Shown: positions 1 to 30,031 of the stretch, piece after piece
Numbering within the stretch: position 1 is the first letter of the stretch
Layout of the letters: every line of letters begins with the position of its first letter
Virus record (IMG/VR): IMGVR_UViG_2648501437_000010
Span: 1-30,031 of that record
Source of the DNA: a virus
Lineage: Duplodnaviria; Heunggongvirae; Uroviricota; Caudoviricetes
Strand: one strand, 5' to 3'
Length of the DNA stretch: 30,031 nucleotides
Notes under the pieces: generated by a model
What the model was told of the DNA's origin: nothing
What the model saw: the letters and a program-made list of their open reading frames with translations, nothing else
Database searches by the model: none
Translations under genes and position numbers: made by a program

Positions 1-31
1 GGTTTTTTACTGGTTGATACTGTTTTTGTCA
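1..31 (-). CDS. 5' end of a gene that runs off the window (N-terminus M-T-K-T-V-S-T-S-K-K)
   Basis: ATG at complement 29-31 preceded by GAGGTGA 8 nt upstream; lies 26 nt downstream of the TGA stop of the zinc-ribbon ORF. Only about 10 codons are visible. Confidence 0.3.
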
Positions 32-59
32 TGTGAGTCACCTCTGACTGAGAGTTTAC

Positions 60-434
60 TCACTTAGCCGCGTGTCCACTATTGCTGGGTAAGATCAGAT
101 CACCAGCGAAGCATTTACCGACGCCACTGGTCAGATTGAAATATACCTTCCAGTTGGAGCTGCCGCATACCGGACACTCCTTGATATTCACTTCACGACC
201 GCGAGTACTCACGCCTCCACGTCGATAAACGATACCTTCAGTGTCCAACCATTGTTCAAAATCTAATTCGGTAATTAGCTCTTTCAGCTCGCTCACGATA
301 ATTCCACTTTTAACAGGCAATATTGTGACCAACCTAAATGTTGATATAACATAAAGGCTCATGTGTTTTTCTTTTGTGGTTTGGCAAAAGAAAAGTTGTT
401 TCACCAATGAATCAAGCGTGGAGGTGTTCTCCAC
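60..434 (-). CDS. zinc-ribbon protein with a primase-type zinc-binding motif; start uncertain (GTG at 434 or ATG at 362)
   Basis: C-terminal CPVCGSS-x15-GKCF resembles the N-terminal zinc ribbon of T7-type primases (CxxCGSS...C). Sits immediately downstream of the helicase gene. Only three Cys are visible before the TGA stop at 60-62. Confidence 0.45.
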   Translation of the reverse strand: MENTSTLDSLVKQLFFCQTTKEKHMSLYVISTFRLVTILPVKSGIIVSELKELITELDFEQWLDTEGIVYRRGGVSTRGREVNIKECPVCGSSNWKVYFNLTSGVGKCFAGDLILPSNSGHAAK

Positions 435-446
435 GCTTATTTTTTA
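414..446 (+). terminator. 10-bp stem-loop (aagcgtggag / ctccacgctt, 5-nt loop) followed by a T6 tract; terminator-like only in the plus orientation
   Basis: Perfect inverted repeat 414-423 / 429-438 followed by ATTTTTTA. On the minus (coding) strand the same hairpin is preceded by A-run and not followed by a U-tract; it overlaps the helicase stop and the GTG of the next ORF. Confidence 0.35.
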
Positions 447-1784
447 GGTAACGTCTAAGATTCGCTCAATGAAGCGCATTTGTTCGAGGTTTTGTTTAAC
501 GCGAATGCTGATCCCTCCCTGCTGGTTACGCGAACCAGCAAAGTAGAGACGAGCCTCTCCTTTCGCTTCTTCTTCTTCGGTTTTGTTGATCGTTATTACC
601 AGGTCAGCAATACGTACTTTTTCGATGTTGTCGGCGGCGTGCATCATTGTGGCAACTTCTGACGCGCCACCTTCACGGTTTGTCTGCGATGCCGTGATTC
701 CAGCAACGTTATGCTTGTCATAAAGAGCACGTAAATCGGTGTAGATACTACGAATGTTGGCGCGATCATCACGAAGGTCATAACTGGCACGCATCAAATC
801 TGCGTAGTCGACAACAACCATGTCAGGCACCATGCCGTTGGCTTTCATGCTGTTAAGCATACGGTCCAGATCTGCCGGTGACATACTTCCTGACGGACGC
901 TCAACCACCCACAAACTACCAATCCCCTTCGTGGCTCCCAACTCTGCCAACTTACGATGAACCTCATCGCGCCGTTCCACCAACTTGGACATTTCTGTCT
1001 CCGACAATCTTGCATCAAAACGGTCGGATAAAATGGTGGTGTGAACCTCCAGCGAGAGATACAGAACATTGTAGCCAGCAAGCGTTGCGTTTATGGAAAA
1101 CTCACCCATTGCGGTCGATTTACCGGATTTAGCGAACCCCATGAAGAGCACCATTTCGCGCTTTGCCCAGCCTTTTTGGTACAGCAACCTATCGAGAAGA
1201 GGGAGTCCAGTTGTAATACTGTTTGGTACATACTCCTCTGAAGCCTCATATTCACGCGCTTTCAATCGCTCACTTGCGGAGGTGTAGTAGTCATAGATTC
1301 CGGTCGCTTCGTTCGATCCAATCTGCTGAACCTTGGCCATGATTGCCATCGCCCCCTGAAAGTCGCCTTTCTCTTTCAGTTCAGCAGCCTTTATCAGAGC
1401 ATCATCAAACGCTACACTTTTTGCGAAGGTTGATACCTGGTCAACCATGTACGAGGTATCGGACAATTTTTCTGCAAGAATGCGCTTAAACGCAGCAACA
1501 ACATCGGCGAATAGTTCCTCACGGATAGTCTTATCGCGTTTCGCACGCTTAAGCATATCCAGAATTGCAGATGAAGAGGGCGCGCTCTTGTACATACGGT
1601 AATAGCCCGAAACCATATTAACCAATATGGCATTGGCCGCATTGGCAAACTGGCTAGGCACAACCAGATCTCCCGCACGAGTAAGAAACTCGTGATCACG
1701 ACAAAAATATGCCGTCAGTCTGTTCTGGAAATCTTCATCAAACTCTTCGGACAGCCCGCGTCCTGTATGGCAAAGTTCGGTCAT
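444..1784 (-). CDS. DnaB-family replicative DNA helicase
   Basis: 446 aa; C-terminal RecA-like domain with Walker A GFAKSGKST and Walker B-like VVVDYADLM; N-terminal helical domain; ATG at 1784 with AAAGGAAAG RBS. Confidence 0.85.
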   Translation of the reverse strand: MTELCHTGRGLSEEFDEDFQNRLTAYFCRDHEFLTRAGDLVVPSQFANAANAILVNMVSGYYRMYKSAPSSSAILDMLKRAKRDKTIREELFADVVAAFKRILAEKLSDTSYMVDQVSTFAKSVAFDDALIKAAELKEKGDFQGAMAIMAKVQQIGSNEATGIYDYYTSASERLKAREYEASEEYVPNSITTGLPLLDRLLYQKGWAKREMVLFMGFAKSGKSTAMGEFSINATLAGYNVLYLSLEVHTTILSDRFDARLSETEMSKLVERRDEVHRKLAELGATKGIGSLWVVERPSGSMSPADLDRMLNSMKANGMVPDMVVVDYADLMRASYDLRDDRANIRSIYTDLRALYDKHNVAGITASQTNREGGASEVATMMHAADNIEKVRIADLVITINKTEEEEAKGEARLYFAGSRNQQGGISIRVKQNLEQMRFIERILDVT

Positions 1785-1827
1785 GTGCTTTCCTTTGTTT
1801 TTTAAACAAATTGTTTTCTAGTATTAG

Positions 1828-2568
1828 TTAATTAGATAGGGGATCAATAAACCGCCGTGCTTCTTCCAGTTCTTCTGGAAAGTGGGCGGAAATAAGGCGC
1901 TCTGGAACGATTTCCATTAGCCAGATAGCGGAGAAAATTGCGCGTATGCGCTTGCTGCGAGGGATGGTGCGCAAACGCTCCAGAATCCACTCAAAATAGC
2001 TTTCCTGAATCGGGTTGAACTGCATGTCTCCCATATGCTTAAAGCTAACCAGAGAGTCATCCAGACGGGTTGTTGCGCGTCTGGCTAATTTCTCTTCAAA
2101 TATCTCAATCAGTTCTGGCTGCCATAAATGCTGTGGGCGCGGCAGCTTGTCCCACAGCCGTCGTGCAGCTGCGGAAAGAACGGTGGAGATAAAGTAGTCG
2201 TATGAGCAGCAATAGCGGTCAGCAAACTGGCGTGCTTTCCATAGAGACGTTTTATTGGCAGTCGACAACTCCTGATAAGGCAGGCGTTTTAACCCGGTGG
2301 TGAACGGAGCTGTTTCAAAGTGTTCGCGACCGTGCGTCAGCATGATATTTGAGTACTGACGTTTGTATGCCTCCGTAAACAGACAGGTGGCCATAAGAGG
2401 ATGCATGTCGCGGTAATCAAACCACTTCGTCTCGAAGAGTTCAGCCTCATCTTTACAGCGCGACAAACCAATGTTTTCAGCGACCCACTTGTCCATAACA
2501 GCGGTATTCCACTCTGTCATGAAGTCGTACTGGTCGTTGTCGATGGTATCGAAAAAGATTTGGCTCAT
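1828..2568 (-). CDS. hypothetical protein, first gene of the helicase operon (possible replication accessory or loader; no NTPase motif seen)
   Basis: 246-aa ORF from ATG at 2568 with GGTGAG 4 nt upstream; 43-nt gap to the helicase start; motif site A lies 16 nt upstream. Confidence 0.55.
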   Translation of the reverse strand: MSQIFFDTIDNDQYDFMTEWNTAVMDKWVAENIGLSRCKDEAELFETKWFDYRDMHPLMATCLFTEAYKRQYSNIMLTHGREHFETAPFTTGLKRLPYQELSTANKTSLWKARQFADRYCCSYDYFISTVLSAAARRLWDKLPRPQHLWQPELIEIFEEKLARRATTRLDDSLVSFKHMGDMQFNPIQESYFEWILERLRTIPRSKRIRAIFSAIWLMEIVPERLISAHFPEELEEARRFIDPLSN

Positions 2569-2584
2569 GTGGCTCACCCGGCAG

Positions 2585-2600
2585 GTAGTTACTTACTTAT
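2585..2600 (-). promoter_or_regulatory. recurring 16-nt motif, site A (plus strand gtagtTACTTACTTAT)
   Basis: One of five near-identical intergenic 16-mers; here directly upstream of the RBS of the 1828-2568 gene. Confidence 0.4.
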
Positions 2601-2818
2601 CACAATGAGCGGATGATAGCGACTGGTGGCAGTTTTTGGAAGTGAAAACGGAAGGGAGTTGTTCTGGTGATGTCTTTTAAAAGACCTGCTTCCGTATATA
2701 TTTAATAAGTTACTTATTATTTATATACAGAAACAGGCTCCTAATGGATACCAAGAACAACATAATTTGACTCCAACCCCAGATGCTATGTCATTGACAG
2801 ATTTATCAAGGGAGATCA

Positions 2819-2827
2819 TGTTAGAAT
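2819..2827 (+). promoter_or_regulatory. candidate extended -10 promoter element (TGtTAGAAT) for the plus-strand gene
   Basis: TG-n-TAGAAT at 2819-2827 in the AT-rich divergent intergenic region; TTGACA at 2794-2799 is present but with a 22-nt spacer, so the -35 is doubtful. Confidence 0.3.
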
Positions 2828-2857
2828 CAGTGTTTTAGCCTCGTGGATATTGTCACC

Positions 2858-3916
2858 ATGCGCATGAATAGACTTCCAGGATATGGCCTTCCCGAACTGG
2901 CTTTTTGGCCTCAGCCTAAATATGAACGGAATAAATGGTCGATGTTCTGTCTGAAACTCCGTAATGATGGAACCCTTGCTTGGTATCGGCGATATGTTGA
3001 TCGTGGTATGCCAAACCACGCTTTTGATGACGACTACGATAACTATCCTGAAGCAAGAAAAGCGGCATTAGAGCTGAATAAAAACGTGAGCTTTGACATT
3101 GAAAAACTTCCTCTATCTATGTTTCAAAAGAAGTCATTGCGTTTGAAAGTTGACAAAGCACTCAAAGCCAAATCACGTCTCATGGATGAAGAGCATATAA
3201 TGCTCAACGAAGCAATTAAGGCACACGCCAACGATCCGCGAGTGACATTAAATGAGTTAATAATTAACCCAGATTACGAAACTTTGCGTCAACCCCTTTT
3301 TGACGTGCTAAGCGAGATGCCTTACTTACATTTTGTTTTTCTTCCCAAATTCCAAGTTTCACTTCAACTCGTTGCTCCTAACACTTGGGAATGTTCATAT
3401 AACAACAAAGCTAAGACAGCGAAGATCTGCTACCAAGAACGCATAGCCAGAGGTTTTGGTTTATCAGGTGCTGCACATTGGGGAAAAACAAAAGCGACTA
3501 TTCGCTCAATGCTTCTGCCGCGTGCTAACCGGTTACTGCAACTCGCCAGCGTAAAAAGAATGCTGGATGAAGCTCTCAGGAATGGGCAAAAGGTACTGGT
3601 TGTTGGCAACTTTGTTTTCTGGTTTGAGGACAAAAATCAGGTAGGTTGGAGTGTTAAAGTTGCTAGCGAAAGCGAAACCACCTCAAGAGGCAATACGCTC
3701 TGGAAAGAAGGAACTATCATTTCAAAAAATCACGGTCGAATTGTCGTGCTGCCGTATACAAAAGAAAACGGTAAACATGTAAAAGGTTATACCAAGAATG
3801 CCCCTAACGACGGCAACGCAATTCCGAGACATAAGGATGAGTATGTCGAGTTGCCCTTTGAAATTTTGGATGGTGACTTGATGTTCAGTCTGTTCGGTGA
3901 GCTTAACTACGAATAG
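2858..3916 (+). CDS. hypothetical protein, the only plus-strand gene in the window
   Basis: Long ORF (track 2843-3916 from GTG; first ATG at 2858, giving 352 aa); TAG stop at 3914-3916; convergent with the partition genes and followed by a hairpin. No motif I can assign. Confidence 0.55.
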   Translation: MRMNRLPGYGLPELAFWPQPKYERNKWSMFCLKLRNDGTLAWYRRYVDRGMPNHAFDDDYDNYPEARKAALELNKNVSFDIEKLPLSMFQKKSLRLKVDKALKAKSRLMDEEHIMLNEAIKAHANDPRVTLNELIINPDYETLRQPLFDVLSEMPYLHFVFLPKFQVSLQLVAPNTWECSYNNKAKTAKICYQERIARGFGLSGAAHWGKTKATIRSMLLPRANRLLQLASVKRMLDEALRNGQKVLVVGNFVFWFEDKNQVGWSVKVASESETTSRGNTLWKEGTIISKNHGRIVVLPYTKENGKHVKGYTKNAPNDGNAIPRHKDEYVELPFEILDGDLMFSLFGELNYE

Positions 3917-3936
3917 CTTTCATAGAACGAAATATT

Positions 3937-3968
3937 TCTAAGGCTGTCCAATGCAGACCAGCCTTAGA
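3937..3968. terminator. stem-loop between convergent genes (about 10-bp stem tctaaggctg / cagccttaga, 12-nt loop); candidate bidirectional terminator
   Basis: Inverted repeat lying between the plus-gene stop (3916) and the ParG-like gene stop (3977); flanks are A/T-rich but there is no clean U-tract. Confidence 0.4.
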
Positions 3969-3976
3969 GATTTATA

Positions 3977-4336
3977 TCAACCTTTCTTCATTAACTCGCG
4001 TTTAATTTCATCGGTTCGCATCGTGACATCGGCAGCGGTGATCGCCTCATTCAATTTCACGATGTCCTCGATTTCCTGCGGTGACTTCTCTGCCAGATGG
4101 AAAATGGCTGCTCGAATCACGTCAGAACGAGTGAACTTCTCGAAGCGAGGGATGAACTTCATCATCTCCAGCAGTTCGAAGTATTCGTCCTCCAGTGACA
4201 TTGTGCGGCTTTTAATTTTCTCTTTGCCACGAGTCGGGCGTCCCTGTGGTCTGACTGGTTGGCGCAAAGGAGTTGTGTTCTTAGCCGGTGCATCAGGCTC
4301 TTTGCGCTTTGCTAGGTCACCCATTTTCATGGACAT
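3977..4336 (-). CDS. small partition-protein candidate (ParG-like centromere-binding protein)
   Basis: 119 aa; basic, Pro/Arg/Lys-rich N-terminal tail followed by a short C-terminal folded region; ATG overlaps the parA stop (TAATG), implying translational coupling. Size and position fit a type Ib ParA partner. Confidence 0.5.
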   Translation of the reverse strand: MSMKMGDLAKRKEPDAPAKNTTPLRQPVRPQGRPTRGKEKIKSRTMSLEDEYFELLEMMKFIPRFEKFTRSDVIRAAIFHLAEKSPQEIEDIVKLNEAITAADVTMRTDEIKRELMKKG

Positions 4337-5004
4337 TATTCTTCTTCCTCCAGACTCAACAGATAATCTACAAATTCTTCAAACTCGGCTTCCGCCTTTT
4401 TGTCGCGCTCGCTACCGGTCATTTCAAAGATAGAACGACCAGACTCTTCCGCATCATCATAGACGTTGCGGTTATATAGATTGACTGGCGCAGACTCGAT
4501 GCCAAACGTCTCAACAATCTCTTTAGCCGCCAGAATGCGAGACACTTGTGATGGCAAAGCCGGGCACTGGTTCATGACCGCGCGGACCTTCACTTTATCG
4601 TTTACATTACGAACATTGTCGATAATAGGATCAATGTCACGCAGAGATTTCAAATCACGACGCTTAGGACGAAGCGGGATAATGATAACGTCGGCCATCA
4701 GCATCGCTTGTCGCTGAATTTCGGAGTCAAAGCCACCAGCATCTACCACTACAAACTCAGCTCTACCCTGAAGCGATTTTAGGTGCTTAATGATGTCATC
4801 CTGAACGTATGCAAAAGGAATCAGCTCAAGGTCTTCGTTCTGTCGACGGTCTTCACACCAGCTTGTTGTCGTGCGCTGAATATCTATATCAGTGATATAA
4901 ACCTTCTTCTTCTTTTTGACTTTCAGGCAAACGGCAATTTGCTGGGCAACGGTGGATTTGCCAGGCCCGCCCTTTGTGCCGCCAACCACAAAGATCTTGG
5001 TCAT
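4336..5004 (-). CDS. parA: ParA/Soj-family partition ATPase (small, type Ib-like)
   Basis: 222 aa; deviant Walker A KIFVVGGTKGGPGKST at the N-terminus, no N-terminal HTH extension; AAGGGA RBS. Confidence 0.85.
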   Translation of the reverse strand: MTKIFVVGGTKGGPGKSTVAQQIAVCLKVKKKKKVYITDIDIQRTTTSWCEDRRQNEDLELIPFAYVQDDIIKHLKSLQGRAEFVVVDAGGFDSEIQRQAMLMADVIIIPLRPKRRDLKSLRDIDPIIDNVRNVNDKVKVRAVMNQCPALPSQVSRILAAKEIVETFGIESAPVNLYNRNVYDDAEESGRSIFEMTGSERDKKAEAEFEEFVDYLLSLEEEE

Positions 5005-5130
5005 TGGAGAGTTCCCTTTGCGTATATAATTATCGTCTGAAACAACTTGTTTTCTTATATGTGATATAGCCTAAATGCCTACGGCTGCGGTGTAAAGGTT
5101 TAATGATAGGTACATAGGTGGGCTTAATAA

Positions 5131-5154
5131 CAAAAAACCCGCCGTAGCGGGTTT
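5131..5154 (-). terminator. rho-independent terminator ending the 5911-6330 / 5153-5926 operon
   Basis: On the minus strand: AAACCCGC-tacg-GCGGGTTT followed by TTTTTTG; GC-rich stem of 6-8 bp, 4-nt loop, U-tract. Overlaps the TAA stop at 5153-5155. Confidence 0.7.
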
Positions 5155-5926
5155 ATTGATTCATAGATCGTTTACTCAGAATGTTCACTATATGAGTACA
5201 AGCACCTGGGGTGAGATTGATTTTATTAGTCCCCCACTCTTCACGTCTTCGCATCTGGCCTCCGTCAGACTTACCGATATCCCACGGAATAAAACCACTT
5301 ACGCCACAGGCATCCTCACCCAATTCCTCTATAAAATTTTCGTTCTTCGTATCGTAAATTTCGACCAGTCCATGTTTGCGCATACTCACAGCCCAAAGAG
5401 TTGCGCCTTTTATCGTCTGTAACGTATCGCAAACCAAGTACTGATACTTATCTACGAGATAAAGGTAAGCAAAACTTGCGATGCCTAATCCCATATAATC
5501 AGCATGAGTAAAAACCCCTCTAATCTGCTTGGCGCTGACTTTTACTCCAGATTTATCCTTGATTGGAAACTCGCAGTAGGCCACGCGGAAGACTGTTTGG
5601 ACTGGCTGCCCCACATGCAACTTGTAGGATTCAATTTCTGCTCCTATCTCAAGAGGTGTGTAACCAGCACGTTTGAGTCGCTTAACTTCCTGCTCTTGGT
5701 AATCAGGATCACATGACTCAAGACACTCGCCAACAATACAGCGTTCATAGGCCGAATCAACAAGCTCGTATTCGGTAAATCGAATTAGATCGAAACCTCG
5801 GGAGATAAAATAGAACTCACCGAGAGCGATAATTCTCGTCGCTCTCGGCATTTCAGACAAGACCTTGCTGTAGTCTTCTATTTCAGGGATTAATCTGTTC
5901 GCCTGACCAATTAGAGATGGTGCCAT
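5153..5926 (-). CDS. hypothetical protein; weak GNAT-acetyltransferase-like motif
   Basis: 257 aa; segment HADYMGLGIASFAYLYL resembles GNAT motif A (h-P-x-Y-x-G-x-G-I-G/A). Start overlaps the upstream ORF by 16 nt. No other recognisable motif. Confidence 0.5.
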   Translation of the reverse strand: MAPSLIGQANRLIPEIEDYSKVLSEMPRATRIIALGEFYFISRGFDLIRFTEYELVDSAYERCIVGECLESCDPDYQEQEVKRLKRAGYTPLEIGAEIESYKLHVGQPVQTVFRVAYCEFPIKDKSGVKVSAKQIRGVFTHADYMGLGIASFAYLYLVDKYQYLVCDTLQTIKGATLWAVSMRKHGLVEIYDTKNENFIEELGEDACGVSGFIPWDIGKSDGGQMRRREEWGTNKINLTPGACTHIVNILSKRSMNQ

Positions 5927-6330
5927 GAAGTATTCTGTGCCGTTGATGGTTCCATATCATCGATTTTACAGAATTTCTTCATAAAAGACTCTACAACTTG
6001 TTTGATTCGTGAAGAAATATCACGATCTAAACACTTCAAGTCAGGATATTGTTCAGCAACATCTAAAACAAAAGAGGTTCGTTTACCGTTAGCGACAACC
6101 TCGGCCAACGGTTTAACCAGTGACGTAGAATTAGAGACCTTTTCGGCACGCGCCACATCGCTCTTAAAAGTGACGATGAAGTGCTGGCGGTTAGCTGATT
6201 CACGGCACAACATACGTCGCACTTCTACTGCGTCTTCACTGTTGTGAAAACGCATAGGAAAGCTGTCGATAACCGCAGTATTGGTGCGGATCGTCTGCAT
6301 AGAACGCGTATTGTCATGATAATTTAGCAT
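5911..6330 (-). CDS. hypothetical protein
   Basis: 139 aa; ATG at 6330 with AAGGTGGA RBS; preceded by a 209-bp structured non-coding spacer. Confidence 0.5.
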   Translation of the reverse strand: MLNYHDNTRSMQTIRTNTAVIDSFPMRFHNSEDAVEVRRMLCRESANRQHFIVTFKSDVARAEKVSNSTSLVKPLAEVVANGKRTSFVLDVAEQYPDLKCLDRDISSRIKQVVESFMKKFCKIDDMEPSTAQNTSWHHL

Positions 6331-6539
6331 ATATCCACCTTAGCCGTTAACACAAGTGTCATTGCGGCACCCCTCTCGGGGTTGAAGGCTACGAGAATGC
6401 GTAGCCTGTATGTGCCCACTTACGTGGATGCCTAATAAATCTACATCAAATTACTAAATGATTCAACATGAGCTTGAGTGAACAGGCGTGTATATGAGTG
6501 AAGATGCCATCTTTAGGATAAAAGGTAAACTGAGATCAA

Positions 6540-6776
6540 TCATCGACTCAGCTCAGGTGCCCCCCACTCACACAGCCTTTCACCTATCGTATTGTGGATA
6601 AGCAACTGTCGCTCCGTTTCCTCAGTCATAAAATCCTCTCTACTCACATAGATAGGATTTGCAGCATCGCAGAATAGCACGCCTGGAGCCTGCGTCTTAA
6701 TCACGCACCCATTTATCAAACAGCTCGCGATGAACACCAGAGGCATCTTTTTGCCGCACTTCATTAACCGTTTCAT
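6540..6776 (-). CDS. outer-membrane spanin candidate (Rz1-like lipoprotein); start ambiguous (6785, 6776, 6764 or 6746)
   Basis: Reading frame offset from, and overlapping the 3' end of, the i-spanin gene. N-terminus MKRLMKCGKKMPLVFIAS-C has a basic n-region, hydrophobic core and a lipobox-like IAS|C. Confidence 0.45.
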   Translation of the reverse strand: MKRLMKCGKKMPLVFIASCLINGCVIKTQAPGVLFCDAANPIYVSREDFMTEETERQLLIHNTIGERLCEWGAPELSR

Positions 6777-6948
6777 TTTTGACATCCACTGTGCTTTGAA
6801 GTCGTTTTCTGTCTTCCTGTTTTGCCTTCTCTTCCATTGCTCGTCGCGCCGCATTTCCGCCCATCGTGTAAGCGCCGACCAGAACGAAAAGAACGGCAGC
6901 CAGCGTAATCAAAGCAACTTTTAGCTTTGTCATCAGGCTGCCTAGCAT
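6697..6948 (-). CDS. inner-membrane spanin candidate (Rz-like)
   Basis: 83 aa; N-terminal TM segment VALITLAAVLFVLVGAY followed by a charged, coiled-coil-like region; AAAGGGATGG RBS; a lipoprotein ORF begins inside its 3' part in another frame. Confidence 0.55.
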   Translation of the reverse strand: MLGSLMTKLKVALITLAAVLFVLVGAYTMGGNAARRAMEEKAKQEDRKRLQSTVDVKNETVNEVRQKDASGVHRELFDKWVRD

Positions 6949-6949
6949 A

Positions 6950-7642
6950 TTAGACCATCCCTTTCTGGTGTCTTCTTACCTGCGACCAGGCGATAAATCC
7001 AGCCACAACAATAGTGGCAATACCGAAGATGATGCGTACTGTATCCCCGCTAGAGATATGACCTTGTGCTTTATCCATAGCAGCGGAAACCTGCGGCATA
7101 ACATCGGCCAGCTGCGCCAGACCAATACCTGCTGTAACAGTTGCGCCTGCTGTTTCTTTAGTTACAGGAACAGCCTTCACGGTTTTCACCGGCTTAACGA
7201 CGCCAGCTCGACGCAGACCTTCCTCAATAACTTCTGCCGCATACCAGGTGTTCAGCGTTTTTAGCGGACCTCGCCCATTCTCATGGCGAATGATTGCCTC
7301 AACCAAAGGTCGAAGAATGTCGTAATCATGCAGATCGATAATCATGTCTGCGGTTACACCAACGGCTTTAGACACCTCATTAATGTAGGCGTCAGTGTTG
7401 TTTTCATTCGGCGGTGCCCAACGTTCAATAACTTCACGAATGGTATCGATACTTGAGCCGTCTTTTGCGCGACGCTTGTCGTGGTAGGTAATTAGAGTCA
7501 CCGCCAGTGCACGAATCCCCCAAACAGGGTCTTTAAACGTGCAAAAGCGCGGTTCGTCTGGATTCGCAACCAGACCTTGCCACGGTGATCCTTTATCAAG
7601 ATTACCGGGGTTATTATTACGAATGCCTCTCGGAGTCTTCAT
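6950..7642 (-). CDS. tail-anchored membrane protein (soluble N-terminal domain + C-terminal TM helix); in the slot where an endolysin would be expected
   Basis: ATG at 7642 with strong AGGAGA RBS (ACAGGAGATCAAGGATG); N-terminus MKTPRGIRNNNPGNL; Ala/Thr/Val-rich linker; C-terminal IIFGIATIVVAGFIAWSQV followed by RRHQK. No catalytic motif I can assign. Confidence 0.6.
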   Translation of the reverse strand: MKTPRGIRNNNPGNLDKGSPWQGLVANPDEPRFCTFKDPVWGIRALAVTLITYHDKRRAKDGSSIDTIREVIERWAPPNENNTDAYINEVSKAVGVTADMIIDLHDYDILRPLVEAIIRHENGRGPLKTLNTWYAAEVIEEGLRRAGVVKPVKTVKAVPVTKETAGATVTAGIGLAQLADVMPQVSAAMDKAQGHISSGDTVRIIFGIATIVVAGFIAWSQVRRHQKGMV

Positions 7643-7655
7643 CCTTGATCTCCTG

Positions 7656-7979
7656 TTATTGCAGTCCATTTTTTACGCCATACGCGGCTAACCCCAAAAG
7701 CAGTGCGGTAATAATGAACGACGTTATTTTAGAAACAATGCCGCCAAAGAACCCACTTGAGATGGAATCTAACCGGTTAAGGAGTTTGTCCAGGTTGGAG
7801 TGTTGAATACTATGTTGCGCCGGGGTCATATCACCAAAGTAGGTTTTCAGCTGATCGTTGACCTCCTGGCCAATTTCTTCACGTAGCTCTTTACCTAATT
7901 TGCCAACAACCTCCCGAGCAACGATCGCGGCAATACGCTCAACTTGCTCTGTTGTAACGCCCGCCATCTCGTTCGACAT
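7656..7979 (-). CDS. small tail-anchored membrane protein (holin-like or superinfection-exclusion candidate)
   Basis: ATG at 7979 preceded by GGAGGA; about 107 aa with a charged soluble N-terminal part and a single C-terminal TM segment (IITALLLGLAAYGV). Confidence 0.5.
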   Translation of the reverse strand: MSNEMAGVTTEQVERIAAIVAREVVGKLGKELREEIGQEVNDQLKTYFGDMTPAQHSIQHSNLDKLLNRLDSISSGFFGGIVSKITSFIITALLLGLAAYGVKNGLQ

Positions 7980-8045
7980 GTTTTCCTCCATGAAAAGTCA
8001 AATCGGGATGGCGGATTTATATCACATTTCACCCTTTTGTTATAG

Positions 8046-8061
8046 GTGTGTACTTACCTAT
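8046..8061 (-). promoter_or_regulatory. recurring 16-nt motif, site B (plus strand gtgtgTACTTACCTAT)
   Basis: Intergenic, about 70 nt upstream of the 7656-7979 gene start, same orientation as the other sites. Confidence 0.4.
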
Positions 8062-8294
8062 CATTCAGCATTGCAACGGACTGATGAGAAAGCACCTACT
8101 CCTACCCATCGCCAGTTATAGATGCTACCCGCTTTGTATAAGGTATAGTCGTTCACTTTTTTAACAGCATATATGGGTATGACTGTCTCCTGTCCACCAA
8201 TGATAGCTTCACCATAACATATAGGTGTCGGCAATTTCTGGCAGCCAGTAAGAGAGAGAACAACAGCTATTGTTAGAAATAATCTTTTCATCAT
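8061..8294 (-). CDS. small lipoprotein (Cor-like superinfection-exclusion candidate)
   Basis: 77 aa; signal peptide MMKRLFLTIAVVLSLTG-C with lipobox LTGC; located downstream of the tail-fibre genes, as cor is in phi80/N15-type phages. Confidence 0.5.
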   Translation of the reverse strand: MMKRLFLTIAVVLSLTGCQKLPTPICYGEAIIGGQETVIPIYAVKKVNDYTLYKAGSIYNWRWVGVGAFSSVRCNAE

Positions 8295-8301
8295 TTACTC
8301 A

Positions 8302-8910
8302 TCAGTTATACAGATTTCTATTTATTACCGGTACTCTGCCATTTACGCTAAAACTATGGCCGCCATTAAGTTGGTTTACGAATATCGAGCTAACAGTATT
8401 TCCATATGCCGCATATCCATAAACCATTGTCATGGCTCCGCCCGGTACTGGAACAGCGGACACATTCGCATATGTTGGGATTATCGCTGGAGGGTAATCA
8501 AAAACATGCCCTCCAGAGCTGTTCCACTCCGTATTATTAAGAAAGGTAAATGAAAGTGGGATATTTGCCGTATTATAGATTTCCTCCCCTTGTGCATTGA
8601 AAAAACTCATGCCCCAAGTTTCTTTTTTGGCTATACCTTTCGAAAATACGTATATCGTGGCACTAGAGTCGCTACCCTGACCTCCGAAACTGTAAATCAC
8701 CTGGTTGTTACGCACTATTCTGTTGGCTATTAATGAAACAGCTTTCGAATAGGCAACAAAAATAATCGGTGAACGATCTGGAGATATTTTGGTGTTAAAC
8801 TCTGTTCCGCCGGACAAAGAAACAACCTGCTTTCTCTGAAAAACGATAGGAGACAAAGAAGGAGACATCCAGACCTTCCCGTCAGATCGATATATCTTGC
8901 TTCCGTACAT
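8302..8910 (-). CDS. hypothetical protein (Gly/Ser/Asn-rich, beta-rich composition)
   Basis: 202 aa; ATG overlaps the stop of the upstream 84-aa ORF (TAATG); no signal peptide. Confidence 0.5.
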   Translation of the reverse strand: MYGSKIYRSDGKVWMSPSLSPIVFQRKQVVSLSGGTEFNTKISPDRSPIIFVAYSKAVSLIANRIVRNNQVIYSFGGQGSDSSATIYVFSKGIAKKETWGMSFFNAQGEEIYNTANIPLSFTFLNNTEWNSSGGHVFDYPPAIIPTYANVSAVPVPGGAMTMVYGYAAYGNTVSSIFVNQLNGGHSFSVNGRVPVINRNLYN

Positions 8911-9164
8911 TATTTTTGAAAAACCAATATGTTTAAATTACCACTAGCTCCAGACCACGAAATGGTATTTCCAGAAACCGTAAGACTTGTGTACTTTCCA
9001 TTGGTTACGTCCATTATGTAATAGTCGATTCCCAATCCCGCCTCAACCTCATATGTTCTACTTCCTGAACCAGAGGGAGTAAAATAATCGAGGTAATAAA
9101 CAGGGGCCAACGCATTGACCATCTCCTGTCTTGATGGCGACCAAACCTGTGCACCATAGCTCAT
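8910..9164 (-). CDS. hypothetical small protein
   Basis: 84 aa; ATG at 9164 with AAGGA RBS 7 nt upstream; a hairpin (9190-9212) sits immediately 5' of the RBS. Confidence 0.45.
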   Translation of the reverse strand: MSYGAQVWSPSRQEMVNALAPVYYLDYFTPSGSGSRTYEVEAGLGIDYYIMDVTNGKYTSLTVSGNTISWSGASGNLNILVFQK

Positions 9165-9301
9165 AAATATATCCTTATACTTTTAAGCAGGGGCTGGTTT
9201 AGCTCCAGCCCCGATTGAAGTTGTTTATTATTTAGGTGAATTTAACTTCGTTTCAAGCTCCTCAACCCTTTTGGTCAATTGCTGAATATGATGAATGAGA
9301 C

Positions 9302-9331
9302 AAGGCCCGATAGCGGGCCTTAATTTTTATT
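9302..9331 (+). terminator. 8-bp GC-rich stem-loop (aaggcccg-atag-cgggcctt) followed by TAATTTTTATT; terminator-like only in the plus orientation
   Basis: Perfect inverted repeat 9302-9309 / 9314-9321 followed by a T-run; lies directly 3' of the tfa stop on the minus strand, where it is preceded by A-run and followed by only a weak U-poor tail. Confidence 0.35.
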
Positions 9332-9857
9332 CAGGCTTTTGTGGCCATTCGGGCTTTGCTGTATCCACACGGTTGACCAGAACGCTGTAGCGTTCCCATG
9401 ACTCCAGTCGTGTACGCTCCTCATCCGTCGCCATATTCAGCCTGACAGCGCGTTCCAGTGGCTGAATAACGCTTTCAGCTTCAGAAAGCAACGCGGCCTT
9501 TTGTGATTCGGCCTGTTGTTGTTGCTCGTCTGCCGTATAAATCCGTTTAACCACAGCTCCGTCCCTAAACATCCACTTACCGGAATCATCAGCGCGGCGG
9601 TTGGCTGTAATATCTGGAACCTCAACGACGCTATAACCTTCAGGGTTAAGCGTGGAGGCATCTTTGGTGATGGCGACAATAATATTATTTGCATCGTAAA
9701 CAATCTTTATTGTGTCTGGCTGAAAGTTCTTCACTTCCTCATACCAGTTTTTTCCGTCTTCGGACCATAACCAGATAACATCAAAATTCTTTGTTAGCTG
9801 ATATTGTTCTTTCGTTTTAGGATTTCCAGACTTAATATTTTTTAAATGCTGCATCAT
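9327..9857 (-). CDS. tfa: tail fibre assembly chaperone (Tfa / Caudo_TAP family)
   Basis: 176 aa; C-terminal [30 protein letters not shown] is typical of Tfa proteins; ATG directly follows the fibre stop (TAAATG). Confidence 0.8.
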
Positions 9858-12800
9858 TTACACCTGTGCGACGTTATACCATGTGCCATTGATGTATTTT
9901 TGTATTGGCCTGAATACTGCTGGGTCATCACCATCAACAGCGCCAATAATGCCAAGCCCTGTAATTACATGACCTGATTTTTCATACATCACACCTTTTC
10001 GCATAGTCTGAACAACACGTGTACCCAGGCGAACATCTTTTACATAGCGTGAATCAAAATTCCCCCAGTTGTTGGGCTGTATCTGACCGTTAACAGAAAA
10101 TATTACCGAGTTATCTGTATTTCGCTGACTATAGAAATGCCAGCCTGAATCATCACCAAGCTCTGCAACAGTTGGTCTTGACGAATTTCCCCACAAGTTA
10201 AATGATGCATTACGGGCAGCGGTATTTGAGCTTGAAAGTGTGAATAACTTACTTTCCCCAGTCTGAATACCCTTTAATGATATTGCTGAACCATTTCTAA
10301 AGCGGAATACATGCACACCATTAGCATAAGCATCCAGCACCCCATCACCATTTTGTTTAAACCCGGTATCGTTATCTCCTAAAACTATTGAATTGCCACC
10401 CAGGGCATTAGCCGTTCCAATCCCCAGATTTCCGCTAAAAATGGCATTAATACCGAATATTGAGTGAGAACAATAAAACCCTCGCCCATTGTTAAAATCA
10501 AGAATAGCTTGCGCGTTCGTGCTTTCTGTCGCGGGATTAGTTGCTCCCCACTTATATGTTGTTTGACCGACGGTATAATCCTGAGTTGGAACAATAACCG
10601 TTAGCCCTTCTTCAGCAGAAACCCGCACAGGAAAAGCCCTGCCTTCAACGTAAAAAACGCTGCATACATCATCTTCTTTAAGGCTTGTTACAATGGAATG
10701 GATTGCGCGCTCATTAGTCTGATACGTCGAAAAATAACCTGCCGCATATGAACCACGATCAGTCCAGCCACCAGGCATTACCATTCCATTGAATTCGCAG
10801 TTATTCATTTCGTAATTACCACCGGCAGATGTGGTCGTTATAATCACTCTGGAAGCCAGCTCGCCAGTGCTGCCTGTGGAACGCCGGAAAATAACTGGAT
10901 ACCACTTTCCACCAACTGCATTAGACGGCGCATTAAATGCGTACTGCCGCATTCCTTTTTTCTTATCCACTTCGCCTTTGCTGTAAACATTAATGTTACT
11001 CAGGAAGCGATCTTTATCAGGAATATCCGCGCCGTTCTGGTTTTTTTGCAATGATCCAGCGGCTAATTCTACGGTTTGCTCAAGATTTAAATCTTCCGCC
11101 GTTAGCTCAATATTTTTAGAACCATCAAACGAGACGCCGTTGATAGTACATGCTGTCTGCAACTTGGTCGCTGTCGCTGCATTACCGGTTGTGTTCTGGT
11201 TACCAGCAATGTTTACACCCGGCAGGTTGATATCGGCAGAGCCATCAAACGCCACACCAGCAATTTTCCTTGCTGTCTGCAATTTTGTGGCGGTTGCGGC
11301 ATTACCAGTAGTGTTCTGATTACCAGTTGTATTCACACCAGGGATTGAATCCTTAGCGGTATATACCTGTGCCCACGCTGACCATGCTGCATCAGTGGTA
11401 TCTCTTCGGGAGCGAATGAAAACCGGCGCATGTGCACCGCTCGTACCACTCCAGCCAATAAGCAACTCACCCTCGCCAGCAGCACTCGCACCTTTCATGT
11501 GCAATACGTTGCCATACGTGGTCGGATAGCTATTGTTGTACGCCTCGTACATTTGAATGCCAGCAGTGCCTTGAGTAGAGCCGCTTAACGCCGTAACTCG
11601 GCCACGAGATACCAATGTATTAATGTTGATATCGCCTGAGCCATCAAACTTAACACCATTGATGTTTCTCGCTGTTTGCAACTTCGTAGCTGTTGAAGCA
11701 TTACCGTTCAAACTACCATTTATGCCACCAGTAACATTTAGTCCATTACCAATAGACACAACACCGCTAGTATTATTAATTGTAATCGGTCGCAAGCCGT
11801 TCCATGAACCTAACGTATCTCCTGATGCTGTTAGCATGAAATATGTGCTGCCGCCGTCATTACGGATAAAGAACCCAAAGCTACCGTAAGCAATGCGGAA
11901 ACCATTTGCATATTTTGAAACGATCTCACCAGAAGATGTCAAACCTCCAGATAATGTACCACCGGTAAGAGGTAATGCACCAACGTCAGATGCAGTTGGT
12001 TTGTTTTTCGTGTTATATACTCTTCGCCATCCTGGAGAATAATCTGTGCCATTAAATACATAGATAAACTCCGCATTAGTGAGAGCACCGGAAACACTTG
12101 TCGTTGTGGCCGTTGTTATGCGGATCGTATAATTATTTGAACTACTACCGTTATTAAATACTTCTATAACAGCTCCTGCCAATGGAATAACGCCACAACC
12201 AGTTTCACTATTTGGTATGGTTGCGCTATTGGCATAGGCCCACGCACATCGAGCAATCCATGCCTTTGTGTTAAAGGCTCCATTATTTTGCAATAACGTC
12301 ACTAACTGGGCTGTTGTTATTGCTCCGCCATTACTTCCTGTAGTTAACCAACCAGTAGGAGATGCCGGGCAACCTATATTTGCTGGCGACAAGGAAATAT
12401 TTGCCGAGCCGTCAAACGACACCCCATTGATAGTACGCGCAGTCTGCAACTTCGTAGCAGTAGCCGCATTACCTGTTGTATTCTGATTACCAGTCGTATT
12501 AACACCTGGCAAATTAATATTTGCAGTACCATCAAAGCTCACGCCGCCGATAGTTCTTGCCGTCTGTAGTTTTGTAGCAGTTGCGGCATTACCAGTGGTG
12601 TTCTGATTACCCGTAGTGTTTACACCTGGAAGATTAATATTGGCAGAACCGTCGAAACCAACTCCACCGATAGTTCTTGTCGTCTGTAATTTCGTTGCTG
12701 TACTTGCATTACCATTCAATGAACCAGTTAATCCGCCTGTAACAGACAACGGACCAGAAACTGTTCCTCCGGTTGTTGGCAGTGCTCCAATATCTGATGG

Positions 12801-14801
12801 CGTAGGTTTCTGATGTGAGCTATACATCGTATAAACAACACCATCGGTAACGCTGGCAGGCTTACTCGCTGAATATGTTGGCGATGTATAAATAGAAACT
12901 GACGCATTTGCAGTACAATCCCAGTGGACATTTACACTCGTCGCATAATTGCCAATCTCAACATAAATATCATATGTATCGCCGGATGTATTCACCCATG
13001 CAAAATTAGTAAATCCAACCGATGTCCTTCGCCATAACGCACCAGTAAGACCTTTTGGATTTCCATTTCCCGCACGAAGAACAAGTTCAGATATACCAGC
13101 CTGCATAGGGGAGTTAACATTATATCCAGCACCACCAATCAATGTGATGTAAACGATGGAACTCGCTTGTGGCATGGTAACCGTAGCCAGTTTGAACCAC
13201 CCAGCCCCGCCAGAGAAAGACATCGTTACTGAATTTAAAGTACCAATATCTTTCGGCGTTAATGTTATATCCGCAGTCAGTGCTTTTCCGTTAATTTTTC
13301 GGTTAGATGGCACCCTGCTATTCGCATTGTCATTGGCTGCTTTAACTGCTTTTGGCGTTGCGGCCAGCGATTCACTGGTGCTATCGACAGCACTGCTAAG
13401 TTTCACAACACCTTTAGTTGTAAGGCTTGCGTCTTCCATCGCAACTGCACCGGCAATCTCTTCAGCACGATCAGCAGCAGCTTCCGCACGGGTCGCAGCG
13501 GATTCAGCAGCAGTTTTGCTCTGAGATGCAGCCGTCGCACTGCCTGCCGCCTCTGTTGCTTTCGTGGATGCCGTTGAAGCACTGCCCTTCGCTTCTGATG
13601 CCTGCTTGGTCGCCTCATCTTTTGAAGCGGATGCTGAGGAGGCTGATGCAGACGCAGAACTTGCAGATTCAGCAGCTGCCGCCTTAGAGGAAGCAGCATT
13701 GTCTTCTGAAGTCTTTGCATTTGTTTCAGAGGTTTTTGCTGCCGATGCTGAATTTTTAGCAGCTGTAGCCTGACTCGTCGCCTCTGTCGCTTTTGTGGTA
13801 GCTGTTGTCGCTGATGACAATGCGCTATCCGCAGATTTTCCTGCCGCTGTTGCACTTGATGAAGCACTATCCGCACTTGCTGAGGCTGCGCTTGCTGACG
13901 CTTCTGCCGCAGATTTCGAACTGTTTGCAGACGATGCACTCTGTTCGGCTGCCGTTTCAGATGCTTTTGCGTTTGCCTCTGACGTTTTTGCTGCCTTAGA
14001 CGAATTTGCAGCTTCTGTTGCCGATGATGCTGCCGCGTTTGCGCTCGATGAAGCGTTAGTCTCTGATGCTTTGGCTGCATCCTTAGATGCAGAGGCACTG
14101 GACGCAGATGTTGCTGCCTCCGATGCTTTGGCCGACGCTACAGATGCTGATTCTGCTGCCGCTTCTTTTGCGGCTTGTGCGTTCGTTTCAGATTTTTTCG
14201 CAGCAGTTGCGCTCGCACTTGCAGCACTTTGTGAGGATGCCGCAGCGGATGCACTTTGAGACGCTTGAGAGGCTTTTTCTCCAGCGGTATTGGCGCTTTC
14301 TGCTGCTGCGGCAGCACTGGCCGCCGCCTCACGAGCTTTGTCGCCAGCAGCATCAATCGCGTCAGTGTTATTTTTATACCACTCAACGTTTTCGTTGTGC
14401 TCGTTGACGATCTGCATTAGCGGCTTAACGGTCACTTCTGTACCGTCTTCACGCTCGATTGTCACCTCATCCAGAGCAGTCAACCAACTGCGCATGGACT
14501 TGGAATCAGCCGACATACGCGACATTAGTGCAGTAAAGCGCGCGCTAAACTGTGTTAAGTCGCCTTCATAGGTCGTAATGATTCGGCACGGAACTTCAGA
14601 CTGAGTTTCGCCGGTATAAGGTTCTGAGAGAACAATGTTCGTATCACTGGTTACGCGCTTGATCTCATACAGCTTATTGTCGGGGCCAATGACGATCATC
14701 CCCGGCAACACACCATTAGCTGTTACGTTCCAGGCTGTCCCTGCCCCAACCAGAGTATTGCTGCCCTGTGTAAATGTGATAGTACCTTCCCTGTACCACA
14801 T
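9858..14801 (-). CDS. stf: side tail fibre protein (lambda Stf / P2 gpH-like mosaic)
   Basis: 1647 aa; long Ala/Ser/Thr-rich region with ...TKGVVKLSSAVDSTSESLAATPKAVKAAN as in lambda Stf; multiple GNAATATKLQTAR-type phage tail fibre repeats; C-terminus ...FRPIQKYINGTWYNVAQV of the Tfa-dependent fibre family; AAGGAG RBS. Confidence 0.85.
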   Translation of the reverse strand: MWYREGTITFTQGSNTLVGAGTAWNVTANGVLPGMIVIGPDNKLYEIKRVTSDTNIVLSEPYTGETQSEVPCRIITTYEGDLTQFSARFTALMSRMSADSKSMRSWLTALDEVTIEREDGTEVTVKPLMQIVNEHNENVEWYKNNTDAIDAAGDKAREAAASAAAAAESANTAGEKASQASQSASAAASSQSAASASATAAKKSETNAQAAKEAAAESASVASAKASEAATSASSASASKDAAKASETNASSSANAAASSATEAANSSKAAKTSEANAKASETAAEQSASSANSSKSAAEASASAASASADSASSSATAAGKSADSALSSATTATTKATEATSQATAAKNSASAAKTSETNAKTSEDNAASSKAAAAESASSASASASSASASKDEATKQASEAKGSASTASTKATEAAGSATAASQSKTAAESAATRAEAAADRAEEIAGAVAMEDASLTTKGVVKLSSAVDSTSESLAATPKAVKAANDNANSRVPSNRKINGKALTADITLTPKDIGTLNSVTMSFSGGAGWFKLATVTMPQASSIVYITLIGGAGYNVNSPMQAGISELVLRAGNGNPKGLTGALWRRTSVGFTNFAWVNTSGDTYDIYVEIGNYATSVNVHWDCTANASVSIYTSPTYSASKPASVTDGVVYTMYSSHQKPTPSDIGALPTTGGTVSGPLSVTGGLTGSLNGNASTATKLQTTRTIGGVGFDGSANINLPGVNTTGNQNTTGNAATATKLQTARTIGGVSFDGTANINLPGVNTTGNQNTTGNAATATKLQTARTINGVSFDGSANISLSPANIGCPASPTGWLTTGSNGGAITTAQLVTLLQNNGAFNTKAWIARCAWAYANSATIPNSETGCGVIPLAGAVIEVFNNGSSSNNYTIRITTATTTSVSGALTNAEFIYVFNGTDYSPGWRRVYNTKNKPTASDVGALPLTGGTLSGGLTSSGEIVSKYANGFRIAYGSFGFFIRNDGGSTYFMLTASGDTLGSWNGLRPITINNTSGVVSIGNGLNVTGGINGSLNGNASTATKLQTARNINGVKFDGSGDININTLVSRGRVTALSGSTQGTAGIQMYEAYNNSYPTTYGNVLHMKGASAAGEGELLIGWSGTSGAHAPVFIRSRRDTTDAAWSAWAQVYTAKDSIPGVNTTGNQNTTGNAATATKLQTARKIAGVAFDGSADINLPGVNIAGNQNTTGNAATATKLQTACTINGVSFDGSKNIELTAEDLNLEQTVELAAGSLQKNQNGADIPDKDRFLSNINVYSKGEVDKKKGMRQYAFNAPSNAVGGKWYPVIFRRSTGSTGELASRVIITTTSAGGNYEMNNCEFNGMVMPGGWTDRGSYAAGYFSTYQTNERAIHSIVTSLKEDDVCSVFYVEGRAFPVRVSAEEGLTVIVPTQDYTVGQTTYKWGATNPATESTNAQAILDFNNGRGFYCSHSIFGINAIFSGNLGIGTANALGGNSIVLGDNDTGFKQNGDGVLDAYANGVHVFRFRNGSAISLKGIQTGESKLFTLSSSNTAARNASFNLWGNSSRPTVAELGDDSGWHFYSQRNTDNSVIFSVNGQIQPNNWGNFDSRYVKDVRLGTRVVQTMRKGVMYEKSGHVITGLGIIGAVDGDDPAVFRPIQKYINGTWYNVAQV
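11090..11350 (-). repeat. in-frame tandem copies of the phage tail fibre repeat inside stf
   Basis: Near-identical DNA blocks encoding GNQNTTGNAATATKLQTAR...FDGS...INLPGVN; this also explains the antisense plus-strand ORFs with ...CNFVAVAALPVVF. Confidence 0.6.
12395..12720 (-). repeat. three tandem copies (about 117 bp each) of the phage tail fibre repeat inside stf
   Basis: Repeated ...accagtagtgttctgattacc...ggcag...ccatcaaa... units visible in the DNA; encoded peptide NTTGNQNTTGNAATATKLQTARTIGGVSFDG x3. Confidence 0.65.
13450..14350 (-). repeat. low-complexity GC-rich region encoding the Ala/Ser/Thr-rich segment of stf
   Basis: Continuous gcngcn/tcngan codon periodicity; produces long spurious ORFs in several alternative frames on both strands. 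Confidence 0.65.
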
Positions 14802-14848
14802 GTTGAATATGCTCCTTGATTTGGTGGGCTATCCTTGCCCACCATTAA

Positions 14849-14864
14849 GTATGTACCTACTTAT
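14849..14864 (-). promoter_or_regulatory. recurring 16-nt motif, site C (plus strand gtatgTACCTACTTAT)
   Basis: Intergenic between the J stop (14894) and the stf start (14801); followed on the coding strand by hairpin 14822-14844 and the AAGGAG RBS. Confidence 0.4.
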
Positions 14865-14893
14865 TTTTACCGATATAAATATTTTTTTCTACA

Positions 14894-17800
14894 TTACAGA
14901 AGGCCAATTCTTACTCGTAGGACGTTGTTATCGTCATAAACGTCAATCCGCTGACCATTTATGACCAGTCGCCCATTGCCGCCGCTATTACCGTTGATCT
15001 CAAGCGTTCCATTTTTGCCGAATCGCCATCCAGATCTACCGCTAACAAAATTGGTAGATTGCAGATCGCCTACTTTTGCATTGGTGATTGTGCCATCCTT
15101 GATATACGCTCCATTCATATAGGCGATACTGTTTTCGATAACAAATGGCGTTGTGATCTTCCCGTTAACAGAGTTGACCAAACCAAACCTGTCCGCCTGA
15201 ACCAAAAACTGAGATAGCCCAGTGGTGTCAATACCAAGCGCAATACCGGCAACATACTTCTGCCCTCCGCTCGTTGAAGTCTCCATTTTCAACGTCCACG
15301 CGGTTGACACTTTTTTGTTGGTATCAGCAATAGCTGTTGCCTGCTGTTGAATTGTCGCGGTATTTCCATCCACCTCTGCTTTCAGAGTATCGATTCGCCC
15401 ACTCAGAGCATTATCTGCCTGCGTTCTCGCTGTCGTTTCAGTTGTTACCGCCGCGGAAATGTTGGCTGCCGTTTGAGACTCTAAGTTTGTGATTTGAGTC
15501 GCCAATGCAGCATCTTGCTCTGTACGCGTTTTCGTTTCGGTTGCTACAGCCGCTTTAATATCCTCTTTGTATTGAGAGGTCAGCTTGGTGATCTGAGACG
15601 ACAACGCCGAGTCAGCATCAGTTCGAGCCTGCGTTTCAACTGCAACGGCCGCACTAATATCTTTCGCTGTCTGTGCTTTTAAACTTGAAACCTCTTTTGT
15701 TAAAGCGGTATCACCATCAGCACGAGCCGTTGTTTCTCTGGCAAGAGATGCCTCGAGATCATTAGCTTTTGCTGTAAGAGACGAAATCTGAGTGGACAAT
15801 GCACTATCGGCATCAGTCCTTGCCTTTGTCTCTACAGCAACCGCTGCGGCAATATCAGTTCCGGTTTGTGCTCGCAGGCTGTTAATTTCTCGTGAGAGCG
15901 CCTGGTCAGCACTTGCTCTGGCCTCCTGCTCCTGAGTGATGGCAGCGGATATATCACCGTCAACCTTTGACTGAAGCTGGTTTATTTGTTTGGCTAACGC
16001 AGAGTCCCCGCTTGCTCGGGCCTCCTGCTCACTACGTATTGCAGCAGAAATATCATCATCAACCTTTGCCTGAAGTTGGGTGATCTGGCTTGCCAGAGCC
16101 GAATCTTCCGTTGCTCGGGCTTCTTGCTCTTCCTTAATAGCTGCGACGATATCGTTGCTTACTTTCGACTCAAGCTGAGTGATCTGTGTCGTCAGAGCTT
16201 CATCGGCAGATGTACGAGCCTCCTGCTCTGTACTAATCGCCGCGCTGATATCTCCTTCAAACTTAGATTGCAGCTGAGTGACACGCTTTGCCAACGCTTC
16301 ATCGCCATCGGCACGAGCGGTGGACTCTTCCAGAATACTGGCCTTAATGTCTTCGCCAATTTCTACGCGAATTTCCTCAACCTTCGTGGCCATTGCAGAC
16401 ATATCATCAGCAAAGGTTTTCTGTGTTGTTGCGATCTTCGCGTTATTGACCATCTGCTTGTGCTGGTCTTCATCTTGACGAAGAGCCAGGTCAATATTTG
16501 TTTTGGCCAAAGCCTCAATGTTCGTAGTCAGTTCTGCACTGGCACGATCGACCTCTGCAACCGTCTTTTTCATTTCTTCAACGGCAGCGGAGCTTTCCTC
16601 TACCGTTGACTGCAACACTTCCAGTTGTTTAGCGTTTGCAGCATCACCTTCAACACGAGCCTCGCTTTCCTTAGCAATAAGAGCCGCCGCTTCATCTCTT
16701 GCAGCCTTTATTGCCTCGACTGTATTAGCGAGAGCTTTATCGTGTTCAGATACGGTATTTTCGATTTCAACAATTGCAGCATCAGTAGCATCAATTTTTT
16801 CAAACGCTTCATTGACCTTGTCGATCGTTGCCGAAACCTCACCTTTAAGCTCGGTTTGTGCGTTCTCCAAAGCATCGCTACGCTCGTTGAATTTTATTTC
16901 AAAATCCGCGAGGTTATCGCTGAACTGCTTATCTAATTCAGCTATATCTTCCTTAACGTCGTTTACCGCCCCCTCCAAAGATTCGACGCTCTGGTTGATA
17001 TGCTCATTTAACTCGTCAACGGCTTCTTGAGAGGCTTTGCTGTTGATGTCCTCAAGCAGAGCCTGACCAAGCTCGGAAGATGTAATTTTGCCAGTCAGGA
17101 ACGACAGTACATCGCGAGTTGTCGCCTCTGTACCCAAGTTTGAGTTCGGAGGACTTAACATACCTCGCTTGTTCGATGCTCGAACCCAGTAATACCACGT
17201 TTCGCTATCCCCAAGACCAGCATGTGTAAAGGTGGTGCTTGCAGACTCTGCGATCAGTTTCGCCGTATCCAGATTATTGGTCTGGGACGCGTAAACATTA
17301 ATGTGATCAAGGTCTACCGAATCTGGATTAACCCAATTCAGTATCACATTACGATAGTCTCCAACGGCCGTTAATGACGTTGGGGCATCTGGCGGTGTCA
17401 TTGTGCCCAGCACCTGATAAACGGTACTGATAATCTCTGTTTTTTTACCGTTGAATGAAACCGCATACAGCTGGAAGTCGTAGCGTCCATTCTCCGCAAC
17501 ATTAACGATTTCGTATTGCTCTTCGGTTACACGCGCCGATTGCCAGTTCGATACATTGTTTTCATCAGAACGTCGCCAACTGATCCAATACTCTGGAGAT
17601 TTCCCTTCCCATGTTGCAGTCAGTTTTACTGACAGGTTGCCAGGGCTTGAGAGATAAGTCCCTTCGGTGATTTGCAAATTAGACGGCTTGGAGTAAGTCG
17701 GGTCCAATACCGTCGTATTTTGCGGGATAAGCGTTGCACCATTGTCGATCGCCTCATATTTAGACGGATTGTTCTCAACAGCGGTGATGTCAAAGCTACC

Positions 17801-19621
17801 CGGCGTTTCCCCCTGCGCGATGTTAACGATGCGAACGCGCATAGGTTCGAGGTCTGGTTCTGTAATAGTCCAGACGCCGTTCAAAACAGGCGTTTCAGCC
17901 GAAGACAGGGCTTTTGAAAACGTAACTTTTGTTATATTTTCGCCAGTTTCAAGAACATCGCGTTCAACGATTTTGCCTTCCTGATTCAGTATTCGAATAA
18001 AGCAGCCGCCTTTGGCTAACGACACAGGCGCATCGAGTGTGACGCTGTTTTTGGTAAACGCCACAATTCGACCTGAGTTACGTTTGCCTGCGCGATATTT
18101 GTTCTGAATCAGAACGGTTTCACCAGGCATCAGAAATGACGCGTCTAAGCCGGCAGTAAATGTAATTACATCCGACTCCATTCTGGCGGTATATAAAAGC
18201 CATAAACCAACTCGGTGAGCCTGCCCTCGGCTTGTACAGCCAAATGCTACGACTTCTGTCTTACGCTCACCATAACGGCGCATTGCGTCCTGATCTTCAA
18301 CGTACTCGATGTTTTGCTTATAACCGTCCTCCTTGTTGTTGTAGGTTACGAGCGCAACGGATGGGCGATCTTTACGCGCAGAACCTTTATAGGTAAACAA
18401 TCCATCTTTGACGTTAGAGTTGGTAAACATCATTACCGGATCTGATGGGCTATCCTGCATGATGTTAACCATCCCACCAGCCCAAAACACCATGCCGCGG
18501 AATGCTCCAGCAATATCCTGAATTAGCCGGTATGCGTCCTGTCGACTGGTGATCTGCGTATTGATTGCAAAGCGTTTCTCTTTGCCACCAAAGCCATCAT
18601 CGACCTCTTCGTCACAATATCGACCAATCTGGTACAACTGGCCAAGGTCAATCATAGATTCCGACACATACTGACCAAGGCCATATCGAGCATTGGTCAG
18701 CAAATCAAAGAGAATCCACGCGGGGTTCGAAGAAGACAACAGCTTAAAAGTACCATCCCATACCCCAGCGTAAGTGTTACTTGACTCGTTATAGTTTGAA
18801 GGTACTCGAATTTTTAGGCCACGCACCAGATAAGAGCGAGATGGCATGGTGCTGCCGAATTGCTCAGAGTTTACCTTCAATCCAACCAAAACAGAGTTTG
18901 GATAGTTCATCGGTGTATCGACAATTTCCCCGATTGAATCCACCCATGTATCGTTATAGAGATACTGGCTACTGTTATCATCGGTAATACGGACTACACG
19001 AACCTTGTATGCGCGTCCAGGCTTAGGCAGCTTCAGCTCGTAGCTACGGTAATAAACGCCGGTCTTCTTTGCTGTTAGCTTAATGCCAACGCTTTTTTCA
19101 CCTTCCGCGACCACATCTACAAATGTTGAGTCGCCATTTGCTATCTGGAACTTGTACTCAACAGTCGTACCGTTCGTGTCACCAGTTTTTTTATCTATGC
19201 TTCGCAAAGAAGGAAACTTCATGATGACACGAACCCGATCAGCTTCATCGTTATCGATTGAAACCGTTACATAATGTGTTTTTTTTAACTGGATATTGAC
19301 GGATTTAGGCGTTTCAACGAAATCAAAGCCAGACATTGGAGTCTGGTCTTGTGAACCGTCGCGAAAATCCCATGTGATTCCGCTGAAGTTGGAGGAACCG
19401 TCTTCATTTACAATCGGCAGATCGTCGATAAAAATAGATCTTGCGCCATTTACTAAGCCGCCAATTACCCCTTCCCCAAGAAGATCGAGGATAGCGGCCA
19501 TTGCACGAGAATTTACGGTATCGTCGGCTTCAACCGGTGTACGGCTGGAGCTTTTGCTGCTTTTTTTACCACCCGCACCGGCAATAAACAGCGGTAGCTT
19601 TTTCTTCTTGAACTGTTCCAT
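14894..19621 (-). CDS. J: host specificity / central tail fibre protein (lambda J family) with an inserted coiled-coil repeat region
   Basis: About 1576 aa from ATG at 19621 (AAGGA RBS); blocks such as AFGCTSRGQAHRVGLWLLYT and ...QKYVAGIALG...SQFLVQADRFGLVN match lambda J as I recall it; the track ORF begins at a TTG two codons upstream. Confidence 0.9.
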   Translation of the reverse strand: MEQFKKKKLPLFIAGAGGKKSSKSSSRTPVEADDTVNSRAMAAILDLLGEGVIGGLVNGARSIFIDDLPIVNEDGSSNFSGITWDFRDGSQDQTPMSGFDFVETPKSVNIQLKKTHYVTVSIDNDEADRVRVIMKFPSLRSIDKKTGDTNGTTVEYKFQIANGDSTFVDVVAEGEKSVGIKLTAKKTGVYYRSYELKLPKPGRAYKVRVVRITDDNSSQYLYNDTWVDSIGEIVDTPMNYPNSVLVGLKVNSEQFGSTMPSRSYLVRGLKIRVPSNYNESSNTYAGVWDGTFKLLSSSNPAWILFDLLTNARYGLGQYVSESMIDLGQLYQIGRYCDEEVDDGFGGKEKRFAINTQITSRQDAYRLIQDIAGAFRGMVFWAGGMVNIMQDSPSDPVMMFTNSNVKDGLFTYKGSARKDRPSVALVTYNNKEDGYKQNIEYVEDQDAMRRYGERKTEVVAFGCTSRGQAHRVGLWLLYTARMESDVITFTAGLDASFLMPGETVLIQNKYRAGKRNSGRIVAFTKNSVTLDAPVSLAKGGCFIRILNQEGKIVERDVLETGENITKVTFSKALSSAETPVLNGVWTITEPDLEPMRVRIVNIAQGETPGSFDITAVENNPSKYEAIDNGATLIPQNTTVLDPTYSKPSNLQITEGTYLSSPGNLSVKLTATWEGKSPEYWISWRRSDENNVSNWQSARVTEEQYEIVNVAENGRYDFQLYAVSFNGKKTEIISTVYQVLGTMTPPDAPTSLTAVGDYRNVILNWVNPDSVDLDHINVYASQTNNLDTAKLIAESASTTFTHAGLGDSETWYYWVRASNKRGMLSPPNSNLGTEATTRDVLSFLTGKITSSELGQALLEDINSKASQEAVDELNEHINQSVESLEGAVNDVKEDIAELDKQFSDNLADFEIKFNERSDALENAQTELKGEVSATIDKVNEAFEKIDATDAAIVEIENTVSEHDKALANTVEAIKAARDEAAALIAKESEARVEGDAANAKQLEVLQSTVEESSAAVEEMKKTVAEVDRASAELTTNIEALAKTNIDLALRQDEDQHKQMVNNAKIATTQKTFADDMSAMATKVEEIRVEIGEDIKASILEESTARADGDEALAKRVTQLQSKFEGDISAAISTEQEARTSADEALTTQITQLESKVSNDIVAAIKEEQEARATEDSALASQITQLQAKVDDDISAAIRSEQEARASGDSALAKQINQLQSKVDGDISAAITQEQEARASADQALSREINSLRAQTGTDIAAAVAVETKARTDADSALSTQISSLTAKANDLEASLARETTARADGDTALTKEVSSLKAQTAKDISAAVAVETQARTDADSALSSQITKLTSQYKEDIKAAVATETKTRTEQDAALATQITNLESQTAANISAAVTTETTARTQADNALSGRIDTLKAEVDGNTATIQQQATAIADTNKKVSTAWTLKMETSTSGGQKYVAGIALGIDTTGLSQFLVQADRFGLVNSVNGKITTPFVIENSIAYMNGAYIKDGTITNAKVGDLQSTNFVSGRSGWRFGKNGTLEINGNSGGNGRLVINGQRIDVYDDNNVLRVRIGLL
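15330..16370 (-). repeat. about 12 tandem 87-bp (29-codon) in-frame repeats inside J encoding a heptad-like coiled coil
   Basis: Repeated peptide unit DISAAIxxEQEARAxxDxALxxQIxQLQSKV; repeated DNA units visible (e.g. gcctcctgctc...gatatc...aacctttg...); explains the antisense ORFs on the plus strand at 15494-17030. Confidence 0.65.
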
Positions 19622-19638
19622 GTTCAAAAAATCCTTGT

Positions 19639-20232
19639 TTACATTAGCTGGTCAATCGTGATTGAAGAACTCACAACCTGTGAGCCAACCAGAATTTCCT
19701 CGCCATAGATAAGTTGTACTGGGTTGCCCTGGTTTTCTGTATTTTGAGGGCCGTCGAAATAATAAGAGTTCGAGTTATCTGCCTGTCTCACACTTTCGTT
19801 AGTGGCTTGCGGCGATATGATTTGTGATATGCCGCCCATCATCAGTGACAAACCGAGAGGTGCTAAAGCAGGCATCACTACCGCCGATACAACCAACAAA
19901 GCGGCCCCTACTACCGTCTGAAACCACCCAAAAGCAGATCCACCGCTTCCTCGCGGAACAGGTGTAATGCGGATTTTGGCAATGTTGTCAGACTGCCCCA
20001 TCATCTGATATTCACTTTCGTCAACAGACCACTTGTGGCCCTGTTTATTGGTGATCTGGATGTGGTAACGGTCATAGGTTTTGATATTGCGCTTCATCCA
20101 TGCTTTAAACCCAGGCTTGTTGGCCTCAATTAAATCCAGAGCCTGTTTTGTATTGCGCACCTTTAGATGCCAGTGGCGGCCAAAATGTTTGGCCATAGGG
20201 CCGCCAAGCTGCACATGAACTAACTCAGACAC
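19639..20232 (-). CDS. I: tail assembly protein (lambda I family)
   Basis: 197 aa; GTG start with AAGGGAGA RBS 6 nt upstream; hydrophobic central segment and C-terminal ...QLIYGEEILVGSQVV typical of gpI; overlaps the K stop. Confidence 0.8.
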   Translation of the reverse strand: MSELVHVQLGGPMAKHFGRHWHLKVRNTKQALDLIEANKPGFKAWMKRNIKTYDRYHIQITNKQGHKWSVDESEYQMMGQSDNIAKIRITPVPRGSGGSAFGWFQTVVGAALLVVSAVVMPALAPLGLSLMMGGISQIISPQATNESVRQADNSNSYYFDGPQNTENQGNPVQLIYGEEILVGSQVVSSSITIDQLM

Positions 20233-21017
20233 GTCTCATCTCCCTTGAGCAAGTCTCTGTGACGCAAGTGATGCGTCGTATGTTTCTGATACATTCCGCC
20301 GTAATAAGCACGACAACTAAGACGGTCGATCTGGTGATGAAGAATCATTCCATCGCCGATATAAACCGCGCAGTGATCTGGCATTTTCCCGTAGTGAATA
20401 AAGAAGACGTCCCCACGTTGAGGCTCTGTTCCAGGTGCAAGCCGTACCAATCCCTCGTTTCGGTAGTTCTGGTCGAGAATGTCGTTATCGCCGGTGTACC
20501 ACGATGGAATATGCAGGTGTGCGTTCGGGTTAAGCTCGACGTTAAACTCACGCTTCAAATAGTCCCGACACAACATCCAGCAATCGAATACGCCAAATAC
20601 ATACGGTCTACCCAGGTATGGCATTTCGAAACCATCAGGTGTGATCACATTCATCTCGCTAAAATGGAAAGGGGCATCTCCCTCAACATTCTTGCGAATA
20701 GCCAGAATCATCCACGGAACTTCCGTCGCTTCACAGCCTGCACGATCGGCATCAGATGCTTCTGCTGATTCATCAGTATGTGAATGCCAGATTGCGATTA
20801 CGTCACCTGCATCCTCTGCCGCCATAATGTCGTCAACGTGCATTACAAAAGTGTTCTGCGGGTTCTCCGAAACATTTCGCGCTTCCATAAAGCGATATTT
20901 GTCGCCATTAGTTCTCACCAGAAAGCCACACGCTTCATTAGGGTAGCGATTTATGGCGCAGAGATAGATTTGCTGCATAACATCAGAGCCAAGCTCAGGG
21001 ATTGCTTTATTACCCAT
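20220..21017 (-). CDS. K: tail assembly protein (lambda K family; MPN/JAMM + NlpC/P60 domains)
   Basis: EACGFLV...IAIWHSHTDES (JAMM-like HSH motif) and FDCWMLCRDY...HCAVYIGDGMILHH (NlpC/P60-like Cys/His), matching the gpK pattern ESCGF/HSHP/DCYTL/GDGxLLHH; ATG at 21017 with GGAG RBS overlaps the L stop. Confidence 0.8.
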   Translation of the reverse strand: MGNKAIPELGSDVMQQIYLCAINRYPNEACGFLVRTNGDKYRFMEARNVSENPQNTFVMHVDDIMAAEDAGDVIAIWHSHTDESAEASDADRAGCEATEVPWMILAIRKNVEGDAPFHFSEMNVITPDGFEMPYLGRPYVFGVFDCWMLCRDYLKREFNVELNPNAHLHIPSWYTGDNDILDQNYRNEGLVRLAPGTEPQRGDVFFIHYGKMPDHCAVYIGDGMILHHQIDRLSCRAYYGGMYQKHTTHHLRHRDLLKGDETCLS

Positions 21018-21708
21018 ATCGCGTAGCTCCAATAAACCCGCCAAAATGGATCACTCCGTTGGCAAAATAATTCCGACGCGCATTACAGGCGTCATAACGT
21101 TTTGTGCAGTAATCAGCACCAGACATAGACGTCTGCTGGTTATTTTTGTCGAAATATGGACCGGTATAGCCGCATTCTGGCCCTCGGTATTTCCACGGGC
21201 AGGTGTTTTTAATGATCTGACGATACGGCAGTTGCACCCCCATCAAATCGAACACACTGGACAATTCAAACTCGACAACCTGATGAGTTTCGAGAGTTTT
21301 CTGTTCGATAAACCACATTTCATCCGGGAAATGTTGGTTTGGATCTGCTGTTGGGTTGCCGTCTTTAAAATTAACGGCATCGAGGAAGCGAGCCAGCGTC
21401 ATCTTGCGAATAATGCGGCAGCCAACAAGATCGTCGTTCGCCTGAACTTCCGCAGAGACGGTTCCGGCAAAGTTCGATACCTGAATTTTTGGACGTGGCA
21501 ACGTTCCCTGGCCAGTTTTGTCAAAGCCTGATGCTTTGATTGGCCACGGCTCGTATGTCACTCCTTGCCAGACGACCGGTTGCATCAGTTCGTTTGTTCC
21601 GGCGTGGAAGAATAACTTCCCCCCTGAAGTTGTGTTCGACATATCCAGTACGAACAACTCAATGAGTGCAGAGGGAGATAAGCTCTGAATATCAGCTTTA
21701 ATTCCCAT
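21010..21708 (-). CDS. L: minor tail protein (lambda L family)
   Basis: Conserved W-QG-x-Y-x-P-x-PI-x-SGF, RFLDAVNF and C-terminal cysteine cluster C-x-W-x-YRG-x-ECGY-x-G as in gpL; ATG at 21708 with AAGGATGA RBS. Confidence 0.85.
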   Translation of the reverse strand: MGIKADIQSLSPSALIELFVLDMSNTTSGGKLFFHAGTNELMQPVVWQGVTYEPWPIKASGFDKTGQGTLPRPKIQVSNFAGTVSAEVQANDDLVGCRIIRKMTLARFLDAVNFKDGNPTADPNQHFPDEMWFIEQKTLETHQVVEFELSSVFDLMGVQLPYRQIIKNTCPWKYRGPECGYTGPYFDKNNQQTSMSGADYCTKRYDACNARRNYFANGVIHFGGFIGATRYG

Positions 21709-21766
21709 TGTTTCATCCTTGAAATAAGTAGGCGCTAACATCCTGTCAGCGCCACAATGATAGTAA

Positions 21767-21782
21767 ATTAGTACTTACTTAT
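21767..21782 (-). promoter_or_regulatory. recurring 16-nt motif, site D (plus strand attagTACTTACTTAT)
   Basis: Intergenic between the M stop (21791) and the L start (21708); followed on the coding strand by hairpin 21731-21753 and the RBS. Confidence 0.4.
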
Positions 21783-21790
21783 CCAGATAC

Positions 21791-22126
21791 TTAAGCCTCA
21801 AATACTTGTCTGAATGTAGCAGTTAAGACACAGTACCCCTGATATCGCTTGACCGTATGACTGTCACATACAACTACAATCCGTTTTCCTCTTGGATTAA
21901 CCCAATAGAACGACTCAACGCCTGCTCGCTCAGTCAGGAAGTCATCGATTGCATTAATTTCGTTGTATGATCTGGTAAAGGTTAACGACCATTCTTCTTT
22001 AATACGATTAAGACCTTGAGCCTGTCGCTGCTCGTAGTCATCACCAAAATTAAGTACCGTTACATTCGGTTTTACGCTTTTTTCAGATTCGTAATCTGGA
22101 TACCAATTAAACGTTTGTCTTTCCAT
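21791..22126 (-). CDS. M: minor tail protein (lambda M family)
   Basis: 111 aa; ...NFGDDYEQRQAQGLN...SFYW...P... matches the gpM pattern (RFGDGYSQR...GLN...SFLW); AAGGA RBS lies in the loop of a small hairpin. Confidence 0.8.
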   Translation of the reverse strand: MERQTFNWYPDYESEKSVKPNVTVLNFGDDYEQRQAQGLNRIKEEWSLTFTRSYNEINAIDDFLTERAGVESFYWVNPRGKRIVVVCDSHTVKRYQGYCVLTATFRQVFEA

Positions 22127-22168
22127 CTCACATCCTTGTGAGACTGCCCCGGTCGGGGCAGTCGATAG

Positions 22169-25100
22169 TTAGTTACGTTGAGTGTTTGGGTTGAGTGATC
22201 CGCCAGGGCGTTTCTCTTGAGCGATAGTCTCAAGCGCGATTGCTTTCATCCGTTGAGCGGCATTGTTCCATATGCTTTCTGTATCGCCGGATTCAGTTGT
22301 GCTACCGTCACTATGGACGTTGATCTCAATTGATACAGGAGAAAGAACATTTCCTCCTCCACTCATACCATCGGTACTGAGCGTTACAGGGATTGTTCGA
22401 CCATCAGGCAATGGAACATACGCCTCATTCATATCGCCTTCCCCAAACAACGCCAATTGAGGTGAGTTGGCGATACCGCCTTTCTGGTATGCCCGGAGCG
22501 GGATCACGCCGTCTTTTCCGAATATGCCACCATTTGCAAACTTCGGAATTGCAGGAATACCATTCGTGCCATCGGCAGCAGAACTGGTCAGATTGTTGAA
22601 CCCGGAAGTTGAGCCAGAAGAACCGGACATCAATCCATCGAATCCACCACCAGCCCATACTGAAACCAAACCAGATGCAACTGTCGCGCCGAAATTCAAC
22701 CACTTATTACCAGAGCCGGAAGCATTAGCTCCAAGCATTGCAAACGCGGCAGACAGAGCGCCGGTAACAGAGCTGAGGTTCTGCATCGAGAAGATGGAGT
22801 CCTTCACTGCTTTTGTCTCAGCATCTTTGGCTTCGGTGCTATTAAATAGCCCTGATACCCAGCTACCAATCGCATTTGTTGCTGTGCCAATTGCGCTGGT
22901 GGTCTGCTGTGTCGTTTGCCCCAATCCAGTTACCGAACTGGACGTCTCCTTCGTGGCTTCTCCTACCGACTTGTCGCCATTAACAGTGTTGCTTATGCGC
23001 ACACCTTGATTGGCAACTGCGGAAGCAACCCCGGTGAGCAAATTACCACTCTGTGAACTACCAGCTGCGGTGGTTCCCATTCCCAACATGTTCATTAGAG
23101 GCAGCGTGATCTGCGACTTCACGACCATATTGGTGATATCTTTCAAAATGGACTGAGATAGGCTGGAGAAGCTCATCTTCCCGTTAATAACGAAATCAGT
23201 CAGGACATCAGTTAAGCCACTAAACAAATCAGTCCAGGTGCTTTCGATCTGCTCTGCCAGGTTTTCGTATTCCAGTGCCAACTTCTGCGTCGCAGTCCCC
23301 GTCTCTTTAATAAGCGCGGTATTGCCAGCAGCAATCAGTTGATTGATTTTCTTTGTATAAAGCGCCACAACTTTAGGATCAGACGCCTTATCACGAAGTT
23401 CTATCAACGCTTTGAGATTGCGGTTGTAGGTGTCTTCGAAATCAGCAACTTTATCTTCGCGAGACGGCGTATAGCCAGCACTAATAATGGAATCCGACTC
23501 CGGTGCCCAGGTGGAGATCATCTGCTCAACATTGCGGCGATTAAACATCTCGCGATATTCAGGTGTCGCATTTTTGAGGTCTTCAAGACGTTTTTTCGCC
23601 TTGTCGATCATCTCTTGAGTGATGAACTCGTTAGGAACCGCATTAGCCAAATCTGTCAGCGATTTCGTTGTATCGCGAAGAGACTGATCAAACGATACCG
23701 TAGCCTTAGAGCTTTCACCCATTTGCCCCATAAGCTGATCGGCTTTGTCCAGAGCCTTCTGGTATCCGGCTGCCAGTTTCTGTTGCGCTGCCTGTTCCTT
23801 CTTGGCCGCACGCTGCGAGGCGTTAGCTGATCGTTGGGCTGCTTTCTCGGCAGCTGCTGCATCCTGTTCACGAGCTTTAGTCAGTGCAGCAATAGCTGCG
23901 GCACGCTCTTCATCGCTCATTTTCTCCAGAGAGCTGGCGCTGGATGCTTTCTGCAAATTAAGCTGCGTCTTGAGTTGTTTAGGCCCAATAATCGGCTTAC
24001 CTTCGAAGTCCATCATCGGAGTGCCGTCAGGCAAAGTACGTTGATAAGTCGCAGAATCCATCTGGTTTCGCATATATTGCGCCAGCGCCTTCTGAGCAGC
24101 TTTATCAGTTGTACCTAACCCAAGAACAGTCCCCTGGTTTGACATTACGCCCTTACCAGTTTTGGCCGCGTTATCTCTCTCGAACTCTGCCTGAGTCAGC
24201 TCCTGAGCAACGGCTTCCAAATGCTCCTGATAACCACGAATACTGCCTTGCAGTTTCTGGATCTGCTCGGTATTTCCATCCTTTTTGGCTTTTTCAAGCT
24301 GATCATTAAGAGTCGCAATTTGCTTCTCGGTCGCATTCTTACGAGAAGAAAGTGAATCAACCAGTTTTTGCGCAGGCTCCAGATAGCTTTTGTTTACCGT
24401 TTCACGTAACGGTGCCAATAGCTTGTTCTTTTCGTCATCTGAAAGTGAACCGTCATCATTGATTTTCTGGATCTTATCCAGAGCCTCCTGCCGGGCTTTC
24501 ACGAATGTTGCCGCAAAGTCTCTATTCTCTTCCCGTATTTTCTCTATCTGTGATTCTGCCGCATCTTTTGCAAGACGTTTGGCTACAGCAATGTCTCCGC
24601 GTTCAATTGCCCCAGTAGTTTTATCGCGTTTCTTACGAAGGTCATTTAGCTCATTTTCTATACGCTTACGTTCATCCTGATTAATCTTTACTGTAGTTCC
24701 GGCCATACCCGGCCCATAAACCACCTTTTCGCCAGATTTTAACTCTTGTTCCTTTTGCGTGATTTGTTGCTCAAGACGCGCTTTATACTCCGCCATCTGT
24801 GCACGTTTGGCCGCTGTCATCGCTTCTGGTATTTTCCTAATCTCGTCAACGACCTTTGAAGTTTCGCTGCGGAGCATGGTCATGTACGTGATTAGGCCAG
24901 CAACAGCTACAGTGGCAACTGTAAATGCTGCCCCTATAGGGTTTGCTGCAATGAACGCCGTTAATCCAGCAAAAGCGCCTTTAAGCCCCGTAATCGCCCC
25001 ACGGATGGCGAAAATAAGAGAGGGGATCGGAGCCAGCCCCATACGTGCCGCACGATTGAATCGGGTTACTGCTGTAGCGCCGAGGTTAAATGGAGTCTGT

Positions 25101-26746
25101 ATGGCTGTCGCCATCGTGGCAAAGGTGCTAACCATCTGGCTGCCTGCGCCAACTACCCCCATGATCCCTGCTCGCATCAGTTTGAACGCAACCATCGCGG
25201 CCACGACCTTACCGAGATTAATTACCAGCTCTTGGTTCTTTGCTAACCATTGAGCAAGCTGACGCAACCCATCGATTGCCGTTGTTAACCCCGAACCTAA
25301 AGAATTGGCAAACGAAATCCCTTCGGCGCTATTCATGATTGAAGCCAGTTCTTTCATCCCCTTCGATAGAGAATCCAGATATCCGGCCTGACCAACCCGA
25401 TCAGCAAATAACGTGAATGACGTCTGAAGTTGCGCCAGCGCACCTGTGTAGGTTTGCATCATGTCTTTCGCTGCGTTCTCATTCTCCGCACGCAGACCAA
25501 CAAACATCAGAGACAACGCCTGTTTTGCCTCAACCGTACCGCTGGCAACGGCTTTAGTCAGTTCCCCCATAGTGATGCCTGCGGCGTCTGCCATTGCCTG
25601 CATCGCGTTAGGAACGGCTTCACCTAATTGCTGACGTAGCTCTTCCATTGACACAACGCCCTTACCGGACATCTGCTGAACGGCCACAGCCGCACGTTTC
25701 AACAGCTCACTATCACCACCAAAACGAGCAACGGAGTCCACCAGCGCCTTCAGAGAACCATCGGTTGGATCTAAGCCAGCAGAACGAAACTTCACGAAGG
25801 AGTCTGTTAACGCCTGCATCGCGAACGGCGCATTTTGAGCCATGTCTACGATGTACTTCATATCATCAGCGGCAGCCTGGCCCGGGTTGGACTTCTCCTT
25901 ATTCAACCCTCGAAGCATCACCCGCATACGTTCCATTTCGGCCGCAGCTTCAACAATAGGCTTCTGCCACCCAAACATGATGTCAGTAACCGTTCTGGCT
26001 GCATCTCCGATCTCGCCAAGCAGGAAAATGTTGCCACGAAGGCCAGAGAACATACCTCCTTCGTTACTTTTACCGCTATGGCCAGAAGCGCCGCTACGCC
26101 GCCCGCTACCACCATCGCCACTTCCAGATGTACGAACGCGTACCGGCTTGCTAATCAGTTGCTGACGTCCGATAACTTCGTCCATCTGCTCACGAACCTT
26201 TTTCAGTCCCTCGGCAGCCTGACTCGTTGTGACACCCCAATTACTGAGTCGCTTCGTCGTGGTATTAAGGCGCGTATTCATGCCACTCACGGACGCAGAG
26301 GCTTCTTTGACCTCCGTACCAAAGCGGCTTGCGCTTTTGCTTGCATAGGTCGCCCAATCAGAGAAATCATTTAGCTCTGATTGCACTTTACGTAATGACG
26401 CGGTGAGTTTATCTACTGAAGAAGTTGTCGTATCGACGCGCTCAATCAGGGCTTTAAGACCAGAATTGAGGCTGGTGATGTTGCCACGCATTTTACGCGT
26501 AGCATCTGAAGCAAGCTCAAAACCGGCAGCTACATCCTGTAGTTTATCTGCCGTAGAATCGAGCTTGCTTTCCAGAACGCCAATGATACGGGCGACCGAA
26601 CCCAAAGAGCGTTCAAAGGTTTGGATTTTTTGAGCAGGCTTTGTTACCTGCTCACCAAATCGAGTAAGCAGTTTCCCCGCACGATCGATTGACGCTGTAA
26701 ACTGTTTGTCTTCCAGCGACAGGATAAACTCTACGTTTTGTGACAT
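22169..26746 (-). CDS. tail tape measure protein
   Basis: About 1525 aa, alpha-helical/coiled-coil-rich with internal hydrophobic Gly/Ala-rich segments; sits between the G/GT chaperone genes and the M homologue; first ATG at 26746 (the track ORF starts at a TTG at 26767). Confidence 0.85.
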   Translation of the reverse strand: MSQNVEFILSLEDKQFTASIDRAGKLLTRFGEQVTKPAQKIQTFERSLGSVARIIGVLESKLDSTADKLQDVAAGFELASDATRKMRGNITSLNSGLKALIERVDTTTSSVDKLTASLRKVQSELNDFSDWATYASKSASRFGTEVKEASASVSGMNTRLNTTTKRLSNWGVTTSQAAEGLKKVREQMDEVIGRQQLISKPVRVRTSGSGDGGSGRRSGASGHSGKSNEGGMFSGLRGNIFLLGEIGDAARTVTDIMFGWQKPIVEAAAEMERMRVMLRGLNKEKSNPGQAAADDMKYIVDMAQNAPFAMQALTDSFVKFRSAGLDPTDGSLKALVDSVARFGGDSELLKRAAVAVQQMSGKGVVSMEELRQQLGEAVPNAMQAMADAAGITMGELTKAVASGTVEAKQALSLMFVGLRAENENAAKDMMQTYTGALAQLQTSFTLFADRVGQAGYLDSLSKGMKELASIMNSAEGISFANSLGSGLTTAIDGLRQLAQWLAKNQELVINLGKVVAAMVAFKLMRAGIMGVVGAGSQMVSTFATMATAIQTPFNLGATAVTRFNRAARMGLAPIPSLIFAIRGAITGLKGAFAGLTAFIAANPIGAAFTVATVAVAGLITYMTMLRSETSKVVDEIRKIPEAMTAAKRAQMAEYKARLEQQITQKEQELKSGEKVVYGPGMAGTTVKINQDERKRIENELNDLRKKRDKTTGAIERGDIAVAKRLAKDAAESQIEKIREENRDFAATFVKARQEALDKIQKINDDGSLSDDEKNKLLAPLRETVNKSYLEPAQKLVDSLSSRKNATEKQIATLNDQLEKAKKDGNTEQIQKLQGSIRGYQEHLEAVAQELTQAEFERDNAAKTGKGVMSNQGTVLGLGTTDKAAQKALAQYMRNQMDSATYQRTLPDGTPMMDFEGKPIIGPKQLKTQLNLQKASSASSLEKMSDEERAAAIAALTKAREQDAAAAEKAAQRSANASQRAAKKEQAAQQKLAAGYQKALDKADQLMGQMGESSKATVSFDQSLRDTTKSLTDLANAVPNEFITQEMIDKAKKRLEDLKNATPEYREMFNRRNVEQMISTWAPESDSIISAGYTPSREDKVADFEDTYNRNLKALIELRDKASDPKVVALYTKKINQLIAAGNTALIKETGTATQKLALEYENLAEQIESTWTDLFSGLTDVLTDFVINGKMSFSSLSQSILKDITNMVVKSQITLPLMNMLGMGTTAAGSSQSGNLLTGVASAVANQGVRISNTVNGDKSVGEATKETSSSVTGLGQTTQQTTSAIGTATNAIGSWVSGLFNSTEAKDAETKAVKDSIFSMQNLSSVTGALSAAFAMLGANASGSGNKWLNFGATVASGLVSVWAGGGFDGLMSGSSGSTSGFNNLTSSAADGTNGIPAIPKFANGGIFGKDGVIPLRAYQKGGIANSPQLALFGEGDMNEAYVPLPDGRTIPVTLSTDGMSGGGNVLSPVSIEINVHSDGSTTESGDTESIWNNAAQRMKAIALETIAQEKRPGGSLNPNTQRN

Positions 26747-26753
26747 TCCCTTG

Positions 26754-27421
26754 TCATCCTCTGCCAAATATTTGCATCAGTTGCTCTTTGGCGTCAGGGT
26801 CTGCCTTATCCTGGCTTGGATCGTAGACTTTATCTGTTACGACTGGTCTTCCAATCCTGAGTTGCAAACCCTCCATGAACGCCTTCACAGCCTCGCCATC
26901 CGCCTGGGACGCACGAGCGACTTGTAAGTTGCGGACATCCTCTTCCGCACGCAGACGGTCTATATTGCGACTGAGCATCCAGAACATCGTGAGAGGAACG
27001 TTCAGTAGCTCTAATGGCGACACGGCGTAGTGAGCAACTACACGACTGAAATAGAATCCGAGATCTATTGAGACGGTCCTTGTCCCGGATTCATCGCGGG
27101 AAATTACTTTGCCCCTTCGCCAGCCGCTTTTTCGTTTTCTTCATCAATCACTTCCATAGCGAAGGTGAAGATCTGCTGGAGTTGCGGAACAGTCAGTTTT
27201 TCAAGAACTTCATCAGGCACTGAAGGGATAACCTTACGAACCAGATCTGCATAAGCTGTCACTTGCTCAACAGGAGACATGTTCATGAGATCTTTGCCTT
27301 CCATCTGCTTGATGGAAACGAACAAACCTACCGTCATTTCAACGATGGGATATTCCTGACCGCCAAATTTGATGCTTTTCTTCGGAGGCAGAATGGAATC
27401 GAGATCGAGTAATTTGGTCAT
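26754..27421 (-). CDS. putative GT-type tail assembly chaperone produced by a -1 programmed frameshift
   Basis: The downstream ORF (26754-27023 in the track) is open in the -1 frame from 27140 to 26754 and overlaps the 3' end of the G-like ORF by 34 nt (27107-27140); classic G/GT arrangement directly upstream of the tape measure gene. Confidence 0.45.
27104..27421 (-). CDS. tail assembly chaperone (lambda G-like)
   Basis: 105 aa, acidic; located between the major tail and tape measure genes; AAGGA RBS; -1 frame extension available downstream. Confidence 0.7.
   Translation of the reverse strand: MTKLLDLDSILPPKKSIKFGGQEYPIVEMTVGLFVSIKQMEGKDLMNMSPVEQVTAYADLVRKVIPSVPDEVLEKLTVPQLQQIFTFAMEVIDEENEKAAGEGAK
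27107..27140 (-). other. candidate -1 ribosomal frameshift window (no canonical X_XXY_YYZ heptamer; best candidate is the A5 run in cGAAAAAGcg)
   Basis: mRNA agaaaacgaaaaagcggctggcgaaggggcaaag; both the 0 and -1 frames are open only across this 34-nt overlap. Confidence 0.35.
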
Positions 27422-27442
27422 TGGTTTAAATCCTTTTAAAAG

Positions 27443-27463
27443 AGAGGCTCATCCTGAGCCTCT
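27443..27463 (-). terminator. stem-loop (8-bp stem, 5-nt loop) followed by CUUUUAAAAGGA on the minus strand; candidate partial terminator or attenuator after the major tail gene
   Basis: agaggctc-atcct-gagcctct perfect inverted repeat 14 nt after the major tail stop; short interrupted U-tract, then the RBS of the G-like gene. Confidence 0.4.
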
Positions 27464-27476
27464 GCTTAATTACTGA

Positions 27477-28223
27477 TTAATCTGCGGAGTTAATCGTTAC
27501 TGACTTAGTTGTCTTCTTAGCGCCGCTATTGCTGGTGAAGGAGATGTTTGCAGTACCCTGCGCCACACCACGTACCAGACCCGTTTGATCTACCGTGGCC
27601 TTTTCCTGGTCTTCGGATTCCCAAACACCGGTTTTATCTGCGGCATCATCTGGAGTGATTTCTGCTGTCAGTTGCACAGTCTCCCCTGCTTTTACAGTTG
27701 GAGATTCCGGTTTGATCGACACGGTTTTTACCGGTTTAGGGCCGCTCATTCTTCCCAGAACGCCTTCGTCATCAGGGTACGCACTGAACTGAACAGAGAA
27801 CACACGAACATCATCAGACTGGTAAGTCATGGTGAAGTTACCTGCGGTCGCAGCTTTCGGGATGGTCAGAACGTAGTCGGTAGTGTCCTGCGGAGTCAGA
27901 ACCAGCTCTTTGGCTACGTCGATCAGGTTGACACCCTGTGCGGAAGTGATGGTCACAGCGTTGTCGTCTTCGTTCAGAGTAGACCCCGGCATCAGATCAA
28001 CCATATTTTTCAACACAGACTCGGCCAGCGGCGCAGTAATGGTAATGTTACGACCCTGCACCAGCTCGGACATAATTGTCTGGCCGTGCTGGTCGACAGT
28101 GACTTTCAGCGTTTCAGTGGCTACTTCAACCTGAACACCACCTTTGGTGTAACCCAAATCCACACCACCAAACGACACCTTACAGGCACCAAGTTTGATG
28201 TTTTTTACATGGGTATTAGACAT
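27477..28223 (-). CDS. major tail protein with C-terminal Ig-like (Big_2-type) domain
   Basis: 248 aa from ATG at 28223 (AAAGGAG RBS); C-terminal about 80 aa (VKTVSIKPESPTVKAGETVQLTAEITPDDAADKTGVWESEDQEKATVDQTGLVRGVAQGTANISFTS) has the Big_2 pattern; positioned directly upstream of G/GT and the tape measure gene. Confidence 0.8.
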   Translation of the reverse strand: MSNTHVKNIKLGACKVSFGGVDLGYTKGGVQVEVATETLKVTVDQHGQTIMSELVQGRNITITAPLAESVLKNMVDLMPGSTLNEDDNAVTITSAQGVNLIDVAKELVLTPQDTTDYVLTIPKAATAGNFTMTYQSDDVRVFSVQFSAYPDDEGVLGRMSGPKPVKTVSIKPESPTVKAGETVQLTAEITPDDAADKTGVWESEDQEKATVDQTGLVRGVAQGTANISFTSNSGAKKTTKSVTINSAD

Positions 28224-28277
28224 TGATGGAAAACTCCTTTTTCCGTTAATTCTACGCATTCATTGCGCTAATAGTAA

Positions 28278-28293
28278 GTATATACTTACCCAT
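28278..28293 (-). promoter_or_regulatory. recurring 16-nt motif, site E (plus strand gtataTACTTACCCAT), embedded in the perfect palindrome GTAAGTATATACTTAC
   Basis: Intergenic between 28298 and the major tail start (28223); palindrome at 28275-28290. Confidence 0.4.
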
Positions 28294-28297
28294 TAAC

Positions 28298-28681
28298 TTA
28301 ATTCAATAAATAGCCAGCAAATTCAACAGGAATGCCTGCTTCTATTAATGCTCCATCATTTTTGGGATAAATGATTGGCATCGCAATCGGTCGTACCAGT
28401 CGAAAATAAACACCACCAGATTCCGTTTCCTCTACTGGAAACATCTCAATGATTTTATTGGCTTTCTCAACCGTCGTAGTAATTGACGAACCACGCACAA
28501 TTATTGTGAATGATTCGTGGTAAAAGCCCTGTAGCTCATGATCGATGCTGATACCGGTATTTGGGTTAATAAGCAGGACGCCAGATTTCACATTGGCAGG
28601 CAAGTAGTGACAGAAAATGTCAGTCCCGACCGTGCCAATCTTTGCCTTCTGCATCAAACTTGCAAACGCTTCAATAAACAC
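28298..28681 (-). CDS. hypothetical protein in the tail terminator / tail completion position (by synteny only)
   Basis: ORF immediately upstream of the major tail gene; likely GTG start at 28681 with AGAGG 5 nt upstream, adjacent to the upstream stop; the track ORF extends to 28804 in overlap. Confidence 0.45.
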   Translation of the reverse strand: MFIEAFASLMQKAKIGTVGTDIFCHYLPANVKSGVLLINPNTGISIDHELQGFYHESFTIIVRGSSITTTVEKANKIIEMFPVEETESGGVYFRLVRPIAMPIIYPKNDGALIEAGIPVEFAGYLLN

Positions 28682-28682
28682 A

Positions 28683-29156
28683 TTAACCTCTCGTAAAACC
28701 GGCTTTTCTGGCAGCCTCAAGAATCGCTTCTGAGAACTGCTTCTCGCTAATTTCCACCGCTCTTTCCAGAAAGTGTGGCCCAACACGAGGTTTAACACCG
28801 GCAATTGGTGGGTTTGTCACGTTCTTCATTCGAGAAAGATAACCGAGTCGGTATTTACCCAGCTCCATGTACTTAGCATAGTCACCGACTTCTACGCCCG
28901 GATGCCCCTGACGTGGTTTTGCTCCAGACACAGAAAGCTCAATGCGCAGCCCTGAATAACCTTCTTTAATCACCCTGGCAAAGATGGCTGTCTCCAGAGA
29001 TCCGGTTTCCAGCGGGGCCATTGCACGGCTGAGACGCTCAACCAAACGCGCCAGCTTTTCCATGTCCCGAATAAGATATCGCTTAAATGCTTTCTGGCTG
29101 TTATTGAGTCTATTCCCCGCACGTTTGAACTGATGCGCATCGTATTTCAGACCCAT
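28683..29156 (-). CDS. hypothetical head-tail connector-region protein (synteny)
   Basis: 157 aa; ATG at 29156 overlaps the upstream stop by 10 nt (coupled); position corresponds to lambda Z/U or HK97 gp9/gp10-type genes. Confidence 0.5.
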   Translation of the reverse strand: MGLKYDAHQFKRAGNRLNNSQKAFKRYLIRDMEKLARLVERLSRAMAPLETGSLETAIFARVIKEGYSGLRIELSVSGAKPRQGHPGVEVGDYAKYMELGKYRLGYLSRMKNVTNPPIAGVKPRVGPHFLERAVEISEKQFSEAILEAARKAGFTRG

Positions 29157-29491
29157 ATATTCGCCCCCACTTCAAGATGCCCAGGTCTTCCTCGTAGCCC
29201 CCAGCGGCGATGAACACTGGACACCTTTAATTTTTGACCTTCAAGGATCAGCACATCATCAAGTTGTACAGCCGCTTCTAAAGGGACAACTAACACAGCA
29301 TCAAACAGCTCCAGACTCGCCTTACCACGACTACCAGAGCTATCAGCACGAACTGACGATTTCTCATTACTCTGTTCGAACTTAACCACGCCGACATTCG
29401 TCTTCCTGACGAATTGTAATTGCGCCTCGCCGTAAACGTTCTTTGCGCCAAAGCGGTAGATCGCAATTTCTGTTTGCCACGAAATATTCAT
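29147..29491 (-). CDS. hypothetical head-tail joining-region protein (synteny)
   Basis: About 114 aa from ATG at 29491 (purine-rich AGAGAGAGAG upstream); the track ORF begins at a TTG at 29587. Confidence 0.45.
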   Translation of the reverse strand: MNISWQTEIAIYRFGAKNVYGEAQLQFVRKTNVGVVKFEQSNEKSSVRADSSGSRGKASLELFDAVLVVPLEAAVQLDDVLILEGQKLKVSSVHRRWGLRGRPGHLEVGANIWV

Positions 29492-29570
29492 GCTCTCTCT
29501 CTGTTGTTGTCGGTCGCTCTCATTACTGGCCAAAAACCCTTTCGACCAAAAGTAAATAATGCGACTGGCG

Positions 29571-29960
29571 TTACGCACGGCGAACAATCATACGGTTGTT
29601 GATGTAACTGACCAGCAAGCGCCAGGTACTGCGAGCCACATGAACGTTTGCAGCTTTACCGGTACGGTACATGTTGGTTGTTTCACCGATTGACTCTGAC
29701 AAAATGCCATCCTCTCGTGCTGCGGCAACATCATTGCCATTTGCGATCTCACACGCTTCGTTGACAACGGCAAGCATCAACGCTTCTTTGAAGTAGTCAG
29801 GGAACTCTTCAAACTTCTCCTGCGTCATCTTTTCCCAATCGACTAAATCATGCCGGTACGCTCCATCTGCTCCCCACGGAATGTCATACACATTCAGCAT
29901 ATTTTGAGGGCGATCGTATCGGTCAAAGTCGATATGAAGTGGCACACTGAATTTGGCCAC
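29571..29960 (-). CDS. hypothetical protein, first visible gene of the late array; start uncertain (GTG at 29960 or ATG at 29900)
   Basis: 129-aa ORF closed upstream by an in-frame TGA at 29985-29987; no good RBS at either start; an SD/anti-SD-like hairpin lies just upstream. Confidence 0.4.
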   Translation of the reverse strand: MAKFSVPLHIDFDRYDRPQNMLNVYDIPWGADGAYRHDLVDWEKMTQEKFEEFPDYFKEALMLAVVNEACEIANGNDVAAAREDGILSESIGETTNMYRTGKAANVHVARSTWRLLVSYINNRMIVRRA

Positions 29961-30031
29961 CTGAACAGAGGTGATATGCTCACCTCAGAACAACACAGGT
30001 GCTCCAATGAAAAAAAGAAATTTCAGCGCAG

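Follow-up and report, generated by a model that had tools for sequence, protein, structure and literature searches.

The lysogeny repressor C1 of the phage-plasmid P1 reads asymmetric 17-mer operators. The immunity repressor of the cluster A mycobacteriophages (gp71 in L5) binds stoperators, asymmetric 13-mers that are oriented along the direction of transcription. In the Streptomyces phage phiC31, the conserved inverted repeats (CIRs) are bound by the product of a known repressor gene, and a ParB-family protein reads the KorB-OB sites of the plasmid RK2 and the centromere sites of the phage-plasmid N15.

The DNA analyzed here (the window, 30,031 nucleotides of a Caudoviricetes virus record) is 96-98% identical to the Escherichia phage-plasmid Cyrano of the SSU5 family, and it carries a repeated palindrome that can be compared with all of these systems. 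As in P1, a plasmid prophage has one short site repeated genome-wide at or near many operon starts, and the role of C1, one phage protein that reads all sites, is the one we propose here. It differs from P1 in that the site is a 20-bp palindrome, in that a lysogen-expressed repressor is not linked to the array, and in that the array sequence persists in very distant relatives. With the stoperators it shares a number of copies (about 25-30), the placement in short intergenic gaps of both early and late genes, the frequent contact with stop or start codons, and the lack of need for a promoter at each site; unlike them, it has a symmetric site whose orientation is hardly biased, and a roadblock action is only proposed. 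The phiC31 CIRs are also palindromes, about 17 bp or longer. Far more than a dozen of them lie between genes, some of them adjoining promoters or terminators, and a phage regulator binds them, whereas the genes for the candidate binders here are silent in the lysogen. Finally, RK2 and N15 have plasmid-wide palindromes at variable distances from promoters, one of them at the regulator operon, but they have 4-12 copies versus 28 here, and the ParB-like proteins here are unexpressed in the plasmid state, with no helix-turn-helix that could be detected.

The repeat unit and its copies in the window

An earlier note on this DNA reported five copies of a 16-nt motif. All five are found where it placed them, with a chance expectation of 0.05 in dinucleotide-preserving shuffles, and the window has exactly five exact matches to TACYTACYYAT, all on the plus strand (2590, 8051, 14854, 21772, and 28283). 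What needs correction is the unit, which is not an asymmetric 16-mer but an imperfect palindrome of 20-22 bp with consensus half-sites ATArGTAAGT and ACTTAyyTAT. Its palindromic form, ATAAGTAAGT followed by ACTTACTTAT, is present in about 28 copies genome-wide. When 195 gene-oriented sites from the whole family are combined, the consensus is perfectly palindromic and the flanks are flat. Changes on both sides of a site occur about as often as expected if the two halves varied independently.

The common operator for a dimeric DNA-binding protein, one of the options in the earlier note, fits this 20-22 bp dyad, its dozens of copies, and its independent half-sites. We give a probability of about 0.5 to the array being a shared operator-like control element, read by a DNA-binding dimer that the phage encodes.

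All five window sites lie in gaps between minus-strand ORFs and score best on the gene strand (distances to start codons are counted from the 20-mer). Site A (ATAAGTAAGTAACTACCTGC, 2581-2600, minus strand, 20.3 bits) is 12 nt 5′ of the ATG of the CYRAN_31 homolog, which leads the helicase/primase block, and the site has orthologs at 31296 in Cyrano and 33600 in SSU5. Site B (ATAGGTAAGTACACACCTAT, 8042-8061, minus strand, 24.7 bits) is 50 nt 5′ of the holin gene, and it begins on the final base of the TGA that ends the ORF at 8061-8294. Site C (ATAAGTAGGTACATACTTAA, 14845-14864, minus strand, 20.9 bits vs. 18.6 on the plus strand) follows the J-like tail tip gene, and the start codon of the side tail fiber gene is 43 nt on; its SSU5 ortholog scores best on the opposite strand. 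Site D (ATAAGTAAGTACTAATTTAC, 21763-21782, minus strand, 24.8 bits) is in the gap of tail genes M and L, 21 nt from the L start codon. Site E (ATGGGTAAGTATATACTTAC, 28274-28293, minus strand, 20.0 bits) separates the tail completion gene from the major tail (tube) gene and is 50 nt from a start codon with a Shine-Dalgarno and 14 nt from an additional in-frame ATG without one. The inner 16 nt of site E are a perfect palindrome, and one of two related palindromic variants listed earlier (28275-28290) is this inner part. A sigma-70-like match (TTGAAT-18-TATACT, 28306-28277) overlaps site E; in the window, 3 of 14 such matches overlap motif sites.

Placement across genomes and the promoter question

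The copy number is 27-28 in Cyrano and 24-29 in SSU5, and almost every copy sits in a short gap between lytic genes. At 16 bits or more, Cyrano has 27 loci versus 0.3 in shuffles and SSU5 has 24 versus 0.17, where only the SSU5 count is independent because the weight matrix was trained on Cyrano. The intergenic placement, described as invariable, is partly forced. On either strand, two of the three reading frames of the consensus have stop codons, and with this taken into account, chance would place about 31% of sites between genes; the observed 26 of 28 Cyrano loci, in a genome only 13% non-coding, still give P ~1e-11. Orthologous gaps of Cyrano and SSU5 hold a site even though the flanks differ. 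The next start codon is anywhere from 0 to 160 nt away: 1-12 nt in several Cyrano gaps and, where terS is the next gene, 0-12 nt in two lineages of Rhizobium phages.

Could the motif be a promoter class, read by a phage RNA polymerase, sigma factor, or activator, such that transcription starts at or just past it? This was the other option in the earlier note. The motif is 5′ of many lytic genes and is missing from the block of small genes at 85-105 kb that have sigma-70-like promoters, the gene strand scores best at all five window sites, and TATnnT-like hexamers come after many copies. In RNA-seq of the LF82 lysogen, the 6-h macrophage samples have step-ups over three of the motif gaps (tail tube +2.5, CYRAN_56 +3.6, and CYRAN_60 +3.65 log2), and the CYRAN_34 motif gap has a step-up in all conditions. 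But motif gaps show no overall RNA step-up. Expression tends downward over them, by no more than at other gaps once the comparison is limited to gaps of 20 nt or longer whose upstream gene is expressed.

The perfect palindromy of the consensus also goes against a promoter, and so does orientation. The co-orientation with downstream genes, described as invariable, is largely an effect of the small sample: orthologous sites flip between genomes, and the best-scoring strand is the gene strand for 20/28 sites in Cyrano, 18/29 in SSU5, 118/195 family-wide (60:40), and 19/38 in distant relatives (50:50). Across the 195 sites, we find no conserved -35, -10, or other element at a fixed distance in the flanks, while the distance to the start codon varies to the point that a site may touch or overlap it. 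Several lineages have the site between the stop of the capsid gene and its terminator. The annotation and a scan of 28 Cyrano proteins turned up neither a single-subunit RNA polymerase nor a sigma domain, and gp045 of RHEph10, the one sigma factor seen in a relative, has no homolog in Cyrano or SSU5. Altogether, we regard a promoter class as very unlikely. For the recurrent sigma-70 promoters of this genome, a separate repeated element, AAGAAAACAAnTTGTTT, which lies about 9 nt 3′ of good -10 hexamers, is a better candidate than the palindrome.

Hairpins and mosaic junctions

The GC-rich hairpins noted after sites C and D are there. The one at 14823-14843 (minus strand, GGTGGGC-aaggata-GCCCACC) begins 1 nt after site C and has no T-run. 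The one at 21731-21753 (minus strand) is terminator-like, GGCGCTGAC-agga-TGTTAGCGCC followed by TACTTATTTC, with 10 pairs of which 6 are G-C. Motif plus 60 nt folds at -21.7 kcal/mol for site C and at -25.0 kcal/mol for site D, and motif and hairpin are also found in the M/L gap of RHEph10 (position 13521). The second palindromic variant, at 2704-2718, forms the tip of a 56-nt hairpin (2683-2738) whose arms, 2685-2699 and 2723-2737, are 15 bp long. At the apex, an AT-rich stretch (2698-2724) repeats the motif in degenerate form (15.8-19.5 bits), a T-run comes after the hairpin on the gene strand, and the 160-nt stretch that contains it (2631-2790) folds at -52 kcal/mol. Cyrano has three copies of this long hairpin, and SSU5 and L063 have equivalents.

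These structures raise the question of whether the palindrome acts in the transcript, as a hairpin that marks processing, stability, or termination, or that an RNA-binding protein targets. A palindrome folds alike in either orientation, and GC-rich terminator-like hairpins adjoin many copies. In several RHEph10 copies, and in the long hairpins that Cyrano and the window have, the motif caps longer stems with arms of differing sequence and T-runs after them; the stop codons in two or three frames of the element would clear ribosomes ahead of it. On the other hand, compensatory changes are not in excess, and most copies have 1-3 mismatched pairs in an A/U-rich stem of only 8 bp. This independent variation of the halves argues against an RNA hairpin. 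Moreover, it is the sequence and not the pairing that is kept from 43% to 63% GC, and stand-alone copies have no T-run. An RNA element thus appears quite unlikely to us.

In a different proposal, the repeat is a "linker", a homology patch for module exchange among phage-plasmids, or else a selfish repeat with no regulatory role. Homology to Cyrano stops exactly at site B (the alignment block ends at window position 8062), the long hairpin is directly followed by a break (2745-2748) in the homology to both Cyrano and SSU5, and the most variable genes, tail fiber and accessory, lie between sites B and C. Other mosaic junctions, however, fall outside motif sites, and copies in orthologous gaps are kept across very distant lineages. 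In addition, the concerted change within genomes that gives each lineage its variant points to a trans-acting reader and counts against a linker, which we consider highly improbable.

Deep conservation and the candidate readers

Relatives with only about 50-58% identity in terminase or portal and 58-63% GC have the same motif in the same gaps: between TerL and portal, between the stop of the MCP gene and its terminator, between Tc1 and the tail tube, and between UvsW and ParB. For an immunity operator, keeping the same site at about 50% protein identity is atypical. Some Rhizobium phages have the element unchanged, while RHEph10 has a variant with half-sites TCAGTmAAT and ATTkACTGA, in 23 copies versus 0.1 in shuffles. 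Plasmids of Acinetobacter (ATTAGTAAGC and GCTTACTAAT), Cupriavidus (GTCAGTCAGC and GCTGACTGAC), and Aeromonas each have their own variant. Rhizobium phages hold two variants, one of them common to E. coli and Rhizobium elements. Since the variants do not follow host taxonomy, these comparisons suggest that the reader is probably encoded by the phage, and a host protein is unlikely.

Under the operator reading that we prefer, a phage-encoded protein dimer would bind the palindrome at the boundaries of the lytic units of SSU5-type phage-plasmids (structural, lysis, replication, and nucleotide-metabolism genes) and would modulate their transcription. The bound dimer would occlude RNA polymerase at sites that adjoin a -10 hexamer, for example in the promoter of the ParB-like/winged-helix operon; beside terminator hairpins at gene boundaries, its effect would be that of a roadblock or insulator. 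The binder may be encoded in the conserved operon just 5′ of terS, either as the winged-helix protein of the CYRAN_123 family (about 80-107 aa) or as the ParB-N-domain protein of the CYRAN_119 family. The CYRAN_123 family profile has weak but consistent matches to the winged helices of MarR, Lrs14, RctB, and LexA. Putative DNA-contact residues do not track the motif variants cleanly for either the winged-helix or the ParB-N candidate. The annotated prophage repressor CYRAN_45 is an unlikely reader, as SSU5 lacks it and yet has the motif.

ParB-family proteins read palindromes of 13-16 bp; KorB of RK2 has 12 sites that are scattered and not at a set distance from promoters, and the centromere sites of N15 are dispersed as well. 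The array could consist of parS-like or OB-like loading sites for CYRAN_119 and CYRAN_120, perhaps together with the adjacent ABC-type ATPases, that organize, silence, or partition the DNA or ready it for packaging, with secondary effects on transcription. Both proteins have ParB_N domains, residues 7-154 of CYRAN_119 align to Spo0J, and its GGEHRWRAA box resembles the GERRxRA box. The ParB-ParB-ABC-ABC block adjoins terS and is kept in all lineages examined, and in every one of them the gap between UvsW and ParB has one motif copy directly 5′ of the first ParB gene. Against loading sites, we detect no helix-turn-helix after the ParB_N domain, where there is an acidic linker instead, and solved structures offer no match to the conserved C-terminal segment. 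The C-terminal strands of the Acinetobacter and L078 proteins are nearly identical, but their motif variants differ, and separate ParA-type partition genes exist elsewhere on the element. In the plasmid-prophage state, CYRAN_119 to CYRAN_122 are at background and CYRAN_123 is only slightly above it (LF82 RNA-seq; PMC9928086, S1 table), which makes a partition role for CYRAN_119 and CYRAN_120 unlikely. We rate the loading-site explanation as unlikely overall. The same silence means that, if one of these genes encodes the binder, the array is not an operator for lysogeny maintenance.

Near these candidate genes, the copy between UvsW and ParB abuts or overlaps a -10-like hexamer in several lineages (TATAAT, TATAGT, or TATGAT), with TTGCCT 18 nt upstream of it in L078 and RHEph10, and a further copy of the motif lies in the gap between the winged-helix gene and terS.

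Copy number and placement of the palindrome

For most of its length, the window shares 96-98% identity with the Escherichia phage-plasmid Cyrano (OV696614; a 108-kb element of E. coli LF82); with Salmonella phage SSU5 the identity is about 80%. It takes in the regions for tail, lysis, partition and helicase functions, in reverse orientation. Judged by sequence comparison, the motif dispersed through these regions is a family-wide, co-evolving array of palindromic, putatively protein-binding sites at the boundaries of lytic transcription units.

The earlier note had reported five intergenic instances of a 16-nt motif, and all five are found where it placed them. The pattern TACYTACYYAT has five matches in the window, all on the plus strand, versus 0.05 expected from dinucleotide-preserving shuffles. 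Read on the minus strand, which is the gene strand, every site extends to a 20-mer: site A at 2581-2600 (ATAAGTAAGTAACTACCTGC), site B at 8042-8061 (ATAGGTAAGTACACACCTAT), site C at 14845-14864 (ATAAGTAGGTACATACTTAA), site D at 21763-21782 (ATAAGTAAGTACTAATTTAC) and site E at 28274-28293 (ATGGGTAAGTATATACTTAC). All five lie between minus-strand ORFs. Near site E, the listed ORF of the major tail gene begins with an in-frame ATG 36 nt upstream of the start that carries a Shine-Dalgarno sequence (AAAGGAG), the stretch concerned being 28223-28259; the true start is most likely 28223, matching the Cyrano annotation.

Iterative construction of a weight matrix from the complete Cyrano sequence yields the consensus ATArGTAAGTnnTTAyyTAT, an imperfect palindrome with half-site ATArGTAA. 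Scoring at least 12 bits there are 28 loci in Cyrano and 29 in SSU5, and scoring at least 16 bits there are 27 and 24, versus 0.3 and 0.17 in the respective shuffles; because the matrix was trained on Cyrano, the independent count is that of SSU5 only. At the 12-bit threshold, 26 of the 28 Cyrano loci are intergenic, in a genome with a non-coding share of 13%. This bias is partly forced by the motif itself, because the consensus includes TAAGTAAGTA, and stop codons thus occur in two or three frames on either strand. Upstream genes do end inside the motif or overlapping it, at 8061-8063 in the window and, in Cyrano, for TerL, RNase H, DUF4942 and CYRAN_80. When the motif-borne stops are allowed for, the expected intergenic share rises to about 31%, and the enrichment between genes rather than in coding sequence survives the correction (P ~ 1e-11).

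The Cyrano sites precede or separate genes for structural proteins, lysis, replication, recombination and nucleotide metabolism, with the next start codon 1-160 nt away and the previous stop codon at -4 to 161 nt. Two Cyrano regions have no sites, the lysogeny and accessory-gene block at about 39-50 kb and the small-gene block at 85-105 kb. What one looks for in a set of dispersed operators, many copies far above chance, spread genome-wide and mainly intergenic, is present in Cyrano, in SSU5 and in Rhizobium phage RHEph10.

Expression in the lysogen can be read from an LF82 RNA-seq table (PMC9928086, S1) that includes the plasmid-prophage state and macrophage conditions; Cyrano is inducible through the SOS response (PMC9928086). 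According to these data, transcription units have their boundaries at the motif gaps. Expression tends to drop there: in condition B6 the change averages -1.05 log2, versus +0.53 elsewhere. Among gaps of 20 nt or more that follow an expressed gene, the drop at motif gaps is no larger than at the others, and as a sign of a roadblock it cannot be told from that of other large gaps. Step-ups at motif gaps are seen after 6 h in macrophages for the tail tube gene (+2.5), CYRAN_56 (+3.6) and CYRAN_60 (+3.65), and at the CYRAN_34 motif gap in all conditions (+2 to +3.4). In the plasmid-prophage state nearly all motif-flanked genes are at background, CYRAN_119-122 included, and CYRAN_123 is slightly higher.

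Promoter, RNA hairpin or protein-binding site

The earlier note left two options for the motif, a phage-specific promoter class or a common operator for a dimeric DNA-binding protein. Can the array be a class of promoters? The motif had been described as always co-oriented with the downstream operon, and this is correct for the five window sites, which all score best on the gene strand. Genome-wide it reduces to a weak bias: the best strand is the gene strand for 20/28 sites in Cyrano, 18/29 in SSU5, 19/38 in distant relatives, and 118 of the 195 non-redundant sites of the family. Moreover, orthologous copies swap their best strand between Cyrano and SSU5. When the 195 sites are oriented by gene direction, the consensus is a perfect palindrome, with aaAATAAGTAAGT on one side of the axis and ACTTACTTATtat on the other, and its flanks are essentially information-free. 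The RHEph10 variant is likewise palindromic with uninformative flanks, in a 60% GC background. A perfect palindrome with flat flanks is not what one expects of the asymmetric promoter of a phage polymerase or sigma factor, nor of an activator site that keeps a constant spacing to a core promoter.

The observation that no sigma-70-like -35 stands at a fixed distance is borne out, as the information is flat outside the palindrome and no -35 or -10 hexamers appear at a fixed position relative to the motif in the site alignments, RHEph10 included. As for a cognate polymerase or sigma factor elsewhere in the genome, which the note had proposed to look for, none is annotated in Cyrano or SSU5, and no such Pfam domain occurs in the 28 Cyrano proteins scanned. 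RHEph10 does encode a sigma-70 region 2 protein, gp045 (RHEph10 39826-40461), between cobS and the DNA polymerase gene; tblastn finds no homologue of it in Cyrano or SSU5. As a promoter test, the LF82 RNA-seq data show no general step-up across motif gaps. With a palindromic consensus, a weak orientation bias and no cognate polymerase or sigma factor in the annotations or the scanned proteins, the palindrome array is not supported as a promoter class.

More specific versions of this idea do not fare better. A sigma-70 -10 in or beside the motif (its final 3 nt with 3 more, or 4 upstream nt with AT) can be drawn at a minority of sites, at background level. A late promoter of the P1 Lpa type would combine a palindrome with a strict -10; the palindrome is there, the strict -10 is absent and no Lpa homologue is annotated. 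A stoperator proper is asymmetric and oriented along transcription, whereas this palindrome is symmetric and its orthologous copies flip strand. Sites for host transcription factors (Fur, LexA, CRP and others) misfit in spacing, and the variants of the motif are independent of the host.

Sigma-70-like matches are about three-fold rarer in the window than in dinucleotide-preserving shuffles (7 vs. 24.5 expected in 1-15000, and 7 vs. 17.8 expected in 14000-30031). Of the 14 matches, three coincide in part with a motif site, at B, D and E, and the geometry differs at each. In Cyrano, TGTAAGAAT, which resembles an extended -10, is found 4-5 nt downstream of the motif at 34758-34766 and 84644-84652, in two unrelated gaps, and is conserved in SSU5. 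The gene downstream of the first copy, CYRAN_34, is expressed in the lysogen.

A palindrome between genes can also be an RNA hairpin or an intrinsic terminator, and a minority of the copies do sit in longer hairpins with T-runs. The test is whether pairing or sequence is conserved. Across the ten mirrored position pairs, deviations on both sides occur in about the number expected for halves that vary independently (for pair 5/16, 3 observed vs. 3.0 expected; for pair 8/13, 2 vs. 3.8), and most sites retain 5-7 of the 8 outer pairs. There is no excess of compensatory changes, and stand-alone copies are not followed by a T-run. Conservation of sequence rather than pairing fits a palindrome that is read as DNA by a dimeric protein. 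Of the two options, the symmetric site with independently varying halves favours the common operator.

Many copies lie directly beside terminator-like hairpins. The GC-rich hairpins described 3′ of sites C and D are confirmed, at 14823-14843 and 21731-21753, and the order capsid gene stop, motif, terminator is found in Cyrano, SSU5, RHEph10 and two related contigs (L063 and L087). Some copies form the tip of a longer hairpin with arms of varying sequence and, in some cases, a T-run; this is seen once in the window (2683-2738), three times in Cyrano and several times in RHEph10. Two palindromic variants singled out by the earlier note do exist as sequences; one is the core of site E, and the other is the apex of the 56-nt hairpin at 2683-2738. 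This long hairpin has arms CCTGCTTCTGTATAT and ATATACrGAAGCAGG around a degenerate motif copy, followed by a T-run, and comes in three copies per genome (Cyrano 31150-31215, 78080-78140, and 108340 to the end of the record; SSU5 at about 33450, 78300 and 103260). Of these copies, one directly precedes terS and another precedes the helicase block. The Rhizobium-phage-like contig L063 has an analogous structure ahead of terS, at about 5200-5250.

Lineage variants and candidate readers

A scan of viral contigs finds many SSU5-like fragments, and also distant relatives with 58-63% GC that are nearest, by protein similarity, to Rhizobium phages V1VFA-S, B1VFA and RHph_X66. Their terminase and portal proteins are about 50-58% identical, and rTAAGTAAGTnnTTACTTAy is retained at the same gene boundaries. 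Other lineages carry other half-sites: TCAGTmAAT and ATTkACTGA in RHEph10 (60% GC; 23 copies vs. 0.1 in shuffles), ATTAGTAAGC and GCTTACTAAT in Acinetobacter pORAB01-1, GTCAGTCAGC and GCTGACTGAC in a Cupriavidus plasmid, and ATCAGTAAGT and ..TTACTGAT in Aeromonas pVA7-1. Each genome has one variant, common to all its copies, and the variant is independent of host taxonomy, with two variants in Rhizobium phages and one shared by E. coli and Rhizobium elements. This uniformity within genomes and mismatch with host taxonomy indicates a putative trans-acting reader, encoded by the phage-plasmid and co-evolving with its sites. A selfish or mobile short repeat, of the REP or MITE kind, would be another source of dispersed copies; the elements compared, from those of E. 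coli to those of Rhizobium and Acinetobacter, have their copies at matching gene boundaries, which speaks against it.

Which protein could the reader be? In every lineage examined we find a conserved block, UvsW (-) followed across a gap by two ParB-like genes, an ABC ATPase, a second ABC-associated protein, a small protein, terS and terL. The gap between UvsW and the first ParB-like gene has a motif copy in every lineage examined; this copy abuts or overlaps a -10-like hexamer in Cyrano, SSU5, RHEph10, the Cupriavidus plasmid and the related contig L078, and in L078 and RHEph10 there is a TTGCCT 18 nt upstream of that hexamer. A second constant copy lies between the small-protein gene and terS, 0 to about 125 nt before the terS start.

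Two families in this block are candidates. The small protein (the CYRAN_123 family, about 80-107 aa) has a winged-helix sequence pattern, and its profile gives weak but consistent matches to the winged helices of MarR, Lrs14, RctB and LexA. The ParB-like proteins CYRAN_119 and CYRAN_120 have ParB_N domains (PF02195, E = 3e-13 and E = 1e-8), and CYRAN_119 matches Spo0J 1vz0 at 2.7e-9; a motif copy stands 17 nt upstream of CYRAN_119, so a ParB-family gene does lie beside a site. No helix-turn-helix family is detected after the ParB_N domain in CYRAN_119 or CYRAN_120. Beyond residue 105 the ParB-like candidate continues with an acidic linker and then a conserved C-terminal segment without a match among solved structures. 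Comparing putative contact residues with the motif variants favoured the winged-helix protein with RHEph10 alone; after adding the Acinetobacter, Cupriavidus and Aeromonas elements, the comparison is inconsistent for both candidates.

Other proteins were considered as readers. The lysogen expresses CYRAN_45, the annotated prophage repressor, but SSU5 retains the motif and lacks this protein. In its divergent promoter region (Cyrano 42603-42622) there is a 10-bit match, GGTAAGTGCTTACC, which is the inner 14 bp of the palindrome with the outer ATA/TAT arms missing. The small, lysogen-expressed CYRAN_117, possibly a ribbon-helix-helix protein, has no homologue at the corresponding position of L078. 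CYRAN_114 (Cyrano 100780-101301), annotated as a transcriptional regulator, matches the FljA family over its full length (PF03614, E = 1e-80). The FljA family is the repressor of phase-1 flagellin. As an RNA-level reader CYRAN_114 has this strong Flag1_repress match and no link to the motif.

By analogy, the array probably works most like the dispersed operators of P1, L5 or phiC31, or like the KorB sites of RK2. The P1 C1 operators, the L5 stoperators and the phiC31 CIRs are each bound by the respective prophage repressor, a protein that the lysogen expresses. The differences are several. P1 C1 operators and L5 stoperators are asymmetric, whereas the palindrome of the Cyrano family is symmetric. 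Moreover, unlike those arrays, the palindrome persists without change even in very distant relatives, it is found together with terminator hairpins, and its best candidate readers are silent in the lysogen. Full-text searches of the searchable literature found no description of this palindrome.

A bolder proposal, which we consider improbable, is that the palindromes would be the loading sites of a hitherto undescribed lytic-phase DNA-organising machine, made of the two ParB-N-domain proteins, the split ABC-type ATPase and the small winged-helix protein. The genes for these proteins are all immediately upstream of the terminase genes. If true, such a machine would mark all boundaries of transcription units on the replicating phage-plasmid, and it could couple the insulation or read-through of long lytic operons to genome compaction or packaging. 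With site and reader co-evolving in each lineage, the palindrome would also act as a family-specific address.

SSU5-type phage-plasmids are widespread, and their gene regulation is essentially unstudied. A terminase search matches over 1,000 records of plasmids from Klebsiella, Escherichia, Acinetobacter, Enterobacter, Yersinia pestis and Salmonella, and phage-plasmids carry resistance genes (PMC9600943). One conserved site at nearly every lytic transcription unit provides a handle for finding the master regulator of the lytic programme, as well as for transcription-unit prediction and for lineage classification by motif variant, and it could possibly be used to switch phage-plasmids on or off. 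The lineage variants are, in addition, a natural data set on how a DNA-binding protein and some 25 target sites change specificity together.

Mosaic junctions and a second dispersed palindrome

Homology between the window and Cyrano ends exactly at the edge of site B (window 8062), and homology to both Cyrano and SSU5 ends at the long hairpin (2745-2748). Mosaic replacements thus begin at these two conserved elements, at 8063-11619 with accessory genes and the tail-fibre end, and at 2746-3974 with an insert that has a 357-aa ORF. Since homology stops at these points, the conserved sites may also serve as junctions for module exchange; the other mosaic junctions are away from motif sites.

Another palindrome, AAGAAAACAAnTTGTTT, is also dispersed, with about 18 copies in Cyrano and two in the window, at 1804-1816 and 5040-5052. 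It is located about 9 nt downstream of good sigma-70-like -10 hexamers (GATAAT, TATTAT, TATATC), and the preceding promoter is conserved in shape, cTTTnncGCCTT...GATAAT. The copies are concentrated in the small-gene block at 93-98 kb, and are also found before terS (two copies), parA, the helicase gene, nrdB and tciA. As a mark of recurrent sigma-70 promoters that have an operator or 5′ hairpin of their own, AAGAAAACAAnTTGTTT is a better candidate than the 20-bp palindrome, and its copies look like a family of early sigma-70 promoters.

Follow-up and report, generated by a model that had tools for sequence, protein, structure and literature searches.

What is a solitary gene, turned against all of its neighbours, doing between the replication and the partition genes of a phage-plasmid? 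The question is raised by a 352-codon reading frame in the window analysed here, that is, the whole stretch of 30,031 nucleotides that makes up positions 1 to 30,031 of the IMG/VR virus record IMGVR_UViG_2648501437_000010. An initial annotation, made from the letters of this DNA, had left its role to a menu of options: a replication initiator or incompatibility determinant, a regulator, or an accessory defence or anti-defence gene.

The window belongs to an SSU5/pHCM2-like phage-plasmid. Plasmids of ~110 kb from E. coli and Shigella are about 99.5% identical to it, and one near-identical plasmid, NZ_CP095139.1, carries CTX-M-15 and dfrA51. The gene under study, called here the cargo gene, does lie where it had been placed, with the operon of a DnaB-like helicase on its left and ParA on its right (Table 1).

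The cargo gene and its flanking elements

The reading frame claimed at 2858-3916 is real, since its translation runs through without internal stops and it is under purifying selection, with dN/dS values of 0.15 and 0.085. The start at ATG 2858 is backed by the N-terminus MR[ML]..[LM]P, which is kept in the Klebsiella, Salmonella, Vibrio and Pseudomonas orthologues, while RefSeq starts the gene at either 2858 or 2864. The initial annotation had reckoned with an ORF that might not be conserved; the low dN/dS values and the 346 full-length homologues, all of about 350 aa and at least 48% identical, speak for a conserved one. The gene is also the only one on the plus strand in the window, as had been stated: the other plus-strand ORFs of at least 60 aa all fall within longer minus-strand ORFs, and in the RefSeq annotation of a 99.5%-identical plasmid the equivalent ~28 kb holds minus-strand CDS only, with the cargo gene as the one exception. 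No transmembrane segment was found in the 352-aa protein.

Table 1. Features of the cargo locus, with positions in the window
Feature	Position	Strand	Remarks
DnaB-like helicase	444-1784		follows the 249-aa gene
249-aa gene	1828-2577	-	heads the helicase operon; left border of the slot; no Pfam match
Backbone palindrome	2685-2737	.	26-nt arms; left edge of the slot, outside the cassette; also in SSU5, Cyrano and PhiR41_1, which lack the cargo gene
Exchangeable cargo cassette	2740-3974	.	promoter-like element, ORF and hairpin; break in backbone homology; GC lower than in the flanks
Extended -10-like element TGtTAGAAT	2819-2827	+	putative promoter of the cargo gene; read directly; kept in the Klebsiella cassette
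Cargo gene (family PHROG 22329)	2858-3916	+	352 aa; basic soluble protein; 40.8 kDa; pI 9.3
N-terminal half, aa 1-230	2858-3547	+	two small modules of beta sheet plus helix, with long helices between them
C-terminal conserved domain, aa 231-352	3548-3913	+	beta-rich
Convergent hairpin	3934-3971	.	candidate bidirectional terminator; between the stops of the cargo gene and of the ParG-position gene
ParG-position gene	3977-4336	-	119 aa; right border of the slot; no Pfam match
ParA-type partition ATPase	4336-5004	-	backbone; Pfam MipZ, AAA_31, CbiA, ParA

Upstream of the gene, the intergenic region is AT-rich as had been described (GC 0.39, against 0.46-0.51 in the flanks), but it measures 280 bp (2578-2857) and not 255 bp. 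The element TGtTAGAAT is present in it as claimed and has a counterpart, TGTTAAAAT, in the 79%-identical Klebsiella cassette, where the surrounding bases have diverged while the extended -10 has been retained. An element of the sigma-70 extended -10 type (TGnTATAAT-like) that is conserved in orthologous cassettes qualifies as a putative promoter. A TTGACA at 2794-2799 stands off by a spacer of 22 from the -10 and is out of register in Klebsiella because of a 9-nt indel, and a generic -35/-10 scan returned no canonical promoter upstream of the cargo gene, so that it is the conserved extended -10, by itself, that suggests a promoter here.

An inverted repeat had been seen after the stop codon, facing the convergent ParG-like gene. 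Its existence and its position hold, but its size does not, as the arms are of 13 nt (3934-3946 and 3959-3971) in place of 10 bp at 3937-3968. The arms are 92% complementary, and the RNA fold has an energy of -19 kcal/mol (z = -3.9, with 0 of 200 shuffles as good). The hairpin sits between the convergent stop codons at 3916 and 3977, its stems are conserved in the Klebsiella orthologue whereas the loop has diverged, and with its long loop and short, interrupted T-runs it was not called by a canonical terminator scan; it may be a bidirectional terminator.

The operator-like palindrome AATAAGT-t-ACTTATT also exists, but the link to the cargo gene that its position had suggested does not stand. 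It forms the core of the larger palindrome of Table 1, whose arms are 85% complementary (DNA fold z = -4.1), and the complete plasmid NZ_CP095139.1 has two further copies between genes, at 61513-61567 and 94825-94906. The palindrome is an element of the backbone, with three copies per plasmid, and not one of the cargo gene. With Rfam, a scan of 2400-4100 returned nothing but miRNA-hairpin artefacts below threshold on this palindrome.

A cassette between replication and partition genes

The window is homologous to Cyrano, PhiR41_1 and SSU5 up to 2738-2748 and again from 3974-3979, and this break at ~2740 with a restart at ~3975 shows that promoter-like element, ORF and hairpin make up one exchangeable cassette. 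The entire segment is colinear (79%) only in Klebsiella SSU5-like elements. The genes at both borders are highly conserved: the 249-aa gene shares 99-100% identity with its counterparts in sister E. coli elements and 90% with that of SSU5, and for the 119-aa gene the identity is 100% to Cyrano, PhiR41_1 and pIso00225_02 and 93% to SSU5. A ParG-type function for the latter is suggested by its position downstream of ParA, and its C-terminus can be read as RHH-like.

What fills the slot differs from one element to the next. PhiR41_1 has PD-T4-3, with a GIY-YIG domain (PADLOC E = 1.6e-23); Cyrano and SSU5 have PDC-S31/DUF2971 (PADLOC E = 3e-41 and 2e-33); pEC7518-111k has a 564-aa P-loop NTPase; and in pHCM2 of S. 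Typhi the cargo gene and DUF2971 are found together. Related elements carry different known defence genes at this one locus, and the slot between the helicase/replication operon and parA-parG is a recombination-prone hotspot for cargo. Among the 733 PLSDB plasmids that share the flanks the cargo gene is present in 138 and absent from 81%, and in complete E. coli genomes (37 with the gene, 259 with the backbone flank) it is always on plasmids.

These figures bear on the first option of the menu, in which the cargo gene would be a replication initiator, an incompatibility determinant or a partition accessory of the phage-plasmid. Its place between the helicase operon and parA-parG, behind an AT-rich region with a palindrome, is what such a gene might be expected to show. 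Against this, four fifths of the plasmids with the same flanks (95-99% identity) do without the gene, unrelated defence genes stand in for it elsewhere, the palindrome is a multi-copy element of the backbone, a RepB-family initiator is encoded ~27 kb away on a near-identical plasmid, and homologues occur in chromosomes and integrated prophages that have no rep or par genes. The search for iterons near the gene that had been proposed yielded only chance-level two-copy repeats (1800-5200) and no tandem arrays (1800-6600). We therefore reject the suggestion of an initiator or incompatibility determinant, given a gene that is absent from most flank-sharing plasmids, the lack of iterons and a separate RepB, and consider any role of this kind very improbable. 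Membership of a Rep family was likewise rejected, with no Pfam or NCBIfam match at E <= 1, as was a centromere binder of the ParB/ParG type: there was no domain match, the gene converges on the parA operon from outside it, and the ParG position is already held by the 119-aa gene.

How does the cassette compare with known systems? PD-T4-3 is said, after Vassallo et al. 2022, to be a single-gene defence. Its gene in PhiR41_1 (PADLOC PDLC04031) occupies the identical slot, between the 249-aa gene and the ParG-position gene, and also stands alone on the plus strand, with a similar size of 255 aa; in contrast to the cargo protein, in which we find no enzymatic motif, its product has a GIY-YIG nuclease domain, and there is no sequence similarity between the two. 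PDC-S31/DUF2971, the alternative occupant in SSU5 and Cyrano and the neighbour of the cargo gene in pHCM2, is likewise a candidate defence gene (PADLOC-DB v2) from genomic association alone, but it encodes an unrelated protein, lies on the minus strand and has a Pfam family, whereas the cargo family has none. The slot further resembles the integrase-proximal hotspots of P2 and P4, whose lysogenic-conversion defence genes, such as P2 old, tin and fun(Z), are solitary, self-promoted and sited in rapidly swapped hotspots of temperate elements (PMC13586616), with a comparable turnover of cargo between near-identical backbones. Here, however, the host is a phage-plasmid whose hotspot is flanked by replication genes on one side and partition genes on the other, and the family has no characterised member.

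The protein family and its genomic neighbourhoods

The statement that the protein has no recognisable motif was borne out by all our searches. The protein matches PHROG 22329 (E = 1e-257), a family annotated as of unknown function. Scans with Pfam and NCBIfam gave no match at E <= 1, none of the 5027 models of PADLOC-DB v2.0.0 matched at E <= 1, a profile search of PDB sequences returned noise only (E > 1), a confident structure model of the C-terminal domain had no fold match, and no effector domain was recognised in the 352-aa protein. A profile search of 1.84 billion representative proteins delineated a small family of 142 clusters, the distant members of which have just the C-terminal domain in common with the cargo protein. 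This domain carries the motif W-x-EG-x-I-x-S-x-N-x-G-x(5)-P-x(10)-G-[YH]-T-[KR]-N...R, while the N-terminal half is less conserved and is replaced by other N-termini in distant relatives. Ten distant members with extended or unrelated N-termini were scanned and a Pfam domain was found in none of them; a second, word-indexed search with the profile of the C-terminal domain added only 18 short fragments and little was gained. Searches of the literature by accession, PHROG identifier and peptide motif turned up no paper on the family and no functional data for any member, and neither the family accessions nor the peptide motifs are present in the DefensePredictor supplements. The cargo protein is a member of a conserved, uncharacterised family.

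One resemblance to a known motif was followed up and dismissed. The stretch G204-AAHW-GKT211 looks like a Walker A motif, but it is not conserved, with HWGRVRG, HWGVVKS and NWLKVRG in distant relatives where GK[ST] would be expected, and no P-loop beta strand precedes it. Part of it lies in a loop and part in the first residues of the long helix 208-241, and there is no P-loop match in Pfam. A reading as a P-loop NTPase was therefore rejected.

Homologues are found in Gamma-, Beta- and Alphaproteobacteria, as solitary genes in integrase-proximal prophage sites, on other plasmids and in defence islands. In Vibrio the gene lies between a bona fide Gabija pair (GajA E = 5.5e-277, GajB E = 3e-254) and the gene of a HEPN_Toprim_N protein; in Pseudomonas it adjoins P4 beta and cII, OLD/UvrD pairs, an AriA-like ATPase and BubE/ThiF genes; in P. 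brassicacearum it belongs to the accessory island of a prophage, between genes for an Argonaute-associated-effector-like protein and a 2TM effector; and in a Shewanella prophage AbiTii is two genes away. In a Salmonella prophage and a P2-like phage of Vibrio it is directly beside the integrase. The 200 immediate neighbours at 50 species-level loci fall into 162 clusters, and the family has no obligate partner gene. UvrD, AAA_15/OLD, integrase and transposase are the commonest neighbour domains, with UvrD and AAA_15/OLD at the top among 150 dereplicated neighbours. Homologues thus recur beside known defence genes in unrelated genomes, an enrichment that is qualitative. Guilt by association, it should be added, also catches cargo of mobile elements that has nothing to do with defence.

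The Pseudomonas loci invite comparison with the P4 gop-beta-cII module. At 7 of the 50 species-level loci, all of them in Pseudomonas, the homologue is directly upstream of a co-oriented beta gene (E = 6e-22), after which comes a convergent cII homologue (E = 9e-38), so that the homologue takes the position of gop. Its identity with gop (Rst_gop_beta_cII) was rejected, as the PADLOC model of gop, a protein of 133 aa, gave no match; an identical Pseudomonas protein also occurs without beta and cII, and no beta or cII gene is present in the window. In Pseudomonas, the homologue may be an alternative partner of the P4 beta/cII module that replaces gop.

Since gop is toxic, the same loci could be taken to favour an orphan toxin or an addiction module, one that would keep the element stable through post-segregational killing, and the adjacent hotspot of phage Cyrano does hold a KacAT toxin-antitoxin pair. 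Such a module would need an antitoxin, for which the cassette has no space, its non-coding parts being of 118 and 58 bp; no toxin domain emerged from the Pfam and PADLOC scans, and hundreds of plasmids and chromosomes stably carry the gene by itself. We regard this explanation as improbable.

The cargo gene might instead serve lysogenic conversion or the physiology of the host, as a regulator, a modulator of stress or virulence or a nucleoid-associated protein, and be unrelated to phage conflict. Accessory positions on the integrase side of prophages house varied conversion genes, the Salmonella copy adjoins a NEL/LRR effector gene, and a basic protein with a very basic conserved helix could bind DNA. 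But the Pfam and NCBIfam scans disclosed no HTH or other regulator domain, the neighbours are enriched for defence and mobility genes and not for virulence or metabolism, and the occurrence of the family in marine, soil, plant and enteric bacteria is not what a trait tied to one niche would show, so that we see this as unlikely.

A probable defence role and its alternatives

The menu of the initial annotation can now be narrowed. A swappable cassette, defence genes in the same slot of related elements, and homologues in defence islands and moron sites support its accessory-cargo option, with defence as the most likely role, at the expense of the replication option. We favour the view, with a probability of about 0.55, that the cargo gene encodes an anti-phage defence or superinfection-exclusion factor of a single protein, expressed in the lysogen and acting by a non-enzymatic mechanism. 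Points against this view are that neither a PADLOC match nor an effector domain was found and that the generic scan returned no promoter.

We infer expression in lysogeny, a protective phenotype and a binding type of mechanism, and propose the following scheme. The protein would be expressed during plasmid maintenance and would shield the lysogen, and with it the phage-plasmid, from other phages, and the hairpin would insulate the cassette from the convergent par operon. A common functional core may be made up of the conserved basic helix (aa 201-243) together with the beta-rich domain at the C-terminus (aa 231-352, which overlaps the C-terminal end of the helix). Invariant Asp, Glu or His residues are absent from this core, which would for that reason act by binding or oligomerising and not by catalysis; its targets might be nucleic acid or a conserved component of the phage or the host. 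The N-terminal half, less conserved and swapped between lineages, would supply the specificity of recognition.

Published observations on related systems are of mixed bearing. When genes without known function from P4 hotspots were put to the test, 6 of 8 were protective (PMC13586616). A screen based on DefenseFinder reported no defence system in pWPMR2-like and pHCM2-like elements (bioRxiv 10.1101/2025.09.12.675607); this miss is neutral for the defence reading, because it is what an unknown family would give. The SSU5-like plasmid p2 of Klebsiella Kp1604 lowers phage plating by 10-100 fold (PMC8969562), a phenotype that is not attributable to the cargo gene, since p2 also encodes a type I RM system and a DUF262 protein.

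For a phage-sensing protein, a full-length identity of about 50% across Enterobacteria, Vibrio and Pseudomonas is high, and it would fit equally well with a protein aimed at conserved machinery of the host, whether to counter defence or to modulate the host. An anti-defence or host-takeover factor would bind and neutralise a conserved host component or an immune system and so aid the establishment or persistence of the element. The carriers of the gene are almost exclusively mobile elements, its conservation across genera is as strong as a conserved host target would demand, the lack of a catalytic signature is binder-like, and elements of the SSU5 group are known to have anti-defence cargo such as Rad. 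On the other hand, the slot is occupied in sister elements by defence and not by anti-defence genes, and the Vibrio and Pseudomonas copies are in chromosomal defence islands, beside Gabija, beta/cII and AriA-like genes. The gene was found in 6 of 50,697 phage records, all 6 of them temperate, and in none of the virulent phages there; 352 aa is large when compared with a typical anti-defence protein; and the cargo gene is convergent to the phage operons and insulated from them, outside any early operon. Taken with these points, an anti-defence role appears to us rather unlikely, and a single-protein defence or exclusion factor remains our preferred reading.

More tentatively, and at somewhat less than even odds, we suggest that the cargo gene represents a new single-gene family of anti-phage immunity that works by non-enzymatic binding or assembly, and that would have been overlooked as the defence cargo of clinically important phage-plasmids to which present tools assign no defence, namely pHCM2 in S. 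Typhi and the pWPMR2-like elements of XDR Shigella sonnei. Protection would be non-enzymatic given a C-terminal fold that has no solved relative and no catalytic residues.

What would the finding mean for these elements? Phage-plasmids of the SSU5/pHCM2 type are common in E. coli, Shigella, Salmonella Typhi and Klebsiella, and carry resistance genes. This work points to a cargo hotspot between their replication and partition genes and to a conserved, unannotated occupant of it, a single cassette of 1.2 kb that offers a handle on what these 'cryptic' elements do for their hosts. Should the gene not be protective, the slot would still be a useful anchor for the mining of further cargo. If it is protective, it would add to the known defences a family without a recognisable enzymatic domain and with an apparently new fold, would explain why some clades seem defence-less to DefenseFinder and PADLOC, and would provide a marker for resistance of relevance to phage therapy.

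The cargo slot and its cassette

Sequence comparison places the window in a phage-plasmid of the SSU5/pHCM2 type. On either side of the gene under study, identity is 97–98% to Escherichia phages PhiR41_1, CMS-2020a and Cyrano, against 86% to Salmonella phage SSU5; for the gene region itself it is at least 99.5% to many non-mobilisable plasmids of ~110 kb from E. coli and Shigella sonnei. Window positions 98–5111 align with 99.5% identity to the complete plasmid NZ_CP095139.1 (110,850 bp), where a DnaB-like helicase operon lies to the left of the gene, and ParA with a small downstream gene, followed by lysis, tail and head genes, to the right, all on the minus strand. In local BLAST, the backbone match with Cyrano, PhiR41_1 and SSU5 stops at 2738–2748, right after a palindrome, and restarts at 3974–3979, at the stop codon of the gene in the ParG position. 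The exchanged unit (the cassette) is therefore ~2740–3974 and comprises a promoter-like element, the ORF and a hairpin. Of 733 PLSDB plasmids with the same flanks, 138 (19%) carry the gene; in complete E. coli genomes it is found in 37, always on plasmids, and the backbone flank in 259.

Features of the window considered in this analysis
Feature	Position	Strand	Remark
AT-rich palindrome, 53 bp, 26-nt arms	2685–2737		marks left recombination boundary of cargo slot
TGtTAGAAT, extended -10-like	2819–2827		
Cargo gene, 352 aa	2858–3916	plus	
Inverted repeat, 13-nt arms	3934–3946 / 3959–3971		
ORF, 257 aa	5153–5926	minus	no Pfam/PADLOC match
ORF, 139 aa	5911–6330	minus	no Pfam/PADLOC match
Tail-fibre-like ORF, 1647 aa	9858–14801	minus	

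The initial annotation suggested that the gene might be a replication initiator or incompatibility determinant. A role of this kind, or in partition, is effectively excluded, as 81% of the plasmids with the same flanks lack the gene, the RepB-family initiator is encoded elsewhere (~27 kb away in NZ_CP095139.1), chromosomal homologues exist, and a search for iterons found none.

The site of the cassette in the backbone (the slot) holds other genes in sister elements. In PhiR41_1, the place of the cargo gene is taken by a lone plus-strand 255-aa gene with a GIY-YIG domain that matches PD-T4-3 (PADLOC E = 1.6e-23), a validated single-gene system, and in Cyrano and SSU5 by the gene for a DUF2971 protein with a PADLOC match to candidate PDC-S31 (E = 3e-41 and 2e-33). 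In a spread sample of the 733 flank-sharing plasmids, pEC7518-111k codes in the slot for a 564-aa P-loop NTPase, and pHCM2 of S. Typhi (NZ_CP029876.1 91183–93063) for a 351-aa orthologue (75% identical) beside the DUF2971/PDC-S31 gene. A C-terminal fragment of a family member, 84 aa long, is annotated in some S. Typhi records (P0322). For one SSU5 clade, a survey of clinical phage-plasmids lists PrrC, PD-T4-3, PD-T7-5 and RM systems; for the pWPMR2-like and pHCM2-like clades it gives "no detected defence systems" (bioRxiv 10.1101/2025.09.12.675607). pHCM2, from a clade scored in this way, carries the gene; a Shigella sonnei plasmid that is near-identical to the window may belong to the pWPMR2-like clade.

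The stretch 9300–11225, which takes in a 176-aa ORF and the C-terminal ~455 residues of the tail-fibre-like ORF, has no megablast match in NZ_CP095139.1, otherwise 94–99% identical, and probably represents, from this comparison, a host-range module swap. A second hypervariable module besides the cargo slot lies at 5112–6322, just upstream of parA, with backbone 97–100% identical on either side; the proteins of its overlapping 257- and 139-aa genes share only 28–36% identity with the corresponding proteins of pIso00225_02 and PhiR41_1 (61% for the 139-aa gene in SSU5), and in Cyrano this place is taken by a KacAT-type toxin-antitoxin pair that lies on the other strand. Beyond the window, NZ_CP095139.1 bears ISEcp1-blaCTX-M-15 and dfrA51 (86540–88933, 98339–98815), and the lineage is thus a resistance vector.

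Putative regulatory elements in and around the cassette

The ORF is real and, as first described, the sole credible plus-strand gene in the window, preceded by an AT-rich region (280 bp, GC 0.39) that contains the TGtTAGAAT element and followed by the inverted repeat, which folds at -19 kcal/mol (z = -3.9). Promoter and terminator scans with canonical rules call neither this element nor the hairpin; more informative is the comparison with the 79%-identical orthologous cassette of Klebsiella, which retains the TG-extended -10 as TGTTAAAAT and keeps the stems of the hairpin around a diverged loop. Since a 9-nt indel lies between the extended -10 and a TTGACA-like hexamer, assignment of the latter as the -35 is unsupported.

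The palindrome upstream of the gene had been described as operator-like. Its core (2704–2718) belongs to the larger palindrome (z = -4.1), which is found in Cyrano, PhiR41_1 and SSU5, all without the gene, and which has two more copies in NZ_CP095139.1, one near the terminase genes (61513–61567, 94.5% identity) and a weaker one next to an N6-adenine methyltransferase (94825–94906). It is therefore a repeated element of the phage-plasmid backbone and not an operator dedicated to the gene. All three copies occupy intergenic gaps between minus-strand operons, that of the window upstream of the helicase operon, and the palindrome may serve the phage-plasmid as an operator for a repressor or as a terminator.

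The protein family

No motif had been recognised in the 352-aa protein, and scans against Pfam, NCBIfam and PADLOC likewise gave no match; it matches PHROG 22329, a family of unknown function. We found 346 homologues, all "hypothetical", of ~350 aa and at least 48% identical, in Enterobacterales, Vibrio, Shewanella, Aeromonas and Pseudomonas, and a scan of species-representative genomes added Janthinobacterium, Herbaspirillum, Stenotrophomonas, Xanthomonas and Caulobacterales. Among 1.84 billion representatives, an exhaustive profile search yielded only 142 clusters. The distant ones (200–560 aa) have just the C-terminal ~120 residues in common with the main family; their N-terminal parts are not related and in some cases include a zinc ribbon and coiled coil. 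A Pfam scan of ten of them found no domain.

The protein is soluble and basic (pI 9.3), with no hydrophobic segment. Conservation in the main family peaks in a very basic helix (aa 201–243, pI 11.8) and in the C-terminal domain, and W282, S289, N291, G293, P299, G310, T312 and R324 are invariant in all architectures; as Asp, Glu and His are absent from this set, a nuclease or hydrolase that depends on metal is less likely. The AF2 model is confident for aa 1–220, with two small sheet-plus-helix modules linked by long helices, and the C-terminal domain modelled alone with a more diverse alignment gave pLDDT 86.5 and pTM 0.76. The conserved helix and the C-terminal domain may form a non-catalytic binding or assembly core, and the N-terminal half, replaced in other lineages, would be a specificity module. 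The peptide GAAHWGKT (aa 204–211, window 3467–3490) is a chance look-alike of a Walker A motif (GxxxxGKT): distant relatives do not keep it, and in the model it spans a loop and the start of a long helix (208–241) with no beta strand before it.

Contexts of the homologues and proposed role of the gene

The homologues are always solitary genes, almost always within mobile or variable DNA. They lie directly after the integrase at the end of a Salmonella prophage and in Vibrio P2-like phage 1.202.O (downstream of a repressor and AAA-ATPase pair), in an integrase-bounded island in Aeromonas, and on ~105–116-kb plasmids in Pantoea ananatis. In Vibrio parahaemolyticus the homologue has a genuine Gabija pair (GajA E = 5.5e-277, GajB E = 3e-254) on one side and a HEPN_Toprim_N protein on the other, in a Shewanella prophage AbiTii is two genes away, and in a prophage accessory island of P. 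brassicacearum the neighbours are an Argonaute-associated-effector-like protein and a 2TM effector. Other Pseudomonas neighbours include P4 beta and cII homologues, OLD/UvrD pairs, an AriA-like ATPase, and BubE/ThiF genes or a deazaguanine-type modification cluster. At L004 5604–6440, the Salmonella prophage has in addition a gene for a dATP/dGTP pyrophosphohydrolase-family protein (PF04447), and the prophage adjoins an NEL/LRR effector gene. The 200 genes immediately adjacent to the homologues at 50 species-level loci form 162 clusters, which leaves no obligate partner gene; UvrD helicase, AAA_15/OLD-type ATPase, integrase and transposase are the domains most often met next to the homologues. 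The protein is encoded in just 6 of 50,697 phage records, all six temperate.

In seven of the 50 species-level loci, all from Pseudomonas (L035, L041, L043, L045, L051, L064 and L067; ~8001–10950), the homologue is directly upstream of, and co-oriented with, the P4 'beta' homologue, which is followed by a convergent 'cII' homologue. In the P4 gop-beta-cII defence system this is where gop lies; the family is unrelated to gop, and the three genes may constitute a chimeric system.

The best explanation, to which we assign a probability of about 0.55, is that the protein is a single-gene, non-enzymatic anti-phage defence or exclusion factor expressed in the lysogen. A self-promoted, insulated and counter-oriented cassette fits the established pattern of such cargo, as do a slot alternating between validated and candidate defence genes, patchy occurrence on an otherwise near-identical backbone, and homologues that stand alone in defence islands and at accessory sites close to integrases; taken with the precedent of the P4 hotspots, where six of eight randomly chosen unknown genes were protective when tested (PMC13586616), they lead to this reading. 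Accessory defence, also among the roles initially listed, is the one favoured by the slot and the defence islands.

The gene is under purifying selection (dN/dS 0.15 in comparison with the Klebsiella orthologue, 0.085 with a Salmonella prophage copy), with its start codon position conserved across genera. Its unusually high cross-genus conservation leaves room for two alternatives that we consider unlikely, and equally so, namely an anti-defence or host-targeting role and some other function in lysogenic conversion; an orphan toxin or addiction role is a minor, improbable option. Cargo in the hotspot of a temperate element is a well-known kind of thing, and many "dark" hotspot genes exist, so that specialists should find the case interesting but hardly surprising. 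The family is uncharacterised, is not represented in defence databases and shows no recognisable fold; its interest lies in its wide distribution, its presence in clinically relevant phage-plasmids scored as defence-less, and its lack of an enzymatic signature. If protective, it would be a new defence family.

What the first reader, a model, noticed from the sequence alone, without database searches (positions are those of the whole stretch)
3977..5130. Plasmid-type ParA / small ParG-like partition pair inside a phage late-gene region (phage-plasmid signature)
4336-5004 encodes a small ParA with a deviant Walker A (GGTKGGPGKST) and no N-terminal HTH. It is translationally coupled (TAATG) to a 119-aa protein with a basic, disordered N-terminal tail and a small C-terminal domain, the architecture of type Ib centromere-binding proteins. 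No integrase is present in the window. The upstream region (5005-5130) contains a direct repeat ATAGGT-ac-ATAGGT (5106-5119) and AT-rich palindromic stretches that could be the centromere or operator. Together with the DnaB helicase and primase-like genes, this suggests the element is maintained as an extrachromosomal prophage.
Basis: partly seen in the sequence, partly recalled or inferred. Interest (0 to 1): 0.5.

Follow-up and report, generated by a model that had tools for sequence, protein, structure and literature searches.

The report
Partition cassette of SSU5-type phage-plasmid

Summary
Window 4336-5004 (-) encodes a 222-aa ParA with a deviant Walker A and no N-terminal domain. It overlaps by one base (TAATG) a 119-aa gene (3977-4336, -) with a basic, disordered tail and a helical C-terminal domain.

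The window is 96-99% identical to ~104-112-kb E. coli plasmids of the SSU5/pHCM2 phage-plasmid family. In 5,426 complete E. coli genomes the cassette occurs 265 times, always on plasmids.

The closest solved relative of the ParA is ParF of TP228, a type Ib ATPase. The small protein has no annotated family. It gives repeated sub-threshold matches to ribbon-helix-helix families and always follows this ParA, even at 27-32% identity.

The proposed centromere repeat (ATAGGT-ac-ATAGGT) is not supported. Only one copy is conserved, and such repeats occur by chance in about 20% of stretches this size. The conserved upstream DNA (5040-5111) is a sigma-70-type promoter plus a 13-bp palindrome. That palindrome recurs at about 18 promoters across the element, and also in pMT1, which lacks this cassette. 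The true centromere remains unidentified.

Verdict: an uncharacterised member of a known kind, in an already known element. Interest is low to moderate.

The parts
4336..5004 (-). parA: 222-aa small Walker-type partition ATPase. Deviant Walker A is K11-GGPGKST. Asp117 aligns with ParF Asp111.
   Evidence: ORF and sequence. Pfam MipZ/AAA_31/CbiA/ParA. NCBIfam ParA_partition 115.7 bits over the full length, below the 180-bit cut-off. PHROG 164 ParA-like, E 4e-51. ParF (4dzz), E 1.2e-10 over residues 9-199. It is the only ParA homologue in a complete 110.8-kb relative.
3977..4336 (-). 119-aa partner gene, the probable centromere-binding adaptor. It has a basic disordered tail (1-46) with invariant MGDLAK and PQGRPTRGK. 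A putative ribbon-helix-helix core spans a strand at 43-47 (SRTMS), helix 48-60 and helix 70-84 (FTRSDVIRAAI), followed by two extra helices. Alternative starts are at 4330 and 4324.
   Evidence: PHROG 5111, unknown function. aCcr1 (ribbon-helix-helix) family, E 2e-4, matched by 10 of 14 family members. Pfam RHH_1 at 17.1 bits (cut-off 20.5) in a relative. It always lies directly downstream of the ParA.
5091..5096 (-). -35 hexamer TTTACA of the par promoter (inferred)
   Evidence: -35 and -10 hexamers with exactly 17-nt spacing are kept in 9 lineages whose spacers differ (alignments). It fell below the threshold of the consensus scan.
5068..5073 (-). -10 hexamer TAGGCT of the par promoter (inferred)
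   Evidence: TAGGCT is found in 7 of the 9 sequences compared (5 of 7 distinct lineages), TAGTAT or TAACAT in the others.
5069..5081 (-). TAGGC-att-TAGGC direct repeat with 8-bp period, overlapping the promoter spacer and -10. An inverted RCCTA lies at 5107-5111. This is the only par-specific repeat and a candidate operator or centromere box set.
   Evidence: It is unique in the 110.8-kb relative, against 0.15 expected. It is conserved in the E. coli, Salmonella, Klebsiella and Enterobacter lineage but not in the divergent lineages.
5040..5053 (-). Palindrome AAAACAA-g-TTGTTT, about 14 nt downstream of the -10. It is the most conserved non-coding stretch, but it is an element-wide motif and not specific to par.
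   Evidence: There are 18 sites in the complete relative against 0.29 expected, and 6 in pMT1, which lacks this cassette.
5013..5017 (-). Shine-Dalgarno AGGGA, 8 nt before the parA ATG
   Evidence: Sequence
5131..5154 (-). Intrinsic terminator of the upstream gene (5153..5926). It isolates the par promoter from read-through and lies outside the conserved cassette.
3934..3971 (.). 13-bp-stem hairpin between the convergent genes 2843..3916 (+) and the 119-aa gene (-). It is a probable bidirectional terminator and is lineage-specific.
   Evidence: I2. Conservation drops at 3977.

Best explanation
This is the active-partition cassette of an SSU5/pHCM2-type phage-plasmid.

Shown:
- A discrete 1.13-kb module (3977-5111) consists of a promoter, a small ParA and a translationally coupled 119-aa gene.
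- The module is carried almost only by ~100-130-kb, mostly non-mobilizable enterobacterial plasmids with SSU5 phage genes.
- In complete E. coli genomes it is always extrachromosomal.

Inferred mechanism, by analogy with type Ib systems such as ParF/ParG of TP228:
- The ATP-bound ParA dimer associates with the nucleoid.
- The small protein dimerises through a ribbon-helix-helix-like core (residues ~43-84) and binds one or more specific sites on the element.
- Its basic flexible tail (invariant MGDLAK and PQGRPTRGK) contacts ParA and stimulates its ATPase.
- Replicated prophage-plasmid copies are thereby moved apart before division.
- The small protein probably also represses the par promoter (TTTACA-17-TAGGCT), whose -10 region overlaps a TAGGC-N3-TAGGC repeat.

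In addition, the promoter carries the palindrome found at about 18 promoters of the element. The par operon is therefore probably also under the control of an element-wide regulator.
For: - Identity of the element.
- Plasmid-only location: 265 of 265 places in 5,426 complete E. coli genomes. Of the PLSDB records carrying the cassette, 703 of 737 are non-mobilizable.
- ParA family. ParF is the best solved relative. There is a single ParA homologue per element.
- Tight coupling of the two genes in all lineages.
- The pair is kept together down to 27-32% identity of the small protein, in syntenic ~110-kb contigs.
- Disordered basic tail and helical domain.
- Ribbon-helix-helix signals: aCcr1 family in 10 of 14 members, RHH_1 in 2, ParD in 1. 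aCcr1 is a ribbon-helix-helix factor (PMC9976878).
- Sharp cassette boundaries at 3977 and 5111.
- Conserved promoter geometry.
- The TAGGC repeat is unique in the element.
- Type Ib properties used for the analogy come from PMC3130281 and PMC7308502.
Against: - No experiment exists on this system in the literature searched.
- There is no similarity to ParG.
- No repeat array of the kind typical of type Ib centromeres was found. The TAGGC pair is absent from divergent lineages even though the putative DNA-reading strand is invariant.
- NCBIfam ParA_partition scores below its cut-off.
Confidence: 0.78

Rival explanations
1. The 119-aa protein is a global regulator as well as the partition adaptor, comparable to KorB of RK2 or omega of pSM19035. 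It would bind the dispersed palindrome AAACAAnTTGTTT, so that the ~18 palindromes serve both as operators and as multiple centromeres.
For: The palindrome is the only upstream element kept in 8 of 9 lineages of the cassette, alongside an invariant SRT.S strand in the protein. A 13-bp palindrome suits a ribbon-helix-helix dimer. It occurs at 18 sites against 0.29 expected, all at promoters.
Against: pMT1 of Y. pestis shares the phage backbone and keeps 6 well-conserved palindromes at orthologous promoters. It has no homologue of either par protein by tblastn, and uses a P1-type ParA/ParB instead. Lineage L030 has the gene pair but no palindrome.
Confidence: 0.1
2. The ParA works with the two ParB/Srx-domain proteins encoded about 33 kb away (SSU5_125/126 homologues). 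The adjacent 119-aa protein is then only a transcriptional regulator or is unrelated.
For: SSU5 and its relatives carry two genes annotated 'ParB-like partition protein'. A recent screen uses 'parB' as an SSU5 marker gene (10.1101/2025.09.12.675607).
Against: The ParB/Srx genes are not linked to parA. They sit next to the terminase genes and are retained in pMT1, which lacks this ParA. Small ParAs lacking the N-terminal domain normally pair with the adjacent small protein (PMC7308502). The 119-aa gene is translationally coupled to parA in every lineage.
Confidence: 0.06
3. The pair is not a partition system. Either the ATPase is a MipZ-like or other positioning or regulatory ATPase used in the phage cycle, or the small gene is a RelE/ParE-type toxin as annotated in phage Cyrano.
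For: The top Pfam hit by E-value is MipZ, and RefSeq names many orthologues 'division plane positioning ATPase MipZ'. Phage Cyrano annotates the small gene as 'RelE/ParE putative toxin'.
Against: The MipZ match covers only the N-terminal P-loop half (profile positions 2-150 of 262), whereas ParA_partition and ParF align over the full length. There is no RelE/ParE hit in Pfam, NCBIfam or PADLOC, and the predicted all-helical domain with a disordered tail is unlike that fold. Large low-copy plasmids need a partition system, and this is the only ParA on the element.
Confidence: 0.05

Closest known systems
ParF-ParG-parH of plasmid TP228 (type Ib partition)
   Same: Both have a small ParA without an N-terminal domain, and ParF is the best solved match (E 1.2e-10). 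ParF Asp111 aligns with Asp117 here. A small partner is encoded directly downstream, with a flexible basic N-terminal tail and a small probable ribbon-helix-helix domain. The regulatory DNA lies upstream of the operon. A box repeat with 8-bp period (TAGGC-N3-TAGGC) recalls the ACTC tetramers of parH separated by AT-rich spacers (PMC3130281).
   Different: There is no detectable sequence similarity between the 119-aa protein and ParG. The partner here is longer, with two extra C-terminal helices and a longer inter-helix loop. Only two or three boxes are present, against the ~100-bp array of parH. The promoter also carries an element-wide palindrome.
SSU5 / pHCM2 / pECOH89 phage-plasmids
   Same: The window is colinear with these elements. 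It is 86% identical to SSU5 across the cassette and 96-99% identical to E. coli members. The gene order is the same: tail, lysis, par, helicase-primase. The family is described in PMC7969092 and PMC3999498.
   Different: This copy has an IS3 end inserted in the primase gene. It also has its own accessory genes on both sides of the cassette.
delta-omega of pSM19035 and KorB/IncC of RK2 (partition proteins that are also global regulators)
   Same: The par promoter shares a dispersed palindromic site with many other promoters of the element.
   Different: The palindrome persists in pMT1 without these par genes, so a different protein probably reads it. KorB is an HTH ParB protein, not a small ribbon-helix-helix protein (own knowledge).
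P1 ParA-ParB-parS, also used by pMT1 (type Ia)
   Same: It plays the same biological role, segregating a plasmid prophage. In pMT1 it replaces the present cassette on a related backbone.
   Different: Type Ia ParA is about 400 aa with an N-terminal regulatory domain, ParB is a large HTH protein, and parS lies downstream. None of these features applies here.

Membership tests
Type Ib (small) ParA partition ATPases | Deviant Walker A, KGGxxGK[ST] | tested here: met
   GGTKGGPGKST at residues 8-18. It is invariant in 18 loci.
Type Ib (small) ParA partition ATPases | About 200-230 aa, with no N-terminal HTH or regulatory domain | tested here: met
   The protein is 222 aa, and the P-loop starts at residue 8.
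Type Ib (small) ParA partition ATPases | Full-length sequence similarity to characterised members or curated models | tested here: inconclusive
   ParF (4dzz) gives E 1.2e-10 over residues 9-199. NCBIfam ParA_partition gives E 2e-33 over positions 6-202 of 203, but 115.7 bits is below the 180-bit cut-off.
Type Ib (small) ParA partition ATPases | A small centromere-binding partner encoded directly downstream in one operon | tested here: met
   There is a TAATG overlap. An overlap or a gap of at most 5 nt occurs in all lineages, and the pair is kept in distant relatives.
Type Ib (small) ParA partition ATPases | Stabilises a low-copy replicon in cis with its centromere | not testable with these tools
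   This needs a plasmid stability assay.
Ribbon-helix-helix centromere-binding proteins (ParG, omega, pB171 ParB type) | Ribbon-helix-helix DNA-binding fold | tested here: inconclusive
   All matches are sub-threshold: aCcr1 family E 2e-4, matched by 10 of 14 members; RHH_1 at 17.1 bits against a 20.5 cut-off and E 0.11 in two relatives; ParD at E 0.12. The helices sit where expected, but the monomer model shows no strand. There are no fold matches.
Ribbon-helix-helix centromere-binding proteins (ParG, omega, pB171 ParB type) | Flexible, basic N-terminal tail that contacts the ATPase | tested here: inconclusive
   The tail is present: net charge +9 over residues 1-46, pLDDT below 50 for residues 1-25, and conserved MGDLAK and PQGRPTRGK motifs. 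Contact with ParA was not tested.
Ribbon-helix-helix centromere-binding proteins (ParG, omega, pB171 ParB type) | Binds an array of short repeats next to the operon | not testable with these tools
   Only a TAGGC-N3-TAGGC pair plus an inverted RCCTA was found. No array is present.
ParG family proper (Pfam ParG) | Sequence match to ParG | tested here: not met
   No Pfam ParG hit appears for any of 12 members at E up to 10.
SSU5/pHCM2 phage-plasmids | Colinear similarity to SSU5-group genomes, with siphovirus structural genes together with plasmid functions | tested here: met
SSU5/pHCM2 phage-plasmids | Maintained extrachromosomally | tested here: met
   In complete E. coli genomes there are 0 places on chromosomes and 265 on plasmids. 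The relatives are circular records of 100-130 kb. For this particular contig it is inferred, because the window ends inside an IS3 element.
MipZ (division-plane positioning ATPase) | Full-length match to the MipZ model | tested here: not met
   Only residues 4-132 match profile positions 2-150 of 262.
RelE/ParE toxins (annotation of the small gene in phage Cyrano) | Match to RelE/ParE models or fold | tested here: not met
   There are no hits in Pfam, NCBIfam or PADLOC. The predicted structure is helical with a disordered tail.

The most novel reading that the evidence does not exclude
The par operon is wired into an undescribed element-wide regulon. A 13-bp palindrome (AAACAAnTTGTTT) sits just downstream of the -10 at about 18 promoters of SSU5-type phage-plasmids, including those for replication, nucleotide metabolism, the terminase region and par. 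In the boldest version the 119-aa partition adaptor itself reads these sites. One small protein would then be both the centromere-binding protein and the master regulator of the prophage, with many dispersed centromeres, as KorB is in RK2.
Probability: 0.1. Interest if true: 0.55.

Novelty: new member of a known kind. Interest (0 to 1): 0.27.

Why it matters
SSU5/pHCM2-type phage-plasmids are present in about 5% of complete E. coli genomes. They are also common in Klebsiella, Salmonella Typhi and Shigella, and they carry resistance genes (PMC9600943).

Their stable inheritance presumably depends on this cassette. Yet the adaptor protein is labelled 'hypothetical' everywhere, or mislabelled as a toxin, and the ATPase is often mislabelled MipZ.

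A correct annotation, defined cassette limits (3977-5111) and a mapped promoter give a direct handle for curing or incompatibility experiments. The finding does not change what is known about partition mechanisms or about phage-plasmids.

Tried and rejected
- Profile searches of PDB sequences with A1 and A2 gave only chance hits.
- An exhaustive HMMER search of 1.84 billion representative proteins found only 18 relatives, so no annotated distant homologue could be reached.
- Searches for a centromere-like array found none in or next to the cassette. There is no region of suppressed variation inside the coding sequences.
- The palindrome 5040-5052 was rejected as a par-specific centromere after it was found at 18 promoters and in pMT1.
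- Rfam found nothing relevant in 3700-5400.
- PADLOC found nothing in the flanking accessory genes.
- The literature searches found no experimental work on SSU5-type partition or on the palindrome.

Full report

Yes, in its main points. On the minus strand, 4336..5004 is a 222-aa ORF beginning MTKIFVVGGTKGGPGKST. Its stop overlaps, as TAATG, the start of a 119-aa ORF at 3977..4336.

The first ORF is a ParA/MinD-type P-loop ATPase:
- Pfam MipZ, AAA_31, CbiA and ParA.
- NCBIfam ParA_partition, E 2e-33 over the full model, but 115.7 bits against a cut-off of 180.
- PHROG 164 'ParA-like partition protein', E 4e-51.

The P-loop starts at residue 8, so there is no N-terminal HTH domain.

The 119-aa protein has 13 K/R and 4 D/E in its first 46 residues. 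The AlphaFold2 model shows residues 1-25 at pLDDT below 50 and helices at 48-60, 70-84, 86-98 and 101-118. The sequence ATAGGT-ac-ATAGGT is at 5106-5119.

**2. What is the element?**

The cassette and its surroundings match the SSU5/pHCM2 family of phage-plasmids.
- The region is 99% identical to E. coli plasmids of 104-112 kb (NZ_CP024271, NZ_LR882992, pECOH89).
- It is 97-98% identical to the Escherichia phages PhiR41_1 and Cyrano, 86% to Salmonella phage SSU5 and about 80% to Klebsiella phage-plasmids.
- The window is colinear with positions 29.4-57.3 kb of the circular 110,777-bp plasmid pRHB19-C05_2.

The gene order there is primase, DnaB-like helicase, par, lysis genes, tail fibres, tail and tape measure. 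The cassette therefore lies at the junction of the late (tail/lysis) module and the replication module, not inside the late genes.

In 5,426 complete E. coli genomes the 1,135-bp cassette is present in 264 genomes. There are 265 places on plasmids and none on chromosomes.

The family and its plasmid lifestyle are well described (PMC7969092, PMC3999498, PMC12977533).

**3. The ATPase**

Its best solved relative is ParF of TP228, at E 1.2e-10 over residues 9-199. ParF is the archetypal type Ib ATPase, and its partner is the ribbon-helix-helix protein ParG (PMC7308502). ParF Asp111, which is needed for the ParG interaction, aligns with Asp117 here.

A complete relative has no second ParA homologue.

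**4. The small protein**

It belongs to a very narrow family.
- The word-indexed search found 25 clusters.
- An exhaustive HMMER search of 1.84 billion representative proteins found 18.
- Where a source gives a name, it is 'hypothetical protein'.

For every member whose context I examined, down to 27-32% identity, the gene lies directly after a 221-229-aa ParA. Two of these contexts are syntenic ~110-kb contigs. The junction between the two genes is an overlap or a gap of at most 5 nt in all 18 loci.

Across the family, L8, I41, R44, S47, E49, R70, D72, R75 and L81 are invariant. SRT.S.EDE and (T/S)R(S/T)DV.RAA are nearly invariant. This is the strand, helix and N-capped second helix pattern of ribbon-helix-helix proteins.

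Library support is consistent, but every match is below its threshold:
- The aCcr1 family, a ribbon-helix-helix factor (PMC9976878), matches at E 2e-4 and is matched by 10 of 14 members.
- Pfam RHH_1 scores 17.1 bits against a 20.5 cut-off in one relative, and E 0.11 in another.
- A ParD antitoxin model scores E 0.12.

There is no match to ParG itself, and the structure searches were uninformative. 'ParG-like' is therefore justified for architecture and probable fold class, but not for family membership. The 'RelE/ParE toxin' label in phage Cyrano has no support.

**5. The upstream DNA**

Homology between more than 700 plasmids begins at the stop codon of the small gene (3977). It ends at about 5111.

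Only the inner ATAGGT copy (5106-5111) is inside this block, and the outer copy is specific to the window's sub-lineage. Such a 6-mer repeat occurs in about 20% of 126-nt stretches.

Two features are conserved.

(a) A sigma-70-type promoter, TTTACA (5096-5091), then 17 nt, then TAGGCT (5073-5068). Nine sequences from seven distinct lineages were compared. All keep a -35-like and a -10-like hexamer exactly 17 nt apart, while the spacer sequence diverges: TTTACA, TTGTCA or TTGTTT with TAGGCT, TTTACA with TAGTAT, and TTGACC with TAACAT. The simple consensus scan missed this promoter because it matches only 8 of 12 positions.

(b) The palindrome AAAACAA-g-TTGTTT (5053-5040), about 14 nt downstream of the -10. 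It is present in 8 of the 9 sequences (6 of the 7 lineages) and is the best conserved non-coding stretch.

**6. The palindrome is not specific to par**

A second perfect copy lies 20 nt upstream of the helicase start, at 1804-1816.

The complete relative has 18 copies at up to one mismatch, against 0.29 expected. All lie 11-60 nt upstream of start codons. Most follow a GATAAT-type -10. They head the transcription units for cobT, dnaB, parA, the terminase region, nrdB, a methylase gene and many small ORFs.

pMT1 of Yersinia pestis shares the phage backbone but uses a P1-type ParA/ParB. It has no homologue of either protein studied here. It still keeps six such sites at orthologous promoters, against 0.18 expected.

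The simplest reading is an element-wide operator read by another conserved factor, with the par promoter as one of its targets. I found no paper describing it.

The only repeat specific to par is TAGGC-att-TAGGC (5081-5069), with an inverted RCCTA at 5111-5107. It is unique in the 110.8-kb relative, against 0.15 expected. Its 8-bp period recalls the tetramer boxes of parH (PMC3130281). However, it is missing from divergent lineages. The centromere therefore remains unidentified.

**7. Mechanism**

Shown:
- The gene pair, its coupling and its conserved boundaries.
- The promoter geometry.
- Exclusive plasmid carriage in complete E. coli genomes.
- One ParA per element.

Inferred from type Ib systems:
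- The small protein dimerises and binds a site on the element.
- Its tail activates nucleoid-bound ParA-ATP.
- The resulting ParA gradient separates the copies.
- The same protein probably represses its own promoter.

**8. Rivals**

A distal pair of ParB/Srx genes, annotated 'ParB-like partition protein' in SSU5, is unlikely to be the partner. They sit beside the terminase genes and persist in pMT1 without this ParA.

It is weakened by pMT1 and by lineage L030, which has the gene pair but no palindrome.

The MipZ and toxin labels are annotation artefacts.

**9. Novelty and score**

The element, its ParA and its plasmid-prophage nature are already known. The following are new but incremental:
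- The assignment of the 'hypothetical' partner as a type Ib-style adaptor.
- The cassette limits and the promoter.
- The observation that the par promoter shares an element-wide palindrome.

I rate it as a new, uncharacterised member of a known kind, with interest of about 0.27.

Noticed in passing
window 1804-1816 and 5040-5052; L021-L023 (NZ_CP057658.1), 18 sites; L024-L025 (pMT1), 6 sites: A dispersed 13-bp palindrome AAACAAnTTGTTT (extended form AAG-AAAACAAnTTGTTTA) sits just downstream of sigma-70-like -10 hexamers. It lies at the heads of about 18 transcription units of the phage-plasmid, against 0.3 expected. It is kept in pMT1. It looks like the operator set of an element-wide regulator, and I found no description of it in the papers searched.
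   Followed up: partly
window 1-97 and 60-296 (-): The left end of the window is the terminus of an IS3-family element (100% identical to many IS3 copies). It is inserted in the DNA primase gene and leaves only about 66-78 N-terminal codons, including the zinc-finger CPVCGS motif. This copy of the phage-plasmid may be defective for lytic replication.
   Followed up: partly
window 2746-3974 and 5112-6330: Both flanks of the par cassette are variable accessory slots. Here they hold a 357-aa gene on the opposite strand (PHROG 22329, unknown function) and two unknown genes (PHROGs 3307 and 2594). Relatives carry a DUF2971 gene, a GNAT/KacT-DUF1778 toxin-antitoxin pair or a HEPN protein at the same places. 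PADLOC gave no hits for the window's genes.
   Followed up: partly
L021 18371-19474 (NZ_CP057658.1); L025 37222-38325 (pMT1): Complete relatives encode a site-specific integrase about 14 kb from par, outside the window. Its absence from the window therefore says little. It may serve multimer resolution, as Cre does in P1 (own knowledge), but this was not examined.
   Followed up: no
L022 16611-17959; L014 14817-16183 (SSU5_125/126): Two tandem ParB/Srx N-terminal-domain genes and small ABC-type ATPase genes lie next to the terminase genes in all backbone relatives, including pMT1. They are annotated 'ParB-like partition protein', but they are not linked to the ParA.
   Followed up: partly
window 4336-5004: RefSeq names orthologues of this ParA inconsistently: 'AAA family ATPase' in some records and 'division plane positioning ATPase MipZ' in others. 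The partner is labelled 'RelE/ParE putative toxin' in phage Cyrano. Both labels look wrong.
   Followed up: yes
window 9300-11225, 12442-12714 and 15912-16129: The distal part of the 1647-aa tail-fibre gene has no match in the closest relative, consistent with host-range cassette exchange. In-frame long tandem repeats occur in the tail-fibre gene (120-nt period) and the tail-tip gene (99-nt period).
   Followed up: no

Follow-up and report, generated by a model that had tools for sequence, protein, structure and literature searches.

A GNAT-based two-gene cassette of SSU5-like phage-plasmids as a candidate conflict module with a structured leader RNA

Between the lysis and partition genes of an SSU5-like phage-plasmid lies a compact cassette of two overlapping genes, raising the question of what such a pair does for the element that carries it. 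We analyzed this cassette in IMG/VR record IMGVR_UViG_2648501437_000010, using the whole stretch from position 1 to 30,031 (30,031 nt), which we refer to as the window. We put the probability at roughly one half that the locus is an autonomous, mobile two-gene conflict module with a GNAT effector, acting in a toxin-antitoxin (TA)-like and/or anti-phage manner. We favor this reading because the anatomy, obligate pairing, mobility, diversification, and neighborhoods of the cassette fit TA and defense modules, and because the predicted enzyme fold matches one known toxin class. The cassette is thus a good candidate for a new GNAT-based conflict system, possibly with a new cis-regulatory RNA attached.

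Layout of the cassette

A 3.4-kb stretch of the window around the cassette is 94-97% identical to Escherichia phages Cyrano, PhiR41_1, and CMS-2020a and 83% identical to Salmonella phage SSU5; these phage matches cover only ~57% of its length, leaving the cassette in the middle unaligned at the DNA level. An E. fergusonii plasmid is 100% identical over the whole stretch. The first-pass annotation had described two open reading frames with a 16-nt overlap between the lysis and partition modules, and both points hold: the genes are present on the minus strand (Table 1), with holin, endolysin, and Rz/Rz1 spanin genes upstream (PHROG lysis families) and ParA downstream (4336-5004; Pfam). The cassette consists of a putative promoter, a structured leader of ~100 nt, the small gene, the overlapping GNAT-fold gene, and a terminator. 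The gene overlap, or a direct abutment, is seen again in most cassette variants, which is consistent with translational coupling.

The terminator had been called the strongest in the window. Its canonical hairpin is indeed present at 5154..5135, with a stem of 8 bp including five GC pairs, a loop of 4 nt, and then a T-run, but the terminators at 414-438 and 9302-9321 are equal or better, and that of the cassette belongs to the window's three best. An identical terminator is found behind the window, PhiR41_1, SSU5, L027, and L031 variants, with a different one in other variants, and backbone homology picks up again ~15 nt past it, at about 5118. The terminator scan detected none between the lysis operon and the cassette directly downstream, and late read-through into the cassette is therefore possible.

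Neither protein had been thought to resemble a structural, lysis, replication, or partition protein, in agreement with our searches. Both lack a usable match in Pfam, NCBIfam, and PADLOC and match only PHROGs of no assigned function, and we found no literature on either protein family or on a GNAT-based defense system of such a kind.

Table 1. Positions of the cassette features in the window.
Feature	Position	Strand	Details
Putative -35 hexamer TTGAAT	6461..6466	-	TTGAAT/TTGCAA/TTGATC in SSU5-like, P2-like, and chromosomal copies
Putative -10 hexamer TAGATT, TG before	6438..6443	-	TAGATTT nearly invariant in 16 divergent leaders
Conserved structured 5' leader RNA, about 100 nt	6331..6431	-	Folding, covariance model
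Leader HP1	about 6416-6427	-	Variant-specific 5' hairpin
Leader HP2	6386-6407	-	GCUACG/CGUAGC
Leader HP3	6369-6382	-	CCCC/GGGG, UCUCC/GGAGA, or CUUCC/GGAAG
Leader HP4	6343-6368	-	Outer stem GCCG/CGGC and variable inner stem
Shine-Dalgarno AAGGUGG	6335-6341	-	Follows HP4
Small partner gene	5911..6330	-	139 aa; phrog_2594
Gene overlap, 16 nt (ATGGCACCATCTCTAA)	5911..5926	-	Read from sequence
Large gene, divergent GNAT-fold protein	5153..5926	-	257 aa; phrog_3307
Motif A region HADYMGLGIASFAYLYL, residues 141-157	5456..5506	-	Putative acetyl-CoA pyrophosphate-binding loop M145-G-L-G-I-A150
Family-specific motif CDxxQTxxGAxxW, residues 166-178, beta5-alpha4	5393..5431	-	Family alignment
Intrinsic terminator AAACCCGCTACGGCGGGTTTTTTG closing the cassette	5129..5154	-	Terminator scan

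A divergent GNAT-fold protein and its small partner

The GNAT-like signature that the first-pass annotation saw in the larger protein is borne out by both the predicted fold and profile comparison. An AlphaFold model made from a 26-sequence family alignment (pLDDT 80.3, pTM 0.78) contains the mixed alpha/beta GNAT core, with motif A at the beta4-alpha3 junction. We consider the signature correct because hhalign aligns M-G-L-G-I-A (145-150) position by position to R-G-R-G-L-A of P0137. The criterion for motif A was Q/R-x-x-G-x-G/A at the beta4-alpha3 junction, and the window protein carries the motif there with Gly4 and Ala6 present and Met, not Arg or Gln, in position 1. Within the family, the consensus is x-x-x-[GA]-x-A, the first Gly is variable, and the motif is degenerate in several variants. 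As judged from its model, the large protein is a divergent member of the GNAT fold, with acyl-CoA binding or transfer as its predicted activity.

Invariant positions in the family are R114, Y117, Q134, G137, Y154, D167, Q170, T171, G174, A175, W178, W215, D216, and W231, and A150 is nearly invariant; D167 through W178 belong to the family-specific motif of Table 1 and are the same in all 26 sequences. A distant subfamily of 190-230 aa proteins, which hhalign relates to the family with 99.2% probability, shares the motif SDxxQTxxGxxLW, with the Y, D, Q, and W of this region invariant or nearly so there too. These proteins have a textbook motif A, YRGxG[IL]A, a consensus to which M-G-L-G-I-A also aligns. 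The N-terminus M-[AP]-P-x-[IL]-[IL] is likewise kept in the distant subfamily and, as its conservation extends to pairs without a gene overlap, is selected at the protein level.

The link to GNATs is visible only at the level of profiles. The large protein has no match to the Pfam GNAT models Acetyltransf_1, Acetyltransf_7, and Acetyltransf_10 at E ≤ 1, only one of the 26 family members reaches Acetyltransf_1 (E 0.16), and a PDB sequence search with the family profiles returned nothing. Profiles were also needed for finding homologues: a word-indexed search with the single sequence gave only three matches. A scan of genome contigs gave only four loci. An exhaustive profile search of 1.84 billion representatives yielded 74 proteins at E ≤ 0.001, among which the weaker matches have Pfam GNAT domains over the aligned stretch.

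The family of the small protein comprises 51 clusters, some of them on >1000 contigs, and its N-terminus (RSIQTIR) is conserved. The model of the small protein (pLDDT 79.8, pTM 0.76) predicts an alpha/beta domain, a long helix at the C-terminal end, and a disordered tail, and no RHH, HTH, or DUF1778 domain is found in Pfam, NCBIfam, or the predicted fold. A GNAT-like pseudo-domain in this protein is a lead and not a result, because Foldseek against BFVD gave nothing significant and the comparison of the small-protein and large-protein profiles was negative. We also considered whether the small partners found with the most distant relatives, L046 and L047, are homologous to it and rejected this (hhalign probability 0.5% for L046).

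A promoter and a structured leader RNA

In every Enterobacterales setting, the region upstream of the cassette is far more conserved at the nucleotide level than the coding sequence. In the window, this region holds a predicted sigma-70-type promoter, TTGAAT-17 nt-TGnTAGATT (6466-6438), in which 17 nt separate the -35 hexamer from TAGATT. The -35 hexamer falls below the 9/12 cut-off of the consensus promoter scan, and the -10 hexamer is retained though the encoded proteins are 25-40% identical.

The 209-bp spacer ahead of the small gene had been described as structured. This is true of its 3' ~100 nt (6331-6431), with a folding z-score of -3.49, but the spacer as a whole is only weakly structured (z = -1.85). 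In eight of ten variants, the leader has a z-score between -2.2 and -4.3, and single-sequence folds give the same hairpins in at least 10 variants despite their differing sequences. The minimum-energy fold of the window pairs 6424-6429 with the Shine-Dalgarno (SD) region at 6333-6338; because the strand 6424-6429 forms both, HP1 and the SD pairing are mutually exclusive in the window. For most variants, the minimum-energy fold closes a multi-branch junction by pairing the SD with a segment that lies upstream of HP2.

RNAalifold was uninformative on plain MAFFT alignments of the leaders, in which hairpins with differing loop lengths were misaligned, and partly informative on a trimmed alignment. 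The structure was instead drawn from folds of individual leaders, from a structure supplied by hand, and from a covariance model, R1, built on HP2-HP4. R1 finds exactly one match per cassette, directly upstream of the small gene, including at loci on which it was not trained, and no match in Cyrano, pHCM2, Acinetobacter, or the distant relatives. Paired cells make up 83.8% (74.5% in shuffles; 30-49% in slid controls) and compensatory changes occur in 15 of 21 pairs (7.0 in shuffles), with none of 500 shuffles reaching either observed value, though these counts lean toward structure because the alignment was fitted to the model. An Rfam cmscan of 4900-6700 at E ≤ 1 gave no match to the leader, the sole match being a chance rsmX over the terminator that, at 20 bits, stayed below its gathering score of 56. 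A tRNA-like gene in the leader was also considered and rejected, ARAGORN having found none.

The promoter and structured leader that travel with the Enterobacterales cassettes are a new finding, and the leader itself, of interest whatever the proteins do, is a candidate for a cis-regulatory RNA motif that is possibly new. The leader is almost identical in the window and in L037-type cassettes, whose proteins are only about 30% identical, and for this reason cassettes are probably exchanged by recombination anchored in the leader on one side and the downstream backbone on the other.

Distribution, neighborhoods, and possible roles

Pairing of the two genes is obligate: each of the 44 loci that carry the large gene at full length also has a homologue of the small one immediately upstream and in the same orientation, most often with the identical 16-nt overlap. 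The pairing is also seen in Klebsiella phage-plasmids, and it extends to Acinetobacter baumannii plasmids of about 110 kb, where homology remains detectable for each partner (hhalign 98% and 99.8%). Some variant of the pair fills the slot between ParA and Rz1 in most elements of the SSU5 supergroup, among them thousands of Klebsiella contigs. Comparative genomics, which had been proposed as a check on variability, recovers at least 11 variants with 25-40% identity (60-75% protein-level difference), and these differ even in near-identical backbones, with at least three (28-33% identity) found beside ParA and endolysin genes that are 99.5-100% identical.

The slot can also hold other genes. Many other SSU5-like plasmids carry a GNAT and TacA1 (KacT/TacA) TA pair there, on the opposite strand; phage Cyrano has such a pair (its antitoxin matches TacA1 at E 8e-26), and pHCM2 has a single unrelated 183-aa gene. 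The Cyrano slot genes are morons expressed in the lysogen, and with them in place of the cassette Cyrano continues to produce virions and persists at about 5.5 copies per cell (PMC9928086). A core lysis or partition function was rejected because the slot is replaceable. The observations that would have counted against an accessory locus, conserved core components and the lack of an enzymatic fold, are the reverse of what we see, the genes being variable and replaceable and an enzymatic fold being predicted.

Outside SSU5-like elements, P2-like prophages carry the cassette between gpA and the packaging genes (L007, L032), in the gpA-gpQ (old/tin) defense hotspot defined by Rousset et al. (PMC9122126), where one copy lies directly beside AriA/AriB of PARIS. 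Other copies occupy a P2-like gpS-gpV slot with PIN (VapC) and YafQ toxins (L029/L030), lie in the moron region of a Rouxiella prophage, adjoin a RelE/HTH pair, or stand by themselves, without adjacent phage genes, as two-gene islands between core genes of Pectobacterium. As its spread across these contexts indicates, the cassette is horizontally mobile and moves as a unit between unrelated surroundings. With its own conserved promoter, leader, and terminator, it has the self-contained, accessory character that the first-pass annotation had read from its position and insulation. Hotspots also house non-defense morons, and residence in one is suggestive only as a pointer to a defense role. Of the distant relatives, P0150 comes after the gpA gene of a P2-like prophage and has a small ORF before it, another is in an integrase island, and a third is in a T4-like phage; lytic T4-like contexts also harbor related GNAT-like proteins (phrog_3307, 7522, 15502, and 1349). 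Neither of the two proteins, nor their L007 homologues, matched PADLOC-DB v2.0.0 at E ≤ 1, with the neighboring AriA detected at E 9e-25 as a positive control. According to DefenseFinder-based surveys, SSU5-group elements have few defense systems, and the pWPMR2-like and pHCM2-like clades have none (10.1101/2025.09.12.675607).

In a conflict module, the large protein would modify a target in the cell or phage with acetyl-CoA or some other acyl-CoA as donor; by analogy with GNAT toxins, this target might be a component of translation such as aminoacyl-tRNA. The small protein would bind the large one and control or direct it, pairing of the leader with the Shine-Dalgarno sequence would limit translation, and in a phage-plasmid the module may stabilize the plasmid and/or exclude competing phages. 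The obligate pairing, replaceable slot, allelic diversity, hotspot contexts, and gene order all argue for this reading. Against it stand the lack of a PADLOC match, of an RHH, HTH, or DUF1778 domain in the small protein, and of specific similarity to KacT, as well as the Met in position 1 of motif A and the distant relatives in T4-like lytic phages, where a defense role is unlikely. A more elaborate version, which we offer tentatively, is a new TA or anti-phage family in which a divergent GNAT effector is held or directed by a GNAT-like pseudoenzyme rather than an RHH antitoxin; its leader would sequester the SD and may sense a signal, and the family would spread by cassette exchange among phage-plasmids, P2-like hotspots, and chromosomes.

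The closest known counterpart is the GNAT/DUF1778 TA family (TacAT, AtaRT, KacAT, and ItaRT), whose defining features have been described (PMC9177977, PMC6698736). Like these systems, the cassette has a small gene first and an overlapping downstream GNAT-fold gene, it is borne on plasmids and prophages, and a KacT/TacA1 pair fills the same slot in sister phage-plasmids. Unlike them, its small partner is without an RHH/DUF1778 domain and has a predicted alpha/beta fold, and its GNAT is about 80 aa longer (257 aa versus about 175 aa), with an N-terminal beta-hairpin extension and a conserved MAPSLI N-terminus. By hhalign, the cassette GNAT is not specifically related to KacT (probability 0.2%), and general GNATs score at least as well as the toxins do. 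W178 falls in the part of alpha4 that contains the catalytic Tyr in GNAT toxins, a placement read from the alignment and not from structural superposition. Because the antitoxin-domain and toxin-homology tests are both negative, we rejected membership in the TacAT/KacAT family. To our knowledge, a structured RNA leader like that of the cassette has not been described for GNAT/DUF1778 TA systems. With the anti-phage systems of the P2 hotspot (old, tin, PARIS), the cassette shares its location between gpA and the packaging genes, its compact self-contained operon, and high allelic diversity, but it matches no PADLOC v2 model, and we know of no described defense effector with a GNAT plus GNAT-like architecture.

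Comparison with other acetyltransferases brings up an alternative. In the predicted structures, likeness to Naa40/NatD, RimJ, and tandem-GNAT enzymes is at the level of fold only (7-14% identity), and a catalytic GNAT beside a degenerate GNAT-like unit would recall the pseudo-dimers of the MshD, Eis, FemX, and ORF14 type, though the cassette units are separate polypeptides. The pair might then be a non-toxic two-subunit acyltransferase, a pseudo-tandem GNAT with a GNAT-like partner, carried as a lysogenic conversion moron. It would modify a small molecule, envelope component, or protein for the lysogen, for example in antibiotic or bacteriocin detoxification, with no toxin or abortive-infection logic. 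Such a role would suit a small protein that is predicted to be well folded, in place of a labile DNA-binding antitoxin, and the chromosomal copies between housekeeping genes. We nevertheless consider it unlikely, as a detoxifying enzyme would not usually diversify into such extremely different alleles within identical backbones, a bona fide TA pair can take over the slot, and the cassette is repeatedly found beside TA and defense genes.

Less probable again is a phage counter-defense or host takeover function, in which the acetyltransferase would inactivate a component of host immunity or of a competitor on behalf of the phage-plasmid. The related proteins in lytic T4-like contexts, the very long multidomain proteins with a GNAT domain among the distant profile matches, and the possible late read-through from the lysis operon would all fit. 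Isolated chromosomal copies between core genes, without phage genes around them, and a predicted sigma-70-type promoter of the cassette's own speak against it, and what is known to occupy such slots is expressed by the prophage and directed against other phages (PMC9122126, PMC9928086). Least probable in our view is a function in the SSU5-like backbone (partition accessory, lysis timing, or lysogeny control) or a catalytically dead regulatory or structural GNAT scaffold: some variant of the pair fills the slot in most supergroup elements and several have a degenerate motif A, but unrelated genes replace the pair in pHCM2 and in Cyrano, which is maintained and makes virions (PMC9928086), and the pair also occurs in P2-like prophages, chromosomes, and Acinetobacter plasmids without an SSU5 backbone.

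If the preferred reading of a GNAT-based TA or defense module is true, the cassette would represent a new architecture for acetyltransferase toxins, with another partner fold and a larger enzyme. It would also help to explain the stable persistence of such plasmids and the exclusion of other phages, and it would supply an uncharacterized occupant for the well-studied P2 hotspot. SSU5-like phage-plasmids are frequent among clinical E. coli, Shigella, Salmonella, and Klebsiella. Hundreds of sequenced plasmids carry some variant of the cassette (374 in PLSDB by tblastn with the large gene), as do thousands of assemblies. Both genes are annotated as "hypothetical" in the plasmids and assemblies that carry them.

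Exchange between parA and Rz1

The interval between parA and Rz1, which separates the partition and lysis genes, is a swap site in SSU5-like elements. It can be occupied by the cassette (the small partner gene and the gene for the large GNAT-fold protein), in several deeply divergent alleles; by a KacT/TacA1 toxin-antitoxin pair encoded on the other strand; or, in the S. Typhi plasmid pHCM2, by a single gene of 183 aa without a match in Pfam. A conserved block, ACCTATCATTAAACCTTTACACCGCAGCCGTAGGCATTTAGGCTATATCAC, is kept in all SSU5-like backbones regardless of the occupant, including that of Escherichia phage Cyrano. It probably serves as promoter or regulatory region for parA. On its right-hand side, the slot has its recombination boundary marked by this block.

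Features of the cassette, its slot and the neighboring genes
Feature	Location	Strand	Remark
Conserved promoter and ~100-nt multi-hairpin 5' leader RNA	window 6331-6466	-	
ParA-Rz1 slot occupants	window 5005-6539; L001 2988-3822; L049 1533-2084		L-numbers, loci compared with the window
Conserved block ACCTATCATTAAACCTTTACACCGCAGCCGTAGGCATTTAGGCTATATCAC	window 5070-5118	-	immediately downstream of the cassette terminator
119-aa gene	window 3977-4336	-	1-nt overlap with the end of parA
357-aa ORF	window 2843-3916	+	phrog_22329 (unknown function); just past the par operon
Wider GNAT-like superfamily members	L048 908-1477; proteins P0127-P0153		

The par operon and its far side

The 119-aa gene overlapping parA is labelled "RelE/ParE putative toxin" in the Cyrano annotation. 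No toxin family was matched here; the gene matches phrog_5111, of unknown function, with only a faint aCcr1-type match besides, and its position suggests a ParA partner, a centromere-binding protein, rather than a toxin. Beyond the operon, the 357-aa ORF is found in only some of otherwise near-identical backbones, and in a plasmid that is 100% identical over 4300-7700 its place is taken by a DUF2971 gene encoded on the opposite strand. The position looks like a second variable slot.

The cassette promoter and leader RNA

The promoter and leader accompany the cassette in phage-plasmids, P2-like prophages and chromosomes, but neither the Acinetobacter versions nor the most distant ones have them. 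The leader structure is backed by covariation, has no match in Rfam, and may sequester the Shine-Dalgarno sequence (SD) of the small gene. In one phage copy of the cassette (L036, ~7476-7620), the end of the leader from its last hairpin, HP4, to the SD is partly duplicated in tandem, with the SD and start codon degenerate in the first copy.

Relatives and a probable remnant of the large protein

The large protein falls within a broader GNAT-like superfamily that has the motif SDxxQTxxGxxLW and is entirely without annotation (phrog_3307, 7522, 15502 and 1349). This superfamily includes proteins from T4-like lytic phages; related GNAT domains occur in very long multidomain proteins. In Winslowiella arboricola (L014, 8001-8264), the large gene is present only as an 87-aa C-terminal fragment without the small gene, and this looks like a decayed cassette remnant.

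Follow-up and report, generated by a model that had tools for sequence, protein, structure and literature searches.

The question raised by this locus is whether the genes adjoining an Rz/Rz1-like pair encode the rest of a phage lysis system or something else. An earlier note had listed five ORFs here: the spanin pair, two membrane proteins of 230 and about 107 residues, each described as having its only hydrophobic segment at the extreme C terminus, and a Cor-like lipoprotein. It saw neither a recognizable endolysin nor a canonical holin among them and offered two readings, a noncanonical lysis system whose lytic enzyme is tethered to the membrane or a superinfection-exclusion (membrane-defence) cluster. 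All five ORFs are present on the minus strand of the window (the whole stretch of 30,031 nucleotides that was analysed). Each of them matches a PHROG family (E values of 1e-24 to 1e-88), and the block is conserved at 83 to 95% DNA identity in the phages Cyrano, PhiR41_1, CMS-2020a, and SSU5, so that these are not chance ORFs. The source element shares 96% identity with E. coli phage-plasmids. Judging from the sequence, positions 6540 to 7979 very probably represent the late lysis cassette of an SSU5-type phage-plasmid, composed of a 107-residue protein (p107), an endolysin of the Enc34/M4Lys class, an i-spanin, and an overlapping o-spanin (Table 1). The absence of a canonical holin was fairly described, but the endolysin is recognizable by sequence.

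Table 1. Predicted lysis cassette and adjoining features (positions are those of the window)
Feature	Positions	Strand	Basis
Cor superinfection-exclusion lipoprotein	8061..8294	-	NCBIfam NF047972 lamb_exclu_cor equivalog, E 5.8e-23
Shine-Dalgarno sequence GGAGG of p107	7985..7989	-	5 nt 5' of the ATG at 7979; read from the sequence
p107, 107 aa, first cassette gene, putative holin/lysis regulator	7656..7979	-	phrog_5093, E 8e-69, function unknown
Probable endolysin, Enc34/M4Lys type, 230 aa	6950..7642	-	7Q47, M4Lys, phrog_873 endolysin, E 4.9e-88
Catalytic domain, aa 1-150, all-helical lysozyme-like fold	7193..7642	-	CDD PHA02564; alignment to 7Q47
C-terminal membrane module, aa 151-230	6950..7192	-	Hydropathy, conserved residues
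i-spanin (Rz-like), 83 aa	6697..6948	-	phrog_1026 Rz-like spanin, E 5.7e-25
o-spanin (Rz1-like) lipoprotein, 78 aa	6540..6776	-	phrog_1275, E 6.4e-26

The assignment of the last two genes as an overlapping Rz/Rz1-like pair is confirmed, as far as sequence features go; they are predicted to form a two-component spanin pair of the overlapped architecture. The i-spanin has an N-terminal transmembrane domain (TMD; approximately residues 8 to 28) and a predicted charged periplasmic helix, and its orthologues are annotated as spanins in SSU5 and Cyrano. The 3' end of the i-spanin gene contains, in another frame, the start of the o-spanin gene, which overlaps the i-spanin gene by 80 nt and ends beyond it; the o-spanin carries the lipobox IASC with Cys19 (codon 6720 to 6722). 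The SSU5 o-spanin belongs to the Chi o-spanin family, with the overlapped architecture, and the SSU5 i-spanin has been listed as a singleton (PMC6139136).

The spacing is that of a tight operon, with 13 nt between p107 and the endolysin gene and the i-spanin start 1 nt past the endolysin stop. Terminator prediction finds none inside the cassette, which is placed after the tail genes. Gene order, tight coupling, and the succession of three steps (inner membrane, wall, outer membrane) resemble those of the lambda S-R-Rz-Rz1 system. However, lambda R is soluble, S is a dual-start holin with three TMDs, and Rz1 is embedded in Rz, not overlapped as here. SSU5 gp26 to gp30 and Cyrano CYRAN_22 to CYRAN_25 are direct orthologues, with 83 to 94% identity at the DNA level, and carry the labels putative holin, endolysin, Rz, and Rz1. 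These annotations come from position and PHROG matches only, RefSeq plasmids call the same genes "hypothetical protein," and no experiments on SSU5 or Cyrano lysis genes were found in the literature. For the endolysin, p107, and the spanins, searches of Pfam and NCBIfam return no match above the cutoff.

The 230-residue protein belongs to a class that is already described, with a crystal structure, muralytic activity, and TMD-dependent lysis known for its homologues. Its start codon follows the Shine-Dalgarno sequence AGGAG (7650 to 7654); a longer, 239-residue reading from 7669 has no Shine-Dalgarno sequence. A phmmer search against the PDB matches residues 3 to 151 to 7Q47 (E 2.6e-54), which is ORF39 of Hafnia phage Enc34 (PMC8943055). 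The structure search suggested by the earlier note indicates a lysozyme-like fold for the N-terminal domain: the AF2 model (pLDDT of 87 to 97 over residues 31 to 150 and 60 to 81 over the first 30 residues) retrieves 7Q47 as the top Foldseek match (E 3e-16, TM 0.79, 59% identity). Over residues 2 to 228, the protein is 55% identical to M4Lys of Salmonella phage BSPM4, in an alignment that includes the TMD and runs to the end. The statement that no muralytic domain could be assigned to this protein is overturned by these matches. Neither Pfam nor NCBIfam has a model for the domain, which is why it had been missed.

Trp75, Tyr86, and the putative catalytic Glu121 (codon 7280 to 7282) correspond to Trp79, Tyr95, and Glu131 of Enc34, where by our own count the numbering of the PDB chain and that of the paper differ by an offset of 1. 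All three residues are invariant in 22 endolysin homologues of 55 to 89% identity, and the protein is a putative peptidoglycan glycosidase with Glu121 as the candidate catalytic residue. In Enc34, the roles of the active-site residues come from structural superposition, not from mutagenesis; the catalytic domain lyses E. coli, Pseudomonas, and Hafnia with a permeabilized outer membrane, and toxicity is seen with the full-length protein (PMC8943055). M4Lys, whose similarity extends over the entire protein, membrane module and basic tail included, serves as the functional reference: it lyses E. coli alone, its TMD is required, and its purified domain has N-acetylglucosaminidase activity (PMC7143992). 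This closeness to the Enc34 endolysin and to the TMD-dependent M4Lys supports the first of the two readings of the earlier note, a noncanonical lysis system with a membrane-tethered enzyme.

The likeness to Enc34 ORF39 goes beyond the catalytic domain (~59% identity and the three active-site residues). The Enc34 protein also has an N-terminal catalytic and a C-terminal membrane domain and is encoded between a small membrane protein and overlapped spanins, with an o-spanin of the Chi family. In contrast to the 110-kb phage-plasmid considered here, Enc34 is a 60-kb chi-like virulent siphovirus. Its upstream partner is unrelated to p107 and has an N-terminal instead of a C-terminal TMD, and the i-spanin of the window is not of the Chi family.

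The same catalytic domain, known as the "virion protein V/P5" domain, forms the N terminus of K1F-type gp16 internal virion proteins and is found in tape-measure and tail proteins and in the E1004 core protein in 9VVP. Together with the label "structural protein P5" in some plasmids, this might suggest that the 230-residue protein is chiefly a virion-associated (ejection) lysin. Such a role is highly improbable, since the domain is free-standing here in a membrane-anchored protein of 230 residues with no virion-protein module attached, its gene comes after the tail genes and is flanked by those of a putative holin and the spanins, and the full-length homologue M4Lys lyses from within. Sequenced plasmids with the cassette number ~750, from Klebsiella, E. 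coli, Enterobacter, and Salmonella, or ~1% of PLSDB, and the labels among the plasmid entries listed are "hypothetical," "membrane protein," or "structural protein P5." A model for the endolysin catalytic domain would mend the annotation of this clinically common phage-plasmid group.

The C-terminal module of the endolysin consists of a PVTKET motif, a weakly hydrophobic Gly/Ala/Thr-rich helix (approximately residues 165 to 192), the loop DKAQGHISSGD, the TMD, and the basic tail SQVRRHQKGMV. The claim of a single C-terminal hydrophobic segment holds for the strong segment at residues 204 to 222 (nt 6977 to 7033; Kyte-Doolittle value of 2.07); in the weaker helix ahead of it, residues 167 to 185 reach ~1.0 by hand count and a scripted scan finds no window of 1.2 or more. 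Nine residues of the module (P159, T161, E163, G174, Q177, P183, S198, G207, and Q221) are invariant in the 22 homologues, and the C-terminal tails of the family carry on average 2.6 Lys/Arg versus 0.4 Asp/Glu residues. AF2 confidence is low in this region. Two other assignments were rejected. The protein is not a SAR endolysin, as its N terminus MKTPRGIRNNNPGN is hydrophilic and the only SAR-like Gly/Ala/Thr-rich stretch is that at residues ~165 to 192, near the C terminus. Nor did the comparisons support the module as a fused holin akin to the small two-TMD proteins encoded after M15 endolysins in distant p107 cassettes (hmmsearch E > 0.8; hhalign probability of ~1% or less). It does align end to end with the last ~70 residues of LysAP of Acidovorax phage AP1 (hhalign probability of 85%), an endolysin that likewise has a C-terminal TMD, needed for lysis and localization, but an unrelated GH24-type lysozyme catalytic domain (PMC8879335). 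The module seems to be a membrane domain that is portable, shared as it is with this unrelated endolysin. A tblastn search with the AP1 module found AP1 alone.

By the positive-inside rule, the C terminus of the endolysin is cytoplasmic. Whether the catalytic domain starts out in the cytoplasm or in the periplasm is disputed across three papers on this class. Siskin predicts two TMDs with both termini inside, the M4Lys authors predict the N terminus outside (PMC7143992), and a Sec-dependent "C-terminal SAR" is the proposal of the AP1 authors (PMC8879335). How a C-terminally anchored endolysin gains access to the wall is a question that all three raise. By analogy with the homologues, the endolysin would build up on the inner membrane, anchored there by its C-terminal module, and reach or attack the peptidoglycan only past a threshold or once the membrane is de-energized. 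p107 would set or tune that moment, perhaps by triggering in the manner of a pinholin or by regulating the endolysin membrane module, and the spanin pair would then remove the outer membrane.

p107 itself is a putative lysis protein, holin or regulator, on the grounds that its family is found in lysis cassettes next to endolysins. As the earlier note had it, the sole hydrophobic segment is C-terminal: among 19-residue Kyte-Doolittle windows, that with the highest value covers residues 81 to 99 (2.02), the TMD extends over approximately residues 77 to 102, and the remaining tail has 8 residues, including a single Lys. The AF2 model (pLDDT of 91) shows two long helices, at residues 10 to 48 and 53 to 103, separated by a break at G49 to T52, with the second continuing into the TMD. 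In the family alignment, G49, H56, and H60 are invariant and R62 and D71 nearly so. There is no Pfam or NCBIfam family for p107, none of the holin families in Pfam matches any of 44 family members, and a Foldseek search of BFVD with the AF2 model gives a best E of only 1.5.

With holins, p107 shares one trait, that of a small one-TMD membrane protein adjoining an endolysin gene. It lacks the other hallmarks, namely, membership in a known holin family, a charged C-terminal domain, and a supported dual start. The upstream ATG at 7991, which would add a MEEN extension in a holin/antiholin arrangement, has no Shine-Dalgarno sequence, and the homologues begin with MSNEM. The "putative holin" label of the SSU5 and Cyrano orthologues rests on position only.

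The association of p107 with its endolysin is close: in PLSDB, p107 is found in 747 plasmids and the endolysin in 748. A Providencia phage-plasmid retains p107 at 53% identity directly 5' of the endolysin; two extra genes in that cassette show no detectable kinship to the ORFs at 8302 to 8910 or 8910 to 9164 of the window. Elsewhere, Enc34-type endolysins are preceded by at least three unrelated partners, which are p107, a chi-type protein whose TMD is N-terminal, and a canonical Phage_holin_3_3 protein; in a Pasteurella prophage, the gene 5' of the endolysin encodes a protein without any TMD. The chi-type partner in BSPM4, ORF_37 (phrog_7686), shows no similarity to p107 in BLASTP or hhalign comparisons, and neither does HolAP of AP1. 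A 99-residue tail-anchored protein encoded 5' of an Alcaligenaceae endolysin aligns in register with the His motif of p107, at a nonsignificant level. With SSU5-like elements there is a second system amenable to genetics, one where the same enzyme is paired with a wholly different partner.

These comparisons bear on the possibility, which we consider real if somewhat less probable than not, that the cassette is as described and p107 is no hole-former. The endolysin module would then provide wall access, and p107 would delay or license lysis in an antiholin- or releasin-like manner; it is likewise possible, to the same degree, that such a regulator would work on the cytoplasmic side by means of the helical domain that bears the invariant His pair. 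On its own, M4Lys lyses E. coli, and the partner ORF_37, dispensable upon overexpression, only slightly delayed lysis (PMC7143992). The variety of unrelated partners, including the TMD-less one in Pasteurella, also fits a regulator, as does the near absence of an extramembrane C terminus in p107. However, independence from a holin is known only under strong overexpression, and the AP1 partner HolAP sped up lysis (PMC8879335). A known regulator for comparison is the Mu releasin gp25 (DUF2730; PMC9239132), which, like p107, is a small, acidic, helical, membrane-tethered product of a lysis-region gene. Mu gp25 acts on a membrane-anchored endolysin, is not itself a holin, and is therefore a possible functional analogue of p107. 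It differs in having an N-terminal TMD, and the Mu endolysin carries an N-terminal SAR domain. Homology to releasins was rejected, as PF10805 (DUF2730) is absent from the 44 family members, hhalign against Mu gp25 gives a probability of 0.3%, and the TMDs are at opposite ends.

An exhaustive search recovered ~60 distant representatives of the p107 family (phrog_5093) with the same architecture. They are proteins of ~100 to 140 residues. Their N-terminal domain is long, acidic, and helical, an invariant Gly...His-x3-His motif lies ~20 residues ahead of a single C-terminal TMD, and there is almost no C-terminal tail. All eight independent contexts examined are phage-like (contigs L015 and L016 have the same representative and the same neighbours and were counted as one). 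In five of the eight, the next gene encodes a soluble endolysin: Peptidase_M15_3 directly 3' of the p107 member on four independent contigs and GH108 with PG_binding_3 on another (L024). In a sixth, the p107 member is followed by a two-TMD protein and then by a SAR-lysozyme-like gene. The family therefore occurs with four endolysin classes, the Enc34-type, M15_3, and GH108 enzymes being adjacent and the SAR-lysozyme-like one a gene away. Most of the distant cassettes hold another small protein with one or two TMDs, a possible true holin, which again is compatible with p107 as a regulator. In L024, however, the soluble GH108 endolysin needs a real hole, and the only TM proteins nearby are very small (58 and 71 residues). 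When distant members were compared with isolated phage genomes by tblastn, the searches returned SSU5-like phages only, or nothing.

With four endolysin classes behind it, the family could represent a new holin topology or a general timing controller. We tentatively regard phrog_5093, at slightly under even confidence, as an uncharacterized, widespread phage lysis-protein family that could be either a class of tail-anchored holins or a releasin-like timing controller. It is the new part of this locus and a modest lead, the endolysin type, the spanins, and Cor being of already known kinds. Its invariant His pair and association with several endolysin classes make it a cheap target in the search for a new holin topology or lysis regulator.

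The lipoprotein gene upstream of p107 was correctly described as Cor-like: it scores 80.7 bits against NF047972 (cutoff of 31), matches phrog_1119 (E 2.3e-30), and encodes the lipobox LTGC with Cys18. It is located at the end of a tail-fibre and moron block, 81 nt 5' of the cassette. Beyond it are two genes whose products carry membrane or outer-membrane protein annotations.

A true exclusion lipoprotein so close to the cassette, with such neighbours, is what might be expected if Cor, p107, and the 230-residue protein made up a cluster for superinfection exclusion or membrane defence, with the real endolysin and holin encoded elsewhere. This second reading of the earlier note is the least probable of all those considered. 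The 230-residue protein is close to enzymatically proven endolysins, PADLOC gives no matches among seven proteins, and the annotation of the first 100 kb of the 103-kb SSU5 genome contains no further endolysin or holin. Moreover, the p107 family adjoins endolysins in the lysis cassettes of phages without Cor. Thus, Cor does not stand in place of a lysis gene, as had been supposed, but is a separate exclusion gene, a neighbour of the lysis cassette and not a member of it.

The genes of interest all lie on the minus strand, downstream of a tail module (tape measure, lambda-like tail tip genes, tail fibre, and fibre assembly) and upstream of plasmid partition and replication genes. E. coli phage-plasmids, such as NZ_LR882992.1 (109 kb, non-mobilizable), show ~96% identity to the first 25 kb of the window, and Escherichia phages Cyrano, PhiR41_1, and CMS-2020a and Salmonella phage SSU5 are 83 to 95% identical to its lysis region. 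This region is very probably a lysis cassette with a membrane-anchored endolysin of the Enc34 type, preceded by a 107-aa protein (p107). Terminator prediction finds no terminator-like site within the cassette. The open reading frames and the overlapping Rz/Rz1-like layout described in an earlier note are confirmed in their coordinates, overlap, transmembrane domain (TMD), and lipobox. The same is true of its description of the two upstream proteins, each of which has a single strongly hydrophobic segment at the extreme C terminus (Kyte-Doolittle values of 2.02 for residues 81 to 99 of p107 and 2.07 for residues 204 to 222 of the endolysin).

Genes of the lysis cassette and the adjacent cor gene
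Gene	Position	Strand	Features
p107	7656-7979	-	GGAGG ribosome-binding site 5 nt before ATG
Endolysin, 230 aa	6950-7642	-	AGGAG 7 nt upstream; start 13 nt past p107 stop
i-spanin	6697-6948	-	Start 1 nt past endolysin stop; N-terminal TMD
o-spanin	6540-6776	-	Begins within i-spanin gene in another frame, 80-nt overlap; lipobox IASC, Cys19
Cor lipoprotein	8061-8294	-	Lipobox LTGC

By its sequence, the 230-aa protein is an endolysin of a type already known. It matches phrog_873 (endolysin; E value of 4.9e-88) in PHROGs, and a PDB sequence search aligns its residues 3 to 151 with the catalytic domain of the Hafnia phage Enc34 endolysin (PDB ID 7Q47; E value of 2.6e-54). No model in Pfam or NCBIfam covers the protein or its catalytic domain, which explains why the earlier note could assign no muralytic domain to it and why it is called “hypothetical protein” in RefSeq plasmids. 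An AlphaFold model built from 22 homologues (pLDDT of 87 to 97 at residues 31 to 150, lower in the first 30 residues) has 7Q47 as its sole strong structural match (E value of 3e-16; TM score of 0.79). The Enc34 domain (CDD PHA02564, “virion protein”) is all-helical and breaks down the wall of E. coli, Pseudomonas, and Hafnia cells whose outer membrane has been permeabilised; from its superposition on enzymes of families GH73 and GH23, Glu131 was proposed to be catalytic, with Trp79 and Tyr95 nearby (PMC8943055). Their counterparts in the window, Glu121, Trp75, and Tyr86, are invariant in the 22 homologues, which share 55 to 89% identity. M4Lys, the endolysin of Salmonella phage BSPM4, is 55% identical to the window protein across residues 2 to 228, so that the homology takes in the membrane region. 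The purified M4Lys domain has N-acetylglucosaminidase activity, and the full-length protein lyses E. coli unaided. This lysis is not prevented by azide and is lost when the last 13 residues are removed (PMC7143992). The sequence and fold match to 7Q47 and the extent of the M4Lys similarity thus support the membrane-tethered lytic enzyme that had been one of the two proposed alternatives.

On sequence grounds, too, the C-terminal module is more than a simple linker and anchor. It consists of a PVTKET motif, a weakly hydrophobic helix rich in Gly, Ala, and Thr, a short loop, a strongly hydrophobic TMD, and a basic tail, with invariant residues P159, T161, E163, G174, Q177, P183, S198, G207, and Q221. 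The composition of the first helix resembles that of SAR domains as described in PMC9239132. Across the endolysin family, the tail averages 2.6 Lys/Arg versus 0.4 Asp/Glu residues, so the C terminus should be cytoplasmic. If the Gly/Ala/Thr-rich helix also spans the membrane, the enzyme would stay in the cytoplasm; its membrane-spanning status is disputed among PMC6498227, PMC7143992, and PMC8879335, and AlphaFold confidence is low in the module. A profile of the module (window 6950-7192, residues 151 to 230) aligns end to end with the last ~70 residues of LysAP, the endolysin of Acidovorax phage AP1 (L025:829-1512), scoring 20.8 bits versus a best of 15.4 in 1000 shuffles, with an hhalign probability of 85%. 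LysAP has a GH24-type catalytic domain, unrelated to that of the window endolysin, and its C-terminal TMD is needed for lysis (PMC8879335), suggesting that the module may be a portable domain common to Enc34-type endolysins and an unrelated lysozyme.

p107 belongs to phrog_5093, a PHROG of unknown function. Its “putative holin” label in SSU5 and Cyrano is based on position only, and a literature search turned up no experiments on the protein. Among the relatives that have been studied, the partner genes Enc34 ORF38, BSPM4 ORF_37, and AP1 HolAP all encode an N-terminal TMD; p107 is unrelated to the two that were compared, ORF_37 and HolAP, and to Mu gp25. A word-based search retrieves p107 only from SSU5-like elements, at identities of at least 64%, and an exhaustive profile search yields 60 cluster representatives (E value of ≤0.001). 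The 44 aligned representatives are 94 to 143 aa long; all match phrog_5093 and none matches the Pfam holin families or DUF2730. They share an Ala/Glu/Lys/Arg-rich helix and then an invariant Gly and His-x3-His motif (G49, H56, and H60 in p107), followed by near-invariant Arg and Asp residues, a C-terminal TMD, and a tail of ~10 residues. In the AlphaFold model of p107 (pLDDT of 91), there are two long helices, the second continuous with the TMD. The tetrapeptide ISSG is common to p107 (residues 73 to 76) and the endolysin (residues 196 to 199), a few residues before each TMD; its SSG is kept within each SSU5-like group, not across the wider p107 family, and may reflect coincidence or a shared contact.

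The analysis covered 8 independent contexts of distant p107-family members, with L011/L012 and L015/L016 each counted once, since both loci of a pair carry the same representative. All 8 are phage-like. In 4 of them (L010, L012, L014, and L015/L016), the next gene, overlapping or abutting, encodes a soluble Peptidase_M15_3 endolysin. On contigs that extend further, genes for a small one- or two-TMD protein and an Rz-like protein come after it. In L024, the family gene precedes an endolysin with GH108 and PG_binding_3 domains; in L013, it precedes a 62-aa two-TMD protein and then a SAR-lysozyme-like N terminus; the L009 and L023 contexts are too short for a judgement. A p107 homologue with 53% identity lies directly upstream of the Enc34-type endolysin in a Providencia phage-plasmid, and PLSDB contains 747 plasmids with p107 and 748 with the full-length endolysin. 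Taken together, these contexts make p107 a protein of lysis cassettes whatever their type of endolysin, the classical pattern for a holin or a holin-associated regulator.

Within the lysis-cassette reading, p107 might be the hole-forming trigger or a regulator. It lacks several hallmarks of a holin, belonging to no known holin family and having no charged C-terminal domain and no supported dual start. A dual-start motif is improbable: the in-frame ATG 12 nt 5' of the start (window 7980-7991), which would extend the protein by MEEN, lacks a ribosome-binding site and itself contributes bases to the Shine-Dalgarno region of the true start. Many distant cassettes encode a second small TM protein, which could be the actual holin. 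The Enc34-type endolysin occurs with diverse partners, which include p107, a chi-type protein, and a canonical Phage_holin_3_3 holin. In the prophages L021 and L022 (1411-3447), a C-terminally anchored Enc34-type endolysin lies downstream of this last holin, so an ordinary holin can also accompany the class; L021, unlike L022, has a LysC-like lipoprotein gene in between. In a Pasteurella prophage, the endolysin is preceded by an 85-aa protein without a TMD. An Alcaligenaceae prophage (L020:2205-2504) encodes a 99-aa protein that combines a C-terminal TMD with a GD...H-x3-H motif and whose gene shares 4 nt with the start of an Enc34-type endolysin gene; hhalign sets both of its His residues on the p107-family pair in a non-significant match, which may reflect remote kinship or convergence. 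The M4Lys partner is not needed for lysis on over-expression (PMC7143992). Given the missing hallmarks, the second TM proteins, the varied partners, and this independence of M4Lys, the trigger and the regulator appear roughly equally probable.

Both spanin genes match Rz-like spanin PHROGs (E values of ~1e-25) and encode the TMD and lipobox that such a pair requires. In their census of spanins, Kongari et al. list SSU5 as having the overlapped architecture, with its o-spanin in the Chi family along with that of Enc34 and its i-spanin as a singleton (PMC6139136). The Cor-like lipoprotein of the earlier note is indeed one, passing the NCBIfam equivalog for the exclusion lipoprotein Cor; cor closes the run of fibre-associated genes 81 nt before the cassette, as in SSU5, and is treated here as a separate gene. 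The other proposed alternative, a superinfection-exclusion or membrane-defence cluster with the lysis genes elsewhere, is not supported: no other endolysin or holin is listed in the first 100 kb of the 103-kb annotated SSU5 reference genome, and none of the 7 proteins matches defence-system models.

The endolysin class already has a crystal structure and three experimental papers, and in SSU5 the orthologous genes already carry holin, endolysin, and spanin annotations. In ~750 PLSDB plasmids with the cassette, the genes are, among the entries listed, all named “hypothetical protein,” “membrane protein,” or “structural protein P5.” Whereas PMC8943055 names a “chi-like and related” clade, the class is also standard in SSU5-type phage-plasmids and assorted prophages. 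Three leads go beyond the literature found: the far wider spread of the Enc34-type class, its pairing here with a different partner family, uncharacterised and shared with other endolysin classes, and the possible sharing of the membrane module with an unrelated lysozyme.

Several other genes deserve mention. SSU5_101 (NC_018843.1, 86898-87596, beyond the window) is annotated as “lysozyme inhibitor LprI family protein,” a curious label given that the SSU5-type endolysin is lysozyme-like. Window 8302-9164, between the fibre assembly gene and cor, encodes proteins of 202 aa (phrog_425, “membrane associated protein”) and 84 aa (phrog_557, “outer membrane protein”); these have no Pfam, NCBIfam, or PADLOC match and no obvious TMD or signal, and their PHROG names look doubtful. 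The Providencia phage-plasmid (L005:3231-4225) carries two extra genes between endolysin and i-spanin, encoding 103- and 227-aa proteins without a TMD, which show no detectable similarity in BLASTP to the products of window 8910-9164 and 8302-8910. Between the o-spanin and a ParA-like gene, window 5153-6330 encodes two conserved proteins of unknown function, of 257 aa (phrog_3307) and 139 aa (phrog_2594); this site is variable, as Cyrano has a KacT-type toxin-antitoxin pair there.

What the first reader, a model, noticed from the sequence alone, without database searches (positions are those of the whole stretch)
8302..9164. Two coupled unknown genes directly after tfa
ORFs 8910-9164 (84 aa) and 8302-8910 (202 aa, Gly/Ser/Asn-rich) are joined by a TAATG overlap and are preceded by their own hairpin plus AAGGA RBS. 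They lie between the fibre chaperone and the Cor-like lipoprotein. Neither has a signal peptide. They could be a second adhesin or fibre-tip pair, or non-structural accessory genes.
Basis: inference. Interest (0 to 1): 0.45.

Follow-up and report, generated by a model that had tools for sequence, protein, structure and literature searches.

The report
Phage tail-tip receptor-binding gene pair
These two overlapping genes are one phage-plasmid's copies of an already described gene pair (N15 gp22/gp23, T1 gp32/gp31) that lies next to the Cor exclusion gene and most likely forms the receptor-binding cap of the central tail fibre; the kind is known, but its function has never been shown by experiment.

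Summary
Two minus-strand ORFs (9164..8910, 84 aa; 8910..8302, 202 aa) share a TAATG overlap, follow a hairpin and an AAGGA site, lack export signals and are under purifying selection.

They are not orphans. They match PHROG 557 and 425, the N15 gp22/gp23 and T1 gp32/gp31 family. The window is an E. coli SSU5-like phage-plasmid.

In related phages the order J tip fibre, small gene, large gene, Cor lipoprotein is nearly invariant, and published work ties it to FhuA use. It is called a "bona fide RBP locus" or "extended cor cassette". No experiment has assigned a function.

Best reading (about 0.6): the two proteins cap the J-like central fibre and bind an outer-membrane receptor, probably FhuA, which Cor then blocks.

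New here:
- The small protein is a paralogue of the large protein's N-terminal module.
- The best solved-structure match of the large protein is the LptD-binding RBP of phage Oekolampad, but the match is weak.
- The cassette diverges much faster than the backbone.
- The cassette did not move when the side fibre and tfa were swapped.
- The same plasmid lineage carries a second pair elsewhere.

Verdict: new member of a known kind, moderate interest.

The parts
8910..9164 (-). ORF84, the small subunit (PHROG 557; N15 gp22 / T1 gp32 family): a small all-beta protein whose conserved N-terminal arm is predicted with low confidence
   Evidence: phrog_557 at 2.4e-24. 68% identical to SSU5_023. AF2 pLDDT 80, with residues 1-20 low. 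hhalign against the N-terminal module of the large protein gives prob 94%, E 1.4e-7. pN/pS 0.21/0.74.
8302..8910 (-). ORF202, the large subunit (PHROG 425; N15 gp23 / T1 gp31 family): the candidate receptor-binding protein, made of two beta modules that each open with a [YW]G-x2-hydrophobic-aromatic...G...P motif
   Evidence: phrog_425 at 1.9e-48. 75% identical to SSU5_024. AF2 pLDDT 74.9, pTM 0.76, all-beta. Best PDB fold match is 9rpt_C, the RBP of phage Oekolampad bound to LptDE (E 2.5e-3, prob 0.97, TM 0.29). Identity to SSU5 is 88% in residues 1-25 and 60-72% in residues 126-200.
8908..8912 (-). TAATG stop/start overlap that couples translation of the two genes
   Evidence: Read directly from the sequence. 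The same 1-nt overlap is present in 53 of 57 related loci and in N15 and T1.
9172..9176 (-). AAGGA ribosome-binding site, 7 nt before the ORF84 ATG
   Evidence: Read directly from the sequence.
9190..9212 (-). GC-rich hairpin (8-bp stem, 7-nt loop) just past the end of the ancestral fibre gene; it has no U-tract on the coding strand
8061..8294 (-). Cor exclusion lipoprotein gene, 7 nt after the ORF202 stop; third gene of the cassette
   Evidence: NF047972 lamb_exclu_cor at 5.8e-23. phrog_1119 at 2.3e-30. Lipobox LTGC. 42% identical to N15 Cor over the full length, more than N15 Cor is to T1 Cor at 35.5%.
14894..19621 (-). J-like central tail-tip fibre gene, whose C-terminal PF09327 tip domain is the presumed docking site for the pair
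   Evidence: Pfam FNIII-A_GpJ, Phage-tail_3 and Phage_Tail_Tip at 1.4e-41 on residues 1425-1559. The tip domain is 89-95% identical to SSU5 J.
9327..14801 (-). Side tail fibre (14801..9858) plus a P1/Mu U-type tfa (9857..9327): a swapped-in module that separates J from the cassette and is not part of it
   Evidence: Pfam Gp34_trimer and Caudo_TAP. The 3' end is 95% identical to P1/P7/Mu U. Sibling plasmids diverge upstream of about 9299.

Best explanation
ORF84 and ORF202 are made together in the cytoplasm late in infection. Translational coupling through the TAATG overlap would favour co-expression of the two. [quoted passage not shown] The more variable C-terminal part of ORF202 would then bind the terminal outer-membrane receptor, most probably the ferrichrome transporter FhuA, and trigger irreversible adsorption. 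The third gene of the operon, Cor, is exported as a lipoprotein and inactivates that receptor, so that lysogens or infected cells and their debris no longer adsorb the phage or its competitors.

Shown here: family membership, gene order, coupling, absence of export signals, the predicted fold, and the pattern of divergence.

Inferred: presence in the virion, docking on J, and FhuA as the target.
For: 1. Family. Both proteins match PHROG 557 and 425, which hold N15 gp22/gp23 and T1 gp32/gp31.

2. Synteny. In 35 of 37 N15-type loci with enough flank, a long ORF on the same strand (N15 gene 21, J, in the reference locus) ends at the small gene's start and a 77-80 aa Cor-type lipoprotein follows the large gene. 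In Stx phages the pair follows a PF09327 tip-domain protein. In Warwickvirus and Nonagvirus it abuts gpJ.

3. Literature. This position downstream of gpJ is the "bona fide RBP locus", whose alleles track the terminal receptor (PMC8594841; preprint 10.64898/2026.04.02.716166). In BASEL, all 10 phages with Cor plus both upstream genes use FhuA (PMC13164509). For the LptD allele at the same locus, cryo-EM shows the RBP on LptD and the neighbouring lipoprotein acting as the exclusion factor (PMC12685063).

4. Same architecture with a different lipoprotein. In atuna the order is lipoprotein gp15 (MKKLIAVIATVAALTGC), then the small gene, then the large gene. In Rtp it is lipoprotein rtp45, then the RBP rtp44.

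5. No signal peptide or transmembrane segment, which fits a protein assembled in the cytoplasm.

6. Structure. Of 350,542 PDB chains, the best fold match of the ORF202 model is the Oekolampad RBP (E 2.5e-3, prob 0.97; the next hit has E 0.11). The concatenated small+large profile aligns colinearly with the whole Rtp44 family.

7. Conserved N-terminal arms are predicted with low confidence in isolation. Likewise, the tail-proximal part of the Oekolampad RBP is poorly ordered.

8. Divergence between the window and SSU5. ORF84, ORF202 and Cor are 68%, 75% and 57-59% identical. The neighbouring holin-like gene is 96% identical and the J tip domain 89-95%.

9. The window's Cor is a close Cor orthologue.
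Against: - No family member has been shown in a virion or shown to bind a receptor. The T1 cryo-EM tail tip does not model gp31 or gp32.
- The match to the Oekolampad RBP is weak: TM 0.29, hhalign E 2.6e-3 with prob 11%, and no HMM hit to any PDB sequence.
- Here the cassette is 5.7 kb from J, separated by the side fibre and tfa.
- A secondary citation says SSU5 infects rough Salmonella by binding core LPS through gp22. That citation names no protein receptor.
- The SSU5-type large protein is closer to Warwickvirus proteins (30%) than to the FhuA-linked N15 and T1 proteins (19%). The Warwickviruses tested did not need FhuA. FhuA is therefore inferred from Cor alone, and Cor-like proteins also accompany BtuB-targeting phages.
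- A paralogous pair sits in a non-tail neighbourhood in the same plasmid lineage.
- One study treats J itself as the FhuA RBP.
Confidence: 0.6

Rival explanations
1. Only one of the two proteins, or neither, ends up in the virion. ORF84 (or the pair) acts as an assembly chaperone or adaptor that folds or attaches the J tip or the true RBP, as Tfa/gp38-type helpers do for side fibres.
For: The preprint calls the co-located small proteins "accessory proteins". Tight translational coupling is typical of chaperone-client pairs. Rtp44 could not be expressed alone in E. coli. T1 cryo-EM shows no density assigned to gp31 or gp32.
Against: The small protein is a paralogue of a structural module of the large one (prob 94%), which suggests a co-assembling subunit rather than a chaperone. 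There is no similarity to Caudo_TAP or any known chaperone family. Both proteins diverge quickly and together.
Confidence: 0.17
2. The pair helps Cor carry out superinfection exclusion. [quoted passage not shown]
For: Constant linkage to cor. Here the pair is in one operon with cor, only 7 nt apart. PMC13164509 proposes this role.
Against: Neither protein has a signal peptide, lipobox or transmembrane segment, so neither can reach the envelope by known routes. The pair occurs without Cor in Stx phages and Nonagvirus. From my own recollection of Vostrov 1996 and Uc-Mass 2004, which I did not re-read, cloned cor alone confers exclusion. There is no PADLOC match.
Confidence: 0.08
3. The pair is an adhesin or tip for the side tail fibre encoded just upstream, which is how the first reader read its position after tfa.
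For: It lies directly after the fibre and tfa genes in this window and in SSU5.
Against: Sibling plasmids keep the cassette at 99.5% identity while carrying a different fibre end and no tfa. In N15, T1 and most relatives the pair follows J, and the side fibre is elsewhere or downstream.
Confidence: 0.04
4. The pair consists of non-structural accessory (moron-like) genes unrelated to adsorption.
For: A second pair lies among replication and accessory genes in p09EL50-type plasmids. PHROG files the large protein under "moron, auxiliary metabolic gene and host takeover".
Against: The pair is present in strictly virulent T1-like and Nonagvirus phages at the gpJ locus. The allele at that locus tracks the receptor used.
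Confidence: 0.08

Closest known systems
N15 gp22/gp23 + Cor (gp24), also T1 gp32/gp31 + Cor (gp30) and the HK022, phi80 and ES18 equivalents: the "FhuA-type RBP locus" or "extended cor cassette"
   Same: Same two PHROG families. Same order: small, large, Cor. Same 1-nt stop/start overlap. No export signals. A J protein with a PF09327 tip domain lies in the same late region.
   Different: Only 19-28% identical to the N15 and T1 proteins. The proteins are shorter (84+202 aa against 100+225). The cassette is separated from J by a side fibre and tfa. Cor follows after 7 nt instead of about 100-112 nt. The host element is a roughly 110-kb phage-plasmid.
Rtp44 / Oekolampad RBP with the Rtp45 exclusion lipoprotein (LptD-type RBP locus; PDB 9rpt)
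   Same: Same genomic logic: an RBP next to its cognate exclusion lipoprotein, beside gpJ. It is the best solved-structure match of ORF202. The summed length is similar (286 against 311 aa). The motif is in register: WGMSFFNAQGEEIYNTANIPL against PGINIFNSNNQCTFSTLTRPL. Concatenated small+large aligns colinearly with Rtp44.
   Different: It is a single chain rather than two genes. Sequence relatedness is not significant (prob 11%) and TM is only 0.29. The receptor is LptD, and Rtp45 is unrelated to Cor beyond the signal peptide.
T5 pb5 (RBP) with Llp (exclusion lipoprotein)
   Same: Works in the same way: a separate RBP, not covalently part of the central fibre, binds FhuA, and an adjacent small lipoprotein blocks FhuA (PMC9586334).
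   Different: No sequence or fold relationship was found. pb5 is one large monomer.
Tfa / gp38-type fibre chaperones and adhesins
   Same: Small genes that follow a fibre gene and influence host range.
   Different: No Caudo_TAP or related match for either ORF. The real tfa is the neighbouring gene, 9857..9327.

Membership tests
N15 gp22/gp23 - T1 gp32/gp31 cassette (PHROG 557 + 425) | Profile match of the small and the large protein | tested here: met
   phrog_557 at 2.4e-24 and phrog_425 at 1.9e-48, both full length. The profile search recovers 193 relatives, including N15-type and T1-like proteins.
N15 gp22/gp23 - T1 gp32/gp31 cassette (PHROG 557 + 425) | Small gene directly upstream of the large gene with a 1-nt stop/start overlap | tested here: met
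   TAATG at 8912..8908. The same overlap occurs in 53 of 57 related loci.
N15 gp22/gp23 - T1 gp32/gp31 cassette (PHROG 557 + 425) | Cor-type exclusion lipoprotein gene next to the pair | tested here: met
   NF047972 at 5.8e-23. 42% identical to N15 Cor. Present in 35 of 37 N15-type loci.
N15 gp22/gp23 - T1 gp32/gp31 cassette (PHROG 557 + 425) | Position immediately downstream of the J-like tip-fibre gene | tested here: not met
   J (14894..19621, PF09327) is on the same strand, but a 5.5-kb side-fibre and tfa module lies between it and the pair. SSU5 has the same displaced order.
N15 gp22/gp23 - T1 gp32/gp31 cassette (PHROG 557 + 425) | The phage depends on FhuA | not testable with these tools
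   Inferred only from Cor orthology and from the literature association. The only receptor I found cited for SSU5 is core LPS.
Rtp44 / Oekolampad-type single-chain RBPs | Detectable sequence homology | tested here: inconclusive
   hhalign E 0.003-0.008 with prob 5-11%. The alignment is colinear but weak. There is no HMM hit to PDB sequences.
Rtp44 / Oekolampad-type single-chain RBPs | Shared fold with the solved RBP (9rpt_C) | tested here: inconclusive
   It is the top Foldseek hit, at E 2.5e-3 and prob 0.97 with the next hit at E 0.11, but TM is 0.29/0.24 and rmsd 15.8 A.
Rtp44 / Oekolampad-type single-chain RBPs | One polypeptide of about 310 aa | tested here: not met
   Two genes, of 84 and 202 aa. 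No fused form was found among 194 representatives.
Outer-membrane or membrane-associated proteins (the database labels) | Signal peptide, lipobox or transmembrane segment | tested here: not met
   Hydrophilic N-termini. Maximum 19-residue hydropathy is 0.54 and 1.38, and neither protein has a cysteine.
Tail-fibre assembly proteins or adhesins (Caudo_TAP, gp38-like) | Profile match | tested here: not met
   No Pfam, NCBIfam or PHROG tail-chaperone match for either ORF.
Known anti-phage defence systems | PADLOC profile match | tested here: not met
   No match at E up to 1.

The most novel reading that the evidence does not exclude
The small protein and the two modules of the large protein are three diverged copies of one beta module. 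Together they would build a pseudo-threefold cap for the trimeric J tip. On this reading the two-gene form is a split homologue of the single-chain LptD-binding RBPs (Rtp44, Oekolampad), so receptor-binding families of small siphophages now described as unrelated would share one origin. It would also follow that the SSU5-like phage-plasmids common in clinical and animal E. coli use FhuA through this pair, and a second outer-membrane protein through the paralogous pair encoded about 54 kb away.
Probability: 0.2. Interest if true: 0.6.

Novelty: new member of a known kind. Interest (0 to 1): 0.38.

Why it matters
SSU5-like phage-plasmids are common in E. coli, Shigella, Salmonella and Enterobacter: 200 or more plasmid records match this stretch. 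Their terminal receptor is not established. If the pair is the receptor-binding cap and Cor its cognate blocker, three things follow.
- Host range of these elements can be predicted from this cassette.
- Lysogens should resist T1-, T5- and phi80-type phages and colicin M.
- The pair becomes a swappable module for engineering.

The family is also a good target for settling how T1, N15 and phi80 actually bind FhuA, which is still unresolved decades after FhuA was identified as their receptor. The module repeat and the weak link to the solved LptD-binding RBP give concrete structural hypotheses to test.

Tried and rejected
- Pfam, NCBIfam, PADLOC and PDB sequence searches gave nothing for either ORF.
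- Foldseek of the ORF84 model against the PDB found nothing below E 0.39, only generic Ig-like or beta-sandwich matches.
- BFVD gave 21 matches for ORF202 (TM up to 0.67), all uncharacterised phage proteins, so no function could be transferred.
- I looked for a natural small+large fusion among 194 family representatives. The only long hits are a J-C-terminus::large chimera (P0160) and a variant with a different C-terminal domain (P0269).
- I considered a programmed -1 frameshift at CAAAAATAATG that would fuse the two ORFs. The A-run is not conserved (SSU5 has CAGAAATAATG, N15 GCCTAATG), and N15-type loci carry a GGAG about 10 nt before the ATG instead. Ordinary coupling is the better reading.
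- I looked for an own promoter. One sigma-70-like site lies at 9256..9227, but the region has fewer such sites than shuffled controls, so nothing can be claimed.
- I searched the window for the second pair. It is absent from these 30 kb.
- The search for related loci with the mixed alignment A1 failed for lack of conserved stretches. Single-protein queries were used instead.
- The Rtp genome paper and the SSU5 receptor paper were not available to read.

Full report
**What is there**

All the relevant genes are on the minus strand. In reading order they are:
- a J-like tip fibre, 19621..14894;
- a 1647-aa side fibre, 14801..9858;
- a tfa gene, 9857..9327;
- ORF84, 9164..8910;
- ORF202, 8910..8302;
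- a 77-aa lipoprotein, 8294..8061;
- then holin-like, endolysin and spanin genes.

The last A of the ORF84 stop codon is the A of the ORF202 ATG (TAATG). AAGGA lies 7 nt before the ORF84 start, and a GC hairpin lies at 9190-9212. ORF202 is rich in Ser, Gly and Asn. Neither protein has a signal peptide or a membrane-spanning segment. Against the SSU5 orthologues, non-synonymous change is far below synonymous change (0.21/0.74 and 0.17/0.79), so both are real genes.

PGAP starts ORF202 at Met15. Residues 1-14 are conserved across the whole family, so the overlapping start is the better call.

**Where the window comes from**

The stretch is 99.6% identical to non-mobilizable plasmids of about 110 kb from E. 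coli and E. fergusonii. It is 70% identical at the DNA level to Salmonella phage SSU5. The window is therefore part of an SSU5-like phage-plasmid. SSU5 has the same order: J, fibre, tfa-like gene, 023, 024, Cor, lysis genes.

**What the genes are**

Pfam, NCBIfam, PADLOC and the PDB sequence set give nothing. PHROGs does: ORF84 matches phrog_557 (2.4e-24) and ORF202 matches phrog_425 (1.9e-48).

These families contain N15 gp22/gp23 and T1 gp32/gp31. In both phages the pair lies directly after the J gene, shows the same 1-nt overlap and sits next to cor. The lipoprotein downstream of ORF202 is a clear Cor orthologue. It matches NF047972 at 5.8e-23. It is 42% identical to N15 Cor, more than N15 Cor is to T1 Cor.

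Homologous pairs also occur in three other settings:
- Warwickvirus and Nonagvirus phages, beside gpJ;
- Stx phages, after a protein that carries the PF09327 tip domain;
- 283 phage records in all.

The family is small. It has 194 representatives at 50% identity among 1.84 billion proteins.

**How constant the cassette is**

I fetched 67 N15-type loci. The small stop overlaps the large start by one base in 53 of 57 loci. In 35 of the 37 loci with enough flank, a long same-strand ORF (J in the reference locus) ends at the small gene's start and a 77-80 aa Cor-type lipoprotein follows the large gene by about 100-112 nt.

**What the literature says**

- Maffei et al. defined the position downstream of gpJ as the "bona fide RBP locus". 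Its alleles match the terminal receptor and are accompanied by exclusion proteins (PMC8594841).
- A 2026 preprint confirmed this with 255 phages and AlphaFold3 models. It calls the co-located small genes accessory proteins.
- For the LptD allele, cryo-EM showed the Oekolampad RBP on LptDE and showed that the adjacent lipoprotein Rtp45 is the exclusion factor (PMC12685063).
- The KanT1 paper describes the "extended cor cassette" explicitly. It reports no Foldseek or HHpred hit for the two upstream proteins. It finds that all 10 BASEL phages with Cor plus both upstream genes use FhuA. It guesses at a role in exclusion (PMC13164509).
- The T1 cryo-EM study does not model gp31 or gp32.

No paper I could read shows a function by experiment.

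**New analyses here**

1. Internal repeat. The small-protein profile aligns with the N-terminal roughly 90 residues of the large protein (prob 94%, E 1.4e-7). Its N-terminal motif aligns again with the middle of the large protein (prob 83%, E 9e-6). The motif can be read three times in the window's own proteins: SYGAQVWSPSRQEMVNALAPV, MYGSKIYRSDGKVWMSPSLSPI and TWGMSFFNAQGEEIYNTANIPL. This suggests that the pair is built from three related modules. The third is supported only by a 32-residue motif match.

2. Structure. AF2 gives all-beta models (pLDDT 80 and 75). In both, the conserved first 20 or so residues are of low confidence. The ORF84 model has no significant PDB neighbour. For ORF202 the best of 350,542 chains is 9rpt_C, the Oekolampad RBP bound to LptDE (E 2.5e-3, prob 0.97; the next hit has E 0.11). 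TM is only 0.29.

3. Link to Rtp44. Rtp44 is 311 aa and carries the same motif in register near residue 208. The concatenated small+large profile aligns colinearly with the whole Rtp44 family, but weakly (E 2.6e-3, prob 11%). I treat the idea that the pair is a split version of the single-chain RBP as suggestive, not shown.

4. Divergence against SSU5. ORF84, ORF202 and Cor are 68%, 75% and 57-59% identical. The holin-like neighbour is 96% identical and the J tip domain 89-95%. Within both proteins the N-terminus is the most conserved part. This is the pattern expected for a conserved docking arm and an adapting receptor face.

5. Independence from the side fibre. Sibling plasmids match the window at 99.5% only up to about 9299. 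They have a different fibre gene that ends about 60 nt before ORF84, and they have no tfa. The window's tfa 3' end is 95% identical to P1/P7/Mu U. The side fibre and tfa were therefore swapped without touching the cassette.

**Interpretation**

The best-supported reading is that ORF84 and ORF202 form the receptor-binding cap of the J-like central fibre and that Cor blocks the same receptor.

FhuA is the most likely target because Cor is orthologous to the FhuA-blocking Cor proteins. This inference is indirect, for three reasons. The SSU5-type large protein is closer to Warwickvirus proteins than to the N15 and T1 proteins, and the Warwickviruses tested did not need FhuA. Cor-like proteins also accompany BtuB-targeting phages. 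And a secondary citation gives core LPS as the SSU5 receptor, bound through gp22.

Rival readings remain open. The main ones are an assembly helper that is absent from virions, a partner of Cor in exclusion, and unrelated accessory genes. The exclusion reading is weakened by the lack of any export signal and by the pair occurring without Cor.

A complication is that the same plasmid lineage carries a second, Nonagvirus-like pair about 54 kb away, in a non-tail neighbourhood.

**Verdict**

This is a new member of an already described gene cassette whose function is still unproven. Interest is moderate. The value lies in a testable receptor prediction for a widespread group of phage-plasmids, and in the module repeat and the weak structural link to a solved RBP.

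Noticed in passing
not in the window; NZ_CP116406.1 88997-89608, and L008:6714-7615 (p09EL50): The window's plasmid lineage carries a second small+large pair (93+204 aa) about 54 kb from the first. NZ_CP116406.1 and CP056788.1 each have both pairs, and 125 plasmids have pair B. In p09EL50 it lies among replication and accessory genes, not tail genes. By eye from the printed sequences, roughly three-quarters of its first 55 or so residues match the Nonagvirus JenP1 large protein, which lies at the gpJ locus; the full-length identity was not computed. It is about 60% identical to the match in an EDL933 record. It could be a second receptor-binding module. From memory, short-tailed Stx phages use BamA, and BASEL left one Nonagvirus RBP allele without a receptor.
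   Followed up: partly
window 9228-9299 (minus strand): The intergenic region after tfa holds a start-less reading frame, ...HHIQQLTKRVEELETKLNSPK*. It lies where the tail-fibre gene of sibling plasmids ends, at about window 9225, and those plasmids match the window only up to about 9299. It is probably the leftover 3' end of the fibre gene that was there before the P1/Mu-type fibre tip and tfa module was recombined in.
   Followed up: partly
window 9292-9400: The tfa 3' end and the hairpin after it (9302-9321) are 92-95% identical to gene U/U' of P1, P7, Mu and D108. The hairpin scores as a terminator only for the plus strand. This marks recent exchange of a fibre-tip module between unrelated temperate phages.
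   Followed up: partly
L003:5451-5720 (phage atuna gp15): In Warwickvirus atuna the pair is preceded by an unannotated-function 89-aa lipoprotein (MKKLIAVIATVAALTGC...). It is unrelated to Cor beyond the signal peptide. It is a likely exclusion factor for a different receptor, arranged exactly like Rtp45-Rtp44.
   Followed up: partly
window 8061-8294; L002 and L099: The Cor gene is missing from the gene tables of the sibling plasmid records, which show a gap between the holin-like gene and the 188-aa call. The same records start ORF202 at Met15. Both look like annotation shortfalls, although the plasmid gene tables are known to be incomplete.
   Followed up: no
P0160 (337 aa, from the representative search): One metagenomic protein joins a J C-terminal FN3/tip segment directly to residues 52 to the end of a large-subunit homologue. 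It may be an assembly or deletion artefact, or a natural J::RBP fusion.
   Followed up: no
window 4336-5004: A ParA-like ATPase gene lies 3 kb beyond the lysis genes, as in SSU5 (SSU5_033). This fits plasmid maintenance of the prophage.
   Followed up: no

Follow-up and report, generated by a model that had tools for sequence, protein, structure and literature searches.

Ten 33-residue units in the predicted helical shaft of a J-family central tail fibre

What is a tandem repeat of regular protein units doing in the middle of a phage central tail fibre gene, and is the DNA that encodes it as unstable as such a repeat might lead one to expect? The question is raised by the J gene in a window of 30,031 nucleotides (IMG/VR virus record IMGVR_UViG_2648501437_000010), this window being the whole stretch of DNA that was analysed. 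The reading preferred here, to which a probability of roughly 0.6 is attached, is that the array forms the distal 330 residues of a shaft of about 590 residues in what would be the trimeric central fibre of an SSU5-like phage-plasmid, that its units turn over slowly and that the shaft is probably metastable.

The J gene starts with an ATG at 19621 and its stop codon occupies 14894-14896 according to the translated ORF (Table 1). Its DNA is 99.3% identical to that of the Escherichia phage Cyrano gene annotated as 'tail host specificity protein J', and the order of annotated genes at the Cyrano locus (TMP, M, L, K, I, J, tail fibre) is the same in SSU5 and has the M-L-K-I-J neighbourhood of lambda. 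In phmmer comparisons with PDB sequences the hub and FNIII region matches the F2 pyocin fibre 25vf_A (E 9.5e-155) and the T1-type chain 9l9p_S (E 6.6e-131), both over query residues ~18-860, as well as lambda J 8iyk_J (E 2.3e-124, query 19-861). Pfam matches are to FNIII-A_GpJ (1.5e-29), Phage-tail_3 (7e-34) and fn3 (2e-5, with 25.1 bits against a cut-off of 25 bits). By its hub, FNIII and Phage_Tail_Tip domains, and by gene order, the gene is classed on sequence grounds as a member of the lambda J / TipJ family.

Both regions that flank the shaft are well conserved, with 90-97% identity among SSU5-like relatives for the hub and FNIII region and 92-96% identity to relatives for the C-terminal domain. 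Alignments of the latter cover lambda J 839-971 and the C-terminal ends of 9l9p_S, 25vf_A and 9ze4_N, and of the 120 homologues listed 117 have 156 residues after the array, the exceptions being two records named as partial and the deletion allele P0006. The J protein ends 16 residues past the PF09327 match, and comparison with Pfam and PDB sequences revealed no aligned counterpart of the C-terminal Ig-like receptor-binding domain of lambda gpJ (~aa 972-1132). As lambda residues 3-837 and 839-971 align to query residues 19-861 and 1419-1547 respectively, the shaft is placed where lambda has its alpha-helical shaft, and the Pfam and PDB alignments agree with the original prediction in putting the array between lambda J-like N-terminal domains and a C-terminal region.

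Table 1. Features of the J locus, in coordinates of the window
Feature	Position	Strand	Residues and remarks
J / TipJ-family central tail fibre gene	14894..19621	(-)	1575 aa; ORF and translation
Hub and FNIII domains	17108..19621	(-)	aa 1-838; homologous to lambda J 3-837 (phmmer vs PDB)
Upstream, non-periodic part of shaft	16352..17080	(-)	aa 848-1090
Isolated degenerate unit copy, upstream of array	16595..16693	(-)	aa 977-1009, EAAALIAKESEARVEGDAANAKQLEVLQSTVEE; unit HMM
Array of 10 tandem in-frame units of 33 aa / 99 bp	15365..16351	(-)	aa 1091-1419; unit 6 has 32 aa
Units 1-5 (+ strand coordinates)	16253-16351, 16154-16252, 16055-16153, 15956-16054, 15857-15955		
Units 6-10 (+ strand coordinates)	15761-15856, 15662-15760, 15563-15661, 15464-15562, 15365-15463		
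Units 2-5, 'EQEAR' subtype	15857..16252	(-)	most alike of the array
Units 6-9, 'ET(K/Q/T)AR' subtype	15464..15856	(-)	unit 7 divergent
C-terminal 156 aa, connector and Phage_Tail_Tip (PF09327)	14897..15364	(-)	Pfam E 1.4e-41, aa 1425-1559
Side tail fibre gene downstream of J (context, outside array)	9858..14801	(-)	1647 aa

A tandem in-frame repeat does lie in J where the original prediction had located it, but with a different measure: the period is 33 residues (99 bp) and not 29 residues (87 bp), and there are ten clear units instead of about twelve. Self-identity of the protein peaks at a lag of 33 (0.47), then at 66 and 99, and does not rise above 0.22 at lags other than multiples of 33, and self-identity of the DNA peaks at a lag of 99 (0.52). 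TRF also reports a period of 99, but only 2.2 copies of it (76% match, 15912-16129), inside units 2-5. DNA-based repeat finders therefore understate an array of this type, for which protein autocorrelation and a unit HMM are needed; chance can by no means account for the repeat at the protein level, and at the DNA level it is weak. Its consensus, DISAAIxxETxARAxADxALxxQITxLxSK, with A4, E9, R13, D17, A19, L20 and L27 invariant, is essentially the one proposed earlier. The profile made from the units matches each of its ten source units with E values of 1e-15 to 5e-20, a comparison that is circular, and the same HMM recognizes the isolated degenerate unit upstream (14 bits, E 1.5e-5), which is present at the same place in relatives. 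What looks like a degenerate tail past unit 10 is already part of the C-terminal domain. The matrix of identities between units shows no multi-unit higher-order repeat, only the two loose subtypes of units 2-5 and 6-9. The 33-residue unit has no Pfam family, and sub-threshold coiled-coil-like Pfam matches to it (SF-assemblin and others) were rejected as compositional.

That the array reflects chance similarity or an error of assembly can be set aside as extremely improbable. Against it stand the disparity in self-identity between lag 33 and other lags, the 4-10 tandem units that the unit profile finds in independent homologues, the 100% identity of the J protein to a database cluster with 1980 members, and an array of equal length in dozens of complete plasmids.

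Copy number varies between isolates, as had been anticipated. Close relatives have 4, 5, 6, 7, 8, 9 or 10 units, and one allele carries a unit duplication (range 4 to 11). The J of SSU5, Cyrano, CMS-2020a and PhiR41_1 is the same gene as that of the window, with 5 units in SSU5, 9 in PhiR41_1 and 10 in Cyrano and both CMS-2020a records; other E. coli J alleles have 4, 6, 7 or 8 units, and the Klebsiella relatives have a J of 2201 residues with a shaft in which only degenerate unit matches are found. Since unit number differs among related elements, fibre length presumably differs too. No paper describing variable unit numbers in the J genes of SSU5-like elements was found, and the electron microscopy text of the Cyrano paper gives a tail length and no fibre length. 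Five in-register indels of one or two units (99 bp, 198 bp) leave hybrid units, with microhomology of 10, 3, 7 and 11 nt at four of the five junctions. Four indels are known in the allele lineage of the window (L008, L009, L010 and L011), and their hybrid units map to units 2-5. One deletion of 354 bp is in frame and out of register.

Unit-sized indels with hybrid units, together with the spread of unit numbers from 4 to 10 across relatives, might be taken to favor an array that is hypermutable, in which the similarity of the unit DNA would lead to frequent unequal crossing-over and to mixed fibre lengths in the manner of a contingency locus. This is close to what the original prediction had envisaged in calling the units recombination-prone, but the DNA does not bear it out. 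Identity between units averages 52% and reaches at most 66%, with a longest in-register exact run of 12 nt, and within units 2-5 the pairwise values are 52-66% with runs of 6-12 nt. Efficient RecA-dependent exchange usually needs roughly 20-30 bp, and the runs shared by the units are shorter than this. Codon identity at shared residues is 0.345 compared with 0.344 expected from codon usage; synonymous codons are thus randomised between units, from which it follows that there has been no recent homogenisation. Low mean identity, short exact runs and randomised codons together mean that the array DNA is not prone to recombination. As sample estimates, drawn from the matches listed among 166 E. 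coli and 164 PLSDB matches, the length of the array in the 97-99% identical allele lineage differs in two of 54 sampled plasmids from E. coli complete genomes and in none of 33 sampled full-length PLSDB plasmids, the 10 units being kept in 85 of the 87. Hypermutability is thereby largely refuted and carries very little probability. The original prediction had named two findings that would count against it, and they go separate ways here: the units are indeed too diverged, whereas homologues do not all have an equal repeat number. A striking protein repeat need not mean an unstable DNA repeat, and in this array the copies are saturated with synonymous change, with an array that holds stable over hundreds of plasmids.

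With the preferred reading of slow turnover, the units stem from ancient duplications, and nothing but selection for the pattern of the protein keeps them alike. Unit number changes slowly and in two ways, one being rare in-register deletion or duplication at microhomologies of 3-11 nt, mostly within units 2-5, and the other being recombination between diverged alleles.

The proposal that the array is a long helix agrees with single-sequence AF2 prediction, in which a helix extends over aa 1081-1440 (mean pLDDT 63) with one short break at aa 1300-1303, inside unit 7, and with a hydrophobic period of 3.65 residues. Upstream, helices are predicted for aa 848-988 and 995-1099 with a break at aa 989-994 (mean pLDDT 79.5), so that the predicted helical shaft comprises ~590 residues, aa 848-1440, with two short breaks, each of which adjoins a Gly. 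These were single-chain runs of modest confidence (mean pLDDT 63 and 80) that are silent on trimer packing and on a beta form, and for the C-terminal domain the pLDDT of the model is below 50. The upstream part (aa 848-1090) shows no 33-residue self-identity, has a hydrophobic period of 3.56 and is 61-70% identical to relatives. With nine core positions and a period of 3.65, the 33-residue unit would behave as three hendecads that include the invariant triad E9-R13-D17. The rise of a helix is ~0.148 nm per residue. Should the shaft be a coiled coil, a unit would lengthen it by ~4.9 nm (33 x ~0.148 nm), and the conserved distal beta-prism domain would be held some tens of nanometres under the tail tip.

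Long helical shafts of this kind are already known from F-type pyocins and phage T1, and that of lambda is short. Lambda gpJ (8iyk, 8xcg) has homologous hub, FNIII and Phage_Tail_Tip domains, but its shaft is of ~50 residues (809-861) compared to the ~590 of J. The F-type pyocin fibre (PA0641 / PyoF10; 25vf; F7) has the same order of hub, FNIII, long helical shaft and distal beta-prism as J, and is also without the lambda-type receptor-binding domain, the absence of which makes J resemble the F-pyocin and T1 fibres, and not that of lambda, in this respect. The C-terminal 618 residues of J match 25vf_A with an E value of 5.7e-25 (residues 285-590 of that C-terminal query), and the unit profile matches three chains only in the PDB, all of them J-like fibres. 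One of these matches is to F2 pyocin 1033-1062, a stretch within the shaft (residues 907-1084) whose solved structure is a three-stranded coiled coil (bioRxiv 10.64898/2026.02.24.707460; PMC13455828). The F7 pyocin chain is absent from the PDB matches of J. In contrast to the pyocin shaft of ~165-180 residues with degenerate units, two-thirds of the ~590-residue J shaft is the regular 33-residue array with its period of 3.65, and since the F2 shaft has been reported to consist mostly of heptads (bioRxiv 10.64898/2026.02.24.707460), details of the packing may differ. There is also the distinction that an F-type pyocin is a tailocin, whereas J belongs to a phage-plasmid. The pyocin has distal adhesins (PA0642 / PyoF11, PyoF12).

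The similarity of the T1-type chain 9l9p_S ('Putative tail fiber protein', 1172 aa) to J covers the last unit plus the distal domain (E 1.9e-29). The chain carries 33-residue units, two of which are near-identical (…DDIQASLTDIREVIATETEALSREIDQLKAQIG…), but has only ~3-4 of them and so a far shorter shaft than J. From its equal length of 1172 residues this chain would be the T1 central fibre protein gp33, whose AF3-predicted fibre of ~370 Å could not be resolved.

The source of the energy with which non-contractile tails open their tip and get through the outer membrane is only beginning to be understood, and a metastable helical shaft in the central fibre has been proposed for this role. A conserved pattern, SxSxxMxxLxS, in which acidic M is combined with Arg at i+/-4, has been tied to switching in the F7 pyocin (He et al. 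2026, PMC12874032). In the 329 residues of the J array the pattern is found 15 times forward and 11 times in reverse, compared with ~2.4 each in 2000 shuffles (maxima 7 and 8), though the pattern is loosely defined and overlaps any Ala/Leu-rich coiled coil of such periodicity, and the shuffles keep composition only. It keeps the register of the repeat in each of the 10 units, and Arg stands at i+/-4 from its acidic M positions, in agreement with the description by He et al. (PMC12874032). By homology with pyocin and lambda, contact with the receptor would cause the coiled coil to refold to beta-prism from the distal domain onwards, so opening the tail tip, and unit number would set the reach plus the size of the refolding element. 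A role of the shaft as a metastable 'spring' is plausible on this analysis.

The shaft could instead be a passive spacer, namely a stable coiled-coil ruler, and maybe a docking platform for side fibres, that gives reach through O-antigen or capsule with no large refolding. This accords with a predicted helix that is long and has the periodicity of a coiled coil, and with a unit number that changes from lineage to lineage between two conserved flanks. F-type pyocin side fibres dock on a kink in the shaft (PMC13455828; bioRxiv 10.64898/2026.02.24.707460), and the two Gly-adjacent breaks predicted in J may be compared with it. Furthermore, He et al. report no equally extensive switch in lambda or T5 (PMC12874032). 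On the other hand, the in-register SxSxxMxxLxS pattern and the invariant E9, R13 and D17 correspond to features tied to F7 switching, the homology of J with the pyocin fibre extends over both shaft and distal domain, and even the short alpha-helical shaft of lambda gpJ, between FNIII-2 and prism, turns in part to beta-sheet on binding its receptor LamB (PMC11101478). A purely passive shaft is accordingly judged possible, though doubtful. As to scale, the only fold switches on experimental record are that of the F7 pyocin (163 residues) and a slight one in lambda (PMC12874032), and a switch of 330-590 residues would exceed anything observed several-fold, a point against a fold switch in J.

Going beyond the preferred reading of a slowly changing and probably metastable shaft, it may be suggested, tentatively and as something rather unlikely, that in the allelic series of 4 to 11 modules each 33-residue module is one coiled-coil-to-beta-prism 'spring' increment, with their number setting both reach and energy or stroke. 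If so, the shaft would have three to four times the length of the sole switch observed so far, and the series would permit a dose-response test of the fold-switch model for the way in which non-contractile tails breach the envelope. A phage-plasmid family that is very common in E. coli, Shigella and Salmonella, and often carries resistance genes, has in any case a shaft of countable 33-residue modules, and its natural alleles, which differ only in the number of these (4 to 11) between conserved flanks, are material for testing shaft length against reach, host range and ejection.

At 14894-19627 the DNA shares 99.3% identity with the gene that Escherichia phage Cyrano carries for its "tail host specificity protein J"; Cyrano is pLF82 of E. 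coli LF82, an SSU5-like phage-plasmid. The tape measure, M, L, K and I genes come before J, and a large side tail fibre gene comes after it. Lambda J residues 3-837 align to residues 19-861 of the product and lambda residues 839-971 to residues 1419-1547, so that some 557 residues occupy the place of lambda's short alpha-helical shaft, which lies between FNIII-2 and the beta-sheet prism (PMC11101478). In contrast to lambda J, the protein stops directly after the prism domain and is without lambda's receptor-binding domain. A Pfam search of J gave no match between residues 830 and 1420 and no model for the repeat unit found there.

Features of the J gene and the adjacent side tail fibre gene
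Feature	Protein residues	Window positions	Strand	Remark
J gene	1575 aa	ATG 19621, stop 14894-14896	minus	
FNIII-A_GpJ	J 104-238			Pfam
Phage-tail_3	J 360-523			Pfam
fn3	J 747-826			Pfam
Phage_Tail_Tip (PF09327)	J 1425-1559			Pfam
Repeat array	J 1091-1419	15365-16351	minus	ten units, rows of 33
Side tail fibre	1647 aa	9858-14801	minus	
40-aa unit, two tandem copies	side fibre 725-805	12442-12714	minus	TRF 120-bp array, 78% match
40-aa unit, two additional copies	side fibre 1155-1240	~11080-11340	minus	

The tandem repeat in J is real, with protein self-identity of 0.47, 0.38 and 0.30 at lags of 33, 66 and 99, and DNA self-identity of 0.52 at lag 99. Its period is thus 33 residues (99 bp) and not the 29 residues (87 bp) of the original prediction, and there are ten units rather than about twelve; the predicted 1041-bp span is 10.5 times 99 bp, which explains the miscount. 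Nine units are of 33 residues and unit 6 is of 32, with A4, E9, R13, D17, A19, L20 and L27 invariant. A profile of the ten finds each of them with E values of 1e-15 to 5e-20, though circularly as it was made from them, and one further isolated degenerate unit at residues 977-1009.

With the array and distal domain as query, 3308 cluster representatives were matched with E values no worse than 1e-3, the proteins running to as many as 4233 residues. In the best 150 of them a single protein has as many as 26 copies of the unit, most often spaced at 32 residues (593 cases), less often at 33 (98), 36 (92) and 39 (33). Each of these spacings can be made up of sevens and elevens, so that the 33-residue unit represents one form of a shaft repeat that is widespread.

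The long helical stretch originally proposed is borne out, at modest confidence, by single-sequence AF2 prediction: a helix of some 590 residues, from 848 to 1440, broken only at 989-994 and 1300-1303, for a single chain and so uninformative on packing. The period at which the hydrophobic moment is highest is 3.65 residues for the array (33/9, hendecad-like) and 3.56 upstream of it. Searched against the PDB, the C-terminal 618 residues matched 9l9p_S (1172 aa; E 1.9e-29), the F2-pyocin fibre 25vf_A (E 5.7e-25) and 9ze4_N, and these three chains were the only ones matched by the unit profile. 9l9p_S has the length of phage T1 gp33 and, we infer, is that protein. One unit-profile match, F2 residues 1033-1062, is within the solved shaft, a three-stranded coiled coil with side fibres attached (bioRxiv 10.64898/2026.02.24.707460; PMC13455828). 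The element belongs to a known kind, that of the alpha-helical shafts in J-like central fibres. Both predicted helix breaks (window ~16640-16657 and ~15713-15724) are at (E/D)GD motifs; in F-type pyocins side fibres dock at a Gly kink in the shaft (PMC13455828).

On cell contact the 163-residue shaft of F7 pyocin is reported to turn from a coiled coil into a beta-prism, opening the tip, and it has a conserved SxSxxMxxLxS pattern whose acidic M positions pair with an Arg four residues off (He et al., PMC12874032). The array has 15 forward and 11 reverse occurrences of this pattern, against ~2.4 each in composition-preserving shuffles (maxima 7 and 8). Their positions are fixed across all units (reverse 4-14, forward 19-29), with a forward occurrence at 12-22 in half of them, and the invariant E9-R13-D17 triad is consistent with the acid-Arg rule. 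Lambda's short shaft partially converts to beta-sheet upon LamB binding (PMC11101478). Motif register, triad and the lambda precedent together make it reasonable to infer that the array shaft would undergo a fold switch.

At the DNA level the units are dissimilar. Pairwise nucleotide identity averages 52% (39-66%), the longest exact in-register run between any two is 12 nt, and where amino acids are shared the codon is shared in 34.5% of cases, against 34.4% expected from the gene's codon usage, so synonymous sites are randomised. Because of this divergence TRF reports just 2.2 copies (76%) in the array. The unit duplications are old, with no recent homogenisation, and the suggestion that similarity between units makes the DNA recombination-prone is not upheld.

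The companion suggestion that copy number varies does hold, as relatives carry 4-10 units. The unit profile finds five in SSU5, nine in PhiR41_1, ten each in Cyrano and both CMS-2020a records, and no more than degenerate matches in Klebsiella relatives with a 2201-residue J. In the Klebsiella phages vB_KpnS_p4727 and vB_Kpn_1825-KPC53 these matches are weak and irregular; their J is 85% identical to the window's in the hub, only ~30% in the shaft and ~40% in the distal domain. Arrays of 4, 5, 6, 7, 8, 9 or 10 units occur among the best 120 database homologues (81-100% identity across the aligned part), five being commonest by cluster representatives, and the two ten-unit clusters have the largest memberships (1980 and 1290 sequences); the window's allele is already abundant in databases. 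In 117 of the 120 the array is followed by exactly 156 residues; the deletion allele P0006 and two records that are partial depart from this. Across alleles the first and last units are orthologous, and it is the number of internal "EQEAR" and "ETxAR" subtypes that differs. Divergence within J is greatest in the shaft, at 61-70% identity to relatives, with 90-97% in the hub and 92-96% in the distal domain. No published description was found of the shaft's regular modular build, nor of the series of alleles with 4 to 11 units that SSU5-like phage-plasmids carry.

Individual changes can be traced in compared alleles. L008 has lost 99 bp to give a unit 3/4 hybrid, with 10 nt of microhomology at the junction, and L009 has independently lost 99 bp to give a 4/5 hybrid (3 nt, within a longer imperfect match). 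The eight-unit L010 has a 2/(3/4) hybrid with no exact junction match against the window; its likely parent is an L008-type allele. L011, from Shigella sonnei (GCA_023794135.1 contig, 1-4138), has gained 99 bp in the order 3, 4/3 hybrid, 4 (7 nt). All four events in the lineage of the window's allele lie within units 2-5, the most similar ones. L011 also has an in-frame, out-of-register 354-bp deletion (1 nt), which runs from the end of unit 7 through unit 10 and takes away the beginning of the distal connector as well; the element carrying it may be a prophage-plasmid in decay. PhiR41_1 differs from CMS-2020a SCU-175 by a 99-bp deletion (11 nt) and 1 mismatch in 1035 nt. Exchange between diverged alleles reshuffles units too, as mosaics such as P0005 show.

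The J C-terminus is present in 180 of 5426 complete E. coli genomes, plasmid-borne every time. At 97% identity or more, 52 of 54 records in the E. coli sample have the ten-unit length and two have lost one unit; all 33 full-length records sampled from PLSDB have the ten-unit length. Over epidemiological time, then, the array is stable, and over evolutionary time it varies. About 60 Yersinia pestis plasmids (among them PLSDB matches H110-H121, 94-137 kb) match only query positions 1421-1695, at ~83% identity, which is the upstream non-periodic shaft; the array and distal domain are outside the match.

The side tail fibre has, especially at 13360-14380, an Ala/Ser-rich stretch of ~340 residues (124 Ala, 79 Ser) that clearly repeats every 7 residues and shows up in TRF as 21-bp rows (13460-13509 and 13699-13739); this part is probably another coiled-coil or low-complexity shaft. 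The fibre also contains copies of a 40-residue unit, GVNTTGNQNTTGNAATATKLQTARTIGGVSFDGSANINLP, that in contrast to those of the J array are close enough in DNA for TRF detection. Its first 1198 residues match the Cyrano fibre (L001 1880-5905) at 85%. The C-terminal ~450 residues (window 9858-11200) are unlike Cyrano's and longer, the whole being 1647 against 1341 residues. An exchange relative to Cyrano has thus taken place at the presumed receptor-binding end, despite J genes that are 99.3% identical.

Follow-up and report, generated by a model that had tools for sequence, protein, structure and literature searches.

The lambda and tail assembly chaperone frameshifts are reportedly the subject of work by Levin, Hendrix and Casjens in 1993 and by Xu, Hendrix and Duda in 2004, 2013 and 2014. 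The G/GT frameshift is found in phage lambda and is conserved among long-tailed dsDNA phages (summarised in PMC5009743). In lambda, two small ORFs lie between the genes for the major tail protein and the tape measure, the second overlapping the first in the -1 frame and lacking a start of its own; the shift takes place near the 3' end of G on the heptamer G_GGA_AAG, the fusion ORF closes immediately ahead of the tape measure gene, and the G:GT ratio is about 30:1. Shorter shift sites are also described. Among minimal -1 shift sites in E. coli, the tetranucleotide A_AAG has been characterised best. Of the 16 Z_ZZN tetramers assayed there it shifts by far the most readily, reaching 5.6% when a strong downstream pseudoknot is present and approximately background levels without it, and tetramer sites are used by IS1- and IS3-family elements (PMC4066793). 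NNA_AAG sites are likewise functional in B. subtilis cdd (A_CGA_AAG) and in IS1222 (G_CGA_AAG) (PMC5009743).

The window analysed here (the whole stretch of DNA, 30,031 nt) carries a tail gene cluster in the order terminator, major tail protein, G, T, tape measure and lambda-M-like protein. The tail terminator (28301-28684) matches PF12691, the major tail protein (27477..28259, minus strand) has a C-terminal Big_2 Ig-like domain, and directly downstream of the latter lies a G-like tail assembly chaperone ORF of 105 aa (27104..27421, minus strand), which begins at ATG 27421 and ends at TAA 27106-27104. The tape measure gene starts at ATG 26744..26746 on the minus strand, preceded by AAGGGA, and runs to 22169; its product of 1525 aa has TMP_3 and Tape_meas_lam_C domains, in agreement with the annotation of relatives, and is followed by a lambda-M-like minor tail protein (21794-22126, PF05939). 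Relative to the G frame, the -1 frame is closed by TGA TGA at 27146-27141 and is then open from 27140 until TGA 26756-26754. The G stop at 27104-27106, the open frame from 27140 to 26754 with a TGA just upstream at 27141-27143, and the resulting overlap of 34 nt (27107..27140, minus strand) were all part of the original prediction and are confirmed. It had also put the end of the fusion 8 nt before the tape measure start; the fusion does end there, with 7 nt between the T stop and ATG 26746, the figure of 8 being an end-to-start count. An open overlap of 34 nt carries little meaning by itself. Taken with the comparative data below, we conclude that the locus very probably encodes the paired tail assembly chaperones of an SSU5-like siphovirus phage-plasmid, where programmed -1 frameshifting on A_AAG would yield gpG (105 aa) and a gpGT fusion (222 aa).

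The arrangement agrees with lambda in having two small ORFs between major tail protein and tape measure, a second ORF that overlaps in the -1 frame and lacks a conserved start or RBS, an end of the fusion ORF just before the tape measure gene and a candidate shift site near the 3' end of G; a low-level shift here would also fit the lambda ratio. The arrangement is kept in 98 sequences, each with a slippery A_AAG in the overlap. It differs in that sequence similarity of G and T to lambda G or T is not detectable, and a search of Pfam with both proteins found no matches to chaperone or other families. G matches phrog_893, a family of unknown function (E 4.5e-49). When the AlphaFold model of G (pLDDT 72) was searched against BFVD, the top match was a 'Tail assembly chaperone', at a marginal E of 5.6e-4, and several further chaperones stood among the top 50 matches; a fold search of the PDB with the same model gave no matches below E = 1. 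Gene order and comparative data together indicate that the two small 'hypothetical' genes are almost certainly the usual phage tail assembly chaperone pair.

Searches of protein databases with T and G returned mostly close relatives, and distant homologues were obtained by tblastn against phage genomes. In the Pseudomonas Nickievirus phages hairong and nickie and in Rhizobium phages, G and T are homologous to those of the window (approximately 26-28% identity), the gene order is equal, a conserved IDxGFxFSR motif stands in the -1 frame immediately past the G stop, and G and T are again annotated as two hypothetical proteins. The -1-frame peptides of these phages align with the T segment here. 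For example, T is homologous to the -1-frame peptide of hairong over residues 14-118 (BLASTP E 6e-14), and the tblastn alignment of hairong T with SSU5 starts 21 nt after the G stop. The equivalent overlaps contain canonical 0-frame heptamers, namely G_GGA_AAA in hairong, C_CCA_AAG in nickie, G_GGA_AAG in RHph_X66 and G_GGA_AAC in RHph_Y2_11, RHEph10 and RHph_N1_10. The presence of canonical heptamers at the equivalent place in distant homologues argues that this is a genuine G/GT family. The heptamers of these phages lie 3-15 nt before the stop, whereas the SSU5 clade has a reduced tetramer at the very last codon.

The T segment (26754..27107, minus strand) comprises 117 codons in the -1 frame, from GTA 27107-27105 to GGA, followed by TGA 26756-26754. 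Our comparison set consisted of 97 related loci. Unlike the overlap, the sequence beyond it departs from chance: none of the relatives has a -1-frame stop in the 117 codons that follow the G stop. The -1 frame is stop-free in 18 of 18 unique sequences; stops occur past the G stop in the 0 frame of all 18 and in the +1 frame of 16. In the window the +1 frame closes after 5 codons and was rejected as an extension. Within the 84 nt that follow the slip site, variable columns are concentrated at third positions of the -1 frame (22/28), with fewer at first (12/28) and second (6/28) positions. Pairwise codon differences are synonymous and non-synonymous in a ratio of 679:583 when read in the -1 frame, compared with 209:989 and 196:990 in the other two. 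These comparisons indicate that the apparently intergenic 81 nt that separate the G stop from GTG 27023 (27024..27104, minus strand) evolve as -1-frame coding sequence, and that purifying selection on this frame sets in with the first codon past the G stop. The stretch encodes 27 conserved T residues, ISRDESGTRTVSIDLGFYFSRVVAHYA, and its -1-frame peptides would include VISR, DESGTR and TVSIDLGFYFSR. The same residues are predicted to form a beta-hairpin and a helix (pLDDT 72-89) and are among the best-modelled parts of T.

This pattern bears directly on a reading in which the downstream ORF is a separate gene with its own start, at GTG 27023 (27021..27023, minus strand; the first in-frame ATG, GTG or TTG of the -1 frame in this window) or at ATG 26987 or 26978 as annotated in SSU5, so that no fusion is made. 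The original prediction had offered GTG 27023 as its alternative. All public annotations do show two 'hypothetical proteins' (Cyrano, SSU5, PhiR41_1, Klebsiella phages and RefSeq E. coli plasmids), and the phrog_1131 profile, which matches only the part of T annotated by gene callers, starts near GTG 27023. But the codon is GTA in Klebsiella phage ST13-OXA48phi12.3, TTG in L005, ATT in L007 and GTC in L009, and depending on lineage the first in-frame ATG, GTG or TTG lies +26, +83, +104, +113 or +116 nt after the stop. Database gene calls for the T ORF range from 74 to 131 aa, with widely differing starts, and inspection of the sequence found no Shine-Dalgarno motif before GTG 27023 or before the downstream ATGs. 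A start at GTG 27023 would moreover drop the predicted structured N-terminus of T and leave unused 81 nt that are under -1-frame purifying selection and are homologous to T peptides of the distant phages with canonical heptamers. GTG 27023 and the ATGs were rejected as starts given that the start codon is not conserved among relatives, where the downstream ORF has no conserved start and RBS of its own, and we regard an independent gene as very unlikely.

Two other routes could lead into T, namely reinitiation after termination at the G stop and read-through of that stop. The two frames do meet at the stop codon, and in this window ATT, a rare start codon, overlaps the G stop (27104-27102). In relatives, however, the codon at this position is ATT, ATA, ATC, GTT or GAA, and since it varies it is not a conserved initiator. 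A 0-frame read-through product would contain FPAMNPGQGPSQ past the G stop, but the 0 frame meets TAG after 14 codons and was rejected for its lack of a coding signature. The classical slippery heptamers of the distant homologues also speak against both routes, which we consider extremely improbable.

The position of the proposed shift can be narrowed considerably from the lengths of the overlap. Read in the 0 frame, G ends with GAT GAA GAA AAC GAA AAA GCG GCT GGC GAA GGG GCA AAG TAA. Direct reading of all 0-frame heptamers within 27140-27107 found none of the form X_XXY_YYZ, as had been predicted. An alignment with related phages had been suggested for the overlap and the A-run. The overlap, scored in 94 loci, is kept and ranges from 10 to 34 nt (34 nt in 53 loci, 25 nt in one and 10 nt in 40, SSU5 among the latter), while the A-run is not conserved. 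The shortest form arises by a GGC to GGT change, found in SSU5 and many other loci, which makes a -1-frame TGA and leaves 10 nt (27116-27107) open. No start codon occurs in these shared 10 nt (A GGG GCA AAG), where cognate re-pairing (AAG to AAA) is open to a single codon, AAG. In the site motif data set of 98 sequences (41 unique segments), [C/T]AAAG followed by TA[A/G] is invariant in all 98. Comparison of the aligned sequences thus indicates that the entry point of the frameshift is confined to 10 nt and that A_AAG with TAA or TAG is the only invariant site permitting re-pairing.

The proposed site is therefore A_AAG at 27107..27110 on the minus strand, in which AAG 27109-27107 is the last sense codon of G and A 27110 precedes it, within the hexamer GCA_AAG (27112-27107). 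It has the Z_ZZN form of a tetranucleotide site, with 0-frame A_AAG and the cognate codon AAA in the -1 frame. Lambda has a full heptamer, but only A_AAG remains here (G_GCA_AAG or A_GUA_AAG, directly abutting the stop), so the P-site tRNA cannot re-pair. Both GCA and GUA are decoded by tRNAs that carry cmo5U34 and have broad wobble, a class reported to favour NNA_AAG shifting. The closest known counterparts are IS1222, cdd and the IS1- and IS3-family elements, which share A_AAG with tRNA-Lys on AAA (PMC4066793, PMC5009743), a codon ending in A before AAG, and a dependence of useful shift levels on downstream structure. They differ in that they make transposases or an incidental extension rather than a phage chaperone, in their 5' codon CGA, and in that none is described on the last sense codon adjoining a stop. 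Because A_AAG has been characterised in E. coli (PMC4066793), the site is non-canonical yet not unprecedented. Overall, the comparison with related loci supports the original proposal of a G/GT pair joined by a -1 shift without a canonical heptamer.

The two slip sites named in that proposal fared less well. The first was the A5 run in GAAAAAG (27128..27132, minus strand), where a shift further upstream (GA_A AAA_G, 27132-27128) could come about by P-site slippage of tRNA-Lys or by transcriptional slippage. In this window AAA to AAA re-pairing is possible and the -1 frame is open at the run, but in 40 of 94 loci, SSU5 included, a -1-frame TGA lies between the run and the G stop, so a shift there would terminate at once. 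In three lineages (L005/L006, L007/L008 and Photorhabdus) the run is replaced by GAAGCCG. For polymerase slippage, five A residues are too few to be efficient. The run was rejected as a slip site, and we judge a shift on it to be highly unlikely. Of the second candidate, the GGGGCAAAG stretch, the last four bases are the conserved A_AAG; the G run in it did not hold up, being GAAGAAG or GACGAAG elsewhere. The G run as a 'twofour'-type motif (AAGGGG) was likewise rejected, as relatives have the variants GAAGAAG, GAAGAGG and GACGAAG and as re-pairing is possible neither from GGG to AGG nor from GCA to GGC.

In E. coli a tetramer by itself gives hardly any shifting (PMC4066793), so the frameshift model requires a stimulator. 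Downstream of A_AAG a two-part hairpin is predicted (27041..27098, minus strand), separated by 8 nt from AAG and by 5 nt from the stop. Its lower stem pairs CGCGAU (27098-27093) with GUCGUG (27046-27041), and its upper stem pairs GAAUCCGG (27092-27085) with UCGGAUUC (27061-27054). In 6 of 6 diverged sequences the hairpin is the minimum-energy fold, at -18 to -25 kcal/mol. Its z is -3.9, -2.7 and -4.4 in the three that diverge most, and only -1.3 in the window alone. The upper helix is paired in 200 of 200 cells (25 unique sequences); 5 of its 8 pairs vary, with one compensatory change, and all changes observed preserve pairing. In the shuffle control, 21 of 500 shuffles did as well. The lower helix is broken in L008 and loses one pair in L045. 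Synonymous variation is lower over both arms of the hairpin and higher in its loop, with other troughs elsewhere in T. Part of the conservation is explained by protein constraint, since the two arms also code for the conserved peptides RDES and LGFYFSR. The three Rhizobium phages with G_GGA_AAC also have strong hairpins, starting 8 nt after the heptamer (z -3.1, -3.6 and -2.2), with upper stems that differ in sequence; for hairong, nickie and RHph_X66, the predicted structures do not outperform shuffled sequence. An Rfam scan of 26900-27300 gave chance-level matches only and found no known frameshift elements. Folding predictions and the conserved spacing suggest that the two-part hairpin is probably the downstream stimulator of the -1 shift. 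A second nearby element, the SD-like AAGGGG located 2 nt upstream of AAG, was rejected as a stimulator; it is not conserved and is too close for -1 stimulation.

Based on these observations, we infer the ribosomal shift itself, its rate, its stimulation by the hairpin and the chaperone function of the products. Most ribosomes would terminate at the TAA and release gpG (105 aa), and a minority would shift at the last sense codon of G, on A_AAG (27110-27107), to make the gpGT fusion of 105 + 117 = 222 aa. The single tRNA-Lys of E. coli, which pairs weakly with AAG, would unpair and re-pair one base upstream on AAA, and decoding would resume with GTA ATT TCC, giving ...AAGEGAK-VISRDESGTRTVSIDLGFYFSRV... 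across the junction. The hairpin at 27098-27041, 8 nt after AAG, would supply the stimulator that a tetramer site requires. By analogy with lambda, the G part would bind the tape measure protein and the T part would recruit the major tail protein.

The adjacency of AAG and the stop allows a variant of this scheme, a 'shifty stop' on A_AAG, in which tRNA-Lys would slip from AAG to AAA in the P site while a slowly decoded stop occupies the A site. A-site and P-site slippage on AAG give an identical product. The gene for RF2, prfB, has a known 'shifty stop', with a +1 shift, and +1 or -1 shifts occur at the ends of phage structural genes, e.g., SPP1 gp17.1* and Listeria PSA. With these the present locus shares recoding at the last sense codon adjoining a stop, and in the window AAGGGG 2 nt upstream even resembles prfB geometry, but the shift here is -1 rather than +1 and the SD-like run is not conserved in relatives. 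In support of the variant, AAG directly abuts TAA or TAG in 98 of 98 sequences, a hairpin 5 nt from the A-site codon is acceptable spacing too, and the major tail protein of two relatives ends in C_CCA_AAG and a stop with an Ig-like domain in the -1 frame. However, AAG-stop adjacency within one clade may be merely inherited, the heptamers of distant homologues lie 3-15 nt before the stop, the 8-nt spacer between motif and hairpin equals that of the Rhizobium phages, in which the last motif codon is the A-site codon, and E. coli tetramer rules fit A-site re-pairing (PMC4066793). We therefore regard the shifty stop as possible but rather unlikely. If true, the stop would be integral to the signal and the site would mirror, in the -1 direction, the +1 site of prfB. 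The SSU5 clade would then have swapped an ancestral two-tRNA heptamer for a -1 shifty stop before a hairpin. Competition between release factor and slippage would set the G:GT ratio, making GT:G dependent on release-factor activity, and the ratio of plain to Ig-decorated major tail protein in some relatives would be set likewise; both ratios could vary with host physiology.

With programmed -1 frameshifting on A_AAG as the preferred reading, the locus represents an ordinary mechanism in a less common form. Among 5,426 complete E. coli genomes, 232 carry the exact locus on plasmids, and records from Salmonella, Klebsiella, Yersinia, Cronobacter and Photorhabdus contain the locus as well. Every record inspected gives G and T as two hypothetical proteins unrelated to each other, and T is assigned arbitrary starts. 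A literature search for a frameshift in SSU5, or for a tail chaperone frameshift on A_AAG, found nothing specific in the papers covered. PRFect does not list the three-in-a-row motif for backward shifts (PMC10885494), and because predictors built on longer motifs omit it, sites such as A_AAG are likely missed. Homologues with heptamer and tetramer sites at an equal 8-nt hairpin spacing would also make a tidy system in which to separate the contribution of the slippery site from that of the stimulator. Recognition of the frameshift would correct the annotation to one 105-aa chaperone and one 222-aa fusion, and would give a function to PHROG families 893 and 1131, hitherto of unknown function. 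SSU5-like phage-plasmids are common, and the locus would offer a natural, evolutionarily validated case of a tail chaperone frameshift that operates on a tetranucleotide motif alone.

The tail genes of the window lie on the minus strand and comprise a tail terminator (28301-28684, PF12691), a major tail protein (27477-28259) that ends in a Big_2 domain, a 105-aa G-like ORF (G, 27421-27104), a second small ORF region ending at 26754, a 1525-aa tape measure protein with TMP_3 and Tape_meas_lam_C domains (from ATG 26746), and a lambda-M-like minor tail protein (21794-22126, PF05939), which is the order U-V-G-T-H-M of lambda. In a mechanical ORF list the tape measure ORF begins at TTG 26767 and so overlaps T, the -1-frame segment downstream of G; ATG 26746, 7 nt past the T stop, is the start annotated in relatives and has the better RBS. 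Over 1 kb, Escherichia phages CMS-2020a and Cyrano share 98.6-98.8% DNA identity with the window; plasmids of E. coli strains M160133 and SJC33 match a 691-nt query at 100%, and Salmonella phage SSU5 shows 88% DNA identity. The window therefore derives from an SSU5-like phage-plasmid. Of 5,426 complete E. coli genomes, 232 carry the G/T locus on plasmids. Near-identical SSU5-like loci were also found in GTDB MAGs named 'Bacillota bacterium' and 'Candidatus Fimivivens' (L011 and L015), and these records are probably misbinned enterobacterial phage-plasmid contigs.

The original prediction described a G/GT pair, GT being the proposed fusion, with a -1 overlap and without a canonical heptamer. 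All of its coordinates proved correct when the window sequence was read again. In the 0 frame the last codons of G are GAA AAC GAA AAA GCG GCT GGC GAA GGG GCA AAG, followed by the stop TAA at 27106-27104. The -1 frame is closed by TGA TGA at 27146-27141; from 27140 it stays open as far as the TGA at 26756-26754. Within the resulting 34-nt overlap there is indeed no 0-frame match to X_XXY_YYZ. The first ATG, GTG or TTG of the -1 frame is GTG 27023.

We gathered 97 related loci from phage records, plasmid contigs, IMG/VR contigs and GTDB genomes, which give 41 unique sequences around the G stop and whose G proteins are down to 56% identical to that of the window. The stretch from the G stop to GTG 27023 is called intergenic in all annotations, yet it ranks with the best-conserved parts of the region, and the changes that it does show sit on -1-frame third positions. 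In 18 ungapped unique sequences, 22 of 28 third-position columns of the -1 frame are variable, against 12 of 28 first and 6 of 28 second positions. The ratio of synonymous to non-synonymous differences, counted pairwise by codon, is 679:583 for the -1 frame and 209:989 and 196:990 for the other two, and stop codons interrupt the -1 frame in none of the 18 sequences, the 0 frame in all 18 and the +1 frame in 16. The peptide at the start of T reads K-V-[I/V/E]-[S/T]-R-[D/E]-E-[S/A]-...-S-I-D-[L/F]-G-F-Y-F-S-R-V across relatives.

Translation of T from GTG 27023, offered earlier as the alternative to a shift, finds little in its favor. This codon is GTA in Klebsiella phages and TTG, ATT and GTC in three further loci (L005, L007 and L009, respectively), and the first in-frame start moves by lineage to +26, +83, +104, +113 or +116 nt. 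In the window neither GTG 27023 nor the ATGs farther downstream have a Shine-Dalgarno sequence in front of them. Gene calls for T range over 74-131 aa, and otherwise near-identical loci (database entries P0001-P0120) carry called lengths of 74, 77, 83, 86, 89, 108, 109, 116 and 131 aa, a scatter that is a symptom of the missing start codon. Since no start is conserved and the -1 frame carries a coding signal, a separate gene with its own start is very unlikely.

Distant homologues were sought with tblastn. The query G matched Pseudomonas phage hairong, whose G is 26% identical to that of the window and ends CCG GGA AAA GCG TAA, containing a canonical G_GGA_AAA (L098, 2863-2869) 3 nt before the stop. 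Its -1-frame peptide is homologous to T (BLASTP E 6e-14), the alignment beginning at the SIDLGFYFSR motif, upstream of GTG 27023. A search with this peptide matched the SSU5 group from 21 nt past the G stop, as well as Nickievirus and Rhizobium phages. Phage nickie has C_CCA_AAG (L099, 698-704) 3 nt before the stop, and the Rhizobium phages (L100-L103, at about positions 671-695 of those loci) have, 15 nt before it, G_GGA_AAG (RHph_X66) or G_GGA_AAC (RHph_Y2_11, RHEph10 and RHph_N1_10). Each of these heptamers is in the 0 frame and inside the G/-1 overlap, so this is a genuine G/GT family. In the hairong, nickie and Rhizobium phage records G and T are two separate hypothetical proteins and the fusion is annotated in none; the frameshift is thus unannotated in those groups too. 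Unlike these relatives, the SSU5 clade has the motif reduced to G_GCA_AAG or A_GUA_AAG, and its P-site half is therefore unable to re-pair.

As to the site itself, the A5 run, one of two plausible slip sites named originally, is excluded, because it lies upstream of a -1-frame stop in many relatives and is lost in three lineages, which have GAAGCCG instead. That stop is a TGA created by a synonymous GGC to GGT change in 40 of 94 loci, including SSU5 (C TGG TGA AGG GGC AAA GTA), where the overlap is down to 10 nt, A GGG GCA AAG. No start codon fits in these 10 nt, so recoding is the way into the -1 frame. The G run was rejected as a slip site, being variable among relatives (GAAGAAG, GAAGAGG, GACGAAG). 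By contrast, [C/T]AAAG followed by TAA or TAG is found in 98 of 98 sequences; the invariant motif is A_AAG as the final sense codon of G, preceded by GCA or GUA, and AAG to AAA is the sole cognate re-pairing in the overlap common to relatives. A Shine-Dalgarno-like AAGGGG (27112-27118, minus strand) ends 2 nt 5' of AAG-TAA, a geometry resembling the prfB +1 site. It is probably incidental, because relatives lack the run (GAAGAAG, GACGAAG) and the +1 frame is open for just 5 codons.

RNAalifold and single-sequence folds predict the same two-part hairpin on the minus strand, beginning 8 nt past AAG (5 nt past the stop). CGCGAU (27098-27093) pairs with GUCGUG (27046-27041) in the lower stem and GAAUCCGG (27092-27085) with UCGGAUUC (27061-27054) in the upper, with a 7-nt bulge on the 3' side and an apical part that varies. 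Six diverged sequences all have it as their minimum-energy structure (-18 to -25 kcal/mol), with z of -3.9, -2.7 and -4.4 in the three most diverged lineages, where differing apical sequences contribute extra pairs; the window's own z is only -1.3. The upper helix is paired in 200 of 200 cells (25 unique sequences), and 5 of its 8 pairs vary with pairing always kept, including one compensatory U-A to G-C change in Photorhabdus; this covariation was reached by 21 of 500 shuffles. The lower helix is broken in locus L008, and the arms code for conserved residues. RHph_Y2_11 (L101 695-733), RHEph10 (L102 686-724) and RHph_N1_10 (L103 704-742) have strong two-part hairpins (z -3.1, -3.6 and -2.2) that begin 8 nt past the heptamer and span the G stop codon; their lower stem is conserved (GCGAA/UUCGC), their upper stems are unlike in sequence and still paired, and their 3' arms fall on the same (L/F)-G-F codons. 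Hairpin 27098-27041 is thus a probable stimulator of the shift. Synonymous variation is low over both arms and higher in the loop, and other troughs exist within T. The second long one (26754-26890, minus strand) covers the last ~45 codons of T and adjoins the tape measure start (RBS AAGGGA, ATG 26746) on its upstream side; possible causes are translational coupling, an RNA element or recent recombination.

A_AAG is by far the best of all 16 Z_ZZN tetramers systematically tested in E. coli, shifting at 5.6% with the IS3 pseudoknot and at about background without a stimulator, and 87 IS1/IS3-family elements use tetramers, chiefly A_AAG (PMC4066793). NNA_AAG sites function in B. subtilis cdd and IS1222, more efficiently when a broad-wobble tRNA reads the 5' codon, and the lambda G:GT ratio is roughly 30:1 (PMC5009743), which a shift rate of a few per cent would fit. 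Most likely, the -1 shift would occur on the final codon of G, A_AAG 27110-27107, with assistance from the downstream hairpin, and would yield a 222-aa GT fusion. GCA and GUA are read by cmo5U34 tRNAs and would fit the broad-wobble rule. Two modes of slippage both fit the sequence itself. Slippage of tRNA-Lys in the A site, as in the tetramer model, is favored by the 8-nt spacing, which is identical in heptamer-carrying relatives. The alternative is a 'shifty stop', in which tRNA-Lys would slip in the P site while the stop codon occupies the A site; it is kept alive by the position of AAG directly before the stop, which holds in 98 of 98 sequences, and by the major tail gene of two relatives, where A_AAG plus stop occurs a second time. 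There the ORF ends C_CCA_AAG plus stop (L005, 1370-2115, AGC CCA AAG TGA; L007, 1285-2030, GCC CCA AAG TAA), repeating the layout of A_AAG next to a stop, and a Big_2 Ig-like domain runs on in the -1 frame; in the window the domain is fused in frame (GGC CCT AAA CCG GTA AAA). The arrangement in the two relatives looks like a second programmed -1 frameshift, which would decorate a fraction of tail-tube subunits.

Neither G nor T matched a Pfam family, and their PHROG families (893 and 1131) are of unknown function. The AlphaFold model of G (pLDDT 72), a beta-hairpin followed by four helices, has as its best BFVD match a 'Tail assembly chaperone' (E 5.6e-4), with several further chaperones among the top matches; a PDB fold search with it gave no match. 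In the T model (pLDDT 67), residues 2-28 form a beta-hairpin and helix (block means 72-89), the part that a start at GTG would remove. Gene position, recoding architecture and the analogy with lambda are the main grounds on which G and T may be regarded as chaperones.

Overall, -1-frame coding, the lack of a conserved start and the heptamers of homologues support and sharpen the G/GT interpretation, and the sequence evidence supports an unannotated tail-assembly-chaperone pair whose two parts a programmed -1 frameshift would join. Neither the G/GT strategy nor shifting on A_AAG is new in itself, and both are well known; among the papers available to our search none described the SSU5-type frameshift, and Xu et al. 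2004 may already list tetramer G/GT sites in other phages. What is new is the combination of G/GT with A_AAG in a widespread group of phage-plasmids, together with the corrected annotation.
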